From Syntrophales bacterium (GTDB lineage: Bacteria > Desulfobacterota > Syntrophia > Syntrophales > UBA2210): a stretch of DNA of 64,000 bases. The notes beneath the pieces were generated by a model, which saw only the letters and a program-made list of their open reading frames with translations, searched no databases and was not told where the DNA came from. The translations under genes were made by a program, and so were the position numbers. The stretch is taken from NCBI GenBank assembly GCA_963662405.2, contig CAXXKT010000001.1, forward strand, positions 288,001 to 352,000. The letters are read 5' to 3'. Shown piece by piece: positions 1 through 64,000 of this stretch (position 1 is its first letter; every line of letters starts with the position of its first letter).

Positions 1-2911
1 ACATGGTCTTATCGTTTTTCACAAACCGTCCCTCAAAATTCCATGGAGAAATCGAGTCACCCGCTTCCTGAACGGAACCAAGGAACCGTTTCCTGTCATC
101 CTCGTGGATGCAGGACACAAAATATTGAAACAGGTTTTCTCTATCCCTGTCTATCCCGAAGATTTCGGTTATCCGTTGGCTAATGTAATTGATACCGTAT
201 TCACCGTCCTTCTTGAAATAAAACTGAAAGATCGTTCCCGGTATGTTCGCGGTAATGGCACGAAGCTGCGCTTCTTTTTCCTTCAGCACCTTCTTTGTTC
301 TTTGCTGCTCGGTCACGTCCTGAAGAATGAATAAGATGTTGTCTTCTCCCGCGATGCGGATGGAGCGGGCGGAATAGATACCCTTGAGCACGGAACCGTC
401 TTTCCTCCTGAATCGCATTTGCTGATGCAAGACATCTCTTCCTTCCCTGAGTTTATCCACCATGTACTCACGCTCGCCCGGATTGTCCCAGAAGTTGATG
501 TCATAAGCAGTCTTCCCGATAACCTCCGCTCGTTTCCATCCCGTGACCTCTTCAAAACCCACGTTGATATCGGTTATCATACCATCGTCCATGCGCGTAA
601 CGGCGATGACATTGGGAGCCATCATGAAGACGGTGGCGAATTTATCTTCGAGCATTTTCCGTTCGGTAATATCCCGTGCAACATGAACAACCCGACCTTT
701 CGACAAGGGTGAAATACTGGATGCAAACCAGACCTGCCGCGGGCCGATTGTGAGTTCGTAATCCAGGAAAACCGTCTTCCGCTGTGACAGGGCGTCGCGA
801 ATCGCGCCAAGGAACATATCGGCCCTCTCGGGCGGAAAAACTTCATGCAATGTTTTTCCTATCAGTTTGTCCGGAGGCCGATACAGGAAATCCGTTTTGG
901 TGGGCGCGATCTCAAGATAGCGGCCTTCCGCATCAAGAATCATGATCACATCATTCATGGCCGCAAAGATTGAACGGAACTTGCTTTCCGATTCTCTCAA
1001 TTCGCGCTCGGCCCGTTTTCGATCAGTGATGTCTTTCGCGAATTCAAGGCGGACATCCCGACCATCCGGCCATCGAATAATCCTATCAACGATTTCGGCA
1101 TCAATACCCAACGGCACATTGTGAAATTCCCAACTGTGGGGCAGCCCACCATTGTTGAGAATTATTTTGTTGGTACAAAAATCGCACGGCCGATCACGGA
1201 GTTGGAGTTCTTTGTAACAGATTCCCCCCGTCGGGTCTTTCCCGATCAGATCCTTCAAGTAACGGTTGGTAAAGAGGAGCTCGTGGGTGGAGGGATCGGA
1301 GACATATATAATCTCGTTGAGGCTGTTGAAAATCGACAGGAGCTGTTGGCGCTCGAATTCTATCGCTTGCTCGGTCTCCATGCGATCGGTGATATCGAAG
1401 AAACTGACGATGATGCCCTCTCCCAGGAGTTTGGTCCCCACAATCATCGTTCGCGTGCTTCCATCCATGCAGAGCAGCGGACATTCTATTGGTTCTATGT
1501 CGGCATCCGTTGCTATGGCGTTCTCCAGATCTTCCCGCCATTTTGACGTGATTTCATTTTTCATTTCAGCATCAGGCAAGGCAAGGTCCCATGCCTGTTC
1601 GAGGGTCGGTACGTCATCAATCGTATGTCCCATTACTTCGGTCAAGCGATTATTCACATCGAGAATCCGTCCGTCCCGGGATATGTGGGCCAGGGGAAAG
1701 GGCGACAGGGTGAAAAGCATGCGAAAGCGCGCTTCGCTCTCCTTCGCCGCTTCGTCCGCCTGTCTGCGTTCCGTAATATCGCGGCCAATCCCCCGGAAAC
1801 CGATGGGACGATCATCAGAATCTCTTAACACAAAGGCGTTAAATTCAAGCGTCCTCCTGGTGCCGTCCTTCCTGATAATATCATGCACGAAATTCCTGAT
1901 GGGAATCCCTGTCCTGTACATACGATGGTAGGCATCGTAGACCCTTTTCGCGTCCTCCTGATCGGCGAGATAGCGGCTGAAATTCGTACCCAGAATTTCG
2001 TCTTTGCTGTAACCGTGCAGTCTCAGAAACGCATCATTACAAAACGTGTAATTCCCCGCGAGGTCTACTTCCTGATATCCCTCTTCCATTTCATCAAGAA
2101 TGGTGCGGTACTTCTCTTCACTCTCCCGGAGGGCTGTCTCCATCCGCTTTCGCTCGGTGATGTCGCGATCAAAGGTACACGCCAGGAAATGATCGTTAAA
2201 CCCGAAACGGTTGGTGCTGACCTCGACCGGGAAAATATCTCCGTCTTTCGTCCGGTGGCGCGATTCGAACGTCATGGCCCCCTCGCGCTCCATATCTTTT
2301 TTGTGCTGTTCCCAGTTGTCGATGAGAAAATCAGGATCGATATCAAACACCTTCATCTGCAACAACTCATCACGGGTATATCCCAGCGACGCGCAGGAGG
2401 AATCGTTCGCATACATGATATACCCCTCGTCATCGATCCAGAGGACGCTGTCAGGTGCCCGATCCATGGCGAACTGCGTCCTCAGCAGCGATTTTTTTTC
2501 CTCCGTGCGTTTGGTTATATCTGAAAGGAACCCTTCATAATGGATAATGCTCTTCTTTTCATCCCGCACCGCCCGGACATTGTAGGAACCCCAGAAAGTG
2601 GATTGATCCCTGCGGACAAAACGACATTCAAAATCCAGTTCTTCCTCATTCTCCTCCAGTAACCTGCGGATCGTGTCCCTGTCTCGCGGGTCGGCATAGA
2701 GCTGTTTCCCGATATCAACGACCGAGTCCATCATTTCCCGGGGCGAATTATAACCGAAGACTCGTGCCAAGTACTCATTAACATAAATGAACGTGCCATC
2801 GGGAGTCGTCGAGAATATCCCTATGGGGGCATTCATCAACATACTCCGACAATCACGAAGTGAACGCTGCTCGGGCTGTTGCTGTTTTTCAGGAGATTTT
2901 CGTTTGGGCAT
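1..2911 (-). CDS. Multi-PAS-domain sensor protein (probably N-terminus of a histidine kinase); 3' end runs off the window
   Basis: GGAGG SD then ATG at 2911. Reads MPKRKSPEKQ..., with repeated PAS/PAC junctions (DITKR, DITERKR, DITERRQ, DITDR, DVTE). About 970 codons; absent from the ORF track, consistent with no stop inside the window. Confidence 0.9.
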   Translation of the reverse strand, partial: MPKRKSPEKQQQPEQRSLRDCRSMLMNAPIGIFSTTPDGTFIYVNEYLARVFGYNSPREMMDSVVDIGKQLYADPRDRDTIRRLLEENEEELDFECRFVRRDQSTFWGSYNVRAVRDEKKSIIHYEGFLSDITKRTEEKKSLLRTQFAMDRAPDSVLWIDDEGYIMYANDSSCASLGYTRDELLQMKVFDIDPDFLIDNWEQHKKDMEREGAMTFESRHRTKDGDIFPVEVSTNRFGFNDHFLACTFDRDITERKRMETALRESEEKYRTILDEMEEGYQEVDLAGNYTFCNDAFLRLHGYSKDEILGTNFSRYLADQEDAKRVYDAYHRMYRTGIPIRNFVHDIIRKDGTRRTLEFNAFVLRDSDDRPIGFRGIGRDITERRQADEAAKESEARFRMLFTLSPFPLAHISRDGRILDVNNRLTEVMGHTIDDVPTLEQAWDLALPDAEMKNEITSKWREDLENAIATDADIEPIECPLLCMDGSTRTMIVGTKLLGEGIIVSFFDITDRMETEQAIEFERQQLLSIFNSLNEIIYVSDPSTHELLFTNRYLKDLIGKDPTGGICYKELQLRDRPCDFCTNKIILNNGGLPHSWEFHNVPLGIDAEIVDRIIRWPDGRDVRLEFAKDITDRKRAERELRESESKFRSIFAAMNDVIMILDAEGRYLEIAPTKTDFLYRPPDKLIGKTLHEVFPPERADMFLGAIRDALSQRKTVFLDYELTIGPRQVWFASSISPLSKGRVVHVARDITERKMLEDKFATVFMMAPNVIAVTRMDDGMITDINVGFEEVTGWKRAEVIGKTAYDINFWDNPGEREYMVDKLREGRDVLHQQMRFRRKDGSVLKGIYSARSIRIAGEDNILFILQDVTEQQRTKKVLKEKEAQLRAITANIPGTIFQFYFKKDGEYGINYISQRITEIFGIDRDRENLFQYFVSCIHEDDRKRFLGSVQEAGDSISPWNFEGRFVKNDKTM

Positions 2912-3312
2912 GGTCGCCTCCTTGATGTGCGCGGGGGACGGTCCCCACACGTGCGGAAGGTTCAGGTTCGATATGTGTCTGGTATGCTGTACGCCTCGAT
3001 ACTGCAGGCATTTTCAATGTACCAAGCCGGAAGGTTATCACAGATTCATCCGTACTGCCTTCACGTTGACAGCACGGGCAGGTGCCGAGATCTTCTGTTA
3101 CGAGACTATCGACTGAAGCCGCGCAGATACGTCACCCTACCCTCAGCTCAAACCGTACGCCGGACAAAGCATTTCGTATCGCAGGAACCGATTTTCATGT
3201 CAGAGAACCGTATATGTGTACGTTCCCGAGTTTGAAATTCAGCTGGTGATCAACAGGTATAATAACATTACTCTCAGGTCTCTTCCAAGGCAACAAAAAA
3301 AGCCGTGCCGAA

Positions 3313-4577
3313 TTGCACCATATTAAACGTTACCGACAGTGGTGCAAAAAAAGGATCGTTGACTCATAATATGATGTTACCGAACATCGACTTCTGAAAA
3401 GAGGGTTGATCATGAATCCGCGATCCAAGCAAGAGAACCGGGAGGCAGTGTATCTCAGCCCCTCGCCGTGAAAAAACAGCCATTCTGAATGAGTTCTGTG
3501 CCACCCGTCACTGTCATCGCAAACATGCTATACGAGTCCTTAAAAGATTCAAACGGTTCACAAAACCCAAACCGAAGAAACGAGGACCAAAACCGCGGTA
3601 TCAAAACGATCAGATTATTACTCCCCTCAAACAAATCTGGCTCGCCGCAAATCTCCCCTGCTCTAAACGATTGAAAGCCATCCTCCCCCTCTGGATGCCC
3701 GGATATAATATACAGTTCGGGACTCTTTCCCCTGAGGTCTCTCAAGCTCTCCTGACCACATCTCCGGCAACCATAGACCGGATCCTCGCACCGACTCGTA
3801 TCCACTACAACAAGCGGGGTCGGGCAACAACAAAACCGGGAAGCCTCCTGAAAAAACAGATACCCATCCAAACCAACCAGTGGGATGAATCCAGACCGGG
3901 ATTCCTCGAAGCCGATACCGTCGCCCATTGCGGTGAATCCATCGCGGGTATGTTCGTCTATACCATCGACACCGTTGATATCGCCACCGGATGGACCGAA
4001 CAGCGTGCCGTTTGGGGAAAGGGGGAAGGAGGTGTCCTGAAACAAATCAAAGATATCGAACAAGACCTCCCGTTCCCTCTCCGGGGCTTCGATTCCGATA
4101 ACGGCTCGGAGTTCCTCAATTACCACCTCAGCAGAGCCTACCACAAAGATGACAACGCCCATATAGAACAGAAAATTGGACCCATGTCCGACAATGGCTC
4201 GGATATGAACGATTTGATCAACCCCGCATCGTCCCCACCCTCAATGACCTCTATCGAAACGAATGGAGACTCTTTCACAACTTCTTCTGCCCTTCCGTCA
4301 AACTCATCGTCAAAGAGCGAATCGGCTCGAAAACCATTAAACGACACGATTCACCCCAAACCCCGTATCAGAGAATCTTGGCCTCTCCTGATATTGCTGA
4401 TCAGACAAAAGAGTCCTTGTCCAAACAGCTTGAAAATCTCAACCCGTTCCTGCTCAGAAAGAACATGGAAAAGAAACTAAAACAGATCTTTTCTTACATC
4501 AAACCAGTGTAACATCTTTTATGAGGCAACGTTACCTGTCACCGCTCTCCTTTCGGTAACATTTTAATGTGAGGCAA
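3313..4577 (+). mobile_element. Degenerate IS with integrase-core (DDE) transposase and repeated imperfect terminal inverted motifs
   Basis: ttgactcataatatgatgttaccgaa (3359-3384) and a similar motif at 3313-3336 are inverted relative to ttcggtaacattttaatgtgaggcaa (4552-4577) and a motif at 4509-4529. These flank a broken transposase. Confidence 0.65.
3412..4512 (+). pseudogene. Integrase-core transposase pseudogene
   Basis: Motifs PGFLEADTVAHCG, DIATGWTE, FDSDNGSEF, KDDNAHIEQK. Frameshift near 3460, and another near 4175 where WTHVRQWLGYERFD continues in a different frame. Confidence 0.8.
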
Positions 4578-5127
4578 TGGGGTGCCCTGTTGGCGGGGAC
4601 CGAGTGGTCTGAGACGATTACCCGTCTCTTCTCAATATCTTATAATGACACATCACAGAAAGAATCAAGCGAACGCGGTTATTATATGCCATTTTCGTAG
4701 AGGAGTGAATCAACCGTCCCACAGGGCGGGATATTCAAGTGTTGTCTTTCATAAAGACCCTGTGTCTTCGTAAATACGGCGCGTTGCCCTATTTGACAGG
4801 ATAAGCTCTGGGAGACGTGGGGGTAGGTTATGACAAAAAAGCGCAATTCTCCATCGACACTGGTACGAAACGATACATCCCTTTGTTTTTGAGACTCTGG
4901 CAACGGGAGAAACCCTTGCGCTGGTTGCTCGAACATTCGACCAGGTAAATCTCTTGATGGTCCAAGCAATCTAAATACTTGATATCACATATATTGTCCG
5001 GAAGAATGGTCGGCCTAAAATCCGCAACATTCCACCAGAATGGCACATCACACGACACACAATGAGAAAAACGGCTCACCCGGAAGGTTAAAATTGGCGC
5101 TCAATGATTGATTATACCGAATAATGC

Positions 5128-5144
5128 GGCGGCGGGAGTCGAAC
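5128..5144. repeat. att core (displaced tmRNA 3' fragment)
   Basis: Identical to 41443-41459 in the tmRNA T-arm region. Confidence 0.85.
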
Positions 5145-5196
5145 AGCCAATAAAATATGCTATATTTATTGTGTTTTCAGAATTTCAAAAATTGAC

Positions 5197-5218
5197 ATAC
5201 CCCCAAATATACCCCCAA
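5197..5218. promoter_or_regulatory. Putative integrase arm-binding repeats (ATACCCCCAA x2)
   Basis: Same motif occurs at 41273-41282 (inverted), 41294-41302 (inverted) and 41316-41325 next to the integrase. Confidence 0.7.
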
Positions 5219-5295
5219 TTTACAGTGCTCCACCCTTTTAGCTCTCTAAAAAATACATTTACCCACCCTCTAAATTCATCTTGTTCCACGCGAAT

Positions 5296-5365
5296 GGCTT
5301 CTTCCTGAAGTCGGTAAGATTAAGGTTGAGGCAATTGCAGAAGATTGCTTTCAGTAATCATTAAC
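5296..5365 (-). repeat. Conserved element E, copy A
   Basis: Minus strand gttaatgattactgaaagcaatcttctgcaattgcctcaa...acttcaggaagaa; homologous to 16997-17119 and to 22943-22965 plus 24240-24353. Confidence 0.85.
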
Positions 5366-5416
5366 GGCGCACATAAGCGTCAGCGATAGCGGTCCAAATT
5401 GATGTGTTTGTTAAAA
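5359..5416 (-). repeat. attC-type recombination site (58 bp)
   Basis: Minus strand TTTTAAC...cacat(c)aa...ttatgtg...GTTAATG: R''/R' cores and L boxes with an extrahelical base, directly after a stop codon. Confidence 0.75.
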
Positions 5417-5424
5417 ACGAGGCA

Positions 5425-6097
5425 TTATTTTTTTTTAAGCTTTACGTCATTACTATCAAAGCTATATTCAAATCCTTGCTTTTTAAGTACACCCCGTAGT
5501 GTATTCCGAAAGGAAGAATAATAATCACAGAATGCTGTGTATCCAAAGTAGAGCATCAAGAAAAAAAATAGCAAATTAGCAAAAAAAATACTCCAAAACA
5601 TAAATTTAGATAAAACAAAATAATAATCTAGAAACTTTGGCAATATAGGTGCGGTAAATAAAAAAAACTATTGCTATATTTGCGTCGAATTCAGAATAAC
5701 TATAAAAATGTTTTAAATTGTACTTATAATAGTCAAGTCCCATATATGGCAGAAAATAACTTTCTGTGCAATCATTGCCGTCCAAATCTTTAAATTGTTT
5801 AAATTTCCCTTTTGCATTGGCTATGGGTTCGTATACTTTTTCTTCAATAAGCAGATGGTGAATTTCATCGATAATAAGACCGAACACGAAGCCCATGAAA
5901 ACAAATATTATTAACAAAACAGAAAGCAATTTTAGATCGAAATTTTTAACAATATAAAATGCTATTTTCTTTTGTGTTGAAATGTCGATTAACATAAAAG
6001 CACAAGCGGTAAGGAGCATACCTGGAATATTGTGCGCTAGAACTGTTTCAAAACTTGTAGATATTCCATATTTATTAAATTCTGAATCAGGGCTCAT
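5425..6097 (-). pseudogene. Multi-TM membrane protein, frameshifted in an A8 tract (5660-5667)
   Basis: ORFs 5606-6169 and 5425-5643 overlap in different frames; the hydrophobic reading continues across the homopolymer. Confidence 0.55.
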
Positions 6098-6165
6098 AGA
6101 TTCTACCTCATAAAGATTAATTCTACATGGAACAGAAACCACATATAATCCCATATGGTGTGGGT

Positions 6166-6639
6166 TCACTTAGGAAGCTTGCTATTAACAACTTTTGTTC
6201 CTGTATACCTCAATTCTTCCATCTCAGATTCTGCAACATCTTTATCAACCAACTCTGGATAAACCCGCCAAACGAGGACTCCTAAGACAACCGCCATTCG
6301 AACATAGCGAGTTTGGCCTTGTTCAAGTGTAAAAGTTAATCTTTTGTCAACTTCTGTAGAAAGGAGAACTTCGAAGTTGCCAGGCGAACGATCAACATAG
6401 AAAAATCCCCAAGATTTTGCTTCTCCGACTTTTTCGTTATTAAGCAAGACATTTGGAATAATTGCTGCCCCCAGAGATGAAGGTCGGTAAAAAAAGATCC
6501 TTCCTTTTTCATATTCAATCACCGGTATGGAAGGTTTTATTGATGAATATTGCGGTCCAGTAGTAGCACAGCCAGACAAAATAGAAACAAATAAAAATAA
6601 TATTGAAATTAAAATAAAATTACTTTTATAATTGAACAT
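6166..6639 (-). CDS. DUF2846-like lipoprotein
   Basis: Lipobox LSGC; GRIFFYRP...V-LN...GFFYVDRSPG pattern. Confidence 0.75.
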   Translation of the reverse strand: MFNYKSNFILISILFLFVSILSGCATTGPQYSSIKPSIPVIEYEKGRIFFYRPSSLGAAIIPNVLLNNEKVGEAKSWGFFYVDRSPGNFEVLLSTEVDKRLTFTLEQGQTRYVRMAVVLGVLVWRVYPELVDKDVAESEMEELRYTGTKVVNSKLPK

Positions 6640-6653
6640 TTACCATCTCCTTT

Positions 6654-7040
6654 CTATTTTATTGGTAGTGGATGTTTGTTCAACAACGGTGAAAAACAAT
6701 TTTCAACTGGCAAATAGAACCCAACTAATTCCCCTTTGGAGATGACAATATAAGCTTCATGTATATGGGCACCTTCGACAGTAAGTACCTGATTAATGGG
6801 TTTGTAGACATTTCCTTTATCTATTGCCCCAACAAAATCCCACCTCGATTCACGTTGAAGAAGTGTTTCGTAGCCAGTGTGTAGCTGAATAATCACGTCC
6901 TCTGTTAGGTATAAAGAGCCTTGAGATTTCTGTGAGGACATTGGTAAAAATTTAGTCGGAAACCTTCTTACTTCAGCCGCGCAACCAATTAAAATGAGAA
7001 TAAAGCATAGGAAAAATACAAAAATTAGTTTTTTGAGCAT
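6654..7040 (-). CDS. Hypothetical lipoprotein
   Basis: GGAGG SD, then MLKK, a hydrophobic stretch and LIGC. Confidence 0.75.
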   Translation of the reverse strand: MLKKLIFVFFLCFILILIGCAAEVRRFPTKFLPMSSQKSQGSLYLTEDVIIQLHTGYETLLQRESRWDFVGAIDKGNVYKPINQVLTVEGAHIHEAYIVISKGELVGFYLPVENCFSPLLNKHPLPIK

Positions 7041-7193
7041 TTCTAAACCTCCAATAGTAGATGACATAGACTCGGAACACCGGAGCATTTTAATAGATGA
7101 AGAAATGCGATTAAATATCCCACAACTTGCCGCGCAAGTACCGTCAGGATTCTAGTCTCTGTGGATGCGGTTTTTCGATGCTCTTTGCTCATT

Positions 7194-7928
7194 TTATATG
7201 ATGTCGGATATGATACTTAGAAGACGGCTTTTTACGCCTTGAACAATTTCGGCTTGTTGAACATTACGCCCTCCCGCGAAGACAGCGACTCGTGTTGTCA
7301 TTATTTTCTCAAAAGCTGTGACTCCGCTCTGTTCCTCTTCTTGTAATTTTGGGCTTGAACTAAAAGTAACTGTTTTTTTGTGCTTCTTAACATCGTCAAT
7401 AACACCAATTGTCACTCTGGCAATTATTATAAATGTATCATCGGTTACATAGCTTCCTATAATGGTCCCTATCGTTGCCCCTGTCAAAACCCCTATAGCC
7501 TCACCCGCTTTCGCCTCTGAGCGGTATCCTGCAATTCCACCTGCGGCACCTCCTAAGAAAGCATATTGTTCCGACATGTTGCTCTGGATATGACCACTAT
7601 ATTCTATGATTACGTCATACTTTATGCCGAAATTTCCTTGGTTATTAATCGAATATCCTTTTTCAAGAAATGCCTTTTCTAGTGATTTTATAAAACCACG
7701 AATGTTATAATTTAGGTCTCCAGATGCGTTCCTCGCTGAAATTTTAATCGTATTGTTTTCAAATTGGCTTGAATCAATAAAAAAACTCCTTTCAAGAACA
7801 GCACCATACTGCAAACCAGTTTCAGGATCGGAAATCATTCCGAACCTATTGGGCACAGCACATCCTAATAGCAACATAAGCAAAAGGAGGCTTGTAAGTA
7901 AAACCAATCTGTTTTGGAGTTTCATCAA
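7194..7928 (-). CDS. TraT-like (complement resistance/surface exclusion) lipoprotein
   Basis: Lipobox LLGC; SFFID...RNASGD; glycine zipper GGAAGGIAG/GVLTGATIG. Confidence 0.65.
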   Translation of the reverse strand: MMKLQNRLVLLTSLLLLMLLLGCAVPNRFGMISDPETGLQYGAVLERSFFIDSSQFENNTIKISARNASGDLNYNIRGFIKSLEKAFLEKGYSINNQGNFGIKYDVIIEYSGHIQSNMSEQYAFLGGAAGGIAGYRSEAKAGEAIGVLTGATIGTIIGSYVTDDTFIIIARVTIGVIDDVKKHKKTVTFSSSPKLQEEEQSGVTAFEKIMTTRVAVFAGGRNVQQAEIVQGVKSRLLSIISDII

Positions 7929-10273
7929 TAATCCTCCTTTAAGAAATTTTGCACCTCGGAAAAATGGATCGCAAAGCCAAGTCCTTCAACAGCATTAGCA
8001 ACAATTTTTTGATTATTTACACCTATAACTTTCCCTTCCAAAAACAGAGGCCCTCCCGAATTTCCAGGGTTAATTGCAGCATCAGTCTGAATAAAAAGAA
8101 TTTCTTTTCCACCAACATCATAAACGCTTTTGCGTTTCCGTATGGCGCTTACAATCCCACGAGTTATTGAAAATTCAAGACCACTGGGATGACCTATGGC
8201 CTCAACTTCTGTACCCAGTTCAATTATATTAGATTTATAAAAATTTACTGCTTCACCTCGGGCTTCAACTTTGATAAGAGCCAAGTCTAACCTAACATCA
8301 CTTTTAATTACCTTCCCAAATGTTTCTAAGCCATTATGGAGTCTCATTTCGAGAAATTTTGACCCCTCGATGACATGATAGTTTGTAAGTATCAAATTTG
8401 GTCCAACAAAAAATCCTGATCCTATTTTACCCTCAGGGTTATATATTACGACAACATTATTAAACCTTGGATCATTGAGGGATTTTGTTGAATGTTTTTT
8501 CTCTTTGTAGTTTGCAAGTGCTACATTTTTGTCTTTGAGCATTGCGGTCATTAATTTCTCTTCACTTAAAAGTCTTTTCGTCTTATCAATATTGGTTAAG
8601 TAATCTTGCATTAGACTGGACAGGTCGACAGACACTGCTTCATTTTCAAATGACTCAATGTCCTGCTCACTGTTGTAAGTGGACATATGCCCGGATAAAT
8701 TTGTGTCCTCATCTTTTAAGGAATAGGCAACTTTGAAAACTTTCTCTTCACTCACGTCAAATACTGACTTGAAGTATTTTTTGTTGGGCCTGTCGAGGAT
8801 ATAATAATTGACAGTCATCGATTTTGTCACTTCTACATCTGAAACACTAAACTTATAATCCTTATGGATTGCTTCTTGTATATATTCCGGAGTATTTATA
8901 AATGCTTGGTTTGCAGTATTCAATTTATCTCTCCATCCTACGATTGCTATAGCCTTAACGACTTCACATGCAGCGGCTGCTAAAGTACCACCGCCACAGA
9001 ATGTACCCTGGGCAGACAAAAGTCCTCTTTCAGCTTCTCGTACCGCAATAGCAGCTTGCCTAGAATTGGGATTACTAACGTCTCTGTAGCCAGCCAAATA
9101 TCTTGATTTTATTTGATCTCTTTTTTTGATGCGCCTTTTAATGCTGGCTTGGGCAACATTAAAGACAATTACGAAGTTTGAATCAGCAGTCTCTGAAAAT
9201 GCCTTTTTAAGAAGACATGTCCTATGTGGAAAAGGAATATCAACATTGACCTTAGCTGGAAATTCAACATACCCTTCATCTAAAAGAGTTTTACTTGTAG
9301 ATTCCACAAACGAGACATGTTGATTCTTGATTTCTTTGATGGAAAACCCTTTATCATTTGCGGTTTTAATTGCATCTAAAAGTAAAGCAAGCTCTACTCG
9401 ATTATTATCCCCTTTTTTATCTTCGACAAAACGTTCGACATATAAACTCCCGATTAAGTAATCTGAATCCGAGCTTGTGTAATCTTTATAGGTATTGTTG
9501 AATTTTTCGATATCATCACAACAAGCACACTGCAACTTTTCCAGAATGAAGTTGAAATTTTCTGAAATAATTTCATTTTCATTCAAAATATCAAATGGAT
9601 AACTATTAAAAAAGTTTTTTTCATTAAATAAGTCATATTCCTTAAAGGCAAGAGAAGCATAAGATTTGAGTTTGTCTTTTAAAATTTGCGCATGCTGCTC
9701 AAGCCCTTCAACAGCAGCATACCTATACTGGTCTTTGCTGAGCAGACAAAATGAATTGTATTCATCGATTATTGTTTGTGAGAGGGAGATCTCGTTGGAT
9801 ATTATGTTCCATTGCTGCGGGGGTGCTGGCCAGACAGTATGTGATTCTATCCTCAAATTTGCATCGTTTATTTTTTTACAGAAACAACCATTAAGATGAT
9901 TGGCAATCATTTGAAAATAAACCGTATATTTTTCTTTTCTATTCTCCCAAGGCAAAACCCCTTCTTTATTAAAATATGACTCATGGTATTTATCATATAA
10001 TCTGGCAGCCTTTCGAAAATACCCATTTTTTACTAATTCTTCAAAATGGTCTCCTTGATCGTTAAAAATAGTGTATTCTCTTTCTTCAAATACATCACTA
10101 TCATCCTCTTTTGGAGCTATAGGCGTTTCTTGAACACTATTGTCCTTTATGCCCACAGCAGACATAAGTGTTTTTTGAATACTGCCCTCCTTAAGCCCAA
10201 TAGTTGAACAACTTGAAATACATAGTAAAAAAAAGATCAATAGAATTAGGCGTATTTTCTTGTGGGGAGTCAT
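7925..10273 (-). CDS. Lipoprotein with C-terminal trypsin-like (S1C/HtrA-type) serine protease domain
   Basis: Lipobox ISSC; GSGFF, TNYHV, DLALIK and GNSGGP catalytic-triad motifs. Confidence 0.85.
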   Translation of the reverse strand: MTPHKKIRLILLIFFLLCISSCSTIGLKEGSIQKTLMSAVGIKDNSVQETPIAPKEDDSDVFEEREYTIFNDQGDHFEELVKNGYFRKAARLYDKYHESYFNKEGVLPWENRKEKYTVYFQMIANHLNGCFCKKINDANLRIESHTVWPAPPQQWNIISNEISLSQTIIDEYNSFCLLSKDQYRYAAVEGLEQHAQILKDKLKSYASLAFKEYDLFNEKNFFNSYPFDILNENEIISENFNFILEKLQCACCDDIEKFNNTYKDYTSSDSDYLIGSLYVERFVEDKKGDNNRVELALLLDAIKTANDKGFSIKEIKNQHVSFVESTSKTLLDEGYVEFPAKVNVDIPFPHRTCLLKKAFSETADSNFVIVFNVAQASIKRRIKKRDQIKSRYLAGYRDVSNPNSRQAAIAVREAERGLLSAQGTFCGGGTLAAAACEVVKAIAIVGWRDKLNTANQAFINTPEYIQEAIHKDYKFSVSDVEVTKSMTVNYYILDRPNKKYFKSVFDVSEEKVFKVAYSLKDEDTNLSGHMSTYNSEQDIESFENEAVSVDLSSLMQDYLTNIDKTKRLLSEEKLMTAMLKDKNVALANYKEKKHSTKSLNDPRFNNVVVIYNPEGKIGSGFFVGPNLILTNYHVIEGSKFLEMRLHNGLETFGKVIKSDVRLDLALIKVEARGEAVNFYKSNIIELGTEVEAIGHPSGLEFSITRGIVSAIRKRKSVYDVGGKEILFIQTDAAINPGNSGGPLFLEGKVIGVNNQKIVANAVEGLGFAIHFSEVQNFLKEDY

Positions 10274-10408
10274 CAGTTCCTCCTAAAATGTTAGACAAGT
10301 ATTAATATCGAATAAATTGGTGAGGAAAAGCATCATTGCTCGTTTAGCCTGCTCACAAAAAAGCCTTATCTCTCGTTCGATGAGATACAGTAAAAATACT
10401 TGATGTCC

Positions 10409-11122
10409 CTACATATTAATGCTTTGTGACGGTCTCTCATCAATTCCTTCCTGTTGCTCGTTTATTCTTTCCTGTGGAGAAACGATTGTTCCTGACAACC
10501 CATATTCAAGGATGATATTTTCTTCGGTCTCTATGTCTTTCAAGATCACGGACACTTTCCATCCTGAGAGGTTATTTATATCTTCAGGAACATGAAAGCA
10601 TATTAGGCCTTCTGTTACTCCACCAGCAACAAGATTGCCGCCTTTGAGCATTCGCGATTCATAATCTGCCTGTATTTTTTCGTTTGTATTTGAAACATTT
10701 ATTGCACTTGGAATTGCGCCAATACAGCCAAATGCTACTCCCCAACCAGCTGTTCTGAAAAAACTTTTTTTTGCTTTCTCAACTACTTGTTCTGTTGACA
10801 TTACAGGGCTTCTAGTTCCGGTGGGATCGATTAGATTAATGCCATCAGTGTTAAAAACGACCGTTTTCCCATATGATTTGTTTTGTATATTTATTTGAAC
10901 TGGAAGTACGCTATATAGTAGTAGATCCTCATCAAAGTAAGTTTTTAGTTCTGATTTTAAGTGAAACACCTTCACCATAAGAAAAATCCCATTCTGTTCA
11001 ACTGCATTTTCTTGCGCCTTGAGATCAAAAGATAAATCTGGCTGACGAGCAGCGTTATGCGAGGAACAACCTGGAAAGGAAAGTACCATCAAGCAAATCA
11101 GGAAAAAGTTTTTCAACTTCAT
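10409..11122 (-). CDS. Hypothetical lipoprotein
   Basis: AGGAGG SD; lipobox-like FPGC. Confidence 0.75.
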   Translation of the reverse strand: MKLKNFFLICLMVLSFPGCSSHNAARQPDLSFDLKAQENAVEQNGIFLMVKVFHLKSELKTYFDEDLLLYSVLPVQINIQNKSYGKTVVFNTDGINLIDPTGTRSPVMSTEQVVEKAKKSFFRTAGWGVAFGCIGAIPSAINVSNTNEKIQADYESRMLKGGNLVAGGVTEGLICFHVPEDINNLSGWKVSVILKDIETEENIILEYGLSGTIVSPQERINEQQEGIDERPSQSINM

Positions 11123-11243
11123 CTTTTCTCCTCCTTAGTGCTCATTGGATTGTGAATCCTGCTTCCTTAAACCTTAGTCGATTAGATTAATGTTTTTAAC
11201 TATAAGCATGAACAAGTAATATAAAAAGTTGGTGATGGGGCAT

Positions 11244-11458
11244 AAAAAAACCCCATCTCTCATTTTGAGAAACAGGGCTTTGATGATCAGACCATAATCC
11301 ACTCCTTGGTTACAGCTGTTCACAAGCAAAAAGAATCAAGATCAAAATCGCTACTTAGTTAGCTCTATGATGATGTATTGTCAAGATATTTTACGATGAG
11401 ACTTTCGAACGGTAATCCCCAGTAGTGCCCCCTGATCAAAATCATTTGTTAGTAGGTG
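11244..11458 (-). promoter_or_regulatory. Conserved leader L, copy A (TTGACA, structured segment, terminator)
   Basis: Homologous to 18354-18563 and 28688-28899. TTGACA at 11384-11379; terminator hairpin plus U-tract at 11278-11244. Confidence 0.85.
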
Positions 11459-11485
11459 TAACAAATGGCGAGAGAACATTGCTAA

Positions 11486-11722
11486 TCATTCATCCTTGTG
11501 AATGGCATCAGCAAGCATGATCAGTCTCAGAAAATACTCGGGATCCACTTGAGCCGCTTCATACTGCTGGCGAGCCATCAGATGTTCGTTCTCTTGGTAG
11601 AACTGCTCCACAAGCTGCAGGTACTCTTCCCTTCCCTCCGTGAAATCTTCACCCTTAAGGCTTTGCACCTTTGCCAGGATACCCAAGGTTTTCTGCAACA
11701 TATGGGCTGTTTTTTCGGGCAT
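11486..11722 (-). CDS. Hypothetical protein
   Basis: ATG ORF with GAGGA upstream, 78 aa. Confidence 0.55.
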   Translation of the reverse strand: MPEKTAHMLQKTLGILAKVQSLKGEDFTEGREEYLQLVEQFYQENEHLMARQQYEAAQVDPEYFLRLIMLADAIHKDE

Positions 11723-11905
11723 AAAAAAGTCCTCGATTTAGGAGATGATGGGAGTAAAATTTACTTCAACGCCTCCTGATCATGGAAGTGTTTGCCTGGC
11801 AGAAGCCCCGGAATTTCAAAAACCCTCTTCAGCCTGGGGTTTCTGTGTGTTTGACTGATACCATCTTTCCACATACAACACTCATGGCGCTGAGAAGTAT
11901 CTTTC

Positions 11906-12088
11906 CTATGCATTTCGTTTGCTCTCATACTCGGCCTGGACCTCTTTGAGCTTGGAGTAAAATTCCTCTTCCGAAATGATGCCTTTCTCAATAAGAAGTT
12001 GGGCAAGGGTATCTGTCTGGATTGCATTGATCAGAACAAATTCTTCAAAGGATATTTCATTCTCTTTGGATTCCGCTTTTTCTGTCAT
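11906..12088 (-). CDS. Small hypothetical protein
   Basis: AGGAG SD; follows the nuclease gene as if co-transcribed. Confidence 0.65.
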   Translation of the reverse strand: MTEKAESKENEISFEEFVLINAIQTDTLAQLLIEKGIISEEEFYSKLKEVQAEYESKRNA

Positions 12089-12106
12089 CCACTTCTCCTT
12101 AATAAG

Positions 12107-12943
12107 TTAATTGAAATTTGTCTCAGCCCAACTTCTATGTATTGCTCCTTCAATCTCTTCTTCCTTTTCGTCGGGAAGGGTTCTTAGAAAATCAAGACCT
12201 GTTTTTGTCTCAATGCTATTGATCGTAGAGAGATGATCGATTACTGCATCATTTCTCGGTGTCTCTTGGTCAAAGATGAAGCTTGCCGTCCGGATGGAAT
12301 CGATGTCCTTGTCTGGTTGTATCACGATGATCTTCCAGTAGCCCGACGGAATCTTGTGACTTTCATCTGCTCCGGGTAGGGGTGTCATTTCTCTTTCATA
12401 TAGCGGCCCTGTCATCACATAAACAACATTACCTGCCCTCGCAAGGTCACGCACTTTTTCTTCAAGCTTCTTCCAGGGCCCCTGGTTGAGGCTTGCCTTT
12501 TGTGGGGTTATATTTGAAAGCATGTTTGTATCAGCCCATTGCTGTGTTCCCTTGAAGCTTGCCAAAGGAGCCTGATGCCCCCGGTCTACATGCAGGGCAG
12601 CATGTGCGCCCGTATAATCCAAAGGTTCCAATGTCTCACCATCATCCAACCACGGATCAGCTTTCCATTGCCTTGAGGTTTCCACGTCTCCGGTGACGGT
12701 TTCTTTATCGAGACGATAGCAGACCCAATCTGACATTTTGGTCACATCATTTGATGACAGTGCGTAGATATCACGTATGATGAGATCATTGCTCAGTGGG
12801 GTGCCGGTTGGGTAGCCGTGGATGAAATGCTTGCAGTGTATCTCGGGATAGTCGACAGCTTGGACGCCAGGCGGGGAAACGAATATGAGAGCAACAACAA
12901 AGAGACACGTAAAGATGCAAAAAAATGGTTTTCGAGCACTCAT
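12107..12943 (-). CDS. Secreted DNA/RNA non-specific endonuclease (NucA/Serratia nuclease family)
   Basis: Signal peptide; DRGHQAP, SNITPQ, LNQGPW and IPSGYWK motifs. Confidence 0.9.
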   Translation of the reverse strand: MSARKPFFCIFTCLFVVALIFVSPPGVQAVDYPEIHCKHFIHGYPTGTPLSNDLIIRDIYALSSNDVTKMSDWVCYRLDKETVTGDVETSRQWKADPWLDDGETLEPLDYTGAHAALHVDRGHQAPLASFKGTQQWADTNMLSNITPQKASLNQGPWKKLEEKVRDLARAGNVVYVMTGPLYEREMTPLPGADESHKIPSGYWKIIVIQPDKDIDSIRTASFIFDQETPRNDAVIDHLSTINSIETKTGLDFLRTLPDEKEEEIEGAIHRSWAETNFN

Positions 12944-12956
12944 TGTAATCCCTCCT

Positions 12957-13304
12957 TTAAAGGCTTCTCCTTACTCTCTTCATGAAGGCGCCAGACCTGC
13001 TCTGAGTGGTGCATGATGTCAATTCGCCGTTGAGCTTGGCCCGCGCCTGTGAGGAGAATTTGAAAGAAACAACCCTCCGGGGTTCAATGATGATATCCTC
13101 TCCCGTTTGCGGGTTCCTCCCGTTTCTGGCTTCCTTGTCGATGAGGAAGAATTTCCCGAAGCCACTGATCTTCACTTCTTCACCCTTCTCAAGAGATTGC
13201 TTCATGATCTCCAAGACGGATTCTACCAGCTCTTTCGATCTGCTCTTAGGAAAGCCCAACTCTATTTCGATTAATTGAGCGATATCTTCTTTTCTCAGGG
13301 CCAT
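12957..13304 (-). CDS. Integration host factor alpha-like protein (island copy)
   Basis: VKISGFGKF...GRNPQTGE...RRVVSFK; start reassigned to ATG 13304 after AGGAGG. Confidence 0.85.
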   Translation of the reverse strand: MALRKEDIAQLIEIELGFPKSRSKELVESVLEIMKQSLEKGEEVKISGFGKFFLIDKEARNGRNPQTGEDIIIEPRRVVSFKFSSQARAKLNGELTSCTTQSRSGAFMKRVRRSL

Positions 13305-13335
13305 GGGAAAGATACCTCCTTTTACGATAATGTTG

Positions 13336-14607
13336 TTACGACACGCGGGGTAGCTGGTCCCAGTTGGTGGTATAGGAAGGTGAGCGCCACTCGGCCACCG
13401 TTTTCCATTTTTGGTTTGTAGTGGAACCCGTGGCGGCGTATCTGACTGTATTCGACCCGAATCGACGGTTGATACTGTCGAAGGCTCGCATGATCTCGTT
13501 GGAGTGTTTCTCTCGATTTTCAGCAAAGAGCGTCATCTGGGTATGGCTGTCGGAGGTCAGATCTCTGAAGACGACCCCTGCCTTTTTGTACCGGTACCCC
13601 TCCCGGTAGATCATGTCGAGAGCCTTGTGCGCGTACCGGATCAACTCCGTGGTGTTACTGGTGGCAAAGGGGAGGCGTATGGTCTCCATGTTGAAGAACC
13701 GGGATTCGCGGTGGTAGGGATTGGTCATCAGAAAGACCACGAGGATATTCGCCTCGAGGTGTGCCGCCCGCAGCTTCTCCGCCGCCCGGGATGTGAAGGC
13801 GGCTACCGCCTCGCCCACATCGGTTCGGCCCCCCAGAGGATGCTTGAACGACCGGGAGACGGTGATCTCTTTCTTGGGTGGTGGAGACTCTTCCAAGGGG
13901 TAGCATGATGCCCCTCTGAGCTCCTGGAGGATTCGAAGGCCATTTACCCCCATCTTCTTTCGTATTATCTCTTCAGGGGCATCACGAAGCTCCAGGGCGT
14001 TATTGATGCCAATGCCTCTGAGAAATGCAGCATACCTCCGTCCGATGCCCCATATGTCTCCTACTTCTGTCATGGCCAGAGCAGGAGACAGGTAGGGTGA
14101 ATCTGTCAGATCCAGAACTCCACCAGCCTTTTGAGATTTTTTAGCGATACGGTTCGCTATCTTCGCAAGGGTTTTGGTTTTCGCGATGCCGACGGAGACG
14201 GGGATGCCGGTCCACCTCCGGACCGTGGAACGTATCGATCGGCCGTAGTCGGTCAGACCCCGTCTCCGGAAGCCTGACAGGTCCAGGAAAGCCTCGTCGA
14301 TCGAATATATCTCAATATCGGGGGTGAAGCGCGAGAGGGTCTCCATCACCCGCTGTGACATATCGCCGTACAGGGCGTAGTTGGAGGAATAGACGTGCAC
14401 ACCGTGGGCCTTGATCAGGTCCCGAACCTTGAACAGGGGGACACCCATCCCGATACCGAGGGCCTTGGCCTCGTTCGACCGGGCAATGATGCAGCCGTCG
14501 TTGTTGGAAAGAACCACAACGGGCTCTCCTGTAAGCCGGGGATTGAATACCCGCTCGCAGGACACATAAAAGTTGTTGCAATCAACCAGTGCAAAGGTGG
14601 GTGACAT
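13336..14607 (-). CDS. umuC: DNA polymerase V catalytic subunit (Y-family)
   Basis: [30 protein letters not shown] and SPSYTT.W motifs. Confidence 0.95.
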
Positions 14608-14624
14608 GATCAATACCGATGATA

Positions 14625-15050
14625 CTACAACGGATGGATTACGTTGGTGACCACGCCCCATACTTCGAAGTCCATCTCTTCTTCGATCTGGAGGGGCTGG
14701 TACTCCCTGTTTTCTGAAATCAGGACCACCTTCCCCTTGGTGACCCGGATCCTCCTCACGGTCAGTTCACCGTTCACCACGGCAATGACGACCTTCTTAT
14801 CAACGGGCTTGAGGGAACGGTCGACGATCAGGATGTCTCCGTCGTGGATTCCAGCATCGATCATGGAGTTTCCTGTCACCTTCACGAAGAAGGTCGCTGC
14901 GGGGTGCTTGATGAGGTACTGGTTCAGATCGAGGTTCCCCTCGATGTAGTCTTCCGCGGGGGAGGGAAATCCCGCCGAAACCGGTACCAGAAAGAGGGGG
15001 CGCTTACATTCTGTCGACTGGTCCGGTTGGTATATGGCTGTTACTTTCAT
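14625..15050 (-). CDS. umuD: DNA polymerase V subunit / S24 autopeptidase
   Basis: [19 protein letters not shown] and WGVVT motifs; adjacent to umuC. Confidence 0.95.
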
Positions 15051-15273
15051 GGCTGCGTATCATATAAGATGTGTTGCCATTTCTCAATCGGATACTTGAT
15101 TCATGTTCCGCCTACCGTGAGTCACGGGTTGAAACTCCCCTGAGATGAGCTTTCGCCTTTTCCCCCAAATAATTGCCTTACAACCTTAGCAAACTACCCG
15201 TAAATAGCTTGCGCGACAACCTTCAAACGATTATGTTTCTATTCAAGGCACATCCTTTTTTCGGGAGAAGAGT

Positions 15274-15645
15274 ATGAACAGAAAACCAACCATTACCATT
15301 ATGGCAGATTACGGCAATGGCCCGTATGCGTGGATACGAGAACTGGGATCGCCCGAACGCTCAATTGGGCCATGCCTTGCCGATGCTATCTGTGGATTTC
15401 CTGAAGAATTCGGTGTTTCCAAAGAACTTGAGAAACAATTTGCTGAGTGGGTCACAGAATTTGAAAGAGACTGGAGAGATCACAATATTACCGATTGGGA
15501 AGAATGGAACCAGCGGGGAATAGATCTTTCCAAAAAACTCAAAAGGGAATTCGGAGATAAATTCCTTGTGAAGTATCACTATCCTCATGAAGATCCGAGG
15601 TTTGATGGCGATCCGCCACGTTTTGAAATAACCGATCAAATATAG
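15274..15645 (+). CDS. Hypothetical protein
   Basis: GGAG SD, ATG, 123-aa ORF with protein-like composition. Confidence 0.65.
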   Translation: MNRKPTITIMADYGNGPYAWIRELGSPERSIGPCLADAICGFPEEFGVSKELEKQFAEWVTEFERDWRDHNITDWEEWNQRGIDLSKKLKREFGDKFLVKYHYPHEDPRFDGDPPRFEITDQI

Positions 15646-16462
15646 TTGTCACACCTATCGCCGTCTCTCTCCTACAGGCTTCTCCATGGCTGCTTGGGAC
15701 ATCGGCATCTTGCGAACACACTCGTCCTTCAGTTTCCACTCGCCGTTTGTGTTTTTTGACGAGTCTTGAATACCAAACGATCCCGTCCTTTACCACACTC
15801 TCAATATCGGCTGTTTGTTTTCCTCGGGTATATTGGTCTCCATTTTTGCCATATGGTTTAACTCCTGATCCTTCTTCGGTGACAATATTTTCAATCCTCG
15901 CTCCCACACAAGAGAAGGTCTTGAACGGTATGCCAAGGAACTTCTAGGAGATAGTCTTAATCAGCCCGCCTTAGAGGTTGTCGAAAAGGCTTCTGACTTT
16001 CCCTCTGATACGCTCGATAATGCCAATGGAGCTTATCGGGTCGGGACTATGTACCCGGTTGCGGAGCAGATCACGTTCCCGGAAGATGCAAACGAAGTCA
16101 CCTTCCATGGACTTGTCGGCCACTTCGGATTGCGTGGTTTTTTCGGTTTGGCCCTCAACGATGCTCTTCTCGATATCCATACGAACAACCCTCTCGTAAA
16201 AAAATATGCGGCAGAAAGGAGGTGTAGGACCGATCTGGCCAGTAGATGAGGCTTCACTTGAAACCACGAATGGAGCATGACAAGTGGGCTCCAATTGCCC
16301 ACGGTGAGAGGCTCCACCCGAGGCTTCATGAATCCTGTATGCTATGATCGCCAGATTGTCAAGGCGGCAGATATTTTGTTCTCACATGGTTTTGAATTTT
16401 TGCGAGGATCCATTTTCATCCTGCCTTGCTTGTGCGATCTTCGTCTGTGATGCAGTAGTTGG

Positions 16463-16738
16463 CTACTCTTCCAGGCTGTCCAGGAATTCCGTCATGTGGG
16501 CTGTCGAGATCTCCCTTGCTGTCATCTTCAGCATGTTCAGAGCCCTCGCCCTCTCGATCGGATCCTCGGGCAGATTGTTCTTCTGCACCATCTGATCGAA
16601 TATCGTCTCTTCCTGCTCGATCGCCGTCTCCACCGTCTCGGTCAGGAAGGCTCCCATCTTCTTCTCTGCCTTCAGCGCGTCCCCCGCCTTCGGGTTCGTT
16701 TTCTCCAAGTGGGCCTTGGCAATTTCCCTGTAACGCAT
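16463..16738 (-). CDS. TnpV-like hypothetical protein
   Basis: Helical pattern AHLEKTNP...EETIFDQM...RALNMLKMTAREI resembles TnpV-family proteins (recognised by eye). Confidence 0.5.
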   Translation of the reverse strand: MRYREIAKAHLEKTNPKAGDALKAEKKMGAFLTETVETAIEQEETIFDQMVQKNNLPEDPIERARALNMLKMTAREISTAHMTEFLDSLEE

Positions 16739-16996
16739 CGTTCTTCCCCCTTACTTCTTTTTCGGATAGCTTTGCTTGAGAGCTTCCTCGTACAAGCGCC
16801 CGCTCTCTTTCAGCGATGCGGGTTTCTGCTTCTTGGATATGCTCCTCTGTGAGCTTCGCGTCTCTTTGAGATCGTTCCCCTCTTTCTATACCATGATAAG
16901 CAATCCCCGTTAATTTGTAAAATATAGATTGGTCTGAAACGATGATATTGCCGTTCTCACGAACAAAAACAAGAGCATAGGACGATGAGGGGTGGA

Positions 16997-17119
16997 GTTA
17001 ATGATTATTGAAGTAACCGTATGGGATTACTTCAATCATAATTTTATCAAGTTCAAGAAGAACAGTACAACAAGGGAACAGTTCTGCCCCTCCTACAGCA
17101 AAACTCCTACCTTTCACCT
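16997..17119 (+). repeat. Conserved element E, cassette-free copy
   Basis: gttaatgattattgaag...cttcaatcataattttatc...acctttcacct; aligns with 22943/24240-24353. Confidence 0.85.
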
Positions 17120-17134
17120 TGTGTTCTAAAAGAA

Positions 17135-17330
17135 GATCAGGGGGTATAAGAGACCTTGAGACACTGGGGTAAAATAGGGGAGAGTGAATCTGTATTTCAC
17201 CTGATGCCAGAGAGCATGATTTGTAGAGTAGATCCTCTTCCCACAGCTTTGTTCAATAACTCGTACGGTATCATAAACCTTCTCAGATGGGAATGAGTTT
17301 GCACTTGCAAGGTTGATTCGAACGAAGCTA
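17135..17330 (+). ncRNA. Predicted IS110 bridge RNA (ends approximate)
   Basis: Target-loop guides ATTTCACCT (17195-17203) and GTAG (17224-27) match the empty site tttcacCTac. Donor-loop guides ACGGTATC (17266-73) and TGCAAG (17306-11) match the end junction ACGGTATCT/TGTG. Confidence 0.8.
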
Positions 17331-17372
17331 TTTTACTGGAGATTAGATTAATGTACGAGGGAGTATTGTAGT

Positions 17373-18341
17373 ATGTCAGTATCGGTTCTTGGGATAGATA
17401 TCGCAAAACAGAAATTCGACGTTGCACTTCTTGTAGAGGGGAAGACAAAACACAAAACCTGCAAAAATACGGTGGAAGGTTTTGAGACACTGACGATCTG
17501 GCTGGAGAGACAGGGAGTTCATAAGGTACATGCCTGCCTTGAGGCGACCGGCAACTATGGAGAGGAATTGGCGATCTATCTCCATGAAACCGGCCATGTG
17601 GTCAGTGTTGTCAATCCCGCTCGCATCAAAGGGTTTGGCCAAAGCGAGTTGATTCGCACCAAGACAGATAAGATTGATGCGGGTTTGATTGCCAGATTTT
17701 GCTTGGCTATGAGACCAGATTCTTGGAGTCCGCCCTCACCGGAGATAAGAGCCCTGAGAGCATTGGTCAGGCGGGTTGACAGCCTGATCGACATGCGAAG
17801 TAAGGAGAAGAATCGGATCAGGACGGCACATGAATCAGTCATCCCATTGATCCAAGAACACATTGACTACCTTGGCAAAGAAATAGAGAAGGTCAGGAAT
17901 CAGATCGCCGATCTGATTGATCAGGATCCAAACCTGAAAAACAAGAAAGATCTTTTACTTTCCATTCCCGCTATTGGCACGGCAACCATTCCTCACATCC
18001 TGGCAGAATTGGATGATCTGGACAAATTCAGTCATGTGCGCGAAATAGTGTCATTCATTGGGCTTGCACCACGGGAAACACTTTCCGGATCGTCTATTAA
18101 AGGCAAACCAAGGTTATGTAAGATCGGACATGCTCGACTCAGAAAAGCTCTGTATATGCCTGCACTGGTATCGATCCAATGTAATCCCGTTATGATTGCT
18201 TTTTATAATCGCCTTAAAGAGAAAGGAAAAAACGGGAAAGTGATTGTCTGTGCCATAATGAGGAAGCTGGTGCACCTTATCTTTGGAATCCTGAAATCCG
18301 GCAAAAAGTATGACCCAAATTATAAACCAGCTTTCGCTTGA
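17373..18341 (+). CDS. IS110 family DEDD recombinase/transposase
   Basis: GIDIAK, LEATG, KTDKIDA, GLAP...SGSS and LRKALYMPA motifs. Confidence 0.95.
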   Translation: MSVSVLGIDIAKQKFDVALLVEGKTKHKTCKNTVEGFETLTIWLERQGVHKVHACLEATGNYGEELAIYLHETGHVVSVVNPARIKGFGQSELIRTKTDKIDAGLIARFCLAMRPDSWSPPSPEIRALRALVRRVDSLIDMRSKEKNRIRTAHESVIPLIQEHIDYLGKEIEKVRNQIADLIDQDPNLKNKKDLLLSIPAIGTATIPHILAELDDLDKFSHVREIVSFIGLAPRETLSGSSIKGKPRLCKIGHARLRKALYMPALVSIQCNPVMIAFYNRLKEKGKNGKVIVCAIMRKLVHLIFGILKSGKKYDPNYKPAFA

Positions 18342-18353
18342 CAAGAACGGTAT

Positions 18354-18563
18354 CTACTACTGCTCAGAACAATCCCAAAAGAAAAACGATGATTACTGAT
18401 TGAAAGTCTCATGGTGAAATCTCTTGACAATACATCATCATAGAGTTAGCTAAGTGAAAGTTTGATCTTGATTTTTTCTGCTTGTGAAGGGCTATACCAA
18501 AAGGTGGATTATGGCCTGATCATCAAAAGCCCTATTTCTAATAAAGAGAGATGGGCTTTTTTT
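18354..18563 (+). promoter_or_regulatory. Conserved leader L, copy B
   Basis: TTGACA at 18424-29; SD-ATG-GCC-TGA at 18511; terminator 18529-18563. Confidence 0.85.
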
Positions 18564-18611
18564 GTGAGTAGCTTAGAAAATATGGGGGCTACTTAAACGC
18601 AGAAAACACTG

Positions 18612-19657
18612 TTAGGCAATTAAGACAAAATGGATTTCGACCAACTTAGACGCGATCTTCAATGGCTTCGAGGTGAGGACGGTGTCGTTCCAGCCAAAGA
18701 AGCAGTGAATGTATTAAGCCGACTCCTCGGCCCACTACTGGCAGAGGAAGGCTTGAATCTTTTTGAGCCAGATGGCCCAGAGTTAGGCGTCGATTTATTC
18801 GCCGGTCCTCGTGACGATGACGACGATGGGGTTAGATATAGGGCTTCGGTTGCAATAGAATATAAGCATCACGGCAAAGGGAAGCCGATTGATGTTGATG
18901 CGATCGATCAACTTACAGCAAACATAGGTAAAAGCCGATATGACCGAGCAATGCTGATTGGGCGTTTTGGCTTTACCGAAGCTGCAGTGCAAGCGGCACG
19001 TTTTCGAGAACCTGTAGCTATTGAGCTTTTGGACCTTGCAGGAATCGATGCTTGGATTCGGCGTCTGGAGGTTGGAAAGCCCGCATATGCAGAGCAAGTA
19101 CAAGTCTTGATCAAGTCAATCAGCCATGAGTTTGCAAAGCTTGTTTCCGAAACGCCCGATGCACTTGATTACCTCGAATGGCGCGATCTAGAACGGATGA
19201 TGGCACGTGTAATGGAAGGTTTGGGATTTGAATGCGAACTTACACCTCCGAGTAAAGACGGTGGTAAAGATCTGATCCTGGTTTGGAGGACAATTTCTGG
19301 TGAGCAATCCTTCATTGTTGAACTAAAACACTGGAGGTCTGGTAAACGTGTCGGAAAGAAGTCAGTTTCTGATTTTATGAGTGTAATTGTAGCCGAGAAT
19401 CGAACTGGAGGCCTGTTTTTATCCACATCAGGCTACGCTGCCGACAGGACAGAGGGGTTGACCGAAGTTACACGTGATAAACTGTGGTTTGGAGCGAAAA
19501 GCAAAGTAGTCCTTCTTGCGAAAACATACATTCGAGCGTGCAATGGGTTGTGGTCGCCACCGGATATTTTGCCAGAGGTGCTTTTCGAAGGGACAGAAAC
19601 AGCCTAACAAGGCTCTTTCAGCGGATCGCAAAAAGCCGCGCCCGCTGAAGAGCAGCG
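18612..19657 (+). mobile_element. Integron-type gene cassette 1 (1046 bp)
   Basis: 5' core G^TTAGGC (18611-17) is complementary to R'' GCCTAAC (19602-08). Confidence 0.85.
18630..19607 (+). CDS. Restriction endonuclease with two Mrr-like PD-(D/E)xK domains
   Basis: GVDLF...IEYKH and DGGKDL...VELKHW motifs; stop codon lies inside the attC. Confidence 0.8.
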   Translation: MDFDQLRRDLQWLRGEDGVVPAKEAVNVLSRLLGPLLAEEGLNLFEPDGPELGVDLFAGPRDDDDDGVRYRASVAIEYKHHGKGKPIDVDAIDQLTANIGKSRYDRAMLIGRFGFTEAAVQAARFREPVAIELLDLAGIDAWIRRLEVGKPAYAEQVQVLIKSISHEFAKLVSETPDALDYLEWRDLERMMARVMEGLGFECELTPPSKDGGKDLILVWRTISGEQSFIVELKHWRSGKRVGKKSVSDFMSVIVAENRTGGLFLSTSGYAADRTEGLTEVTRDKLWFGAKSKVVLLAKTYIRACNGLWSPPDILPEVLFEGTETA

Positions 19658-19663
19658 TTGGGT
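19602..19663 (+). repeat. attC site (62 bp)
   Basis: GCCTAAC aag gctctt(t)cagcgg...ccgctgaagagc agc GTTGGGT. Confidence 0.92.
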
Positions 19664-22600
19664 GTCATGCAATGTCAGTGGCAACCCCAACAAGGACTAT
19701 ACAGAGGCTAAATGCAATTTCGTGCCAAGCAAATAGCCCCTTCAAAAGAGTGGGGAACCTTTGAGGATTTATGCCATGCCCTATTCAAATGGGTATGGCA
19801 GGATCCGCTGGCGCAGAAGAACGGCCGGAGGGGGCAAGCACAGCACGGTGTCGATATCTTCGGTTCCCAGAACGGCGACCGCCGGTTCTATTGGGGCGTC
19901 CAGTGCAAGGGCAAGGACAGCAACTACGGCAGCAAAGCCGAATGGTCGGAAGTACTGGCGGAAATTGCTAAGGCGGAACAATTCTCTCCTAAACTAAACG
20001 AGTGGATATTCGCAACAACCGCTCCTGCGGATGCCAAAATACAAAAGGCCGCTCGGGAGTTGTCTGTCGAGCGCAAGGCCAAAGGTCTATTCAGCGTCGA
20101 CGTGCTGGGCTGGGAGGAAATCCTGGCCCTGATGGCCAGCGCGCCTGAAGTGATAACCGAGTTTTATCCCGAGCACGCCGACCATCTTCCGCAGGCGATC
20201 GAGGCATTGCGTGCCCTACCTCCCCTCGAAAAAAAACTCGCGAGCCTCGTTGAGAAAATCGATGCGAAGCTGCTTGAGCCTTCGAACCCACACGGCACCG
20301 CGATTTGGGAATTGGTGACGTTTGGTGGCGACCGCGGGCTGGGTCCTGCCTTAATGGGCTATTCGCTAGGGCCGTCTGACGCTTCTGCGTGTCCGCGCTT
20401 GACCGAGGTAGACACCGTTCTGTCGCAGCTAAAAATTGCTTATTCGGCGCGCCTCATTGGCGAGCCCGGAGCTGGAAAGTCGATCTGCTCATACCAAGCC
20501 GCGAAGGATTTGGCGGCGGAGGGCTGCAAAGTGCTGCGCCTGATCGATCCTCAGGCCGACAATATCTCGTTGGAGGCGGTATTGCCCGGCGAGCGTCGCT
20601 TGTATCTCATCGACGACGCTCATCTACTAAAACCTCACGTTCTTAGTCGCATAGAGGACCAGGCTGATCCGTTTCGACTGGTCCTCTCGACGCACAATGC
20701 TATTGAGCGCGTTATCCATCGAGGCTCGATCACCCTCGACGCGAAGCGTGCTGTGAAGACGATTGCAACTGCCTTGAGAGCCGACTTGCCCAAGACCTTA
20801 GAGGCCGTGCGCCTCGCTGACAACGATGTGGGCGAGCGCATGATGAATGTCGATATAGGGGATCGCTTGGACCATGCGGAAAGTGCTGCGGATCGCCCTT
20901 GGCAGTTCTGCTTCGTACTCGGAGGCGGCTGGCGACGATCAAAACAGGCAGCGGATTCCGCCCGTGCAAATAATGCTGACCTCATCCTTGCGGCGGTTGC
21001 GATCCGGCAGCTGGCATCTCGCGACGCGCGTGCCGCTACTGGAGAAATTGTGGAAGTCTGTAAACGTGCTGGCATCGATGCTGGAATAGTCGATCAAGGA
21101 TTGAAATGGCTAGGGAAACAAAGGCTGATCGTGGGCACGGTGGATTGTCGGACTCCGCATCAGCGCTTCGCTACGGTTGTGCTCAAACGTATTTTTGAGG
21201 GGCAAGGCAAGGACGCACGCGAGAAGATCGCCACAATGATCGAGGGCGTATTGCGCGATCCGAAATTCCCGTATGCAGGTTTGCGAGTGCTGATACATGA
21301 CCTTCGCTTCGGAAGTGGTAACTACAGTTGGACACGTCTTCTCGGACAGCCCGGGGTTGAGGCAGCGGTTGCGCGTTGCTGGGCGGCCGAAGGTTCGGAT
21401 CGCGGTTTTGCGGCACTTGCCCTTTCGGACCTGTGGGATTTCGCGGAGGGTGGAGTTACTGCCGTTGTGGAACCACATGTGTCTATACTGGCGAACTGGA
21501 TTTCCAATCCCAGCGATGGAGCATACGGTTTCGGCCACATATTGAACAATCTTGCTCAGCAGGATCGGGATGTCGCCGAGAAGGTCGTCGCAGCCACCGA
21601 CCCGATAGCAATCGCGGCAGCCTATTCCAACGCCAACCCCGATACGGCATACGGCTTGGCAGATCTCTTGAGTAGCGTGGCCTATGTAAAGGTTGATGAA
21701 TTCAACGCCAAAGTTCGCGTTGCTATTGATCGGGACAAACTGCGCGCGTTCGCCAAGCACGAAGCCTTTCTTGAGGACGCCTTCATCTTCTCGAAATTCT
21801 GCGCTTCGGTTGTTTCGTTGGACGAGGATCTGGCTCTGGAAATGGCCGAACTTTTTCTTCCAACGGCGCAGCAGGTTCTATCCAAAGACCCGGTGGAAGG
21901 ATTTCATCAACTCAGCCAAGATTTTGCTTCGACCGTACTGCGCGTGTTTGACGTGTTGCATGTGTACGTCGGGAAGCTGAAACCGACTCGCCGTCAGTTG
22001 GCAATCGCGCGGCGTATGTGCGATAAAGTCGATCCCAAGCGGGTAGCAGAACACATCTCGACGGTGCGTCCCCGGCATTTTCAGTCAGCAGGCTTCTTCC
22101 TTCATTTCCTCTGCCAGACGGCACCACGGAAATACGAAGCGGCCCTTTACCAAGTTGATTGGAAAAAGCTGGATTCTGTCATTGGCGATGATTGGGAGAA
22201 TATGCCTCATGACACCGAAGTGCTATTGGCCACCCTCTATTTACGGCCACCAACACGGCACCTTGTCCAAAAATTCATCTCCGACAGGGCTGACCGGATT
22301 TTGCATTTTCCACCGCGCCTAATGCTAATGGTGCCGGAAGTCGGTGTCGCACATCTTGACAAGGGCAACTCGCTTCGACTGGCCCAACACAACCACGTAA
22401 GTTGGGACTTCGGCGGCATAGCCTTGGCTTTCGTCGCAGATGCACGCCCCGAATTGGTTGAGCAGGCTGTCGGGCCTTTTGTTGATCCGATAATGCGTGG
22501 GGTGAGGGACTATAACCGAAATTTCACCGGGCCTGCAGAAGGTTTTGTTCGCATCGTGATTGAGCATGCGCCCGCTGCTTGGCACCAAGTTTTGGCCAGA

Positions 22601-22943
22601 CTTGATCCCGACGTGGCTAAGAAGAATTTGACTGAATGCCTCAGAGGAGATGCGGATCATCGGCGAACGGCAGCGGCCGTCATTGAGTCCGCAATGACCT
22701 TAGATGGCCCTGTCGGTGACATGGCTCGCCATTTGCGGTCACGGTTCCCAAAGGCATCAACCGCGCCGACAGGCACGCTGCGTTTCATCAGGCGGCGCGG
22801 GCGCTCGAGCCAGAAGCCCAAATGATAGCAAACTTCAGTATCTGAAGCAGGTATGGGAGTTGACACCCAACAAGAGAATGAAGACGGGTTTTTTCGCCTG
22901 CGCTCGTTCCTCGCTCCGGCGAAGAAACCGCTCATTCTTGACG
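19658..22943 (+). mobile_element. Integron-type gene cassette 2 (3286 bp)
   Basis: GTTGGGTGTCA (19657-67) is the perfect complement of TGACACCCAAC (22861-71). Confidence 0.85.
19712..22825 (+). CDS. Restriction-endonuclease-like domain + P-loop NTPase + helical C-terminus (candidate anti-phage protein)
   Basis: FEDLC...GRRGQAQHGVDI...GVQCK; Walker A GEPGAGKS; Walker B LYLIDD. Confidence 0.75.
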   Translation: MQFRAKQIAPSKEWGTFEDLCHALFKWVWQDPLAQKNGRRGQAQHGVDIFGSQNGDRRFYWGVQCKGKDSNYGSKAEWSEVLAEIAKAEQFSPKLNEWIFATTAPADAKIQKAARELSVERKAKGLFSVDVLGWEEILALMASAPEVITEFYPEHADHLPQAIEALRALPPLEKKLASLVEKIDAKLLEPSNPHGTAIWELVTFGGDRGLGPALMGYSLGPSDASACPRLTEVDTVLSQLKIAYSARLIGEPGAGKSICSYQAAKDLAAEGCKVLRLIDPQADNISLEAVLPGERRLYLIDDAHLLKPHVLSRIEDQADPFRLVLSTHNAIERVIHRGSITLDAKRAVKTIATALRADLPKTLEAVRLADNDVGERMMNVDIGDRLDHAESAADRPWQFCFVLGGGWRRSKQAADSARANNADLILAAVAIRQLASRDARAATGEIVEVCKRAGIDAGIVDQGLKWLGKQRLIVGTVDCRTPHQRFATVVLKRIFEGQGKDAREKIATMIEGVLRDPKFPYAGLRVLIHDLRFGSGNYSWTRLLGQPGVEAAVARCWAAEGSDRGFAALALSDLWDFAEGGVTAVVEPHVSILANWISNPSDGAYGFGHILNNLAQQDRDVAEKVVAATDPIAIAAAYSNANPDTAYGLADLLSSVAYVKVDEFNAKVRVAIDRDKLRAFAKHEAFLEDAFIFSKFCASVVSLDEDLALEMAELFLPTAQQVLSKDPVEGFHQLSQDFASTVLRVFDVLHVYVGKLKPTRRQLAIARRMCDKVDPKRVAEHISTVRPRHFQSAGFFLHFLCQTAPRKYEAALYQVDWKKLDSVIGDDWENMPHDTEVLLATLYLRPPTRHLVQKFISDRADRILHFPPRLMLMVPEVGVAHLDKGNSLRLAQHNHVSWDFGGIALAFVADARPELVEQAVGPFVDPIMRGVRDYNRNFTGPAEGFVRIVIEHAPAAWHQVLARLDPDVAKKNLTECLRGDADHRRTAAAVIESAMTLDGPVGDMARHLRSRFPKASTAPTGTLRFIRRRGRSSQKPK

Positions 22944-22949
22944 TTAATG
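22865..22949 (+). repeat. attC site (85 bp)
   Basis: ACCCAAC...agaatga...cgg.ttttttcgcc / ggcgaagaaaccg.tcattct...GTTAATG. Confidence 0.88.
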
Positions 22950-23041
22950 ATTACTGAAAGCAATCAGAGCTGGTCGGGCAAATTTGGACAGGTGCATAAG
23001 TGGGAAAGTTGCTCTATAGTGTGAGTAAGGAGGAAAGAGAT

Positions 23042-23344
23042 ATGAGCAAGAGACCGCGGAGGAATCATGCACCGGCCTTCAAGGCAAAGGTGGCCTTGGA
23101 GGCCCTGAAAGGGGACCAGACGATCGTTGAGCTTGCCGAGCGGTACCAGGTACACCCGAACCAGATTACTACATGGAAAAAGCAATTGCTGGATCATGCA
23201 TCGGACGTATTTGGCAAGGGTCATAAGGACAACCAGGGTCCGGATGTAAAAGAACTTCACGCCAAGATCGGACAGTTATCGATGGAGAATGATTTTTTAT
23301 CACATGCGCTCGGTCGCATCAACGGAACGAGCGCAAAGCGATGA
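23042..23344 (+). CDS. IS3 transposase OrfA
   Basis: HTH region FKAKVALEAL...VHPNQIT.WKKQ. Confidence 0.9.
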   Translation: MSKRPRRNHAPAFKAKVALEALKGDQTIVELAERYQVHPNQITTWKKQLLDHASDVFGKGHKDNQGPDVKELHAKIGQLSMENDFLSHALGRINGTSAKR

Positions 23345-24171
23345 TCAAGAGAGAAAAGAGTGTGCCCATAACCCGTCAATGCGAACTCTTGGAGCTGTCC
23401 CGATCGAGTGTTTATTACTCTCCGGTTCCGGTCAGCGCGAAGGATCTGGAGCTGATGCGTCAGATTGATGAGATTCATCTTCAGTATCTCTTCTATGGGA
23501 GTCGGAAGATTCGCAATGAGCTGTGGCAGAGAGGGTATGATATCGGACGTGATAAGGTACGTCGGTTGATGCGTCGCATGGGGATCGAGGCGTTGTACAT
23601 CAAGCCGAGATTATCGATAAAGCATCCCCAGCACCCGATATATCCGTATCTGTTACGGGGACTTGATATCATCCGTCCCAACCACGTATGGTCTGCCGAT
23701 ATCACGTATATTCCCATGGAACGAGGGTTCTGTTATCTGGTAGCCGTTATGGACTGGGCGAGTCGGATGGTCCTCTCCTGGCGGTTGTCGAATACGTTGG
23801 ACAGTGCGTTTTGTGTGGATGCGCTTGAAGAAGCACTCACCACGTATGGGCGCCCGGCTATCTTCAATACCGATCAGGGCAGTCAGTTTACCTCACAGGC
23901 ATTCATCGATGTCCTTCGCTCTCATGATATCTCTATCAGCATGGACGGTCAGGGGCGATGGATGGACAATGTCTTCATCGAACGGCTCTGGAAGAGTGTC
24001 AAGTACGAAGATATCTATCTGAAGGCATATGGTTCAATGAAAGAGTTGAAGAAAGGGCTTACCGACTATTTTCAATTCTACAACGGGAAGCGTTGGCACA
24101 ATACTTTTGACAAGAAGACACCAGCTATGGTTTATTTTGAGTCACTACCACAGGGACAGGCTGCGGCATGA
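23341..24171 (+). CDS. IS3 transposase OrfB (DDE)
   Basis: WSADITY, NTDQGSQF and DNVFIERLW motifs. Confidence 0.93.
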   Translation: MIKREKSVPITRQCELLELSRSSVYYSPVPVSAKDLELMRQIDEIHLQYLFYGSRKIRNELWQRGYDIGRDKVRRLMRRMGIEALYIKPRLSIKHPQHPIYPYLLRGLDIIRPNHVWSADITYIPMERGFCYLVAVMDWASRMVLSWRLSNTLDSAFCVDALEEALTTYGRPAIFNTDQGSQFTSQAFIDVLRSHDISISMDGQGRWMDNVFIERLWKSVKYEDIYLKAYGSMKELKKGLTDYFQFYNGKRWHNTFDKKTPAMVYFESLPQGQAAA

Positions 24172-24570
24172 ACACAACCCCAGGGCAACTTCCCACTTAT
24201 AAATCCCTGTCCTCTGTCCTAATAAACCGGACCACCTCAATCTTCTACAATTTCTTCAATCATAATTTTATCTACTTCAGGAAGAACACCACCGGAAAAG
24301 TCATAGCAGAGGTTGCTTTGCCCAGCCTATGGCAAATCTTGCACCTTACACCTTATCCTCACCATCGAGTGCGCCGAGAGGTTACCGATTATTTATTGAA
24401 GTCATAATTTTGAACTGATGCTCCTGTGTAGCAGCTTTCGCTAGGAAGTGCTCAAGAAAGATCAAAAGAATATGAATAGTTCTGATTATCGCTGTCTTTT
24501 CAAAGCGTGAGTTTCAAGAAGCCGAATATGAAAAGTTGTCTCATGCAAACATCCATCCGTGTGTGGATAC

Positions 24571-27500
24571 CTAATGGATACTGTGCCGCCGCACCGAAAA
24601 TTGTGTGTCCTTAATCAAATCTTTAGCTGCATGCTCAGGCATACCTTCATAGGATCTAAGCAGTTTCAGGTCTTCACGTGTTCCTCTGTGCATGATAGCG
24701 GTGGCAACGTATTGCAGTGCTTCTAATGAACGTCGCTGATCCAGCCACACTGCCATCGTCTTAATAATCTCAGACCACAGAACTCCCGTCTTCATGAAGT
24801 CATCGATCCAGTCATGGATCCATAATACATGACGTTTCTCAATAACCATTTCGTCAAGTTCTGCAAAAGCTTTATCTTTATCCCATTTGAATTTCAGGTA
24901 TGGCGGTTTTAGATGACTATCTAACAATTCTTGGCGGATTACGAACCACCCTCGCCTATTGCATGTCCACCATAGATCGCCGATATCGTGTGCCGACAAG
25001 AGGTGTAGGTAAGGTGCTAGCGCGTATATCTGGGCTTCACGGATAAGTCCTTGGCGGTTCCTCGTGTTAATCCCAAATCTCGAACTCAAATACTTCATGA
25101 GCTCAGTTGGTTCAGGACACTCATTGATGGCGGATTTTGCAGCTTCCATTAGGCTTGGTGTCGAGTGATAGAGCGCTGCCTGAACGAAGTCGGATACGAA
25201 GCGAAGATGCCTCCAGTGCTTCAGGAGAAGTCGCTCACCCTGACTCTCAGGAAGCTGTATAATTAACTCAGAAGTAATCCAGTCAGACGCGAAGGACTCG
25301 CCCCAAGTCCGCTTTGCCCGATCACCACGCCTGCCTAAAAACTCATCCAGAGCTTCGGTGAGTTCCGGTGACCAAAGATAGCGACCACATTGCCACCAGT
25401 AACTATGATCGTCTGTTTGCAACTTTTCGATCATCGCCGGAATCGCTTGTTGGTCTCCTCGGGTCAATCGTGCCCAGAGTATTTTATCTGCCAATTCAAC
25501 CGTGGGAGGCACAGCACGGAGCACCTCAATATCACCAGAATCTTGTGTCGCTGCCCAAAGTGAGAAAGCTTGTAGACGCAGATGCTTGTCTTTTGTTTCA
25601 TCTCGCCAAAGGTCAAGTAAAAGATTACGGGATACCTTTGACATCGGACAGCCATGTTCCTGATTACGTTGCCAGTCATCCTTCGCCGTCATAGCGAGGT
25701 GTGAAAACGATCCAGTTCCCTCCAGTCGTCGATGGGTAGTAGCGAGCGTCTCAGCTACGAACAAGACTGCTTTTGGATGGTCCATGCCATGAAGCATGTA
25801 GAAGATCGGCCATTTCAGGTCATCCTGAGATCCGCGTTGAACGAAGAAATCGATTGCAGAAAGCGGTGGCCATCGGTGGAAAGCCCAACGAAGTTCATAT
25901 TCAGCCACCGAGTCACGCGGCGACGGCAGGCCTTGATTGTCTGGCTGATTTGAAAGCGCCGCCCAGGCATTACAAACTGGTTCAAGGTGGCGTGCCGGGT
26001 CATCTCCGCAGCACTCCCCGAAGGCCCAAAGATACTCCGCGAGATGATCGCTGCGTTTATCATCTGAGGTCCAGCAAGCTTCAATAGCCAAAGCCAAACG
26101 TGGGGAGGCAATATGGCCAGCCAACCGCAAAGCGCCTATCCTAAAAGCGCTGTGCAAATCTGTTCGCCTGAGGAAACTGTCCAAAGCCTTGGTCAGGCTA
26201 CGGCCATAGTGGAGCTTTGCATGCTCAAGTTGGATATCACGCCACGGCGCCCCAGAGCCAGGTTCAAGATGGATACAGAGTTCTATCCCACCGGAGAGAT
26301 CTCCATTACGGAGCCGCGCGAGTTGGGCGCTTGTGGTTCGATCGCTAAACTTACGGACCAACGCAGGGACCTCGGGGGAGTCTGTTCCTGCCAACATAGA
26401 TAGAGCTTCCATTCTCAGATGGAGGTTGGACTGATCGTGCGTGGCAGGATTGTCTAGCCAGTCATTGATCGCTTGAAGAATGGCATGATGATGCGGTTTG
26501 CTGGCTTGGCCGAAAACGCGCAATGCATGGAAGAGCGCGAGCGGGTTCGAAGAGGCGACGCGCGGGAGGAAGTTTGGCTTGGGGTTTCCCCATACAAGGA
26601 CAGCACCCATCACCTCTGTAAAGTAGGGTTCTGCCACTACCTGTTCCGCCAAGAGATCTCGGCGGGCCAGCTCGCCTGCGGCGTCGGCAAGAAGCCAATC
26701 GCGCACGCGGTCATGCCGGAACAAAAGCTGCTGGTCGTCGGATGAATCGGAGAACCGAATCAGCTCGCCTTGATGTGCAAGACGTCCGAGCAAGCGCACA
26801 GGTTCGCCCTGCAACCCGGCCCAGTCGCTAACCTCGATCCAATTAAGTTCGATTTGCCGGTTTGAGAGCATCCCGCCCGCAAGTGCGCGAAGCACCTGAT
26901 GGTACTCTGCGGCTGGAAGGTCCCCGTACACAGCCGCAGCTCGTGAAAGAGACCCCTTTACAAATTGACTAATGATTTTTTGCGGATCAGGTGTTGTGCA
27001 TTGGTCATGGAGCGCGATGAGGAGTGGATCGTGACCAAGCGCATGAGAGATAGCCTCGGCACTCAATGAGCTCAGCTCTCGACCTTCCAGTCGAGCCCGT
27101 GCCAGAACGGCATTACGGCCTTCACTCTTGGTAAAGCCACCGGCTGTTATAATGAGTGGTTCAATGCGCTTTCGGGAATCTTCCCTCAAAGAAGAGAGAT
27201 TCTCCGGCCATAGAGGGCATACGAGCCGCCAGCGAGAGAACTCGCTATGACTATCCTTCGAAGGCGTGTGACTCCAGCTAGCGAGCTTCTCCACCAGGAA
27301 CTGCGTTTGTCCCGAACGATTGATATCTTCGACTACAAGAAGCAACGGTCGCTCGGGCGAGCAAAACGATAAAGCTGATGTAGACGGCAAAGCCAATGGC
27401 GGATGGAGTTTGCACAACGTCGTCGTAACGGCTTGATCAAGAGTTGTCGCCGAGGCGACTTCCGCATGAGATAGGATAATCCCGAATCCACCACCCTCTA

Positions 27501-28251
27501 TGTGCACCGCGAGTCTCCGATAGCAGGCTACCGACTTACCTAAGCCAGACCCCGCCACCAAGAACGTCACGTCACGATTCATGCTGGTTGTCAGTATAGC
27601 GTCGAGCGATCGTGAAACCCAGGCATTCGGATTGTCCGGTAGATTGTGGATCTCCAAGCTCTTCTTGGAAAGTTCATGGAGCAACTCGGTCGAGAGTTGT
27701 TCCTGGTCGATGCCCAAAAAAGAGCAGCGGATCCACTGTCCTGCGGGATTGTCAAGGAAATGGCTCAGCCTGGAGCTTGGCCACAGGTCAATCTCTAGTC
27801 CGCGATCATACCCCGCCGCCGCAACGGCACGAACCAGAGATTGGTCAGGTTCTTTGTTCGTCGTGAGGACCAGTGTTACACGCAAATTCGGTGTTCGTGT
27901 CCGCTCCTCCATCGCCAGCTCCGCTGTTTTGATGAGATCTCCGGCAGGCGCTGTAGACTGCGACTTCTTACGCGGCCTAACTTTGGATGGATCGTGCAGC
28001 CACTTCTTTTTCAGATCGTTTCGGGCGGTGGTCGTGTGGTGAACAGCTATCATATGTGGTGGATCGGCACCCGGCACAAAGCAGATTCCATCTAAGGGTG
28101 CCTTTACCGTCTTGCCAGCGACGTTCACACCTGTATGAGCTAACGAGTGGTAGGTCTGATTCGCTTCACGTAAGATCGCCGTCGCAAAGCGCTCAAAAAG
28201 TCCTTCATCGGTGATATTTGACAGGGCTTGTTGAGTTCTCTCTGCGCTCAT
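24571..28251 (-). CDS. Large STAND-like NTPase with N-terminal nuclease-like region (candidate anti-phage protein)
   Basis: FERFATAILRE N-terminus; Walker A AGSGLGKS; Walker B LLVVED; FRHDRVRDWL; long helical C-terminus. Start uncertain (28251 vs 28341). Confidence 0.7.
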   Translation of the reverse strand: MSAERTQQALSNITDEGLFERFATAILREANQTYHSLAHTGVNVAGKTVKAPLDGICFVPGADPPHMIAVHHTTTARNDLKKKWLHDPSKVRPRKKSQSTAPAGDLIKTAELAMEERTRTPNLRVTLVLTTNKEPDQSLVRAVAAAGYDRGLEIDLWPSSRLSHFLDNPAGQWIRCSFLGIDQEQLSTELLHELSKKSLEIHNLPDNPNAWVSRSLDAILTTSMNRDVTFLVAGSGLGKSVACYRRLAVHIEGGGFGIILSHAEVASATTLDQAVTTTLCKLHPPLALPSTSALSFCSPERPLLLVVEDINRSGQTQFLVEKLASWSHTPSKDSHSEFSRWRLVCPLWPENLSSLREDSRKRIEPLIITAGGFTKSEGRNAVLARARLEGRELSSLSAEAISHALGHDPLLIALHDQCTTPDPQKIISQFVKGSLSRAAAVYGDLPAAEYHQVLRALAGGMLSNRQIELNWIEVSDWAGLQGEPVRLLGRLAHQGELIRFSDSSDDQQLLFRHDRVRDWLLADAAGELARRDLLAEQVVAEPYFTEVMGAVLVWGNPKPNFLPRVASSNPLALFHALRVFGQASKPHHHAILQAINDWLDNPATHDQSNLHLRMEALSMLAGTDSPEVPALVRKFSDRTTSAQLARLRNGDLSGGIELCIHLEPGSGAPWRDIQLEHAKLHYGRSLTKALDSFLRRTDLHSAFRIGALRLAGHIASPRLALAIEACWTSDDKRSDHLAEYLWAFGECCGDDPARHLEPVCNAWAALSNQPDNQGLPSPRDSVAEYELRWAFHRWPPLSAIDFFVQRGSQDDLKWPIFYMLHGMDHPKAVLFVAETLATTHRRLEGTGSFSHLAMTAKDDWQRNQEHGCPMSKVSRNLLLDLWRDETKDKHLRLQAFSLWAATQDSGDIEVLRAVPPTVELADKILWARLTRGDQQAIPAMIEKLQTDDHSYWWQCGRYLWSPELTEALDEFLGRRGDRAKRTWGESFASDWITSELIIQLPESQGERLLLKHWRHLRFVSDFVQAALYHSTPSLMEAAKSAINECPEPTELMKYLSSRFGINTRNRQGLIREAQIYALAPYLHLLSAHDIGDLWWTCNRRGWFVIRQELLDSHLKPPYLKFKWDKDKAFAELDEMVIEKRHVLWIHDWIDDFMKTGVLWSEIIKTMAVWLDQRRSLEALQYVATAIMHRGTREDLKLLRSYEGMPEHAAKDLIKDTQFSVRRHSIH

Positions 28252-28687
28252 AACGTGTTTCAAGCTTACAGGAATCCATATTTGTGGTTGAATGATATAT
28301 ACTCCGCTATTCCGTATATCATCAATTTCAGAACGACACAAAAATTTCTTGGTTCAGGGAACAGTCAGATACTTCACTGCATGTTTCTACCCTTATTCAA
28401 TAATCTGGCCAGAAACCCGACCTATACCTTTGTATTTGAAGTCTTTCATACCTTCGATTATGCGAGTTCCAAGGAGTACAGGAAGGAGCAGATAATCTAC
28501 ATGAACCTAGAATGTGCAGCCCGAGTTGTGCATCTTTCAACCCGCATTCGATAAGGTTGGCTGACGAATTGTGGTGCTGACTTGTATTTGTAGTCAATAA
28601 ATGTGGGAAATGGATTCGCGGCTTGGCTTGCAATCCGTACTGTTCAGGCAGGATAAAGGAAAATGCCAGAGTGTCGGTTATTGACGC

Positions 28688-28899
28688 CACCTACTAACAA
28701 GCAAAATTCTCTCACAATTAAAACGATGATTACCGATTGAAAGCCTCACGGTAAAATCTCTTGACAATACATAATCATAGAGTTAACTAAATAGCGGTTT
28801 TGATCTTGATTTTTTCTGTTTGTAAACGGCTGTAACCTAGAGGGGATTATGGTCTTATCACCAAAGCCCTGTTTCTCACAAAGAGAGATGGGGCTTTTG
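28688..28899 (+). promoter_or_regulatory. Conserved leader L, copy C
   Basis: CACCTACTA at 28688; TTGACA at 28761-66; terminator 28866-28898. Confidence 0.85.
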
Positions 28900-28936
28900 T
28901 ATCTTGTGGCAAACCGGAAAGAAAGAGATTTTCACA

Positions 28937-31900
28937 ATGAACAAATCCAGAATTCATGCTCATTACACATTTATATTAACCGTAATCTTTCTGATTGTAC
29001 TGGGCATAGGTATTACTAGGGGAGGCAATGCAGCGACGATTGATGTTTATGTAAAAAACGTCAATGGTGCTTATGTACAAAATGCGTCTGTAAAGCTCTA
29101 CAATGTTTCTTGGGTGCCGCTTGCAACAAAGAGAGAGGTGGTCGGGTTTCTTTGGACAGGTAACAGGGATTTATAAGTGGGAAGTTGCCCTGTGTTTGTG
29201 TTCATGCCGCAGCCTGTCCCTGTGGTAGTGACTCAAAATAAACCATAGCCGGTGTCTTCCTGTCAAAAGTATTGTGCCACCGTTTCTCGTTGTAGAATTG
29301 AAAGTAGTCGGTAAGCCCTTTCTTCAACTCTTTCATTGAACCGTATGCATTCAGATAGATATCTTCGTACTTGACGCTCTTCCAGAGCCGTTCGATAAAG
29401 ACATTATCCATCCATCGACCCTTACCATCCATGCTGATGGAGATGTCATGAGAGCGAAGGACATCAGTGAATGCCTCTGAGGTAAACTGACTGCCCTGAT
29501 CGGTGTTGAAAATATCCGGGCACCCATACGTGGAGAGAGCTTCTTCCAAAGCATCCACACAAAACGCACTGTCCAACGTATTCGACAGCCGCCAGGAGAG
29601 GACCATCCGACTCGCCCAGTCCATAACGGCTACCAGATAACAGAACCCTCGTTCCATGGGAATATACGTGATATCGGCAGACCATACGTGGTTGGGACGG
29701 ATGATATCAAGTCCCCGTAACAGATACGGATATATCGGGTGCTGGGGATGCTTTATCGATAATCTCGGCTTGATGTACAACGCCTCGATCCCCATGCGAC
29801 GCATCAACCGACGTACCTTATCACGTCCGATATCATACCCTCTCTGCCACAGCTCATTGCGAATCTTCCGACTCCCATAGAAGGGATACTGAAGATGAAT
29901 CTCATCGATCTGACGCATCAGCTCCAGATCCTTCGTGCTGACTGGAACCGGGGTGTAGTACACACTCGATCGGGACAGTTCCAAGAGTTCGCATTGACGG
30001 GTTATGGGCACACTCTTTTCTCTCTTGATCATCGCTTTGCGCTCGTTCCGTTGATGCGACCGAGCGCATGTGATAAAAAATCATTCTCCATCGATAACTG
30101 TCCGATCTTGGCGTGAAGTTCTTTCACATCCGGACCCTGGTTGTCCTTATGACCCTTGCCAAATACGTCCGATGCATGATCCAACAGCTGCTTCTTCCAT
30201 GCAGTAATCTGGTTCGGGTGAACCTGATACCGCTCGGCAAGCTCAACGATCGTCTGGTCCCCTTTCAGGGCCTCCAATGCCACCTTCGCCTTGAAGGATG
30301 GTGCATGATTCCTCCGTGGTCTCTTGCTCATATCTCTTTCCTCCTTACCTCTACTATAGAGCAACTTCACCACTTATGCACCTGTCCAAATTTGCCCGAC
30401 CAGCTCTGAGTACGGATGCAAACGGATATGTGAGATTTGCGCTCCTGGACTATGGAACTTATCATTACGAAGTCCGGTATACAGGGGATACTGTGGAGTT
30501 TTGGGGTAGTGATGAGAATATTTCACTCCAACAGCCTCTTATCACGCGTTCTTTCACCCGCAACTGGCCTTATAAACACGATGAGGAATTGCCTTCTAAT
30601 CCTTATGTTGGTGAGGATGTGCAACTGAAATGCACCGTTAAAAACAACTTATCCTATTCCAGAAATGTCAGAGTTGAACTCTGGGTCGACAGAAACAAAA
30701 GTAGCTCTTGGGATTTTTATGAACTTAGCTCAGCACAAACGGTCTCGGGAAATGGCGATACAAAGACTTTTACCTTTGAAATAACACCTAATAGCTCTGG
30801 AACATACTATTGGAAGGCATATGTGCGGAGTTGGAACGATGGATCGGATGCTTTCCTTGTTACTGACACAACCGGGTGGAATACAGCTTTTACCGCCAGT
30901 TATCAAACAGGTTCTGTCGCCATCTATGTTGAGAACATAAACGGCACAAGGACCCAAGGGTGCGAGGTCATTCTGGATGATGATATTGAGATTACGGATT
31001 CATCTGGCAAGGCAACTTTTTCATCTGTGCGTTATGGAGATTATCACTATGAGGTGTATTACGATGGAACCGGCACCAAGGAGTTCTGGGGAAATGATCA
31101 AATTACTGTTGACAGCTCATCAGAGTTAGACACCTTCCGCCGCAATTGGCCGTATAAAAGCAGTGAATTGCTCCCGAGTGATCCGAACATTGGTCAGAAT
31201 GTTCAGATACAAATAACGGCTAAAAACAACCTTTCGTTTTCGCGGAATGTGAAGGTGGAACTGTGGGTTGACAGAGATAAAAACAGCGCTTGGGATTTTC
31301 ATGAGCTTAGCGGGTACCAGTCAATCTCTGGAAGCGGTGGCACCAAAGTGTTTATCTTCAATATAATTCCCAATACTTCGGGGACTCATTACTGGAAGGC
31401 ACACATTTTGAGTTGGAACGATGGTGCGGGCAATTATATCGTAACGGATACGACTGGATGGGAGACTGCATTCAACGTTTCAGGAGAACCACTACCACCT
31501 CTAACAGGGCGAATCGTATTTCATCGTGATTCTGATAACTACAACTCTCCACATCCAGCAAATACTCCTGATGACGGCCATGTGTTTGTTTATAATCTTG
31601 CATGTGGGATTTCTCCGTCTAAAGTAACGAACGGTTTAGACTTGGGCAATGCCATGAATCCCCACTTTTCCCCAGATGGATCGAAAATAACCTTTATGGC
31701 CATTCCCAGCGGCCAGTCCTTATCTTGGGATTATATGCGAGTTTATGTGCTCGATCTCGCGGACAATTCGCTCAGCGACCTCGGTATTGGTCAAGATCCT
31801 AAATTTTCACCTGAACCACCATTTATAATTTTCAAAGGATGGGACTCTAACACAAATGAGTGGCAGATATGCAAGATGCAGTCTGATGGGAGTCAACGGG

Positions 31901-34047
31901 TGCGAATTACAGATACTGTGGGAGAGAAATCAGGACCGAATTACTCCCCTGATGGTCATCATATCGTGTACTGGCTCAATGCCAAGGAAAATGCGGATAT
32001 TTGGCGCATAAACGCGGATGGCTCCGGGGCAGTATCTCTTGTCGCAAACCCCGGAATCCAAGACTACTATCCCATATATCATAATGCTAACAATATGCTA
32101 TATGCGCAGTGGGACTCTTCAACTGAACCCCATCCAGACAAGATTTATAACTTGGACATCTCAGAGGGAGTGCCGGGTGTGCCCACCAAGTTAGGACTGA
32201 ACTCTGATGGAAATGAATACGAAGATGCAGATGCTTTTCCGGTTGTTGATCTTATTGGTTTCTCAAGCACCAGAAAAAACGGATGGCCGGATTACGACCT
32301 ATACATTGCAGGAGACAGCGGATCACCGTTCGGCGAGATTGCAAATGCAAACTCAACACTTGGCGAACTTGGCGGAGCCTACTCACCATACGCTTATGCC
32401 AGGAAACTCAAGATGATCTCACCGGCAGATGACACAACCCTGATAGCTGGTTCCTCATACACTCTGAAAGTGAGGGCCTATTCAAACGGAGGTGTCTGGT
32501 CGGGGGCAAATCCGTCTGTAACATTTCAGGGGCAGAGTTCGCAAACATATACAACTTTGAGAGATGATGGCATAGGGGGTGATAAAGCCTCTGGTGATGG
32601 CATTTATTCTAAAACAGTCACGTTGCCATTAACAACAGGTGACTATTCCGTCACCTCCACCGCGGTTTCTTACGATAGTGGCTTCGAGAATAATATCGGA
32701 TCCAGAACAACTGGAGTTACTCTTGCTAGCAGTGGCAATGAAACTAGAATTATTAGTTTATCGGGCAACTTGGTTTTTGGGAGTGTAATGGTGGGCCAGC
32801 CAGCGCAACAGACCCTGACGATTTATAACAATGGGACCGATACACTGATGATTTCCGACATCAGCTATCCCGAGGGTTTCAGCGGGGACTGGGATGATGG
32901 ATCGATCAACCCAGGAGATTATCAAGATATCATTGTTATTTTTGCACCGACAGAAGAAAAAGGCTATGGTGATACGATCACGGTCAGTTCGAACGCGACG
33001 GGTGGGGACAACACCATATCCTGTTCGGGAACGGGGACGACAATTTCCACAGCTGGCATACCTTCAAGCATCGATGTTCCGACGAGCGACGGCGACGGCA
33101 ACTATACGGTGCGTTGGGGGGCATCCAGCACTGTCAATGTTATATATGTTTTGGAAGAGGCCACGAATGACGAATTTTCCAGTGGTCTTCGGGAAGCATA
33201 TTCTGGATCTTCCCTCAGCACGACGATCATCGAACGTAGCAGTGGTACGACCTATTACTATCGTGTGAAAGCGACTCGGAGCGGCTATACTGACAGTACC
33301 TGGCGGGAAAGTACGAATGGATGTGCGGTGACGGGTACTGACCCCAAGTTGTGTTGTGATATGGACTATGTTCCCTGTTCATCAGGGGGACCTTGTTATC
33401 CCTTTGATTACGAGGGATATCACTTGCCCCCATCTTGGTGCCCGGGTACGGATACTGGCTCCGATCCCGGTGGTTGCTGCAAGGCGATTATAATCATCGG
33501 TGACCATCCAGATGATCAAGTGAGGGCATTTCAGACGGGGAGTAGAATCGGAATCAAGATTATGATTTTAGTCGGAGGCGCTTTCTGGGCCGAGGATGTC
33601 TCGACAACAGGAATCGGTCTAGGAACCTATTCCACGGAGATTGAAGCACGCGAGGGTGGCTACCCGTCGGTCTTTGCGGAAAATAAGTATTATGCAGACT
33701 ACGAGGAACAGACTGAAGTGACCGCTATTCAGTCCGATACTGTGTGTGCGGTTCCTCCAGCGAGCAGAGCAAGGATTGTCAGATCTGTAGCAACAAGCCT
33801 GACTTCTGGGTATGTAATAACGCCCACTGATATAGAGGAGGTGCGCGCTTACTGGGCGATCAACATCCCAAAAGTCCGCATTGATCCATCTCTGATTGAA
33901 GATGGATCGCTTATCTCCGTGATAATCGAATTGCTGGATTCTACAGGCGCTGTGGTCTGCGAACGTGTCTACGATATTGCCTATGTAGGCTGTCAACGGG
34001 CCATGCCCTGGATACCGTTACTGTTGCTTAGAAATCCAGAAGAGTGA
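28937..34047 (+). pseudogene. Large secreted/surface protein (duplicated Ig-like repeats, TolB-like propeller, Ig/FN3-like domains) interrupted by IS3
   Basis: Removing the IS and one GAG restores the frame (...VPLATKSTDANGYV...), giving about 1277 aa. Signal peptide, PD40-like FSPDG repeats, C-terminal AMPWIPLLLL. Confidence 0.85.
29134..30407 (-). mobile_element. IS3-family element, copy 2 (1274 bp, 3-bp TSD GAG)
   Basis: Near-identical to copy 1; GAG at 29131-33 and 30408-10. OrfA ends at 30029; OrfB is 29202-30032. Confidence 0.92.
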
Positions 34048-34374
34048 TAGTGATCCTTTCAGTTCGGTTTTTGGTAATTGATATTTTGTTCTTGTTCCTT
34101 TTTGTTGATTTCCATATGTAATATAGCATTACGATTGTAGTGCCTCAAAACAACACTTCAGGAAGAAACCTTTTCTACCCGAAAACCTCCAAAACAATTC
34201 ATGCATATTACGTTCATTTTTTACTACCCGAGCTTTTGAAACTATTAACAAATCTCAACATCTAATATCGTTACGATCTGTAATCATTATGCAAATAATG
34301 TAACTAATCGGTCAGCTTGGGACACAGCGCTAATGCTCTCCTTGCGTCTCGCGTGTTCGTTCTCATTTTCCACG

Positions 34375-34986
34375 TCACTTCCTTTTTGTATTTTTGTTTT
34401 TGCGGTTATGAATCCATTTTTCTACCCTCTGAAACGCCTCGTCCCTTGATGGATCATCGTCACGGATTCTTTCAAGCTGAGAGATCGCTATCTCGGCGTA
34501 GTGTACTGCCAGCTTTCTATCTCTTCCGCGATTGGTCCCTTCTGTTGCCCCCTGACAGTCAGATTGTCCACCGTTATCGCCGGTATAGGTCGCTTCCCTT
34601 GCTATCTTATACACATGGGCCGCAGTAACCTTACCTTCCGGTGCGGTTTCAACGGCCTTCTGCCAAACCTCACGCTGCTTTTCAGGCTCAAGCCTGGCGA
34701 GGGGACGGGTTTGGCGTTCTGAAGAAGGAGTAATGTCTCCCATGGGAGACAAAACTTCTATCACTTTTGCCGAATCCATTAGTCGGTATGCATGAGCTCG
34801 GTTAAAATCCCACTCCTTCTTACAGTATGCCTCGAATGTCTCGTACCCCTTCACGTCCCGGTACAATCCCCGATCCCGGATCTCCATCAAGGCACGGCCA
34901 ACCTCATAGAAGGTCTGCTGACCACGACGAATAATATCTTCCAAGTGTTCCATGTCTTGCCTGTTCCTCACAATAGTCAACTCCAT
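34375..34986 (-). CDS. Phage/island-associated hypothetical protein
   Basis: FYEVGRALMEIRD..LYR...TFEAYC...W pattern seen in mobile-element proteins; SD present. Confidence 0.75.
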   Translation of the reverse strand: MELTIVRNRQDMEHLEDIIRRGQQTFYEVGRALMEIRDRGLYRDVKGYETFEAYCKKEWDFNRAHAYRLMDSAKVIEVLSPMGDITPSSERQTRPLARLEPEKQREVWQKAVETAPEGKVTAAHVYKIAREATYTGDNGGQSDCQGATEGTNRGRDRKLAVHYAEIAISQLERIRDDDPSRDEAFQRVEKWIHNRKNKNTKRK

Positions 34987-35244
34987 ATCTCATTACCTCC
35001 TCAGCCGGTAATCCGGCAGGTTAATCTTTAATATCTTCATTACTGCCATGTGAGACGCGATCCGCCTCGACACCTCACCTTTTCCCTTGCTCTTCAACAA
35101 TTGTTCCTTACCTTTTTCTACCTTTCCTTACCGTTTAATCCCTCGTTTTTCCCTTTTGAGATTCTCATTGTTGTATACGAGAACCTGACAAAACCTAATG
35201 TCAAAATCCAATTTGTCTTGTAAGTTGAAAAGTAAATCCTCCAA

Positions 35245-36972
35245 TTATTGTCGCGCCATTTCATCAAACCGCGAGTACTCCCCGTGGAAGTAAAGCAAAC
35301 ACTCTCCCCCACTGTTGTAACGGCTTGCCTCAATCCTCACCAGCGTCACAGGGTCATAGGCTTCTGTCGCCAGTTCTCCTCTGTTTCCCTGGCTCCTGGC
35401 TCGGTGCAAGATGATCAGGTGATCGCAATCGGAAAATATTGATGAAGAATCCTTCAGATCCATTGCGGTCATGATGCTATCGGCTTGGATCTTCCGGGGC
35501 TGTGCTATCAGGATGATGGGGATTTCGAGTTCTTCAGCAAGAAATTTGAATGACTGGACCGCTTGCCCGATTTCCTGCACTTGGTTGGTTATAGACCGAC
35601 AAAGAAAGTGGAGGTGGTCAAATGCGATTAACTTCAGGCCATAGCGCCGGATCGCTGCTTTCAGTGTCTCCATGACCCCTTCAAGTGTAGGTCTCTGATA
35701 GCAATATCCCAAATAAAAGGGTTTTCCCTTGAAGCTGTTTTGTACCTTTTTGAGTTCATCCAAACCAATCTCCTCTGCCTCGTTATAACATTGCATTACC
35801 TTACGTATGATCTTTGTTGGTCTCATTTCGAGGCAGAAGAAAAGAGAGGGGATATTCTGAAGGACATTATGAGTGACAACCTGTAAGGCAAGGGTTGACT
35901 TTCCAATCTTCGGGGGCGCGGATAGAACGACCAGTTCCCCTGGCATGAATCCCGTTTTGATGATCCGGTCAATATCAGCCCAGCCGGTTCGAATCCCTGT
36001 TTCTTGTTCGAGCCGTTGTGCTTCTTCACGGTACTTTTTAAGCCCTTCGGCAAATGACACGATCCCGGCAACATCAAATTGGCGTGCCTCACTGACCGCG
36101 TCCGAGAATTCGGCATGACCGCTCCCATCTCGGAACAAATCGTTTACGTCCTGGCCACCTGGTAAAACCACATTGAAGCACCGATCATAACCAAGGCGCC
36201 GGGCCACTTCCCGGGCTCCCTTCTGTCCGGGTTCGTCCGGGTCATAGCAAAGGTATATTTTTTTCACGGCTTGAAGCTGGTCGACCCATGACGGATCGAA
36301 TGAACCCGCTCCGGTAGTAACTCCCACAACGTTTTTCAAACCCTGATCGATCAGTGTCAGTGCGTCAATTTCACCCTCAGTGATAAAGATTTCCTCTGGG
36401 TGATCTTCTAGGGCATTGCCGTTGAAGAGGATCGACCGACAACCCTTCTCACGTCGGAAGGTCTTTTCCACGGGGGGTAGAGACCGGCTCTTGATATTTA
36501 TCAAACGACCCTTCTCATAGTGGGGGATGGTCAACCATCGGCCTCCGTCCTTATCAATCTGCAAGCCGATTTTGAAAGCCTTGACGGTCTCCATGCTGAT
36601 TCCTCTGGCCTCCGTTATGTATCTCAGAGCTTCTGAATCGGTCACGAGACGCTCATGGGCTTCTACGGCCTTCTTATCGTCCGGCACGATAGAAGGGGTT
36701 TCTTTGTCCTCGAAAGCCTGCCTGACGGCCCCTTGTGGCTTCTGGTTCATGTGTCTGGTCCCTCGCTGTGTTTCATAGTCCCCATAATATTTTCGAAGGG
36801 TGATGAGGTTTCCCCGCTCCTGGCATTTGTGGCAATAAAAAGCGCCTTCTCCCGGATCCATGTAGAAATGGCCCTTCGCGTCTCCGCAAAAGGGACAAAT
36901 TTTCAGGACCGCCTGTCCCGATTGAATCCGGTACTCAAAGCTCTTGCTCTGAATGTATTCGAGTGCTGTCAT
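35245..36972 (-). CDS. Primase-helicase (Zn finger + TOPRIM + DnaB-like helicase)
   Basis: CPFC...CHKC; ITEGEIDAL, YDPDEPG; SAPPKIGKS, FDHLH, IAQPRK. Confidence 0.92.
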   Translation of the reverse strand: MTALEYIQSKSFEYRIQSGQAVLKICPFCGDAKGHFYMDPGEGAFYCHKCQERGNLITLRKYYGDYETQRGTRHMNQKPQGAVRQAFEDKETPSIVPDDKKAVEAHERLVTDSEALRYITEARGISMETVKAFKIGLQIDKDGGRWLTIPHYEKGRLINIKSRSLPPVEKTFRREKGCRSILFNGNALEDHPEEIFITEGEIDALTLIDQGLKNVVGVTTGAGSFDPSWVDQLQAVKKIYLCYDPDEPGQKGAREVARRLGYDRCFNVVLPGGQDVNDLFRDGSGHAEFSDAVSEARQFDVAGIVSFAEGLKKYREEAQRLEQETGIRTGWADIDRIIKTGFMPGELVVLSAPPKIGKSTLALQVVTHNVLQNIPSLFFCLEMRPTKIIRKVMQCYNEAEEIGLDELKKVQNSFKGKPFYLGYCYQRPTLEGVMETLKAAIRRYGLKLIAFDHLHFLCRSITNQVQEIGQAVQSFKFLAEELEIPIILIAQPRKIQADSIMTAMDLKDSSSIFSDCDHLIILHRARSQGNRGELATEAYDPVTLVRIEASRYNSGGECLLYFHGEYSRFDEMARQ

Positions 36973-37766
36973 ATAATGTTAATCCCCTTGTCTCGATAAT
37001 AATCATCAAGGGCACGGCTCCCTGTTGATTTCATGGTATGACCGTCTCTCTCACTTTCTTCCGGTTTCAGATTGCGTATGATCCCCAGGAGATACTTTTC
37101 GTTCTTCCCCTGTCCAGCATACCCCTTTTCGAGGTAAGCCCTGATTCCCGTCATTACCGATTCAATCGGGTATTGATTCCATGCCTGTAGGATGGATAAC
37201 TTCACACTATCTGTAATCTGGTTTGTTTTTCTGATCGATGCTATGGCCTGAAATACCTGGTTAATAGTTTCCTGATCCTGATATCTGTCTCTCATGACAG
37301 AGATTTCAGAAAGAATTTCTTCGGGAGTTCTTTTTTTCTTTTCTTTCTTTAACTTCTTATTTGTGTGCACCTGTTGTGCGTCTGTTGTAACGTCTGGTGC
37401 TACGTCTGTTGTATCAATTTCTATTTCTGTTGATTGATATTTATCATAATTACAAATAGTTATTATGATAAATCTGTTGCTACGACTGATGTAACACATA
37501 CCCCGTACTTCGAGTGAGGTGAGAAATGAGTTCACTCGTCTTCTTGACCAGCCAAAAAGTTCCGACAGTTTGAGCGCTGATATGATGAATTGTCCTCGAT
37601 CCACTTGGATATACTGATTCCTAAAATTCACGATCCCGTGCTTATAGTTCGCGCGAGAATATATATATGTCCACGCGTAACCATCACACCACGGTTTACG
37701 CTCAGATATTTCATGATGGAATTGATCTCGCCAGAGTTTGACCCATCCAGAATCTTTACCGCTCAT
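36969..37766 (-). CDS. Phage-type replication initiator/organiser protein
   Basis: GWVKLWR N-terminus, RGQFI, ITICNYDKYQ; internal 12-bp repeats; overlaps the helicase start. Confidence 0.7.
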   Translation of the reverse strand: MSGKDSGWVKLWRDQFHHEISERKPWCDGYAWTYIYSRANYKHGIVNFRNQYIQVDRGQFIISALKLSELFGWSRRRVNSFLTSLEVRGMCYISRSNRFIIITICNYDKYQSTEIEIDTTDVAPDVTTDAQQVHTNKKLKKEKKKRTPEEILSEISVMRDRYQDQETINQVFQAIASIRKTNQITDSVKLSILQAWNQYPIESVMTGIRAYLEKGYAGQGKNEKYLLGIIRNLKPEESERDGHTMKSTGSRALDDYYRDKGINII

Positions 37767-38004
37767 AGTACCGCTCCAAGAAGGAGAATAGATCCTCCTT
37801 CAGATTATTGCTTTTGCTCAAAATTCCGAAAAGGGAGATGAAGCCATCCCGATCAAGGTCAATTCCGGTGTATCGCCCTGTGCTGCAGGCAATCCTTAAA
37901 GGCACATCGGCGCTGCTGTCCGAAGCGTAGAAGAAATCAGCAAGTTGCTCAACCCTCGCCGCGTTTATGACACTACTCTCGTCATCTCCCGTTTTATTTG
38001 GCAT
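37756..38004 (-). CDS. Hypothetical protein
   Basis: Tightly packed in the backbone operon. Confidence 0.6.
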   Translation of the reverse strand: MPNKTGDDESSVINAARVEQLADFFYASDSSADVPLRIACSTGRYTGIDLDRDGFISLFGILSKSNNLKEDLFSFLERYYER

Positions 38005-38010
38005 CGATCA

Positions 38011-38196
38011 TCACGCCTCCGTAGGCTCAGATGGTAAAGGACCGTCCATGCCGCAACGCCGCCTGATTCGGGTTAATTTACGATCCCGGTTCTTGAGTTC
38101 TCGATTATGCAGAACTGATAGACCCCTCCGTAAAGCCACCTTATACTCGTCATTTGCCAGCACTATAAGTCCATCCTGGGTCATAATCTCTTTCAT
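38011..38196 (-). CDS. Hypothetical protein
   Basis: ATGA overlap with the upstream gene. Confidence 0.6.
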   Translation of the reverse strand: MKEIMTQDGLIVLANDEYKVALRRGLSVLHNRELKNRDRKLTRIRRRCGMDGPLPSEPTEA

Positions 38197-38384
38197 GTCC
38201 GCACCTCGATTTTCCGTGATTCCATATATTCAACGACATCCTGCAGAGAATATCTGATGGACCGGCCTGCCCTTGAAAAATTTATCCCGCGTTTCAAATG
38301 TCTGTTATTACGCAGGGTTGAAAGCGCAATGCCGGTCATCTGCGATACCTCTCGTTCATTTAAATACTTAATTTTGTTTTCCAT
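38193..38384 (-). CDS. HTH excisionase-like protein
   Basis: YLNEREVSQMTGIALSTLRN...GRSIRY. Confidence 0.8.
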   Translation of the reverse strand: MENKIKYLNEREVSQMTGIALSTLRNNRHLKRGINFSRAGRSIRYSLQDVVEYMESRKIEVRT

Positions 38385-38385
38385 A

Positions 38386-38595
38386 TTACTCGCCCTCGCA
38401 AATTGCCCGGATATCTTCAGCTCGCCAACATGTCACTCGTGGTGATAGTTTGACTGGTTTAGGGAAACGGCCGTCCTTTACTCCAAGCCACCAGTTTGAA
38501 CGGGAGACTGGAACGAACTTTAGGACCTGGCGGATCCTCAATAAGCCGGTTTGGGGAAGGTCTTGTATTTCAGGGATTTTCTGATCTTTTGGCAT
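38386..38595 (-). CDS. AlpA-family regulator/recombination directionality factor
   Basis: LLRIRQVL...VSRS.WW.GVKDGRFPKPVKL...W. Confidence 0.9.
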   Translation of the reverse strand: MPKDQKIPEIQDLPQTGLLRIRQVLKFVPVSRSNWWLGVKDGRFPKPVKLSPRVTCWRAEDIRAICEGE

Positions 38596-38655
38596 TGGCT
38601 ATCCTCCTGCGTGGTCTTGTATTGTCTTTTGGAGAACATATACACGAGGGGATAT

Positions 38656-38699
38656 GACGGTAAGCAGCTTACCCGGATTCCAGTAAGCCGCTTACCGTC
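38656..38699. promoter_or_regulatory. Double palindromic operator-like site
   Basis: ggtaagcagcttacc and gtaagccgcttac lie inside one 44-bp inverted repeat upstream of the AlpA gene. Confidence 0.55.
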
Positions 38700-38742
38700 C
38701 AACTTTTTTATGGATTGTATTTATTTGATTATGTGAGGATTT

Positions 38743-39936
38743 TTAGTTTTCTTGATCTTTGAGACGTTTCTTAGCTATTGGAATATATGATTTTTTAAAT
38801 GTTGAAAAAGCTATTGATTTTTCTGGTTTATTAGGGTTTCTCACATCGCGACTTCCATTCCATCGAGAGTAAACTCTTTTCTCATAACAGTACACCTCCC
38901 ATCCACATCCATCTACATTAACATTAATACATGAATCCTCTTTAACGTCTCTGCTAAAAGATTTCAAAACTCGTTCGTTACTATGCTCGGCTATTTGGGG
39001 TTTGCGCTGTAAAAATCGAATGACTGCCCCTAGAATCGGCTTATTATCCTTTGGTTGTTCTCCGCCTTTTTTGCCTATCCCTCTAAGATGTTCATCGATT
39101 GCAGAAGGTTTTTCCTGTTTGCCAGTTGGCGGTTTTTTTATGGGGATTAATGCAAAAGGCTCTGGGACAGCATACCCATTGTCCAAAGCCCAACCAAGAA
39201 AATCAGGAGGAGAAATGGTCACATCATCACATTTATCTCGGCCAGACATGGCAGAGTTATACTGATCAACAGGGTTTTTACTTTGGAGCCTTTCATCCCC
39301 CGCTTCATATCCTCGCATTGCTGTTTGCAGAAGTTTAGAGTACGCGTTCTTTTTGGAGTTCAGCCACTTTTCAATAATATTTTGAAACCCTTGATGCTTA
39401 CGTAAAAACAGCTGAAATTTATGGCCACTTATTACTTCACCGGGATTGAGATTCTTCCATAAGAATAGATTTAACTTACTTCTCGCGAAATTTTTTATAT
39501 CCACATCTGGATTGATATCGGCCAGTAAGGAGCAGGCCTCCCTCAGGGTCCAATACGCCTGTCTTTTCCAATGCGTGTAGTCTGGTCGCACAGCTTCTTC
39601 TATTTCCCCGATAATTCTCCCATCTGCTTTATCAGCCTTGCTTGCCAAAATCCCCTTTTCGTTAGTCCGTGCCCATTTGTCTATATCTTCTTCAGGCATC
39701 GTATTGAGCTCTCGTTCGAGTGACTCGCCTGTTAAGCTATTCAGATAAATAACTCTGTCCACCCTATCATTGCTTTCGGCCACCGGGACATCTCTCAGCG
39801 TTTTGAGCTTCCGCAACTGCTCTCTGTCTTTCTTAACCGCTTCCAGATTGGCCTTCCTGATAAGCTCTCGTTTCTCTTTCTCCCTCTCGGCCTCCTCGTT
39901 ACGTGCATTGACTCGCTCTTTGTCCTTGTGTTTCAC
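38743..39936 (-). CDS. Hypothetical protein (between integrase and AlpA gene)
   Basis: 397-aa ORF; YWTLREACSLL motif. Confidence 0.7.
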   Translation of the reverse strand: MKHKDKERVNARNEEAEREKEKRELIRKANLEAVKKDREQLRKLKTLRDVPVAESNDRVDRVIYLNSLTGESLERELNTMPEEDIDKWARTNEKGILASKADKADGRIIGEIEEAVRPDYTHWKRQAYWTLREACSLLADINPDVDIKNFARSKLNLFLWKNLNPGEVISGHKFQLFLRKHQGFQNIIEKWLNSKKNAYSKLLQTAMRGYEAGDERLQSKNPVDQYNSAMSGRDKCDDVTISPPDFLGWALDNGYAVPEPFALIPIKKPPTGKQEKPSAIDEHLRGIGKKGGEQPKDNKPILGAVIRFLQRKPQIAEHSNERVLKSFSRDVKEDSCINVNVDGCGWEVYCYEKRVYSRWNGSRDVRNPNKPEKSIAFSTFKKSYIPIAKKRLKDQEN

Positions 39937-40037
39937 GTTTCTTATCCGCCCCCTCCGCGGTCCCTGTAGTTTGTAGGGGGAAAGCGGCCAGGGTCGCCGC
40001 AGTTCGGCCTGCAGAGCCTATCCCCCACTTTCTCATG

Positions 40038-41255
40038 TCACTCCTTTACCAACTTGAAGGGGAGCACGTTGGCACCGATTTTCAACCCATCAAGATAATC
40101 TGCCCAAGTCTGCATCATCTTCCTCCGCTCTTCCAAGTGTGCTGTCCGATTGTAGGCCCTGCCGTTTGGATCCCTGACAGCATGGGCAAGCTGATGTTCG
40201 ATGAAATCCGTTCGTACCTGCAAAACTTCATCAAGGATTGTTCGCGCCATTGCCCGGAAACCATGGGCAGTCATTGTTTCTTTATCGTACCCCATACTGC
40301 GAAGCGCTGCATTGATGGCATTGTTGCTCATCGGTCGTTTAGAAGACCTCGCAGAGGGTAAGACATATTGACTTTCACCTGTTAACTGTTTCAGCTCGGC
40401 AAGTATCTCTACGGCCTGCCTACATAAGGGGACAATGTGGTCATTGTTCATTTTCATCTTGCGCGCAGGGATACACCAAATAGATTCGTCAAGATTCATT
40501 TCCTCCCATTCCGCGTGTCTCAGTTCCCCCGGGCGAACGAAAAGGAGGGGGGCAAGTCTCAGGGCACACTTGACGACAAAATGCCCCTGGTATCCTTCAA
40601 TGGCTCTCAGAAGTGGGGCAACCTCTTTGGGGTCTGTGATCGCGGCGAGGTGCTTTTTGTTCGGCTGGGGTAAAGCGCCCTTCAGATCGGCGGCAGGATC
40701 TCTTTCCGCCCTCCCCGTTGCCACTGCATATCTGAAAGCTTGCCCGGCAATGGTTCTTATTCTGTGCGCCGATTCCAGAGCTCCGCGGCTCTCCACGCGA
40801 CGTATCACCGCCAAGAGTTCAGGAGCTTTGATATCCATCATGGGTCTTTTACCAATCCATGGGAAAAGATCACGTTCCAACCGGCTCATAATTGTGGTTG
40901 CATGACCGGGTGTCCACGTTGGAGTGAATTTTTCGTGCCATTCCCGGGCAATAACTTCAAAGGTTTCCTTTTCCTCTGTCTTTGCCCGCTTCTGTGCCTT
41001 GCGAACGGCTCCCGGGTCAACTCCCTTTGCAACTTGTCTTCTGGCTTCATCACGTCTTTGTCTGGCATCAAGTAGGGATATTTCAGGGTAAGTCCCAAGG
41101 GCAAGCAGCTTTTCTTTCCTGTCAAAACGATACTTGAATCGCCAATACTTACCTCCCTGTGGTGTAACCAGGAGAAACAGGCCGTCACCGTCGAATAATT
41201 TTATCTGTTTATTTGATGGCTTAGATGAACGAACCTTCGTATCGCTAAGTGCCAT
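40038..41255 (-). CDS. P4-like tyrosine integrase
   Basis: Arm domain LFDGDGLFL...WRFKYR; catalytic R-PGE, HGFR, LAH and YNR motifs. Confidence 0.95.
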   Translation of the reverse strand: MALSDTKVRSSKPSNKQIKLFDGDGLFLLVTPQGGKYWRFKYRFDRKEKLLALGTYPEISLLDARQRRDEARRQVAKGVDPGAVRKAQKRAKTEEKETFEVIAREWHEKFTPTWTPGHATTIMSRLERDLFPWIGKRPMMDIKAPELLAVIRRVESRGALESAHRIRTIAGQAFRYAVATGRAERDPAADLKGALPQPNKKHLAAITDPKEVAPLLRAIEGYQGHFVVKCALRLAPLLFVRPGELRHAEWEEMNLDESIWCIPARKMKMNNDHIVPLCRQAVEILAELKQLTGESQYVLPSARSSKRPMSNNAINAALRSMGYDKETMTAHGFRAMARTILDEVLQVRTDFIEHQLAHAVRDPNGRAYNRTAHLEERRKMMQTWADYLDGLKIGANVLPFKLVKE

Positions 41256-41375
41256 AAGGATTTCCTCCAGCTTTGGGGGTATCGATTTTCGGCTGGGGGT
41301 ACATTTTATGAAGAAATACCCCCAATACTGCCGGATGCTGATGGACCTTATAACACTTCATCGGATTAACGACAA

Positions 41376-41403
41376 GAAAAAACCCGCCATCTTTAGCGGG
41401 TTC
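41376..41403 (-). terminator. Intrinsic terminator after tmRNA
   Basis: aacccgct-aaagat-ggcgggtt followed by a T-run on the minus strand. Confidence 0.7.
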
Positions 41404-41435
41404 TGTACTTCTTTGGACTTTGTTGGATTGTCAAT

Positions 41436-41790
41436 TGGTGGAGGCGGCGGGAGTCGAACCCGCGTCCGAAAATATTCCACTGGAGTTTCTACGTGCGTAT
41501 CCTCTGATTTTGATTCGTGCCTGAAAACTCCCAAAGGCAGGATTGATCAGACACTATCCTGATTAGTTCTCGCCTCACTTCCTCCAGGATAAAGAAGATC
41601 GGCCAGTCCGCCTATATGACGCCCTCATCCGACCCGGCAGACATGGTCGGGAGACCGGTAGCCGTCTAAGCGGCTACAGCGTAATCGTAGTTGTCTGCGA
41701 TTATGTTTTCCTACCTGTTTAACGAGGCCTGTAGGAACCTCGGCACGCGGCTACAGCTTCACCTATCCCCGTCGAAACCGTGACGCCCCC
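41436..41790 (-). ncRNA. ssrA: tmRNA
   Basis: 5' GGGGGCG pairs with 3' CGCCUCC-ACCA (G3-U); T-loop GTTCGA; tag ADNYDYAVAA*; adjacent to smpB. Confidence 0.97.
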
Positions 41791-41864
41791 ATATAAAAGA
41801 TCAGTAATTGTACTCTTACTATAGTCACTTTCGCCGCCCAAGTCAAGGATGCGCATACGACCCG

Positions 41865-42344
41865 CTACCAGCCCTTGCCGCGTGAGCTCATATCCCTCTG
41901 CGCATCGCGCATATCGTCTTTTTGTCTGATATCCTGCCTCTTGTCATACAGCTTTTTACCCTTTCCGATACCGATCTCCAGTTTCACCCTTCCATTCTTG
42001 AAATACATCTTCAGGGGAACGAGGGTCAGGCCTTTCTCGTTTGATTTCCCATAGAGTTTTTTTATTTCTTGTTTATGCAGCAGCAGCTTGCGGACCCTCA
42101 GCACACTGTGATTGGTGCGGTTACCGTGAGAATAGGGGCTTATATGCAGATCGTAGACGAACACCTCCCCGTCCTTCACCTGGGCGTAGCTGTCCTTCAT
42201 GTTTCCTCTGCCTTCACGAAGCGCCTTCACCTCGGTCCCGGCAAGCACAATCCCCGCCTCATAGGTTTCTTCTATGAAGTAGTTGCGCCGTGCCAGTTTA
42301 TTCTGGCAGATTATTTTTTCAGATGTCTTATCCTTCTTTGCCAT
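41865..42344 (-). CDS. smpB: SsrA-binding protein
   Basis: [19 protein letters not shown] and GKKLYDKR motifs. Confidence 0.97.
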
Positions 42345-42356
42345 TACACCACTCTC

Positions 42357-43136
42357 TCATATCTCAACCAAGATATCCCCCGAAGGCTGATCGTCATTAT
42401 GTTCGGGAAGGTATTCCATCCGTACATGGCTCATTGCCTTGAAAATGTTTTCGCGGATATGTTTGTTGTCCCTTTCCAGGTTGTCCAACATCTCTTTTAC
42501 ATACCTCCTCCGCGAGGTCTTGCTCGTGGGGCACAGGCTCTCTATCACGGGCAGATTCCGCTCCTTCGCGTACCGCTTGATCAGGGGCTCTCTGATATAC
42601 GCAAGGGGCCTGATCAGATGAAACTTTCCGTTGAAGATGGGCTGATCCGGCATCATCGTACTGATCTCCCGGGCGTAGAAGATGTTGATCAGGAGCGTCT
42701 CAACCATATCGTCTTTGTGGTGTGCCAGGGCGATCTTGTTGCACCCGTGTTCGTTCGCTATCTCGAATATCCGTTTTCTCCGCATCCGTGAACACAAAAA
42801 GCACGGGTTTTTTCTGTTTTCATGACTGTGGGCGAAGGGACCGATATCGGTCTTGTCCATGAGATACTCATACCCGTTCTCCTCAAGATATCGTTCCAAT
42901 CGTTCATACCCCCGGTACTCCCGATCGAATCCCATGTCCACATTGACGGCAAGAATCGAAAATCGCGGGAGAAAGATCATCCGGGTATTGAGGAGCTCGA
43001 GAAGGACGAGACTGTCTAAACCTCCCGAAACGCCGACCAGCACTCGATCTCCTTCCGCAATCATATTATAGTCCATAGCGGCCTTTTCCAGCCACTTTTT
43101 CAGGTGCAGGTACAGCTTTGACGGTTTTTCTCTCAC
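42357..43136 (-). CDS. ttcA: tRNA 2-thiocytidine biosynthesis protein (TtcA family)
   Basis: SGGLDS PP-loop, CFLCSRMRR, HHKDD, IRPL and CP motifs. Confidence 0.85.
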   Translation of the reverse strand: MREKPSKLYLHLKKWLEKAAMDYNMIAEGDRVLVGVSGGLDSLVLLELLNTRMIFLPRFSILAVNVDMGFDREYRGYERLERYLEENGYEYLMDKTDIGPFAHSHENRKNPCFLCSRMRRKRIFEIANEHGCNKIALAHHKDDMVETLLINIFYAREISTMMPDQPIFNGKFHLIRPLAYIREPLIKRYAKERNLPVIESLCPTSKTSRRRYVKEMLDNLERDNKHIRENIFKAMSHVRMEYLPEHNDDQPSGDILVEI

Positions 43137-43415
43137 CAGAAGGTTTCCTCTCTTGCAACCATTTTACCGGACAATGACACCATGCTCAAAGGGTGCTAGC
43201 ACCCTATCATGAAAAGATCATCACGCCAAATCGGAAATTGCGTAACTATACAACTGACCAATAAATGTTTTCCATTTTTTTATTGACACGACTTTTGTTA
43301 TCTGCTACGAACCGCGCGAGTCTATGAAGGGCACTTGCGATAATCGGGCAGTGCAGTACGGCTGCCCGATTTTTTTGTCCAGCACACGCTCAATTACAAA
43401 AGGGGGTGAATTCCC

Positions 43416-43697
43416 ATGCTTTGTCAGACGGTAAAAGAAGGTTTTGAATGTGTCTTCATGACCAAAAAAGGGTGTAGTTTTAATGGAGGTAGCTGTCATT
43501 CGATTGTTGAAAAGTGCGAAGGGTGTAACAAATGCCTGGAGTATTCCTCTGTCAAGTATTGTATGATGTATCCTGATCCCGCTGCTAAGTGGGCCAATGG
43601 CGTTTGTCCGTCAGCAACACACGTCGAAAAGCGCGTCAAAGAAACAGCTCAAAAGATCAACCCGCTCAAGGCCTCCAAGCGGGGTTCAAAACGCTAA
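43416..43697 (+). CDS. PxxKW family cysteine-rich protein
   Basis: PAAKW motif, multiple Cys, KINPLKASKR C-terminus. Confidence 0.88.
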   Translation: MLCQTVKEGFECVFMTKKGCSFNGGSCHSIVEKCEGCNKCLEYSSVKYCMMYPDPAAKWANGVCPSATHVEKRVKETAQKINPLKASKRGSKR

Positions 43698-43805
43698 CTC
43701 TTTCCGCTGAACAACTAAGCACAATCCTGCTACAATGGGAAAAGCTTTATTGAGTGGAGTTTTGGTTTTCATCCATTACGGTGGAGGTGGGGGGATGTTT
43801 GACTC

Positions 43806-43833
43806 AAAAAGCCGGTTGAGAAACCGGCTTTTT
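43806..43833. terminator. Bidirectional terminator
   Basis: aaaaagccggtt-gaga-aaccggcttttt between convergent genes. Confidence 0.85.
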
Positions 43834-43874
43834 CGTCTTCACACCCGACAGAGACAGATAACGTACCGGACTTT

Positions 43875-44201
43875 TCAACTGATGATATTGCGTATCTCCT
43901 GCAGTCCCTTCTTAATATCAGCTAATTTCTTCTCGGCATGCGGGGGATCCCCCCCCCCCTTGTTGGATCGGGCCAGGTGTTTTCTGGCTCCGGCTATGGT
44001 AAACATTTCCTCGTATAAAAGATTTTTTATTTCAAGTAATTGTTCAACATCTTTTTTTCGGTACAATCGCTGGTCCGACCTTGTCCGTATCGGCCGTACC
44101 GTCTTGAACTCCGATTCCCAATATCTCACCACGTATGGCTCTACACCCAGAATCTTACCAACCTCACCGATACGGAAATAATTCTTGTCAGGAATAGCCA
44201 T
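43875..44201 (-). CDS. MerR-family regulator
   Basis: IPDKNYFRIGEV...RYWESEF; usual position after ihfA. Confidence 0.9.
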   Translation of the reverse strand: MAIPDKNYFRIGEVGKILGVEPYVVRYWESEFKTVRPIRTRSDQRLYRKKDVEQLLEIKNLLYEEMFTIAGARKHLARSNKGGGDPPHAEKKLADIKKGLQEIRNIIS

Positions 44202-44248
44202 AATAGGAAACCCATAAAAATCCGAGACAAGAAAAGAATGCACAGGAC

Positions 44249-44524
44249 TCAGCTGTTGAGCGCCTTCTTTAATACCTGACTTGATTTAAAGGTCAAGACC
44301 TTCCTGGCCGATATCTCGATCTCTGTACCGGTCTGCGGATTCCTTCCCCGCCGGGCCGTCTTATTTCTGATGCTCAATTTACCGAACCCGGAGATTTTGA
44401 CATCTTCACCTCCGGCAAGGGTATCTTTTATGATGTCAAATACCGATTCTACAAGGCGTGCCGCATCGCTCTTAGAGACACCTATCTTCTCATGCACATT
44501 TCGTATAATATCAGCTTTTGTCAT
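44249..44524 (-). CDS. ihfA: Integration host factor alpha
   Basis: MTKADI...VKISGFG...GRNPQTG; follows pheT. Confidence 0.93.
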   Translation of the reverse strand: MTKADIIRNVHEKIGVSKSDAARLVESVFDIIKDTLAGGEDVKISGFGKLSIRNKTARRGRNPQTGTEIEISARKVLTFKSSQVLKKALNS

Positions 44525-44547
44525 CTTTCCCTCCCTCGTTATGATAG

Positions 44548-46968
44548 TTATAGCTCCTGTCCTCTGATCGTTGCTCCCGTGTGTTTTACTATCGTCCCTA
44601 CAAGTCGCTCATGGACATCACTGACCTCGTTGTCCGTCAGTGTCTTCGTAGAGGAACGATAGGTAAACCTCACGGCCAAGCTTTTCATGCCTTTCGGGAT
44701 CCCTTTTCCTTCATATACATCAAAAATATCGACACATTCAAGTAAATTCTCATTTCTTTCAAGGGCGAGATCCAAGAGACGCCTCCCCTCAACCTCCCGA
44801 CCGATGACAAATGCGACATCTCTTGAAACCGAAGGAAGCTTCGGGATACTCCGATAGAGAAAACCGTCGCGGGCGAAGGGGACAATTGCCTGGAGATCGA
44901 ACTGAAAAACGACCGCTCTTTCCTTTATGTCCATCTTATCGAGGGCATCGGGATGGACATCTCCTAAAAAGCCAATGACCGTATCCTTACATACCATGGT
45001 GCATGATCTGCCGGGGTGAACAAAGGGGCGGTCACAACCCGGCATAAAGCGAACTGTTTGAATTCTCAGGGCATCGAACAGATTTTCCAGACACCCTTTT
45101 AGATCATAGAAATCGGCATGCATCTCCTCATCAAAGTGCCACGACCTGTCATAACGAGACCCGCATACAAGGCCCCCAACCGTTTCATCCTCCCGCGGCA
45201 AATCTTCGCCAATATCGGTAAACACCTTCCCTATTTCAAATATACGGAGGTCACGATTCCCAACACTACCGTTTTTCCGCATCGTCAGGAGAAGCCCATA
45301 GGCCAAATTCGTCCGCATGACGGACATATCCTCGCTCAGCGGATCTTCGAGACGTATAAAGCGCCGCCCCTCATCATCCGCACCCAGGCCGAGGATATCA
45401 GCCGATGCAGGAGAAATGAAGCTGTAATTGATAACCTCTGAATAACCATATCCGTTCAATATTGTTCTGATCCGCTTGTGTAATTCCCTCTTACTGTTCG
45501 TGATCAGTACTTCGGGCGAAAGTTCGGGGAGAGAAGAGGAGATCCCTTCATACCCGTATATTCGTGCTATCTCTTCGGTCAGGTCAATCTCCCTGGTAAT
45601 GTCAACCCGAAATGTGGGAGGCGTTACCAGGTAGTCCCCCGGTTCCCTTTCCGTCACCACCATCTCGAGACTTTCAAGAATCCCTTTCATCTCCTCTGTT
45701 TCAATCCGTGTACCCAGAATCCTGTTGACCCGATCAGGGCGAAGAGGGATGTCCCCGGCCATCTCGATTTTCCGAGGATATTCGTCAATGTATCCCCTGC
45801 AGATTGAACCTCCCGACAGATCGGCTATCAGCTGGGCCGCCCTGTCGAGGGCCCTGACGACTCCTTCCGGATCAATACCGCGTTCAAATCGAAAAGCGGC
45901 ATCCGTACCCATCCCCAGGGATCGTGACGACCTGCGGATAGAGGATGGGTTAAAATAGGCACTCTCGAGGAGAACCTCCGTTGTATCGTTTTCTACCTCA
46001 GAGTCGAGTCCACCCATGATGCCGGCAACGGCAACCGGTTCTACGCCGTCACAGATCATGAGGGTATCGGCGCGCAAGATCCGGGCCTTTTCATCCAAGG
46101 AAACAAACTGTTCGCCTTCCTCGGCACCCCGGACGACGATCCGTCCCTCCTTCAGCGACCGGAAATTGAATGCATGAAGGGGTTGTCCAAGCTCCATCAT
46201 CACGAAATTTGTCACATCAACGACATTATTGATCGCACGCAACCCAACCGCTTCGAGCCGTATCCGCATCCATGTCGGTGAGGGACGTATCTCGATATTT
46301 TGTATGAGTCGGGCGGTATACCGTGGGCACAGCTCCGGATTCAGGATCGTTACGGAGGTCAGCGTATCAATCCCCTTTTCGTTCTCCTGAAAATCGATTC
46401 GGGGATACCGGACCCTGGTTCCCGTCATAGCGGCAATCTCACGGGCGATTCCTATCATGCTCAGACAATCGGCGCGGTTGGGAGTAACGGATATCTCAAA
46501 GGCAACATCCTCAAGATCAAGGGCCACGGCCAGGTCTTCGCCAAGAGGAAGGGTATCGGGGAGCATCATGATCCCGGTTGCATCGTCGCCGATCCCCAGT
46601 TCCTCTTCGGAGCAGAGCATCCCTTCTGACAGCTCTCCCCTGAGCCGGGAGGTCTTTATCGTATAACCGCCCGGTATGGTAGCTCCCACCGTCGCGAGGG
46701 GAACGATATCACCCGCGTGGATATTCCGTGCGCCACAGACCACCGGAACGGTCGTACCACCAGTGGAAACCTCACACAACGAGAGTTTATCGGCATTGGG
46801 ATGGGGGGTTACGGACAGGATTTTCGCAACAAGGACACCGGAGAAACCGGGGGTAACCTTTTCTATGGAATCGACCTCCAGACCGGCCATCGTCAACTTA
46901 TCGGCGATCTCCTCCGGAGCCAAATCCACATCAACATAATCCTTCAACCACTTCAAACTGACTAACAT
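44548..46968 (-). CDS. pheT: Phenylalanyl-tRNA synthetase beta
   Basis: HPNADKL, TPNRADCLS and RFERGIDP motifs. Confidence 0.97.
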   Translation of the reverse strand: MLVSLKWLKDYVDVDLAPEEIADKLTMAGLEVDSIEKVTPGFSGVLVAKILSVTPHPNADKLSLCEVSTGGTTVPVVCGARNIHAGDIVPLATVGATIPGGYTIKTSRLRGELSEGMLCSEEELGIGDDATGIMMLPDTLPLGEDLAVALDLEDVAFEISVTPNRADCLSMIGIAREIAAMTGTRVRYPRIDFQENEKGIDTLTSVTILNPELCPRYTARLIQNIEIRPSPTWMRIRLEAVGLRAINNVVDVTNFVMMELGQPLHAFNFRSLKEGRIVVRGAEEGEQFVSLDEKARILRADTLMICDGVEPVAVAGIMGGLDSEVENDTTEVLLESAYFNPSSIRRSSRSLGMGTDAAFRFERGIDPEGVVRALDRAAQLIADLSGGSICRGYIDEYPRKIEMAGDIPLRPDRVNRILGTRIETEEMKGILESLEMVVTEREPGDYLVTPPTFRVDITREIDLTEEIARIYGYEGISSSLPELSPEVLITNSKRELHKRIRTILNGYGYSEVINYSFISPASADILGLGADDEGRRFIRLEDPLSEDMSVMRTNLAYGLLLTMRKNGSVGNRDLRIFEIGKVFTDIGEDLPREDETVGGLVCGSRYDRSWHFDEEMHADFYDLKGCLENLFDALRIQTVRFMPGCDRPFVHPGRSCTMVCKDTVIGFLGDVHPDALDKMDIKERAVVFQFDLQAIVPFARDGFLYRSIPKLPSVSRDVAFVIGREVEGRRLLDLALERNENLLECVDIFDVYEGKGIPKGMKSLAVRFTYRSSTKTLTDNEVSDVHERLVGTIVKHTGATIRGQEL

Positions 46969-46997
46969 TTATTCGCCTCTCCTGAGGTGTGTACGGG

Positions 46998-48023
46998 CTA
47001 AAATTGGTCCAGGAATCTCCGGTCATTTTCGAAGAAAAGGCGGATATCCGATATGCCGTATTTAAGCATCGCGATTCTCTCGACACCGAGACCGAAAGCA
47101 AAACCGGAGATTTCTTCAGTATTATAGTTTACGTTCCTGAAAACCGCCGGATCAACCATCCCGCTCCCGAGGATCTCTATCCATCCGGTGTGGGCACACA
47201 CCCGGCAACCGGCCCCTTTGCAGATCACACATTGGATATCAACTTCCGCGCTCGGCTCCGTGAAGGGAAAAAAGCTGGGACGAAATCTGAGGCGGGTATC
47301 CTTTCCGAACATCTGCCGGAGGAAAAAGGTGAGAACGCCTTTCAGGTCTCCAAAGGTAATATCCTTGTCAACGAGGAGTCCTTCGACCTGATGGAACATC
47401 GGCGTATGGGAGATATCGGAATCGGGACGGTATACCTTGCCGGGGGAAAGGATCCTCACGGGAGGAGCTTGCTGTTCCATCGTCCTGATCTGAACGGGAG
47501 AGGTATGGGTGCGCAGGATAACATCGTCGGTTACATAAAAGGTGTCGTGTGCGTCACGGGCGGGGTGATCTTCGGGGATATTGAGGGCCTCGAAGTTGTA
47601 ATAGGTCGACTCCACCTCGGGTCCTTCGACCACGGAGAATCCCAGACTTGCAAAGATGTCGCAGATCTCACTCTCCACCCGGGTAACGGGATGAATTTTC
47701 CCGTATCGAGCCCCTCTCCCCGGGAGGGTGACATCAATCCGCTCTTCGCGCAGAGTCCGGTCTTTTTCACCAGCCTCCACACCCTCCAGGCCCTTTTCTA
47801 TCTTTTCCAGCAGGGTGTTTTTTATGTCGTTGGAAAGCTTTCCGAGACGGGGTTTCTCTTCGGGAGGGACATCTTTCAGGCCTCGGAGAAGATCGGTGAG
47901 AAATCCCTTTCTCCCGAGGTACCTGGTCTTTATGTCAAGAAACTCCTCCCGGGTCGCGGCTGAACGTATCGCAGCATCAGCCGTGTTCCGCAGATCTTCG
48001 AGGGCTTCTTTCACGTACGTCAT
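46998..48023 (-). CDS. pheS: Phenylalanyl-tRNA synthetase alpha
   Basis: [14 protein letters not shown] and FPFTEPS motifs. Confidence 0.97.
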
Positions 48024-48370
48024 TCACCTTTCGCCATACCGGCAATCTTTGAAAAGGCACCGGGATCATGAACGGCAAGTTCCGCAAGGATCTTTCTGTC
48101 CAGATCAACGCCCGCATCTTTTATACCATGTATTAACCGGCTGTAAGTTATTCCATTCATACGGGCGGCGGCGTTTATCCGCGCAATCCACAACTTCCTG
48201 AAATCCCGTTTCCTGACCCTGCGATCCCGGTACGAGTACTTCATTGCCCGGTCAACGGCCTCGGTAGCGGTCCGATACAGGCGGCTTCTCGCCCCGAAAT
48301 ACCCCTTCGCGAGTTTCAGCACGCCTCTTCTCTTTTTTCTGGCATGTATACTTCTCTTTACCCGTGGCAT
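48020..48370 (-). CDS. rplT: 50S ribosomal protein L20
   Basis: MPRVKR...[12 protein letters not shown]. Confidence 0.97.
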
Positions 48371-48382
48371 ATATATCTCCCT

Positions 48383-48580
48383 TTACTTATAGGGAATCAG
48401 TTTCTTGATTCCGTTCGTATCGCGTGCACTCAAGAGACCCGATTTTCTCAGATTTCTTTTCCGCTTACTCGTCTTCTTCGTTAAGATATGGCTGGCATAA
48501 GCCTTGTTCCTTTTGACCTTCCCCGTTGCGGTCAGGCCAAACCTCTTAGCCGCCCCTCTGCGCGTCTTCATCTTTGGCAT
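48383..48580 (-). CDS. rpmI: 50S ribosomal protein L35
   Basis: MPKMKT..GAAKRF. Confidence 0.97.
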
Positions 48581-48610
48581 GGTTTTACTCCGGTTATATC
48601 ATTAAAACAA

Positions 48611-49123
48611 TCATTTCTTCGGGGGAGCCACGATCATGATCATATTCCTCCCCTCACGCTTGGGAAACTGGTCAACAACACACTCCTCACCCAGTCTATT
48701 CTTGATATCCTCCATTATACGTCTTCCCTGGTCCGCGTACACGATCTCCCTCCCCCGGAACATCATGGTTATCTTCACCTTGTTGTTCTGATCGAGAAAG
48801 CGTTTTATGTGACGAATCTTCACCAGAAGATCGTGCTCCTCGGTCTTGGGACGGAGACGAATCTCTTTCAGCTGGACGGTACTCTGACTCTTCTTGGCCC
48901 CATGAGTCTTCTTGCTCTGCTGGTACATGTGCTTCCCGTAATCCATGATACGGCACACCGGCGGAGAGGAATTGGGGGCCACCTCTACCAGATCGAGCTC
49001 CACCTTCCCAGCCGCCGCCAAGGCATCAGCAAGGGACAATATCCCCAACTGCTGTCCCTCAGAGCTGATGACTCGGACCTTATCAACCCTGATCTCATTG
49101 TTGATTCTCAGATGTTTAGCTAT
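48611..49123 (-). CDS. infC: Translation initiation factor IF-3 (ATA start)
   Basis: GGAGGTG SD then ATA GCT AAA..., in frame with RINNEI...PPVCRIMDYGK. Confidence 0.93.
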   Translation of the reverse strand: MAKHLRINNEIRVDKVRVISSEGQQLGILSLADALAAAGKVELDLVEVAPNSSPPVCRIMDYGKHMYQQSKKTHGAKKSQSTVQLKEIRLRPKTEEHDLLVKIRHIKRFLDQNNKVKITMMFRGREIVYADQGRRIMEDIKNRLGEECVVDQFPKREGRNMIMIVAPPKK

Positions 49124-49170
49124 GTGTCACCTCCCAGAATATCGAGAAAACCGGTTTACAGCATACCTTC

Positions 49171-51090
49171 TTATTCATACCTGTCACACTTGCCGCGTAC
49201 AAGAGCAACAAACTCATCAACGCCCATGGAACCGAGGTTCTTACCACCATCCCGCTGCCGCGGCGAAACCGCGTCTGATTCCACCTCTCGATCGCCAATA
49301 ACAAGCATATACGGGACCTTTTGCACTTGTCCTTCCCGTATTTTGTATCCCAGCTTCTCGTTTCTGAAATCTTTCTCGCATCGGACGCCCGCCTCGATAA
49401 GACGATTGTATACCTCTTCACCGTAAGGGATGTGTTTGTCGGTTACGGTTAAAACGCTGGCCTGTACCGGAGACAGCCAGACGGGAAAGGCACCTGCATA
49501 ATGTTCAATCAGAACACCCATGAACCGTTCAACCGCTCCAAGGATAACCCGATGAAGCATCACGGGCCGGTGTTTCTCCCCATCCGCCCCGATGTACGAC
49601 AGGTCAAACCGTTCAGGGAGGGTAAAATCACACTGTATGGTCGCGCATTGCCATTTTCTCCCGAGGGCATCTTTGAGCTTGAAATCGATCTTGGGGCCGT
49701 AGAACGCGCCATCTCCTTCATTGATATCATATGCAATTTCATTATCTTGCAGCGCAAGCTCCAAGGCGGTCGTGGCCAGTCCCCAGTCTTCATCAGAACC
49801 GATCGAGTCGTGTGGCCGTGTACTCAATTCCACCTCGTATGCAAAGCCGAAGACCCCCATGGCATAATCCACAAAATCAGCAATCGCCCTGATCTCCGCG
49901 TTTAGCTGATCGGGGATGCACAGGATATGAGCATCATCCTGCGTGAACTGGCGGGCACGCATGAGGCCGTGTAGCACACCCGTCTTCTCGTGGCGGTGGA
50001 CGGTTCCCAATTCGAAATAACGCAAGGGAAGATCCCGATAGCTCCGAATCTTCGATTTGTATATCAGCATGTGGGCAAGGCAGTTCATCGGTTTGATCCC
50101 GTACAACTGCTCATCGACCTCGGTAAAATACATATTTTCGCGGTAGTGGTCGAAGTGCCCGGATTTCTTCCACAGATCAACCTTCAGGATCTGAGGGCCC
50201 ATGACGATGTCGTACCCGCGTTTCAGATGCTCTCGCTTTTCCCAGTCCTCTATGATGGTCCGCAAGAGAGCACCCTTCGGGTGAAATATGATCAACCCGG
50301 GGCCAGCCTCATCATTCATCTGGAAAAGATCAAGCTCCTTACCCAGTCTTCGATGATCTCTCTTTTTGGCCTCTTCAACAACCTTCAGATAGTCATCCAG
50401 CTCCTGCTGCGTGGCAAATCCGGTACCGTAGATGCGCTGGAGCATCTTGTTGTTTTCATCCCCACGCCAGTAGGCCCCTGCAACATTTAAGAGCTTAAAG
50501 GCCTTGACCATCCCGGTGGAGGGAACGTGGGGTCCCCGGCAGAGATCGACAAATCCTCCCTGGCTATAGAGACTCACTCCGGTCACATCTTCGGGAAGAT
50601 CATTGATCAGTTCCACCTTGTACGGCTCGTTTCTCTCCTCGAAAAAAGAAACTGCCTCCCGGCGCGACATCTCCGTCCTCACAAAGGGATGATCGGCGGA
50701 GACAATCTCGCGCATCCTCCCCTCTATCTTATCGAGATCTTCGGGGGTGAAGGTGTCTGAATATTCAAAGTCGTAGTAGAAGCCATCTTCTATCGAAGGG
50801 CCGATGGTGACCTTCACGCCGGCGAATATACCCTGCACCGCCTGGGCCATGATGTGCGAGATACTGTGCCGAAGCACACCGAGACCCTCCGGGGACGATA
50901 TATCAATCAGCCCTATCGAAGCATCTTCATCCACGGTCGAACTCAGGTCGACCGTTGCATCATTTACCCTGGCCGCCACCGCGGACGCCATCGCGTCCCT
51001 GCACCGGGATAAGAAGATTTCCTTAACTGTTACTCCGGGTTGGTATGCCTCGACGGCACCATCCGGGAATGTTATCTTAATTGTTTTCAC
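49171..51090 (-). CDS. thrS: Threonyl-tRNA synthetase
   Basis: [19 protein letters not shown] and FYGPKID motifs; GTG start approximate. Confidence 0.97.
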
Positions 51091-51196
51091 AACACCATCC
51101 GGAAAGATCCACACTCAAGGGGACAGAGAAAGCATCTTCCCGATCCCCTAAAGAAAGGGCACCACAGACGCCGATGCCCTCGTATATGCATTTAAA

Positions 51197-51271
51197 TGGT
51201 AGGCACGCAGGGATTTGAACCCTGGACCCCCACCGTGTCAAGGTGATGCTCTCCCCCTGAGCTACGTGCCT
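51197..51271 (-). tRNA. tRNA-Val(GAC)
   Basis: Cloverleaf AGGCACG...cacc ttGACac ggtg...GTTCAAA...CGTGCCT ACCA. Confidence 0.96.
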
Positions 51272-51338
51272 ATGTCCTGAAAAGGCTAAGTTACCTAGCA
51301 ACAAAACGCCTCCATGTCAAGAACTATTATACAAAACC

Positions 51339-51875
51339 CTACGGGTGGTTGATGAATCTCACGCCTTTAAAGATGTAATATAACCCGGAAACCACGGTAA
51401 AACAGGCAGTAGTCCAAAATGCCGTCGAAATCATTATGGTATTTTCATATTCCGGCAAGCATTTGAAGGCAAGCACGAGAAATACCGTCAGGATCTGGAG
51501 TAGTGTCGTCACCTTACTGACGTAAGTGGGTCGTATCTCGAAGGAAACGGACATCAGAAAGAGTACCGACACTCCAAACAAGATAATACAGTCCCGGCTG
51601 ATAACAACCACCGCAAGCCAACCGGGGATAATCTCAAGAATCGACAGGATAACAAACGACGATATGATCAGCGCCTTGTCCGCCAAGGGATCCAGATACG
51701 CGCCCAGATCAGTCTGCTGACTCAGGATACGTGCCAGGAACCCGTCGAGGCCATCCGTTACTCCTGCAATAATAAAGACTGCAAGGGCGTAAGAAAAGGA
51801 ACCTTGCATGACAAGAATAACAAAGATCGGGACCAATATGATACGAACAAGCGTCAGCATGTTGGGAATATTCAT
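51339..51875 (-). CDS. CDP-alcohol phosphatidyltransferase (PgsA-like)
   Basis: PNMLT..R and DGLDGFLAR...G.YLDPLADK motifs. Confidence 0.92.
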   Translation of the reverse strand: MNIPNMLTLVRIILVPIFVILVMQGSFSYALAVFIIAGVTDGLDGFLARILSQQTDLGAYLDPLADKALIISSFVILSILEIIPGWLAVVVISRDCIILFGVSVLFLMSVSFEIRPTYVSKVTTLLQILTVFLVLAFKCLPEYENTIMISTAFWTTACFTVVSGLYYIFKGVRFINHP

Positions 51876-51897
51876 ACTCTTCTATGATCTCAATTCC

Positions 51898-52575
51898 CTA
51901 CCAGAATTTCCAGAACTTCCTTTCAGGGGGTGGCTTCCTCGCGAAGTCAGGACCATCAGGAAGGCTGGAGAGGGTTTCACCAACAATCTGTCGAACAGCC
52001 GGTTCATACGCCTGGTACGCCTTCAGTTCCAATCTCTTTTTGGTAAAATCATAATGCCTGTCGACCACGCTCTCCTGCGAACTCCATAAGGTGATCCCTG
52101 TATCAGCATCTTTCAATTCGAGAGCGACGGCAACCGTTGTCGGCGCGTAAACACTGATAAACGAAGTTTTCCACTCGAGGAGACGAGGATACAGGATGGC
52201 ATCGACCCCCAGAGATTCCCCGATAACCGTCGGAGGAAGAGCATCCATGCCTTCACCGATCCTTTTACCACAATCGACAGTCAGTTTTTCGTCTATTATA
52301 TCGAGCGGTATTCGAGGATATCCCTTGAAATAAAGCGCATCAAGAATTGTTTTCCGCAGCAGCTTGGCTGCCTCTACATCGTTTGTCTTGTTCTCGACCG
52401 GTGCCAGGGCGACAAGACGGACCCCTCTCTGTTCATAATCGGGCACAATCGTATGAGTAACTCCGGGGGCACATCCCGATAAGCCGTAGGCCATAAGACA
52501 GAGCACGAAACCTGCCTTGAGATTATTTATCAAAACTGCTTTCTCCTTATTCCATATTGAATTCCAACGTATCAT
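51898..52575 (-). CDS. Lipoprotein (DUF799/GNA1162-like)
   Basis: LSGC lipobox; LGVDAILY...TGITLWS. Confidence 0.7.
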   Translation of the reverse strand: MIRWNSIWNKEKAVLINNLKAGFVLCLMAYGLSGCAPGVTHTIVPDYEQRGVRLVALAPVENKTNDVEAAKLLRKTILDALYFKGYPRIPLDIIDEKLTVDCGKRIGEGMDALPPTVIGESLGVDAILYPRLLEWKTSFISVYAPTTVAVALELKDADTGITLWSSQESVVDRHYDFTKKRLELKAYQAYEPAVRQIVGETLSSLPDGPDFARKPPPERKFWKFW

Positions 52576-53245
52576 GCGTCATACGAATCAGAGCGAGAGA
52601 AAAATCTCTGAATCCCGTCAGCTGGAGTTCCTTGGCAAGCACAGATGCATCTCCCTGCATCTCGATATCCAATTGGGCAACACCCGATCCTATCCTCGGC
52701 AGGGACACGGCATGTACTCCCCGGGTATCGTTTTCCAACACTTCCCTCAAAACCTTGAAATCACGACAGCGTTCTATACCCCGGACGGTAACACTAACAA
52801 TCGTTCTCGCAGACGACACCTGCCACCGCCCCGCGAAGATACCCAGGAATTCAAGGTCTCGCCGTATGTCCAACAGCGACAGGGTGGCGAGCATCCTGAT
52901 ACGGTAACGCCCGTTTTTTATGCCTTCCTGCAGGATCCGGTAATCACGGATATAATCCTGATGTTTCGAGTAGACAGCGACGTCGAGGATATCAACATTT
53001 TCCGACACAACCTCTTCGGGAATCAGCATCTCGACCACCTGTTCCACGGCCCCTCGCATCGAGTCACGTATCGCTTCCTCCCTCGCCGACAGCTCGTCTT
53101 TTCCGTACACGATACTGATACCCTCGGCCTCGATAACCCTGACAACCTCTTGGTTTGACTCTACATATCCCGGATACAGGAGAAAGAAACACAGGATCGC
53201 GGAAAAGATGTAACAACATACGTTTTTTACAAACATATCCCTCAT
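52547..53245 (-). CDS. FlgT N-terminal-like exported protein
   Basis: IEAEG...AREEAIRD..R.AVEQ. Confidence 0.6.
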   Translation of the reverse strand: MRDMFVKNVCCYIFSAILCFFLLYPGYVESNQEVVRVIEAEGISIVYGKDELSAREEAIRDSMRGAVEQVVEMLIPEEVVSENVDILDVAVYSKHQDYIRDYRILQEGIKNGRYRIRMLATLSLLDIRRDLEFLGIFAGRWQVSSARTIVSVTVRGIERCRDFKVLREVLENDTRGVHAVSLPRIGSGVAQLDIEMQGDASVLAKELQLTGFRDFSLALIRMTHDTLEFNME

Positions 53246-53262
53246 ATCACCAAGCCCGTCAC

Positions 53263-53550
53263 TTACCGACCCGGAGCTTTCTTCAGTTGCTCGACTTCTT
53301 CCCGTATGATCTTTTCAGCAATGGAGGGAAACATCTCCCTGGCGATCCTCTCCGCGATCTTTGTAACAATGCCTGCAATCTCATCTTCTAAGTTATCCGC
53401 CAACGGCACTGCCTCAATCTTTTCTTCTACAACATCAACAAGATCATAGATCTTGTAGTCCCCCGGTGCTGTCTCGTTTTTTTCTTCTACAACATCAAGG
53501 AGATCATAAATCTTCTGATCCTCCGGCACCGCACCCATATCCTCATCCAT
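53263..53550 (-). CDS. Acidic hypothetical protein
   Basis: Repeated KIYDL.DVVEEK; C-terminal AEKIIREEV. Confidence 0.7.
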   Translation of the reverse strand: MDEDMGAVPEDQKIYDLLDVVEEKNETAPGDYKIYDLVDVVEEKIEAVPLADNLEDEIAGIVTKIAERIAREMFPSIAEKIIREEVEQLKKAPGR

Positions 53551-53688
53551 ACAGCACCCCCGCTGTCTGATGTCACTGCGCCTTTTGTTTTAACAGGTTG
53601 AAAACCGGGCAAACACCGGCATATGCATTTGCACGCTACCACACAGGAACAAACACTTCAAGGATTTTACCCCGTGGCCTTCAGAGAT

Positions 53689-53720
53689 AAAAACGGCCGG
53701 GAGATCTGACTCCCGGCCGC
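53689..53720 (-). terminator. Intrinsic terminator
   Basis: cggccgggag/ctcccggccg stem with a T-run on the minus strand. Confidence 0.75.
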
Positions 53721-53793
53721 TTCATTCTTCCCGTTGAGAAGACACAGACCACCTGAGGAGCGTTCCCCGAGTCAGTGTTCCTCAACCATTCTG

Positions 53794-55092
53794 TTAATCT
53801 TCGTCATCGTAATAGTGCGGTTCAGCCCCCGCAGGAACTTCCGCCTCGATCGAACGGGTGATCCCCTTCGAAAGCAGGGCGGAAATCAGGAAGAGGATAA
53901 ATACCGCGATGACAAGTATCAGGATGATGGTCCTCATCCAGGCATGCGCTTCCTTCTCAATTGCCTGTGCGGTCGCTAATGCCGCTTCGTTAAACTTGTC
54001 GACATCCAAACCCATGCCGACCCAGCCGAACCCTGCAGGTTCAGGGTACGAAACCGACTTGAACGGTATCGGTGCATAGGCGACAAACTTGGTGTGACCG
54101 CCAAAGGTATACTTCCGGCTTCCCGCATGTCCCGCAGCCGCATCCTTCGCAACCTCCGGAAGAGCAGGATCCATATACCCCAGATGGAAGAGATTCAGGA
54201 CCTCTTCACCTTTCTTCTTCATATTTTCAGCTGTTTCTTCGGTGAGGGGCGAAACGGGGGTCCCGTCACGGTAGAGCCCCGCTATATGGAAATCATCGGG
54301 GTGTGAGATCATCATTCCCCGATTGTCAACCACATAAGCATACTCACCTGTCGATGAATCCGCCTCAAGCACGGAAACTGCCTGAGTTGGTATGATATTA
54401 TCCGTAAATTTAGCAAGTTGTCGTACATCAAGAGCAAGGGTTATAAGCCCTGTGAATCCCTGCTTATCAAACAGAGGCGTCGCGAATCGAACGATACCCT
54501 CAAACCGTTTTCCCTTTTCAAAGTCAGCCCGATTCACATACCAACCGGTGACAGGGGACACGTAGACATCGCCCTTGCCAAGATTCTTTGTCTGTGCAAA
54601 GTAATCTTCTGACTTATAGGTCGTATCTTCGGGATTACTGATATTGCCCAGCCCGGACGCCGGAGCGATTTCCCCGTCGACGATCTTGATAACCTCATTA
54701 CCCGCCTCGTCTATCAGGGCCATTTCGACATACAGAGGCTCGGAAGATTTTACAATCTCTCCGCCTTTTTTAATCCAGAGATCTTGTCTGTTCTTTTGCA
54801 CGAATTCTCTGTACGTCTCGGCATCCGCCGTTAGAATTGTCGCTATCAGTGTATCTTTCTCACACTCCCGCAGGAAAGACGCAACATTATCGGCTACGGC
54901 AACAGCGCGGTTCATGATCTCTTCTTGCGCCTTCTGGTCAAGGACAGCCGCCGCCCCTTTCTTTGACGTGTCCCCCAACTGAAAAATGCCGTTGGCTATC
55001 AGAAAAGACGTCAGCAATAAGGGGATTACGATAAGCAGAAAAAATACCCTTGATACGGTGAAAAACTGCTTACCCTTTGTAGTTTCTGACAT
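53794..55092 (-). CDS. Membrane protein with extracytoplasmic Cache-like domain
   Basis: Two TM segments; YVSPV, YAYVVD..G.MISHP and FVAYAPI motifs; no cytoplasmic output domain. Confidence 0.75.
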   Translation of the reverse strand: MSETTKGKQFFTVSRVFFLLIVIPLLLTSFLIANGIFQLGDTSKKGAAAVLDQKAQEEIMNRAVAVADNVASFLRECEKDTLIATILTADAETYREFVQKNRQDLWIKKGGEIVKSSEPLYVEMALIDEAGNEVIKIVDGEIAPASGLGNISNPEDTTYKSEDYFAQTKNLGKGDVYVSPVTGWYVNRADFEKGKRFEGIVRFATPLFDKQGFTGLITLALDVRQLAKFTDNIIPTQAVSVLEADSSTGEYAYVVDNRGMMISHPDDFHIAGLYRDGTPVSPLTEETAENMKKKGEEVLNLFHLGYMDPALPEVAKDAAAGHAGSRKYTFGGHTKFVAYAPIPFKSVSYPEPAGFGWVGMGLDVDKFNEAALATAQAIEKEAHAWMRTIILILVIAVFILFLISALLSKGITRSIEAEVPAGAEPHYYDDED

Positions 55093-55144
55093 TTCTATCT
55101 CCCCCTGACTTTTGTTAATTTTGAAGTTAGTTGCTCAGAGCCGA

Positions 55145-55522
55145 TTAACCCCAAAGGAAACTCGTGTAAGGGTTTGCATAGAGAAGAACAAGCGAAACGA
55201 CAAGGGCGTAAATAGCAATCGATTCCGCCATAGCCATACCAACCAGCATTGTCATCATGATCTTTCCCTGAACGCCGGGATTCCTTCCGACAGCGCTACA
55301 GGCCCCATTCGCGGCATTACCGATACCGGCACCCGCCCCGATCGCCCCGAGACCGATCGCCAGACCGGATCCCAGCATCGCGCCGACGGCAAAGATAACC
55401 TTTATCCAGGATCCTCCCTCATCCGGAAGAGCCTCAGCAGCAAACACCACCGGCGAAGACACCAACAGGGCCGCCGTTACCATCAGCAGAGCTGATAACC
55501 ATTTTACTGTCCTTCTTACCAT
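55145..55522 (-). CDS. atpE: ATP synthase F0 subunit c (N-terminal extension)
   Basis: GAIGAGAGIG, RNP and AMAESIAIYAL motifs. Confidence 0.95.
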   Translation of the reverse strand: MVRRTVKWLSALLMVTAALLVSSPVVFAAEALPDEGGSWIKVIFAVGAMLGSGLAIGLGAIGAGAGIGNAANGACSAVGRNPGVQGKIMMTMLVGMAMAESIAIYALVVSLVLLYANPYTSFLWG

Positions 55523-56011
55523 TTCTTTTTTCTCCTTTCCTCACTGATGCTTTTTATCTGTACGTACCGTACAAAAGTTTCTCAAGCATGACTGTTTTCG
55601 AAACCGCCCAAGCTGCTGCAACAGACATGCCACGCATCCCCCTATCCTCATGATTAATTCTAAGGCACCAACATTACAAACTATATAATATATACCCTCA
55701 TGCGGTACCGGCCGGCCTCCCACCTCTTTCCGTTTAACATTTCATTCAACCAACCAAGTGGATTGAACAAAAGATGAAACGCTCACGGGGGACATGCCGA
55801 TCCACCAACACCCACTTATTATCTTTCTTCTAGCGTTCCATGCGAGTAAAGTCAATACACAACAGATATAAACGGGTATTTGCCGATCTCGCACCCCTTC
55901 ATTTTTCATGATTTTTATTGAAAATTGGCTTTCAGGACTGTAGTATCGAAGTGCTGTAGCGTCGTGTGGACCTGTTTACAATTTGCTCCGACTACCACAG
56001 GGGGGAAAACG

Positions 56012-56206
56012 ATGCAGGAGATACTGACCGTGATAACCTATCTGGTTGTCTGGTTGATCTGCAAAGAAGTGCTCGGCATTCAGAGTGGGCTTGTCACCCT
56101 TATTATTTCTCTCGGCGCAGCTGTAGGCATTTACATACTGTCTGCGGTCAAAGGGGGGGGGGACAAAAAAAATCTACCAGACGATAATGGACACCATGGA
56201 GACTGA
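56012..56206 (+). CDS. Small membrane protein
   Basis: SD, two hydrophobic segments; overlaps the kinase start. Confidence 0.6.
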   Translation: MQEILTVITYLVVWLICKEVLGIQSGLVTLIISLGAAVGIYILSAVKGGGDKKNLPDDNGHHGD

Positions 56207-58925
56207 CAAAGGCCCCAGATCGTTTCAGACTACACCAAAAATCCCCATATGGCTGACCACGGTAGCCGTTATTGTATTTATTCTTCTCTTGGCACTCACC
56301 GTCAATCAAGCCCGTGAAAAGGATATCGTCGAACAGTTCAGCCGTCAGCAGATGGCGATCGCCAGAGGAAGGGCGACGGGGATAGAGGATTTCATTTCAG
56401 GCATTGAAAAGAGTTTGATCCTTATTTCCCGGCTGCCGTACGTCAGGGGAACAACACCGGAAGCCACCGGGCAGGGCATTAAGATTATCTATAAAGACCT
56501 CGGGAAGATGGATTTTATAGAAATGCCGTACATCAAAGGGACCATGGATGAGGTGGTCACGCAGAGCATCAAGGTCGTCTACGACGACCTCGCCGGGAAG
56601 GTGGATTTCATAGCATTAGAAGATCTCAACGGGGTGATCGGCGTCGGATACCCCCCTCCCATCCTTGACCGGATACGGGGGAAAGGCCTCGCATCCCGGC
56701 CATATTTTCCGGAAATACAAAAAACGGGTAAGCCCTATATCGGTGCCATTCCACTGTTGGCAGCCAAAAAGACGGCCGGGACAAACGGTGACAGGCCTCA
56801 TTCGGTCATCGTTGCCGTCCCTACCTATGATTCGAGAAACAGTTTTTCCGGCACGGTAATTGCCATCCTCTCTTTATCCACCATCATCGATCGCTATATC
56901 CTGTCCCGGAATGAAACATCATGCTGTTCATGGGTTATGGATAGTAACGGCATCATCCTTGCGCACCCCGACCCGGCCCTCACCGGGCAAAGTGTGGCGG
57001 TTATGGAAACCACAATTGAAACGGGAGGATCACTGAAAGCCATCTTCGAGGAGAAAAAGGCGGGATACGGGGAATATTGGCTCACCGGAAACGGGGGGAA
57101 ACCGGAAAAGTTCATTATAGCTTACGCCCCGGTTGAGCTGAATACCAGATATTGGATGGTTGCGGTCACCGCCCCGTATAATGAAATCGTGCTCCTGGCT
57201 CGGAAGGGCTTTTCGAATATCATGCTGGGCGCCTTGGGGCTCATCATCGTTGTGATCGTTTCGGGCATGGTAATCGCTGTTACCAATACGCGGCGCTTGC
57301 GCCTCAAGGAGGAATTGAAGCGGCTGAAGGAACGAGAGGAATGGCAGGAAAAGCTGCTCATTGAACACAGGAAAACGGAGGGGGTAATCGAAGGGTCACC
57401 GATACCCACCTTCGTGCTGAACAGAGAACACCGTGTCATTCTTTGGAACAAGGCGTGTGCGGAACTGACAGGCATTGATGCCAAAGATATGATCGGTACG
57501 GATCGCCACTCCTTCCCGCTTTACAAGAGCAAGAGGCCCACGATTGCAGATGTTATTATCGACACCGATATGGATGCCCTCAAAAAATACTATGAGACCA
57601 AAGATGTTCGGGAGTCGAAAACGGTCAAGGGGGCCTATGAGGCAACGGACTTTTTCCGTGATGTCGGAGGTAAGCCCCGGCACCTGTATTTTCTGGCATC
57701 GCCGATATACGATGAATGGGGAGAGGTCATCGCGGCTATCGAGACCATACAGGACACAACCCATCAGAAAGAAATGGATATCAAGCTGGAAGAATACGCT
57801 GAAAGCCTCCAGGACGAGTTGGCCGAGAATATCGATCTCCGGCAAAAAGTAGAAAAACTATTCAACTACCTCCAATCCATCATCGACAGTCTTCCCGACA
57901 AGATATTCGATCTCAGCAAAGACGGGGTCATCAATTATGTGAGCCATGACGTCAAGCATGATGGGGGTATCGGTATCATCTCCAAGAAATTCGGGGGAAA
58001 GCATTTCGCCGACTTTGTCGACGAGGAAAACAGACAGTTTGTCCTCGATATATGGGAATATGCCAAAAAGGGCATCTACAATCCTTATGAGATGACGGTA
58101 ACTGCTCGGGACGGATCGAGGCGAAATCTGCTGATAAGGCCCTATCCGGTCACGGGAACCGATCGATTGATCCTCGTTCAGAGAGATATTACGGAGTTCA
58201 AGGCCTTGGAGAAGAAATTCTACGAGAGCCAAAAGCTTGCCGCCATCGGCCAGCTGTCGGCCGGGATCGCCCATGAGGTACGAAATCCCCTCTCCTCGAT
58301 CAAGATGAGCCTCCAGATACTCGAAAAACGGATGCTCCCGGCAGGGAATGACCTGAAACGCTTTGAAATTGCACGGAGAGAGGTCGAGCACCTGGAAAAA
58401 CTCGTCAACGACATCTTGATCTATGCGAAACCGTCCGATCCCGTCAAGAAACGATCCGACCTCCGGCAGATTATTGATCACGCCCTTGCACTGACCGAGA
58501 AATCCCTGGAGGACAAGCACATCCACGTGGAGACCTTCTTTGCACACGACCTTTCCCCCCTGGATGTCGATCCGGCGATGCTGGAACAGGCCTTCATCAA
58601 CATTTATCACAACGCCATCGACGCGATGGAGGAACGCGGAACGCTCGCGATATCCGCTCGACAGGAGAACAGCCAAATCAGGGTGGAGATCAGGGATGAC
58701 GGGTGCGGAATCTCAACGGAAGATCTTCCCTATATCTTCAATCCCTTCTTCACGAAAAAGAGTTCCGGCACCGGGCTGGGACTTGCTCAGATCAAAAAGA
58801 TCATCGACCAGCATCAGGGTACGGTAGAGATATCGAGTGAAGAGGCGAAGGGAACCAGCGTCATTATCACCTTATCGGCGCAAACAGGCGAGGAAGAACA
58901 ACAGGCACCCACCAGGATTTCTTGA
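56187..58925 (+). CDS. Sensor histidine kinase (Cache-PAS-PAS-HisKA-HATPase)
   Basis: AHEVRNPL, NAIDAM, DDGCG, PFFTKK and GTGLGL motifs. Confidence 0.95.
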   Translation: MDTMETDKGPRSFQTTPKIPIWLTTVAVIVFILLLALTVNQAREKDIVEQFSRQQMAIARGRATGIEDFISGIEKSLILISRLPYVRGTTPEATGQGIKIIYKDLGKMDFIEMPYIKGTMDEVVTQSIKVVYDDLAGKVDFIALEDLNGVIGVGYPPPILDRIRGKGLASRPYFPEIQKTGKPYIGAIPLLAAKKTAGTNGDRPHSVIVAVPTYDSRNSFSGTVIAILSLSTIIDRYILSRNETSCCSWVMDSNGIILAHPDPALTGQSVAVMETTIETGGSLKAIFEEKKAGYGEYWLTGNGGKPEKFIIAYAPVELNTRYWMVAVTAPYNEIVLLARKGFSNIMLGALGLIIVVIVSGMVIAVTNTRRLRLKEELKRLKEREEWQEKLLIEHRKTEGVIEGSPIPTFVLNREHRVILWNKACAELTGIDAKDMIGTDRHSFPLYKSKRPTIADVIIDTDMDALKKYYETKDVRESKTVKGAYEATDFFRDVGGKPRHLYFLASPIYDEWGEVIAAIETIQDTTHQKEMDIKLEEYAESLQDELAENIDLRQKVEKLFNYLQSIIDSLPDKIFDLSKDGVINYVSHDVKHDGGIGIISKKFGGKHFADFVDEENRQFVLDIWEYAKKGIYNPYEMTVTARDGSRRNLLIRPYPVTGTDRLILVQRDITEFKALEKKFYESQKLAAIGQLSAGIAHEVRNPLSSIKMSLQILEKRMLPAGNDLKRFEIARREVEHLEKLVNDILIYAKPSDPVKKRSDLRQIIDHALALTEKSLEDKHIHVETFFAHDLSPLDVDPAMLEQAFINIYHNAIDAMEERGTLAISARQENSQIRVEIRDDGCGISTEDLPYIFNPFFTKKSSGTGLGLAQIKKIIDQHQGTVEISSEEAKGTSVIITLSAQTGEEEQQAPTRIS

Positions 58926-58991
58926 TACGTCTGTGGCAATTGGGGAATCGATCCGCACGGGGCTTCCAACAGAGGGGGAAATACACACGCT

Positions 58992-60362
58992 ATGGCGAAA
59001 ATTCTTGTCATTGATGACGATAAATCGATCCGTGAAAGTCTTGAACTCTATCTGGAAGAAGAGGGGTATAACGTGCACACGGCTCCCACCGGGACGGAAG
59101 GCCTGAATCAATTTGTGAGAGCACTGCCGGATGTGGTGATCCTCGATATCCGACTCCCCGACATAGACGGCTTCACCGTTCTCGAGGACCTGCGCGAAGA
59201 GGATGAGAAGATCAAGGTGATTATGATTACCGCCCACCATGATATGGAAACTACCATCAAGGCGATGAAGGGGGGTGCCTTCGACTATATTCACAAACCC
59301 ATCAACGTCGATGAACTGGACATCGCCATCAAGAAGGCGCTGGGCTCGATTGAGATGGAAAAGAAGATCAGCGGACTTCTCATGGAACACCACCGCGATT
59401 TCAAGGTGGGCGATATTATCGGGACAGGTAACAAGATGAAAGAGGTATTCAAGACCATCGGGGTTGTCTCACAGAGCCAAACAACCGTCCTGATACAGGG
59501 AGAAAGCGGCACCGGAAAGGAACTCATCGCCAAGTGTATCCACTACAACACCTCACGGGACGAGCCCTACATAGCCATTAACTGCTCAGCTATCGTGGAG
59601 ACCCTCCTGGAATCTGAGCTGTTCGGTCACGAAAAAGGCTCCTTCACGGGTGCGATAGCGAGGAAACAGGGAAAATTCGAGCTTGCCCGATACGGCACGG
59701 TGTTCCTGGACGAGATCAGCGAGATGTCCGTGAACCTCCAGGCCAAACTTCTCCGCGTCCTTCAGGAAATGGAGTTCGAGAGGGTCGGAGGGAAAGACCG
59801 GGTCAAGGTGAATGCGCGGATCATAACCGCAACCAATAAAAATCTCAAACAGATGGTCCAGGAGGGGACATTCAGAGACGACCTCTTCTACCGCCTGAAC
59901 ATCGTATCAATCCAACTCCCCCCCCTCAGGGAGCGGCAGGAGGACATTCCACTCCTCGTTGAATACCTGATCAGCAAGGCAAATAGAGAACTCCACAAAC
60001 AGGTCATCGGTGTTTCGGATGAGATGATGGAGATCTTCGACCGATACAGCTGGCCGGGGAATATCAGAGAGCTGGAAAACATCCTGGTCCGCGCTGTCGT
60101 TGTCGCAAAGGGGCAGGTCCTCGGCAGGGAGGACTTCCCGGATTTGATGGAAGAGAAAAATGCCAAGAAAACGTCCGATACGATCGACGATGATGAACCG
60201 GGGAAGATCCTGACCCTCGATGAGGTCGAGGAGCGGCACATACGGAAGGTCATCCGGGGAACCAACAAAAACAAGGGGGAGATCTGTGAAATCCTGGGGA
60301 TATCCCGTCCCACTTTTGAACGAAAACTGGAAAAATACGATATTATCTTCGAAAGAGAATAA
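58992..60362 (+). CDS. Sigma-54-dependent response regulator (NtrC family)
   Basis: Receiver domain; GESGTGKE, ESELFGHEKGSFTGA, WPGNIREL; C-terminal HTH. Confidence 0.95.
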   Translation: MAKILVIDDDKSIRESLELYLEEEGYNVHTAPTGTEGLNQFVRALPDVVILDIRLPDIDGFTVLEDLREEDEKIKVIMITAHHDMETTIKAMKGGAFDYIHKPINVDELDIAIKKALGSIEMEKKISGLLMEHHRDFKVGDIIGTGNKMKEVFKTIGVVSQSQTTVLIQGESGTGKELIAKCIHYNTSRDEPYIAINCSAIVETLLESELFGHEKGSFTGAIARKQGKFELARYGTVFLDEISEMSVNLQAKLLRVLQEMEFERVGGKDRVKVNARIITATNKNLKQMVQEGTFRDDLFYRLNIVSIQLPPLRERQEDIPLLVEYLISKANRELHKQVIGVSDEMMEIFDRYSWPGNIRELENILVRAVVVAKGQVLGREDFPDLMEEKNAKKTSDTIDDDEPGKILTLDEVEERHIRKVIRGTNKNKGEICEILGISRPTFERKLEKYDIIFERE

Positions 60363-60406
60363 GGACGATCACGCAGCAACCCTCATCGGTAACCCCAACT
60401 ACACGC

Positions 60407-60437
60407 AAAAGGCCCTGACGGATCTGTCAGGGCCTTT
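60407..60437. terminator. Bidirectional terminator
   Basis: aaaggccctgacg-gat-ctgtcagggccttt between convergent genes. Confidence 0.8.
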
Positions 60438-60471
60438 CCATTCGGCATAGATAATTCTCTTTGGCTCTGGA

Positions 60472-61125
60472 CTAGTGCGATTCCTCCATCGCCAGCTGTA
60501 TGTAAATCATCGACAGCATGACAAAGACCAGGGTCTGGATGATCGAGGTAAAAATCATCAGCACGAAGATCGGCAGGGGAACGAGAAAGGGAACCAAGAG
60601 CAGAACGATTGCCAGGACCAAGTCCTCGCCCATGATATTCCCGAAGAGACGCACGGAGAGAGAAATCGGACGCGCGAGGTGACTGACAAGCTCAATGGGG
60701 AGCATAATGGGGGTCATCCACCAGACGGGGCCCATGAACTGCTTGACATATTTGAAACCGTGCAGCCAGATTCCCACGATGTGGGTCAAGACAAAAACCA
60801 CCAAGGCCATGGATACGGTGGTATTGAGATTGGCTGTGGGTGACTCGAATCCGGGGATAAGACCGAGCAGGTTGGCCGTGAGAATAAAGATGGCAATAGT
60901 CGCGATCAAAGGGAAAAACTTGAGACCGGCCGACCCCATGGCATCAAGCATCAGGTCCTTGACACCCCCCAAGACCACCTCGAAGACATGCTGTAATTTT
61001 CCGGGATATATACTGAGCTTCCGTGTCGCAAGGAAAGCAAGAACAGCCAAAATTACCATGATGAGCCACGTGTACGTGACGTGAGCCGGAAGCGGAATCT
61101 TCTCAAGAAATAAAAAGGGATGCAT
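60472..61125 (-). CDS. atpB: ATP synthase F0 subunit a
   Basis: [25 protein letters not shown] and IQTLVF motifs. Confidence 0.96.
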
Positions 61126-61522
61126 TGTTCTTTTTAAACCTCCTCAATGGGTTTTTCACATTGGCGCCAACAACCGTAATGACGACACTGATCACGACTA
61201 CAGAAAGTCCGAGTACAAGGCCAAAGACGTCAACCGGTACCTGGGTTATGACAACAAACAGCACAACACCCGTAATGATAAGCCGCAGATAATATTTCAT
61301 CACCATAAAGGGTTTCGCCCGCTCGGCGTGTTTTAGCAAAGAACTCCTCAAGTCTCTGGCAAGCCAGTAAAAATTGACAATACTGATAATGCCTCCGATA
61401 CATACCCCTCCGGCAAATCTGACCGACAGGAAGAGAATGCTGAGGGCAGCGAGTACTCCGAGCGTCACCCAGTTTCCTATTTCAACCTTTCGCTGCAGGA
61501 TCGTTTTTTTTATATCCGTCAC
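61103..61522 (-). CDS. atpI: ATP synthase protein I
   Basis: Four TM segments, upstream of atpB. Confidence 0.8.
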
Positions 61523-61772
61523 CAGTTTTGCCCTTTACGGGACGAGGCTCCTCATCGGGGAAGGTGCTTTTGATAAAGAGATAAAAATTCCTGAAACCGG
61601 CGGCAACACCTACCACCAAAAGCAGGGGAGTAAAGATGTTGCTGGTTCCCACCTTTTTGTCAAGGTAAACCCCGAGCATGAGGCAGCCAAAGATAGCGAT
61701 CACCATGGCAAGGCCGAGGCTCGCCGCATATCCCATCTGAAAGAACACTCTCTTCTTGTTGGCATCATGCAT
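61482..61772 (-). CDS. AtpZ/AtpI family protein
   Basis: G..LD...G...GVAAGFRN motif. Confidence 0.8.
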   Translation of the reverse strand: MHDANKKRVFFQMGYAASLGLAMVIAIFGCLMLGVYLDKKVGTSNIFTPLLLVVGVAAGFRNFYLFIKSTFPDEEPRPVKGKTGDGYKKNDPAAKG

Positions 61773-61822
61773 CGCCGGACCGCCTATAGCATACTGGTTA
61801 TGTGAAGTCAATAGGGGAAAAC

Positions 61823-62269
61823 CTACACACCGAACCGCGCATCGACTTTAAACCTTCGTTTGACCGGCATACTGACGATATCGGTTATCCCCGTCTCTTC
61901 CGAGATACAAGAGATCGCCTTCTGAATTTCTTCTCCGGTTGACCCGATGAAGGTAAACCAGATGTTATAACCATGGTCCCTCAGATAATGATGGGTAACT
62001 CCTTTGTACGCATTGACGATCGCCACAAATCTCTCCAATTGTCTTTCAGGAACTCTCGCGGCACAGAGCGTACTCACAAAACCGAGCTTGGCCGTATCAA
62101 AAACGCCCCCGATCCTGCGGATAACCCCCCGCTCCTTGAGCGCCCTGATTCGCTCCAAGACAAGATCCTCTTCGACCGATAGCCGTTCAGCCAAGAGGCT
62201 GAACGGTTCAACGTCAAGGGGAAACTCGTGCTGCAGCATATTGAGGATGTCTCTGTCTATCGTATCCAT
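61823..62269 (-). CDS. Siroheme decarboxylase subunit (AhbA/NirD-like, Lrp/AsnC fold)
   Basis: LQHEFPL..EPF, IRRIGGVFD and VTHHYLR...YNIWFT motifs. Confidence 0.8.
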   Translation of the reverse strand: MDTIDRDILNMLQHEFPLDVEPFSLLAERLSVEEDLVLERIRALKERGVIRRIGGVFDTAKLGFVSTLCAARVPERQLERFVAIVNAYKGVTHHYLRDHGYNIWFTFIGSTGEEIQKAISCISEETGITDIVSMPVKRRFKVDARFGV

Positions 62270-62349
62270 CCGTGACCTGGTTTCCTGTGCACATACCGAT
62301 TCAGGCATCCACTCTTTCTAAACCCGTCACCGGCTGCATGATCGCGGAA

Positions 62350-62631
62350 TTACTCCACGGTGATTATATCTTTGTTGGCCTGATACGTCTTCGGTCCGAT
62401 GCCTCTGACCTTCATGATGTCTTCCGCCTTTGCAAAAGGACCGTTGGCTTCCCTGTATTGGACGATCCGCTCAGCATACCGAGGGCCTATCCTCTTGAGT
62501 TTGATAAGCTCTTCAACCGGTGCGGTATTGATATTGATCCTTCCCCCCTCGTCAGCCAGGGCTATCGGAACCACCGACAGCATAAACAGCGCAGCAACAA
62601 ACATGACAAATACCTTGCGATATCTTTTCAT
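62350..62631 (-). CDS. comEA: ComEA-like helix-hairpin-helix protein
   Basis: Signal peptide; ININTA...IGP..A..IVQYR..NGPF...VRGIG. Confidence 0.88.
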   Translation of the reverse strand: MKRYRKVFVMFVAALFMLSVVPIALADEGGRININTAPVEELIKLKRIGPRYAERIVQYREANGPFAKAEDIMKVRGIGPKTYQANKDIITVE

Positions 62632-62861
62632 ATAGTCACCTCCTCAAGACCGGTGACGGGTTATAGAAAGAACGCCTTAAAGCTCTATTTTTACCCTTTT
62701 TCAGATATTTCTTCAAGAATAATACCGTGCCAGGCATCAGGAATTCCCTTCCGCCCAAGCCACCTCACCGCAACCGTACAGAGCCCTTCAGGGATTTTAC
62801 ATGATCGATGCCTTCTCGTTTAAACCTTTGGAATAACGGCACAAGAAACTCCCTGCCGAAT

Positions 62862-64000
62862 TCATGAGAGGGAAAGAACGATCCGTGCCGTGTCGTCCTG
62901 CGCAGTATCCCTGACCTGCACATCGAGAATAAAGATCCGCTCGTTTTCGATCTTTCCTTTTTGTATCAGGTGCCCCTTGATCCGCTGGGCCCGTTCCTTT
63001 GCCAATTGTCGCAGGTCGACATCTGCAACAGTGGCGGCATCGATCAAAAACCGTTCCATTGCCCGGTCGGTATCCACGGGCTTTCCTTTATCCGCGCCTT
63101 TGTCTTTTTGTGTGGTTTCGTACGCTTTTTTCAGAAGGCGTTGATATTCCGCATCGGACAGGATGATATCATCCACCGCCGGGGGCACCTTTTTGCCGGC
63201 GCCTCTCAGCTCATCGGCCTTCAATTTCCTGAGCGTCCTTATCAGCTCTTTTTCGGCCAGGGCCGCTCGATCCGATGTCCTGTCGGCAGTTCCCCTGATT
63301 TCGAGCCGGAGTGCCGGTCGTTCATTGAGGGATCGGGCCAGCATGTCCAGCTTCTTCATCTGCTCCGGTGTCACCTCGGCACTACCGTATGCAAAATCGA
63401 TATGACTGAGGTCCTCCCCACCCCCGAAGAGACTGCCGAGAAGGGCGAAGGGAGAGGTAACGACCTTGGTAATCAGGTTCATGAACGCCTTGAAAACAAG
63501 CTGACCGTAGCTGAATTCCGGATCATCGATGTCTCCCTTTACCGGCAGGTCGATATTGATGTTTCCCTGACGATCTTTGAGCAAACCGACGGCGAGAGTC
63601 ACGGGCAGTTTCGTGGCCGAGGGGCTTTCCACCCGCTCACCCAGGGTAAGTTGATTCAGAAAAAGTTTATTCTCGCCGATGAGCTTGCTTCCCTGAAGCG
63701 TGTAGTCAAGATCGAGGGACATCTTCCCTTTCCTGATCGCATACCCTGCAAATTTCCCTGAATATGGAGTCAGAGTGGTCAGTTCCATGTTTTTGAAAGA
63801 AAGGGCCACATCAATGAACCTGGCAGGACTGAGGGGGTTGATCTTCCCCGTTATCCTGACGGGGGCGTATCGGTCCACGGCCCCCGTCAGGGAGACATCC
63901 GCCCGCGCGGAGGGATCGGAAGACAGCCCCTTGATCTCACCGTTCAGGTCCTGGATACCGACGGCAAAATTCGGTGTGAGAGAAAAATCGGCAAAATTCA
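62862..64000 (-). CDS. DUF748-domain protein (5' part outside window)
   Basis: Frame open to the window edge; PYSGKFAGY, LLKDRQG.I.IDLPV.G..DDPEF and OmpA-like LA..RA motifs. Confidence 0.85.
   Translation of the reverse strand, partial: NFADFSLTPNFAVGIQDLNGEIKGLSSDPSARADVSLTGAVDRYAPVRITGKINPLSPARFIDVALSFKNMELTTLTPYSGKFAGYAIRKGKMSLDLDYTLQGSKLIGENKLFLNQLTLGERVESPSATKLPVTLAVGLLKDRQGNINIDLPVKGDIDDPEFSYGQLVFKAFMNLITKVVTSPFALLGSLFGGGEDLSHIDFAYGSAEVTPEQMKKLDMLARSLNERPALRLEIRGTADRTSDRAALAEKELIRTLRKLKADELRGAGKKVPPAVDDIILSDAEYQRLLKKAYETTQKDKGADKGKPVDTDRAMERFLIDAATVADVDLRQLAKERAQRIKGHLIQKGKIENERIFILDVQVRDTAQDDTARIVLSLS

What the first reader, a model, noticed from the sequence alone, without database searches (positions are those of the whole stretch)
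5296..34167. Repeated non-coding L...E platform that captures integron-type cassettes without an IntI gene
Seen: three copies of a ~210-bp leader L (11458-11244 minus, 18354-18563, 28688-28899), each followed by unrelated cargo and then an element E (5365-5296 minus; 22943-24353; remnant tgcctcaa...acttcaggaagaa at 34141-34167). A fourth, cassette-free E lies at 16997-17119, abutting L-B once IS110 is removed. In modules A and B the cargo starts at a G^TT 43-47 bp after the L terminator and ends in an attC whose R' is the first 7 nt of E (GTTAATG). Different cassettes therefore occupy the same nucleotide position of a homologous locus. The only tyrosine recombinase in the window is P4-like. 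Established: attC clusters without intI (CALINs) and IntI use of secondary sites are known. Inference: this is a dedicated, multi-copy landing and expression pad on a satellite-like island, served by an integrase in trans. I do not recognise it as a described element.
Basis: partly seen in the sequence, partly recalled or inferred. Interest (0 to 1): 0.9.

Follow-up and report, generated by a model that had tools for sequence, protein, structure and literature searches.

The report
Orphan integron docking sites behind a repeated leader
A repeated non-coding leader on this genomic island is, in one of its three copies, followed by two genuine integron gene cassettes with no integrase nearby, and across the genome about ten copies of the same leader sit in front of spare copies of the integron's docking site, so one distant integrase probably serves many separate gene-capture sites.

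Summary
The repeats are real. L, E, the IS110 between E and L-B, and the different cargo all check out.

Module B (18612-22943) is two canonical integron cassettes. Each attC hairpin has an R'' that is the exact complement of its own cassette's first bases. Module A's claimed attC does not fold, and module C has neither attI nor attC.

L is not island-specific. The genome holds 66 L matches, 40 of them complete, and L occurs in 15 of 41 related genomes, all in one family. It reads as a promoter-like -35, a Shine-Dalgarno run, a two-codon mini-ORF and a terminator, and it precedes many ordinary genes.

About 10 of the 40 complete copies are fused to attI-like sites. These match the sites beside the genome's two intI genes, one intact (1.9 Mb away) and one broken. 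Different cassettes follow the same crossover base.

E is the conserved flank right of the crossover. It is contiguous with the next L, so the repeated unit is E+L.

L-B has lost the attI body. No empty site and no RNA data were found.

Earlier notes of this scan describe the same system elsewhere in this genome.

Verdict: a new variant of CALIN/chromosomal integrons, with moderately high interest.

The parts
5128..5144 (.). Far end of the island: a 17-nt direct repeat of the tmRNA 3' end (the partner is at 41443-41459).
5241..5365 (-). E-A. It starts with GTTAATG at 5365. It is not preceded by an attC hairpin.
5366..11199 (-). Cargo A, 36% GC. It encodes lipoproteins, a TraT-like protein, DUF2846 and a 782-aa trypsin-like protease. 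Cassette status is not shown.
11242..11492 (-). L-A, a complete leader. No attI-like site lies downstream.
16997..17119 (+). E-4. It is contiguous with L-B once the IS110 element is removed.
17120..18353 (+). IS110-family insertion (transposase 17373-18341). The same junction is seen in two other L copies.
18327..18611 (+). L-B. It has a conserved CTTGACA, an SD run, the mini-ORF ATG GCC TGA and a terminator (18531-18555 plus T run). The crossover G is at 18611. The attI body is missing.
18612..19657 (+). Cassette B1, a 325-aa Mrr_cat nuclease. Its attC is 19602-19663, and R'' GCCTAAC is the complement of the cassette start G|TTAGGC.
19658..22943 (+). Cassette B2, a 1037-aa P-loop protein with no Pfam or PADLOC match. 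Its attC is 22865-22949, and R'' ACCCAAC is the complement of G|TTGGGT. Its R' is GTTAATG.
22943..24353 (+). E-B (22943-22963 and 24245-24353), split by an IS3-family element (22964-24244).
24571..28341 (-). Gene for a 1256-aa P-loop protein on the opposite strand, between E-B and L-C. No family match; unrelated to B2.
28642..29014 (+). L-C, a complete leader whose mini-ORF has lost its stop. The cargo gene starts at 28938.
28938..34047 (+). Cargo C, a large secreted protein (CARDB and Ig-like domains). It is interrupted by the second IS3 copy (29129-30409, reverse orientation).
34141..34172 (+). E remnant. It has an exact 13-mer shared with E-A and E-B. The nhmmer match is weak (E 1.2).
40038..41255 (-). 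P4-type tyrosine integrase of the island (Arm-DNA-bind_3, Phage_int_M, Phage_integrase).
41436..41790 (-). tmRNA gene, the island's integration site.

Best explanation
The window holds a 36-kb island integrated at the tmRNA gene (5128-41436). It carries three copies of L.

L is a family-wide, multi-copy 5' leader. It has a promoter-like -35 element, a Shine-Dalgarno run, a two-codon mini-ORF and an intrinsic terminator.

In roughly a quarter of its complete copies in this genome, L is fused to a copy of the integron docking site attI. These L+attI units are integrase-less platforms. The genome's own integron integrase is encoded elsewhere and inserts circular cassettes at the G^TT of each attI copy. 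Read-through from L would then express them.

Module B of the window is one such platform. It holds two canonical cassettes, but the attI body has since been deleted.

E is the conserved DNA just right of the crossover. It is also the 5' part of the next E+L unit, so it always ends up behind the last cassette.

Modules A and C are ordinary L-driven cargo without detectable cassette boundaries.

Shown: the repeats, the attI homology, the cassette signatures and the presence of intI.
Inferred: that IntI acts in trans today, that L is a promoter, and that the mini-ORF and terminator form an attenuator.
For: L is a genome-wide leader:
- The genome has 66 nhmmer matches, and 40 have both the promoter and the terminator parts.
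- Of 41 copies with a located terminator, 36 are followed within 400 nt by a co-oriented ORF of at least 100 aa.

Integrases:
- An intact intI lies at C1:2211990-2212934 (471 bits against a cut-off of 265).
- A second intI is split by a TAA.
- Both point the same way as their arrays.

attI copies:
- The sequences just left of the crossover beside both intI genes recur behind L copies.
- Alignment A2 shows the 165-bp attI body at least 95% identical at the intI-proximal locus and at two L-linked loci, with three different sequences after G^TT.

Cassette signature (R'' complementary to the preceding crossover heptamer at all 4 free positions):
- Seen at the first hairpin after 4 of 15 attI-like sites, including the window's B1. 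Three of four positions match at 4 more sites.
- Also seen for B2 and for two second cassettes.
- B1 and B2 hairpins fold better than shuffles (z -3.3 and -2.3).

Sign of trans activity:
- A 140-bp ORF-less mini-cassette is the first cassette both at the attI beside the intact intI and at an L-linked attI on contig 2. The two copies are 99.3% identical. There are 8 full-length copies among 10 BLAST matches.

First cassettes differ between platforms: Mrr, TIR, HNH, DUF5677 and others.

E:
- E starts exactly at the R' of an attC hairpin in 3 of 13 copies, against 21 of 1500 random GTT sites.
- E lies directly upstream of L in at least 8 loci.

Relatives:
- L followed by an attI-like site occurs in three other species of the genus.
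- In G003 this locus is on a different contig from its three intI genes.
Against: - L-B keeps only about 8-11 nt left of the crossover, and no attI-like match exists in the window. This copy may no longer be a usable docking site.
- Module A's terminal 'attC' does not fold. Modules A and C, and an L...E module in another genus (G016), show no attI or attC. Cargo between L and E is therefore not always a cassette.
- In 10 of 13 E copies no attC hairpin precedes E.
- No empty attI|E junction was found in 38 family genomes.
- The sigma-70 scan calls no promoter in L-B, because the -10 is weak.
- Only the terminator helix shows covariation.
- My attC scanner is home-made. Its first version was non-specific (40 hits per shuffled Mb against 17 real). 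The second version also returns a few hairpins inside genes.
- G006 and G007 have L+attI but no intI was detected. Both are draft assemblies.
Confidence: 0.68

Rival explanations
1. Passive relics. The L-linked arrays are pieces of one former integron, scattered by IS elements, island transfer and homologous recombination. No cassette is captured at these sites any more, and L and E are merely repeated intergenic DNA that travelled along.
For: - IS3- and IS110-family copies sit in E-B, in cargo C, upstream of L-B, and between the intact intI and its attI.
- L-B lacks the attI body.
- Cury et al. 2016 list rearrangement and IS activity as routes to CALIN (passages seen).
Against: - At least 8 L-linked attI copies carry different first cassettes at the identical crossover base.
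- A 99.3%-identical mini-cassette is first both at the intI-linked attI and at an L-linked attI on another contig.
- The attI bodies are kept at 95% identity or more.
Confidence: 0.12
2. General cargo slot. L...E is a conserved pair of flanks, a leader upstream and E downstream. Any cargo between them is swapped by homologous recombination in the flanks. Integron cassettes are only one of several kinds of cargo.
For: - Modules A and C, and the L...E module of G016 (another genus), have different cargo but no attI or attC.
- In 10 of 13 E copies no attC hairpin precedes E.
- L and E are each conserved across genera.
Against: - Module B and the other L+attI arrays have exact IntI-type junctions.
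- Only 5 of 40 complete L copies have E within 450 bp upstream. Most L copies have no E within 12 kb downstream.
- No case of the same slot holding alternative cargo in two strains was examined.
Confidence: 0.12
3. L is a free-standing small-RNA gene family, made of a promoter, about 105 nt of RNA and a terminator. It acts in trans, and the downstream genes are unrelated neighbours.
For: - L has a strong terminator with compensatory changes and a nearly invariant 25-nt stretch just before it.
- There are about 40 copies.
- No aptamer-like helices are supported by covariation.
Against: - In 36 of 41 copies a co-oriented ORF of at least 100 aa starts within 400 nt.
- attI copies and gene starts follow at fixed short distances.
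- An SD run at ideal spacing, an ATG (43 of 46) and a stop at codon 3 (36 of 46) are conserved.
Confidence: 0.12

Closest known systems
[quoted passage not shown] 2016, PMC4889954, passages read; Ghaly et al. 2021, PMC8618304, passages read)
   Same: There are two or more attC sites and no intI nearby. An IntI is encoded elsewhere in the same genome. Off-target or trans insertion is among the proposed origins.
   Different: Here the arrays start at recognisable copies of the genome's own attI, each preceded by a conserved leader, and there are about ten such platforms. The passages I read say attI is unknown for most integrons and was not searched for, so this layout would not have been noticed.
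Sedentary chromosomal integrons with intI in the same orientation as the array (orientation class recalled, not from a call)
   Same: The two intI loci of this genome have intI, then attI, then cassettes, all on one strand. Cassettes include defence-type genes (TIR, HNH, Mrr, AAA_15). This matches the abstract of the 2024 bioRxiv preprint on chromosomal integrons as stores of defence systems (listing only).
   Different: The window has no intI. The promoter role is taken by L, which also carries a terminator.
attG / secondary-site insertion of cassettes (Loot et al., bioRxiv 10.1101/2022.09.11.507474; abstract and outline seen)
   Same: Cassettes are inserted by IntI away from the integron and are expressed if they lie near a promoter.
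   Different: By that abstract, attG sites differ greatly from att sites. The L-linked sites are near-identical copies of attI. L-B, which lacks the attI body, is the only copy for which a secondary-site origin stays open.
Ribosome-dependent transcription attenuators with short leader ORFs (general class, recalled)
   Same: An SD run, a very short ORF and an intrinsic terminator lie upstream of the regulated genes.
   Different: The ORF has only two codons. No alternative antiterminator helix is supported by covariation. No Rfam family matches. Function is untested.

Membership tests
Complete integron | An intI gene adjacent to the array | tested here: not met
   None of the 27 TIGR02249 matches in the genome lies in C1:288001-352000. 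The intact intI is at C1:2211990-2212934.
Complete integron | An attI site at the head of the array | tested here: inconclusive
   L-B keeps only AAACACTG^TT and lacks the 165-bp body seen at the intI-proximal locus and at two L-linked loci. There is no attI-HMM match in the window. Elsewhere, 9-10 L copies are followed by full attI-like sites.
Integron gene cassette | An attC site: an imperfect hairpin bounded by R'' (..AAC) and R' (GTT....), with R'' complementary to the cassette's own first bases | tested here: met
   B1: 19602-19663, -16.7 kcal/mol, z -3.3, R'' GCCTAAC against start GTTAGGC. B2: 22865-22949, z -2.3, R'' ACCCAAC against start GTTGGGT. Module A's candidate (5359-5428) fails, with z +1.5.
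CALIN | [quoted passage not shown] | tested here: met
   Two attC sites lie 3.3 kb apart, and there is no intI in the 64-kb window. IntegronFinder itself was not available. The sites were found with my own constrained-fold scan.
Integron Pc promoter | A promoter upstream of attI that transcribes the cassettes | not testable with these tools
   CTTGACA is nearly invariant, and a TA lies 17 nt downstream. The sigma-70 consensus scan calls nothing in L-B. No RNA run is listed.
Known RNA family (Rfam 15) | A match at the gathering score | tested here: not met
   Only the tmRNA and one tRNA match in the window. The best hit to L-B at E<=10 is 18 bits against a gathering score of 115.
P4-like phage satellite | A P4-type integrase at a tRNA or tmRNA site, a primase-helicase, and capsid-redirecting genes | tested here: inconclusive
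   The integrase (40038-41255), the primase-helicase (35245-36972), the tmRNA site and the 17-nt repeat are present. No satellite-specific genes were looked for.

The most novel reading that the evidence does not exclude
The E+L+attI unit may itself be a mobile 'platform cassette'. It would be an ORF-less block of about 0.5 kb, bounded on both sides by IntI crossover points: G^TTAATG on the left and the attI G^TT on the right. It carries its own promoter, a translation-sensing attenuator (SD, two-codon ORF, terminator) and a docking site.

IntI could excise it and re-insert it. This would seed new, separately regulated sub-arrays inside arrays and on islands and plasmids. One integrase would then run a distributed, conditionally expressed network of capture sites.
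Probability: 0.15. Interest if true: 0.85.

Novelty: new variant of a known kind. Interest (0 to 1): 0.62.

Why it matters
Cassette arrays without an integrase (CALINs) are common, but it is unclear how they form, whether they still capture genes, and how they are expressed.

This genome, and at least three related species, point to a concrete answer. The docking site is copied many times, each copy is paired with a conserved leader, and the copies are spread over chromosome, island and secondary replicons.

If the distant integrase uses them, an integron is a distributed system rather than a single locus. The leader would also give cassette expression a regulated switch instead of a constitutive promoter.

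Independently, L is an undescribed, abundant cis-regulatory leader of one bacterial family. It sits in front of c-di-GMP signalling, secreted-protein and defence genes.

Tried and rejected
- First attC scanner: non-specific, with 40 hits in 1 Mb of shuffled sequence against 17 in real sequence. I dropped it and used a constrained single-hairpin scan plus the R''/crossover complementarity test instead.
- Rfam at gathering and at E<=10: nothing for L or E.
- Sigma-70 scan of L-B: no promoter called.
- RNA evidence: no RNA holder is listed, only two runs of unknown kind from one study.
- RNAalifold and an all-pairs covariation scan on 29 and 46 L copies: only the terminator is supported. Candidate antiterminator pairings (GAACAG with CTGTTT; the SD run with the terminator's 5' arm) have almost no compensatory changes.
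- E as the 3' end of a reverse-strand gene: short peptide-like conservation, but stops interrupt every copy. Rejected as coding.
- Empty attI|E junction: 0 of 38 family genomes, allowing up to 3 mismatches.
- intI loci of relatives: no L, E or attI-HMM match beside 5 intI genes of G003, G016 and G021.
- B2 against the 1256-aa protein: not similar (E 2).
- PADLOC on 10 cargo proteins: only weak nuclease and protease domain matches.
- Literature search with word-start matching: swamped by 'attitude' and therefore useless. Searches found no paper describing multiple orphan attI sites with a shared leader. I read only listings and abstracts, plus passages of PMC4889954 and PMC8618304. Supplements were not opened.


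Full report
**Observation.**
- The three L copies are real. They lie at 11492-11242 (-), 18327-18646 and 28642-29014, with nhmmer scores of 205-253 bits and 75% mean column identity. The repeat families are listed.
- E is real at 5365-5241 (-), at 16997-17119, and at 22943-22965 plus 24238-24353.
A second copy, 95% identical and inverted, lies at 29129-30409 inside the cargo C gene.
- The remnant at 34155-34167 shares an exact 13-mer with E-A and E-B: 3 matches against 0.01 expected.
- E-4 does abut L-B once the IS110-family element (about 17120-18353) is removed.

**Setting.**
- A 17-nt repeat of the tmRNA 3' end at 5128-5144 pairs with the tmRNA gene at 41436-41790. The L and E copies therefore lie on a 36-kb island.
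- The island has a P4-type integrase (40038-41255) and a primase-helicase (35245-36972).
- It also carries umuDC, an HU-like gene and a non-specific endonuclease.

**L is a genome-wide leader, not an island feature.**
- A BLAST-type search with L-B gave 34 matches in the genome. A profile of three copies gave 59, and a profile of 36 copies gave 66, on all three contigs.
- Forty matches carry both the promoter-like part and the terminator part.
- L reads as follows: conserved upstream DNA; a nearly invariant CTTGACA; 17 nt further on a conserved TA; about 100 nt of moderately conserved sequence; a purine-rich Shine-Dalgarno run; ATG at a fixed position (43 of 46 aligned copies, including 8 from relatives); a stop at the third codon (36 of 46); then, 9-10 nt later, an intrinsic terminator whose stem shows compensatory changes.
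- No other helix is supported by covariation, and no Rfam family matches.
- In 36 of 41 copies with a located terminator, a co-oriented ORF of at least 100 aa starts within 400 nt.
- Pfam gave matches for 19 of the 40 longest such ORFs. They include HNH, TIR, AAA_15, Mrr_cat, DUF5677, a protein kinase, three HD-GYP-type proteins, two GGDEF proteins, two Lcl_C proteins, beta-helix proteins and a patatin.
- L was found in 15 of 41 genomes searched: 7 of 7 in the genus, 14 of 24 other genomes of the family, and 0 of 16 in other families of the order.

**The integron link.**
- The genome encodes one intact integron integrase (C1:2211990-2212934, 471 bits against a cut-off of 265). A second is split by a TAA (C1:30608-31553).
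- Both point in the same direction as their cassette arrays.
- The sequence just left of the crossover beside each intI recurs elsewhere. A pattern scan and a small profile give 15 credible attI-like sites. Two lie beside the intI genes, 9-10 lie directly behind L, and 4 have no L.
- Seen from L, 10 of 40 complete copies have such a site within 500 bp. L-B, with its shortened site, makes an eleventh.
- Alignment A2 shows the whole 165-bp attI body at least 95% identical at the broken-intI locus and at two L-linked loci (C1:2673130 and C2:288399). Three unrelated sequences follow the G^TT.
- A strong internal check is that a cassette's R'' must be complementary to the cassette's own first bases. 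All four free positions match at the first hairpin after 4 of 15 attI-like sites (C1:30433, C1:236423, the window's site at C1:306611, and C1:2668809). Three of four match at 4 more.
- All four also match for the window's second cassette and for two other second cassettes.
- A 140-bp ORF-less mini-cassette has 10 BLAST matches, 8 of them full length. It is the first cassette both at the attI beside the intact intI and at an L-linked attI on contig 2, at 99.3% identity. This is the best sign here of recent insertion in trans.

**The three modules of the window.**
- Module B is canonical.
  - The crossover G is at 18611.
  - Cassette B1 (18612-19657) encodes a 325-aa Mrr_cat nuclease. Its attC is 19602-19663 (-16.7 kcal/mol, z -3.3).
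  - Cassette B2 (19658-22943) encodes a 1037-aa P-loop protein with no Pfam or PADLOC match. Its attC is 22865-22949 (z -2.3). Its R' GTTAATG is the start of E.
  - L-B shares about 40 nt after the terminator with the two L+attI-B copies. It then jumps to AAACACTG^TT, so the attI body has been deleted, and no attI-profile match exists in the window.
- Module A is not shown to be a cassette.
  - The claimed attC (5359-5428) folds no better than shuffles (z +1.5 and +0.8).
  - No attI-like site follows L-A.
  - The TTTTAAC / GTTAAAA match lies in 36%-GC DNA. I judge it compatible with chance, given the free choice of GTT and AAC sites.
- Module C has no attI and no attC. Its gene starts 39 nt after the terminator and is broken by the IS3 copy.
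- The 1256-aa gene between E-B and L-C lies on the other strand and is unrelated to B2.

**What E is.**
- E has about 20 matches in the genome at E<=0.05.
- In at least 8 loci E lies directly upstream of L. The repeated unit is therefore E + spacer + L, and some copies use another conserved upstream piece instead.
- After E-B a decayed L 5' part can be seen by eye (inference).
- E begins exactly at the R' of an attC hairpin in 3 of 13 copies whose 5' end is present, against 21 of 1500 random GTT sites. A fourth copy has a clear hairpin but a changed R'.
- E is not coding. The peptide-like conservation on the reverse strand is broken by stops in every copy.
- E contains a 7-bp inverted repeat that keeps pairing through changes on both arms.
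- The simplest reading is that E is the right-hand flank of attI. Every insertion at G^TT pushes E downstream, which is why it ends arrays. E is also the head of the next unit.
- An empty attI|E junction was not found in 38 family genomes.

**Relatives.**
- L followed by an attI-like site occurs in G006, G003 and G007, all in the same genus.
- In G003 this locus is on contig 2, while its three intI genes are on contig 1. No intI was detected in the drafts G006 and G007.
- L...E modules with other cargo occur in G003 and in G016, which belongs to another genus. No recognisable attI or attC was seen in G016.

**Mechanism.**
- Shown: the repeats; the attI copies; canonical cassettes at identical crossovers; an intact intI elsewhere.
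- Inferred: IntI acts in trans at L-linked attI copies; transcription starts in L; the SD, mini-ORF and terminator form an attenuator that gates read-through.
- On the geometry, a ribosome ending at the stop codon would reach only the first base of the stem. A simple 'ribosome melts the terminator' model therefore does not fit well. An SD-region/terminator-arm alternative pairing is possible but unsupported.

**Comparison with what is known.**
- The closest described category is CALIN. Its proposed origins include trans insertion, loss of intI and rearrangement (PMC4889954 and PMC8618304, passages read).
- The passages I read state that attI is unknown for most integrons and was not searched for.
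- Three usable literature searches found no description of many orphan attI copies sharing a leader. I saw listings and abstracts only, beyond the two papers above and the outline of the attG preprint.
- Earlier notes of this scan (e1-7687080, e1-7687078, e1-7687074, e1-7687073) describe the same system at other places of this genome. I reached the same reading from my own calls.

**Limits.**
- There are no RNA data and no IntegronFinder run.
- The attC scan is my own and returns some hairpins inside genes.
- Counts of attI-like sites depend on a small profile built from 13 of the same sites.
- The relatives are a sample and include drafts.

Noticed in passing
window 17120-18353; also G000 C1 near 158579 and 1415807: An IS110-family element sits at the same position of the L upstream region (between ...CAC and CTACTACT) in three L copies, with identical IS ends. 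This suggests sequence-specific targeting of L.
   Followed up: partly
window 22964-24244 and 29129-30409; G000 C1:2212960-2214240: Three copies of one IS3-family element were seen. One splits E-B, one breaks the cargo C gene, and one lies between the intact intI and its attI, where it may uncouple the integrase gene from its array.
   Followed up: partly
G000 C1:2214392-2214531 and 9 other places: A 140-bp ORF-less mini-cassette, essentially one long hairpin-rich attC, has 8 full-length copies at 90-100% identity. Six lie in or just beyond the array of the intact intI, one lies about 10 kb downstream of the broken intI, and one is the first cassette at an L-linked attI on contig 2.
   Followed up: partly
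window 19712-22825 (+) and 24571-28341 (-): Two large P-loop proteins (1037 and 1256 aa) have no Pfam or PADLOC match and are not similar to each other. One is an integron cassette. Both are candidates for undescribed defence genes.
   Followed up: partly
window 5366-11199 (-): Cargo A is AT-rich (36% GC against 48% for the window). It encodes a lipoprotein set: a TraT-like protein, DUF2846, and a 782-aa protein with a C-terminal trypsin-like domain that weakly matches the protease part of PADLOC RT-Protease_XI.
   Followed up: no
window 12107-15050 (-): The island carries umuD/umuC (Peptidase_S24, IMS), an HU-like DNA-binding protein and a secreted non-specific endonuclease next to the L/E modules.
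   Followed up: no
E copies, e.g. window 22955-24265 (with the IS removed) and G000 C1:130234, 155444, C2:286992: E holds a 7-bp inverted repeat (AAGCAAT...ATTGCTT). In other copies it reads AAGAAAT...ATTTCTT or similar, so pairing is kept through changes on both arms. It could be a protein site or a hairpin.
   Followed up: no
G000 C1:30433-30600 (-), C1:2673400-2673571, C2:287957-288130 (-): The 165-bp attI-B body contains at least six copies of a GTATTAC/GTAATGA-type motif in both orientations. These are candidate integrase-binding repeats, and the start of E resembles one of them.
   Followed up: no
G000 C1:131660-133256 and C1:160119-161781: Runs of two or three adjacent tyrosine-recombinase genes lie next to orphan attI-like sites (C1:131251 and C1:158269). 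Earlier notes of the scan read them as a separate small mobile element.
   Followed up: no
window 28400-28641; G000 C1:1955700-1955800; locus L033: A second conserved upstream element of about 130-200 bp, containing GTCAATAAATG and ACTGTTCAG..GATAAAGG, replaces the usual spacer in front of L-C and of other L copies, including one in another species.
   Followed up: no

What the first reader, a model, noticed from the sequence alone, without database searches (positions are those of the whole stretch)
17118..18355. IS110 with a fully readable bridge RNA whose guides match its own flanks
Established: IS621-type elements encode a bispecific bridge RNA in the left end and recombine at a CT core. 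Seen here: stem ggggagag..atctgt / gtagat.ctcttccc encloses ATTTCACCT, an atgc/gcat inner hairpin and TGTAG, matching the empty target ctttcacCTac. A second loop carries ACGGTATC(AT) and TGCAAG, matching the donor junction ACGGTAT-CT-TGTG with two wobbles. TTGACA 10 nt before the right core would form a junction promoter on circularisation. The recombinase is intact, making this a candidate new programmable bridge recombinase orthologue.
Basis: partly seen in the sequence, partly recalled or inferred. Interest (0 to 1): 0.7.

Follow-up and report, generated by a model that had tools for sequence, protein, structure and literature searches.

The report
Bridge-RNA element hitting recombinase sites
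This is a real, intact member of the known RNA-guided jumping genes of the IS621 type; the less ordinary part is that its guide aims at the crossover point of a repeated chromosomal site that a different, protein-guided mobile element also uses.

Summary
Confirmed. 17118-18355 is an intact IS621-type IS110 element with CT cores and a 322-aa DEDD/Ser recombinase. Its left end encodes a two-loop bridge RNA. The genome holds five full copies with the same ends. Across 41-47 junctions from Syntrophales-type relatives, target guides, donor guide and handshake base change in step with the flanks. A near-identical left end is already in Durrant 2024's supplement, so the kind and clade are known.

Corrections: the right donor guide is discontiguous as in IS621, the right target guide is longer than four bases, and the junction promoter has a weak -10 box.

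Added here: the target is neither a REP nor an attC. It is the 7-bp spacer CACCTAC of a repeated 10-7-10 palindromic site with a second box 37-50 bp away. 40 of 41 insertions carry that box. A 2.1-kb two-tyrosine-recombinase element integrates at the same spacer; the scan noted that element and hot-spot earlier in this genome. Whether the box is needed for targeting, or only marks tolerated sites, is untested.

The parts
17118..18355 (+). IS110 (IS621-group) element, core CT to core CT
   Evidence: Five copies in the genome share both ends and diverge outside them
17111..17119 (+). Left target half plus core (CTTTCAC-CT)
   Evidence: 8 of 9 match to the LTG
17145..17150 (+). Internal -10-like box; TGn-extended in 30 of 47 junctions of the clade, not in this copy
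   Evidence: function inferred
17153..17170 (+). 5' hairpin of the bridge RNA (variable among relatives)
   Evidence: MFE fold; not in the consensus fold
17177..17242 (+). Target-binding loop with closing stem and inner hairpin
17194..17202 (+). Left target guide (LTG)
   Evidence: covaries with the left flank
17218..17228 (+). Right target guide (core GTAG 17223-26, extension to 17218) and handshake dinucleotide 17227-28
   Evidence: layout as in PMC11208158
17246..17328 (+). Donor-binding loop with closing stem
17265..17272 (+). Left donor guide (LDG)
   Evidence: identical to 18347-18354
17303..17313 (+). Discontiguous right donor guide (17303-11) and handshake dinucleotide (17312-13)
   Evidence: 47 of 47 agreement at both covarying positions
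17373..18341 (+). Recombinase, 322 aa; D9, E57, D99, D102, S238-G239
   Evidence: Pfam PF01548 + PF02371; NF033542 232.5 bits vs cut-off 140; IS621 8wt6 E 1.4e-82
18338..18343 (+). TTGACA (-35) overlapping the stop codon
   Evidence: TTGACN in 42 of 42 readable right ends
18347..18355 (+). Left donor half plus core
18356..18406 (+). Right half of the interrupted target site: right arm and the distal GATTAC..TTGAAA box (18391-18406)
18407..18565 (+). Genome-specific repeated leader: TTGACA (18424), SD + ATG-NNN-TGA mini-ORF (18511-19), terminator
   Evidence: function unknown
18604..18617 (+). attI-like site (resembles a motif repeated after other leaders)
18630..19665 (+). Mrr-domain gene followed by an attC-like hairpin (19603-19665)

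Best explanation
This is a recently active IS621-type bridge-recombinase element. Inferred from IS621, not shown here: it excises or copies out as a circle, joining ACGGTAT-CT-TGTGT, and the left-end RNA pairs its donor loop with that junction and its target loop with nnTTCAC-CT-AC(A/T)A, so the recombinase exchanges strands at CT. Shown by sequence comparison: the natural target is the 7-bp crossover spacer CACCTAC of a dispersed 10-7-10 palindromic site family of Syntrophales-type genomes, which a small two-tyrosine-recombinase element also uses. The guide has been tuned to the spacer and inner arms of that family, which gives the IS dozens of intergenic landing places in the variable parts of the chromosome. 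Confidence: about 0.97 for the IS621-type bridge RNA, about 0.88 for the site family as natural target.
For: Copies: 5 in the genome, same ends, all in CAC-CT-AC; B equals C and D equals E, with 3 differences between the pairs.
LTG vs flank, positions -4..-1: 166 of 188 matches against 149.2 shuffled, p 5e-5; at -3..-1 the flank follows a deviant guide 5 of 5 times.
RTG +3..+4: 62 of 82 against 50.9, p 3e-4.
Handshake base vs target -1: 45 G/C and 2 A/T. RDG vs donor 13-14: 45 AC/GT and 2 AT/AT.
Site family: 30 distinct places in the genome and 0 in the reversed genome; consensus arms are exact reverse complements; found in 29 of 41 related genomes.
Distal box: 31 of 32 relatives by leave-one-out and 5 of 5 copies here, plus 4 of 4 new flanks; background 0.125%.
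Two-recombinase elements are flanked by a direct 7-bp repeat, and 4 of 4 readable CACCTAC-class outer flanks carry the same box.
Against: No activity, transcript or circle was observed. Outer LTG positions -7..-5 match poorly and do not covary (77 of 141 vs 71.3, p 0.07). Copy D's target matches the LTG at only 6 of 9. Individual sites are weak palindromes (4.1 of 10 arm matches, against 2.3-3.4 in shifted registers). One relative (L004) lacks the box. Relatives are kin and several share flank types, so the p-values overstate. That the sites are recombinase-bound is inferred; no binding was tested.
Confidence: 0.88

Rival explanations
1. A second determinant licenses targeting: a protein bound at the site arms or the distal box (the tyrosine recombinases or a host factor), or the bend it makes, recruits or activates the bridge complex. 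This is a refinement of the best explanation rather than an alternative to it.
For: 40 of 41 insertions carry the distal box, while only 17 of 51 empty intergenic CACCTAC 7-mers in this genome do. None of the six exact TTTCACCTAC 10-mers carries it or is occupied. A second, non-guide determinant is reported for ISPpu10 (10.64898/2026.03.19.712850; abstract and Discussion read).
Against: With the extended RTG the sites already make up much of the best guide matches: at guide score 10 or more, 11 of 19 empty intergenic matches are sites. In some hosts the site family is numerous (7-52 hits) against 37-103 nine-mer matches in all. The ISPpu10-type stem-loop is absent (DNA fold z -0.02 and -0.30).
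Confidence: 0.35
2. Guide pairing alone picks targets, and the bias to the site family comes from survival: insertions in genes or promoters are purged and those in the dispensable sites persist.
For: 211 of 265 CACCTAC 7-mers are genic without the box. Native IS621 tolerates mismatched and half-matched sites (10.64898/2026.08.31.748434, section 8 read). Within this genome alone 5 of 5 is only modestly unlikely (about p 0.007 on intergenic 7-mers; about 0.15 on the best guide matches; my arithmetic).
Against: Even with a generous 70% chance per insertion, 40 of 41 is about 1e-5 if independent (my arithmetic), and box-less intergenic matches with good guide scores stay empty.
Confidence: 0.4
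3. The site family is not a recombinase site but an ordinary repeat or transcription-factor site; the two-recombinase element and the IS both just happen to like the 7-mer.
For: No recombinase gene is consistently next to the sites (tyrosine-recombinase hits in only 3 fetched loci). No binding was tested.
Against: The 10-7-10 geometry; left and right halves recur in different combinations joined at the spacer; sites and two-recombinase elements share the spacer classes CACCTAC and CAAATAC.
Confidence: 0.12
4. The guide matches are chance, or the element is a dead relic.
For: The single-sequence fold is not significant. This copy differs from the other four at 77-80 positions.
Against: Covariation at four independent guide positions, an intact ORF and catalytic residues, and identical sister copies.
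Confidence: 0.02

Closest known systems
IS621 bridge recombinase (Durrant 2024 PMC11208160; Hiraizumi 2024 PMC11208158; PMC13626964; passages read)
   Same: Left-end RNA with two internal loops, CT core, guide order LTG-RTG then LDG-RDG, discontiguous RDG, handshake dinucleotides, DEDD plus Ser active site, -35 in the right end. Protein match E 1.4e-82 over residues 5-316. A near-identical left end and donor of this clade stand in the paper's supplementary files 4 and 5.
   Different: The target is not a REP (IS621's REP target is recalled) but a 10-7-10 site spacer. The RTG is naturally longer. The junction -10 is weak, with an internal extended -10 in most relatives.
ISCro4 / IS622 (10.1101/2025.05.14.653916, passages read; PDB 9t56)
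   Same: Same architecture; E 8e-82.
   Different: Tested and engineered; this element is not shown to be. I could not see which 72 orthologues were screened (bioRxiv supplements closed).
ISPpu10 dual-match targeting (10.64898/2026.03.19.712850; abstract and Discussion read)
   Same: All insertions fall in copies of one conserved intergenic site, with conservation beyond the guide-paired bases.
   Different: ISPpu10's extra determinant is a GC-rich stem-loop. Here there is no stem-loop, but palindromic arms and a box 37-50 bp away.
IS1111-attC group, IS4321/IS5075, IS1202-xrs (as cited in PMC11187229, passages read)
   Same: Insertion sequences that aim at the recombination sites or ends of other mobile elements.
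   Different: Those are IS1111-group or IS1202-family elements and their targets are attC, Tn21 terminal repeats or XerCD sites. This is an IS110-group element and its site is none of these.
SEs, Tn554 and RIT elements (PMC10214605, passages read) as relatives of the two-recombinase element
   Same: Several tyrosine recombinases, inverted termini and a 6-7 bp spacer carried to the target.
   Different: Only two genes (387 and about 297 aa) in 2.15 kb; no Tfp/Srap, TnpC or third recombinase; the same 7-mer on both sides.

Membership tests
IS110 family, IS621 group | DEDD RuvC domain plus Tnp domain with catalytic Ser, 315-330 aa | tested here: met
IS110 family, IS621 group | Long non-coding left end upstream of the gene, short right end | tested here: met
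   253 nt after the core vs 12 nt after the stop
IS110 family, IS621 group | Dinucleotide core CT at both junctions, no longer target duplication | tested here: met
   5 of 5 copies; 47 of 47 left and 41 of 41 right junctions (the parsing required CT)
IS110 family, IS621 group | Bridge RNA with two internal loops | tested here: met
IS110 family, IS621 group | Guides covary with target and donor; handshake pairing | tested here: met
IS110 family, IS621 group | Promoter formed across the circle junction | tested here: inconclusive
   -35 in 42 of 42; best -10 is TCTTAT in 27 of 42 and TCTAAA here; canonical only in L051 and L059
IS110 family, IS621 group | Circular intermediate, RNA expression, guide-dependent recombination | not testable with these tools
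   needs bench work or RNA reads
REP / ISPpu10-type stem-loop target | Target folds into a stable DNA hairpin | tested here: not met
   mean z -0.02 (31-mer) and -0.30 (71-mer) over 32 reconstructed sites
attC / attI target (IS1111-attC type) | RYYYAAC..GTTRRRY boxes and hairpin, or position at attI | tested here: not met
   The site has other arms and no hairpin; attI-like and attC-like sites lie separately at 18604 and 19603; the intact IntI gene has no such site upstream
Tyrosine-recombinase core (att-like) site | Inverted arms around an asymmetric 6-8 bp spacer, exchange at the spacer | tested here: met
   (sequence geometry only)
Tyrosine-recombinase core (att-like) site | Bound and recombined by an identified recombinase | not testable with these tools
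   the candidate pair is inferred from integration at the spacer
RIT / SE / Tn554 (for the two-recombinase element) | Third recombinase, or Tfp/Srap/TnpC gene | tested here: not met
   two ORFs fill the 2.15 kb between the termini

The most novel reading that the evidence does not exclude
An IS621-type clade that parasitises the crossover of an undescribed tyrosine-recombinase site family and needs a second, non-RNA signal, namely protein bound at the arms or at a box 37-50 bp away. That would make its RNA-guided recombination licensed by another mobile element's or the host's DNA-binding protein, with two unrelated recombination chemistries competing for one 7-bp spacer.
Probability: 0.3. Interest if true: 0.7.

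Novelty: new member of a known kind. Interest (0 to 1): 0.38.

Why it matters
As a bridge recombinase it is one more untested orthologue, though with a naturally long right target guide and clean natural covariation of handshake and donor guides. The target is the more useful part. If a distal protein-bound box gates insertion, it is a second kind of specificity layer for bridge recombinases besides the ISPpu10 stem-loop, which bears on off-target control. It also points to a widespread site family that seems to organise accessory and defence genes in Syntrophales-type genomes and that I did not find described.

Tried and rejected
Rfam over 16500-19000: nothing near a gathering score.

Single-sequence folding: not significant.

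Sequencing runs: no RNA holder listed. Contigs of 4 runs showed no circle junction and no empty site; contigs drop rare forms, so this is no evidence either way.

Pattern searches used a wrong gap length and are void. The corrected pattern found nothing in viral contigs.

The leader model did not match any of the 80 loci, so the leader is not part of the general target.

Copies C and D as a chance composite transposon: rejected; each sits in its own site, D at the end of the two-recombinase element.

The site as attI or attC, as a REP hairpin or as the chromosomal dif site: rejected or unsupported (the dif motif was recalled and gave no convincing hit).

Left-end remnants as products of self-targeting: L189 and L191 end 6 nt beyond the guide core, and L202 is too decayed to place.

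The genome-wide ranking had an off-by-one error and was redone.

L102, fetched as a possible IS621 stand-in, is a different element and was used only in the protein alignment.

Full report
OBSERVATION. The element runs from CT at 17118-19 to CT at 18354-55 and holds one 322-aa ORF. The protein has both IS110 domains, passes the NCBIfam IS110 RNA-guided transposase cut-off (232.5 vs 140 bits), and matches IS621 and ISCro4 structures at about 1e-82. D9, E57, D99, D102 and S238 line up with IS621's D11, E60, D102, D105 and S241.

COPIES. The genome has four more full copies, 94-95% identical in protein. All share both ends and lie in CAC-CT-AC. B equals C and D equals E, with 3 differences between the pairs; the window copy differs at 77-80 positions, mostly mid-ORF. 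Contig depth over shared parts is about 4.6 times that of unique parts in run X1, which may be the source sample. The closest relatives are mostly labelled Syntrophaceae, Syntrophales, Smithella or delta proteobacterium, from which I infer the host group.

BRIDGE RNA. Of the 80 loci returned (324 found) I used 52 close ones (L001-L048, L051, L052, L059, L074) and dropped the 28 distant ones. RNAalifold on 35 left ends gives the two-loop layout, with all four guide segments unpaired or nearly so. 99.1% of cells pair, and 12 of 41 pairs have two-sided changes against 3.2 in shuffles (the structure came from this alignment, so the figure leans upward). The single sequence alone is not significant.

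GUIDES. Over 47 distinct left junctions, LTG positions -4..-1 match the flank in 166 of 188 cells (149.2 shuffled, p 5e-5). Where the guide deviates at -3..-1 the flank follows 5 of 5 times, and at -4, 6 of 9 times. Positions -7..-5 do not covary (77 of 141, p 0.07). Over 41 right junctions, positions +3..+4 match in 62 of 82 cells (50.9 shuffled, p 3e-4), so the RTG is longer than four bases, a possibility that Durrant et al. mention. Read as in the IS621 structure, the RDG is discontiguous: its first two bases track donor positions 13-14 in 47 of 47 junctions (45 AC/GT, 2 AT/AT), and the donor-loop handshake base tracks target -1 in 47 of 47 (45 G/C, 2 A/T). These sequences are kin, so the p-values overstate.

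PROMOTER. TTGACN stands in 42 of 42 readable right ends. The best -10 at 16-18 bp is TCTTAT in 27 of 42 and TCTAAA in this copy; it is canonical only in the two most distant relatives, whose spacing differs. A TGn-extended -10 lies inside the left end in 30 of 47 junctions, but this genome's copies lack the TG. The junction promoter is therefore plausible but unproven here.

TARGET. The right flanks of unrelated insertions share a box about 37-50 bp from the core. A two-block profile built from 32 relatives finds 33 hits at 30 distinct places in this genome (4 are occupied junctions) and none in the reversed genome. The consensus 10-bp arms either side of CACCTAC are exact reverse complements, though single sites match only 4.1 of 10. 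Left and right halves recur in different combinations joined at the spacer. A model built from 20 natural empty sites hits 29 of 41 related genomes. The box is present in 31 of 32 relatives by leave-one-out, 5 of 5 copies here and 4 of 4 new flanks; background is 0.125%. The sites do not fold as hairpins.

LINK TO TYROSINE RECOMBINASES. Copy D sits at the end of a 2.15-kb element made of two XerC/D-like genes, with inverted termini and the 7-mer CACCTAC on both sides; a sister element carries CAGGAAG on both sides. Among 19 loci of such elements the flanking 7-mers fall into three classes, CACCTAC, CAGGAAG and CAAATAC. The 7-mer is directly repeated in the 12 loci where both ends could be read (one with a mismatch, one interrupted by the IS), and 4 of 4 readable CACCTAC-class outer flanks carry the distal box. 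I found this before reading the scan's notes, which describe the same element and hot-spot. That this pair is the site family's own enzyme is not shown; recombinase genes are rarely beside the sites.

IS THERE A SECOND DETERMINANT? For: 40 of 41 insertions have the box, only 17 of 51 empty intergenic CACCTAC 7-mers do, and none of six exact 10-mer guide matches does. Against: with the longer RTG the sites are 11 of 19 of the best empty intergenic matches, they are numerous in some hosts, and survival bias works in the same direction. I leave this open, at about 0.35 for a mechanistic gate and 0.4 for guide plus survival.

SURROUNDINGS. In this genome the site is often followed by a repeated leader, found at 51 places at E below 1e-5: TTGACA, a ribosome-binding site with ATG-NNN-TGA in 24 of 36 aligned copies, and a terminator. 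In the window it is followed by an attI-like motif, an Mrr gene and an attC-like hairpin.

SELF-TARGET TRACE. Copy C and L017/L018 each carry an exact tandem repeat of the first 82-83 bp of the left end, ending at the DNA that encodes the LTG: 2 of 47 junctions. Half-match insertion into the guide's own DNA (10.64898/2026.08.31.748434, section 8) or slippage between the 8-bp repeats would both explain it. Run X2's contig break and depth fit the duplication; X1's do not show it.

NOVELTY. The mechanism is known, and a near-identical left end and donor are in the Durrant supplement (files 4 and 5; files 3 and 4 were cut when stored and file 2 was unreadable). Seven literature searches showed no paper on this target family or on the two-gene element; the library lacks most subscription papers and bioRxiv supplements were closed. 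What I saw of each paper: passages of PMC11208160 (plus supplement hits), PMC11208158, PMC13626964, PMC11187229, PMC10214605, 10.1101/2025.05.14.653916 and 10.64898/2026.08.14.744561; abstract and section 8 of 10.64898/2026.08.31.748434; abstract and Discussion of 10.64898/2026.03.19.712850. The scan has reported other IS110 bridge RNAs in other genomes.

VERDICT. A real, ordinary-kind bridge recombinase with an unusual, testable target class. New member of a known kind; interest 0.38.

Noticed in passing
window 18407-18565 and about 50 other places in G000: Repeated leader with TTGACA, a ribosome-binding site, a two-codon ORF (ATG-NNN-TGA in 24 of 36 aligned copies, middle codon variable) and a terminator, often ahead of accessory or defence genes; no Rfam match; not found in the 80 loci.
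   Followed up: partly
G000 C1:159787-161943 and 131291-133405; L142-L158: 2.1-kb two-tyrosine-recombinase elements with three spacer classes; already noted by the scan (e1-7687075).
   Followed up: partly
G000 C1:316587-316691, 1944605-1944709, 1952100-1952204, 245559-245663; C2:337163-337267: A 104-bp unit bounded by two outward-facing sites with different spacers (CAAATAC and CACCTAC), repeated five times.
   Followed up: partly
window 11455-17118: Segment between two outward-facing sites carrying umuDC, an HU/IHF-like gene, a non-specific nuclease and a weak TnpV-like ORF; similar gene sets lie beside sites at C1:122 kb and 1.938 Mb.
   Followed up: partly
G000 C1:165269-165350; L017, L018: Exact tandem duplication of the first 82-83 bp of the left end, ending at the LTG-coding DNA.
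   Followed up: partly
L005:1-560: The left end of a relative is replaced by sequence that looks like a group II intron 3' end (recalled motif, not tested).
   Followed up: no
L024, L025, L035, L041, L043, L044, L074 right flanks: attC-like hairpins seem to begin a few bases after the distal box (by eye).
   Followed up: no
window 17120-17127 and 18342-18348: Short subterminal inverted repeat (AGAAC / GTTCT) kept in most relatives.
   Followed up: no
window 19712-22825: 1037-aa ORF with no Pfam match following the Mrr cassette; the N-terminus looks like a restriction-endonuclease fold by eye.
   Followed up: no
G000 C1:761866-761942: Decayed left-end remnant of the same IS clade without a recombinase gene.
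   Followed up: partly
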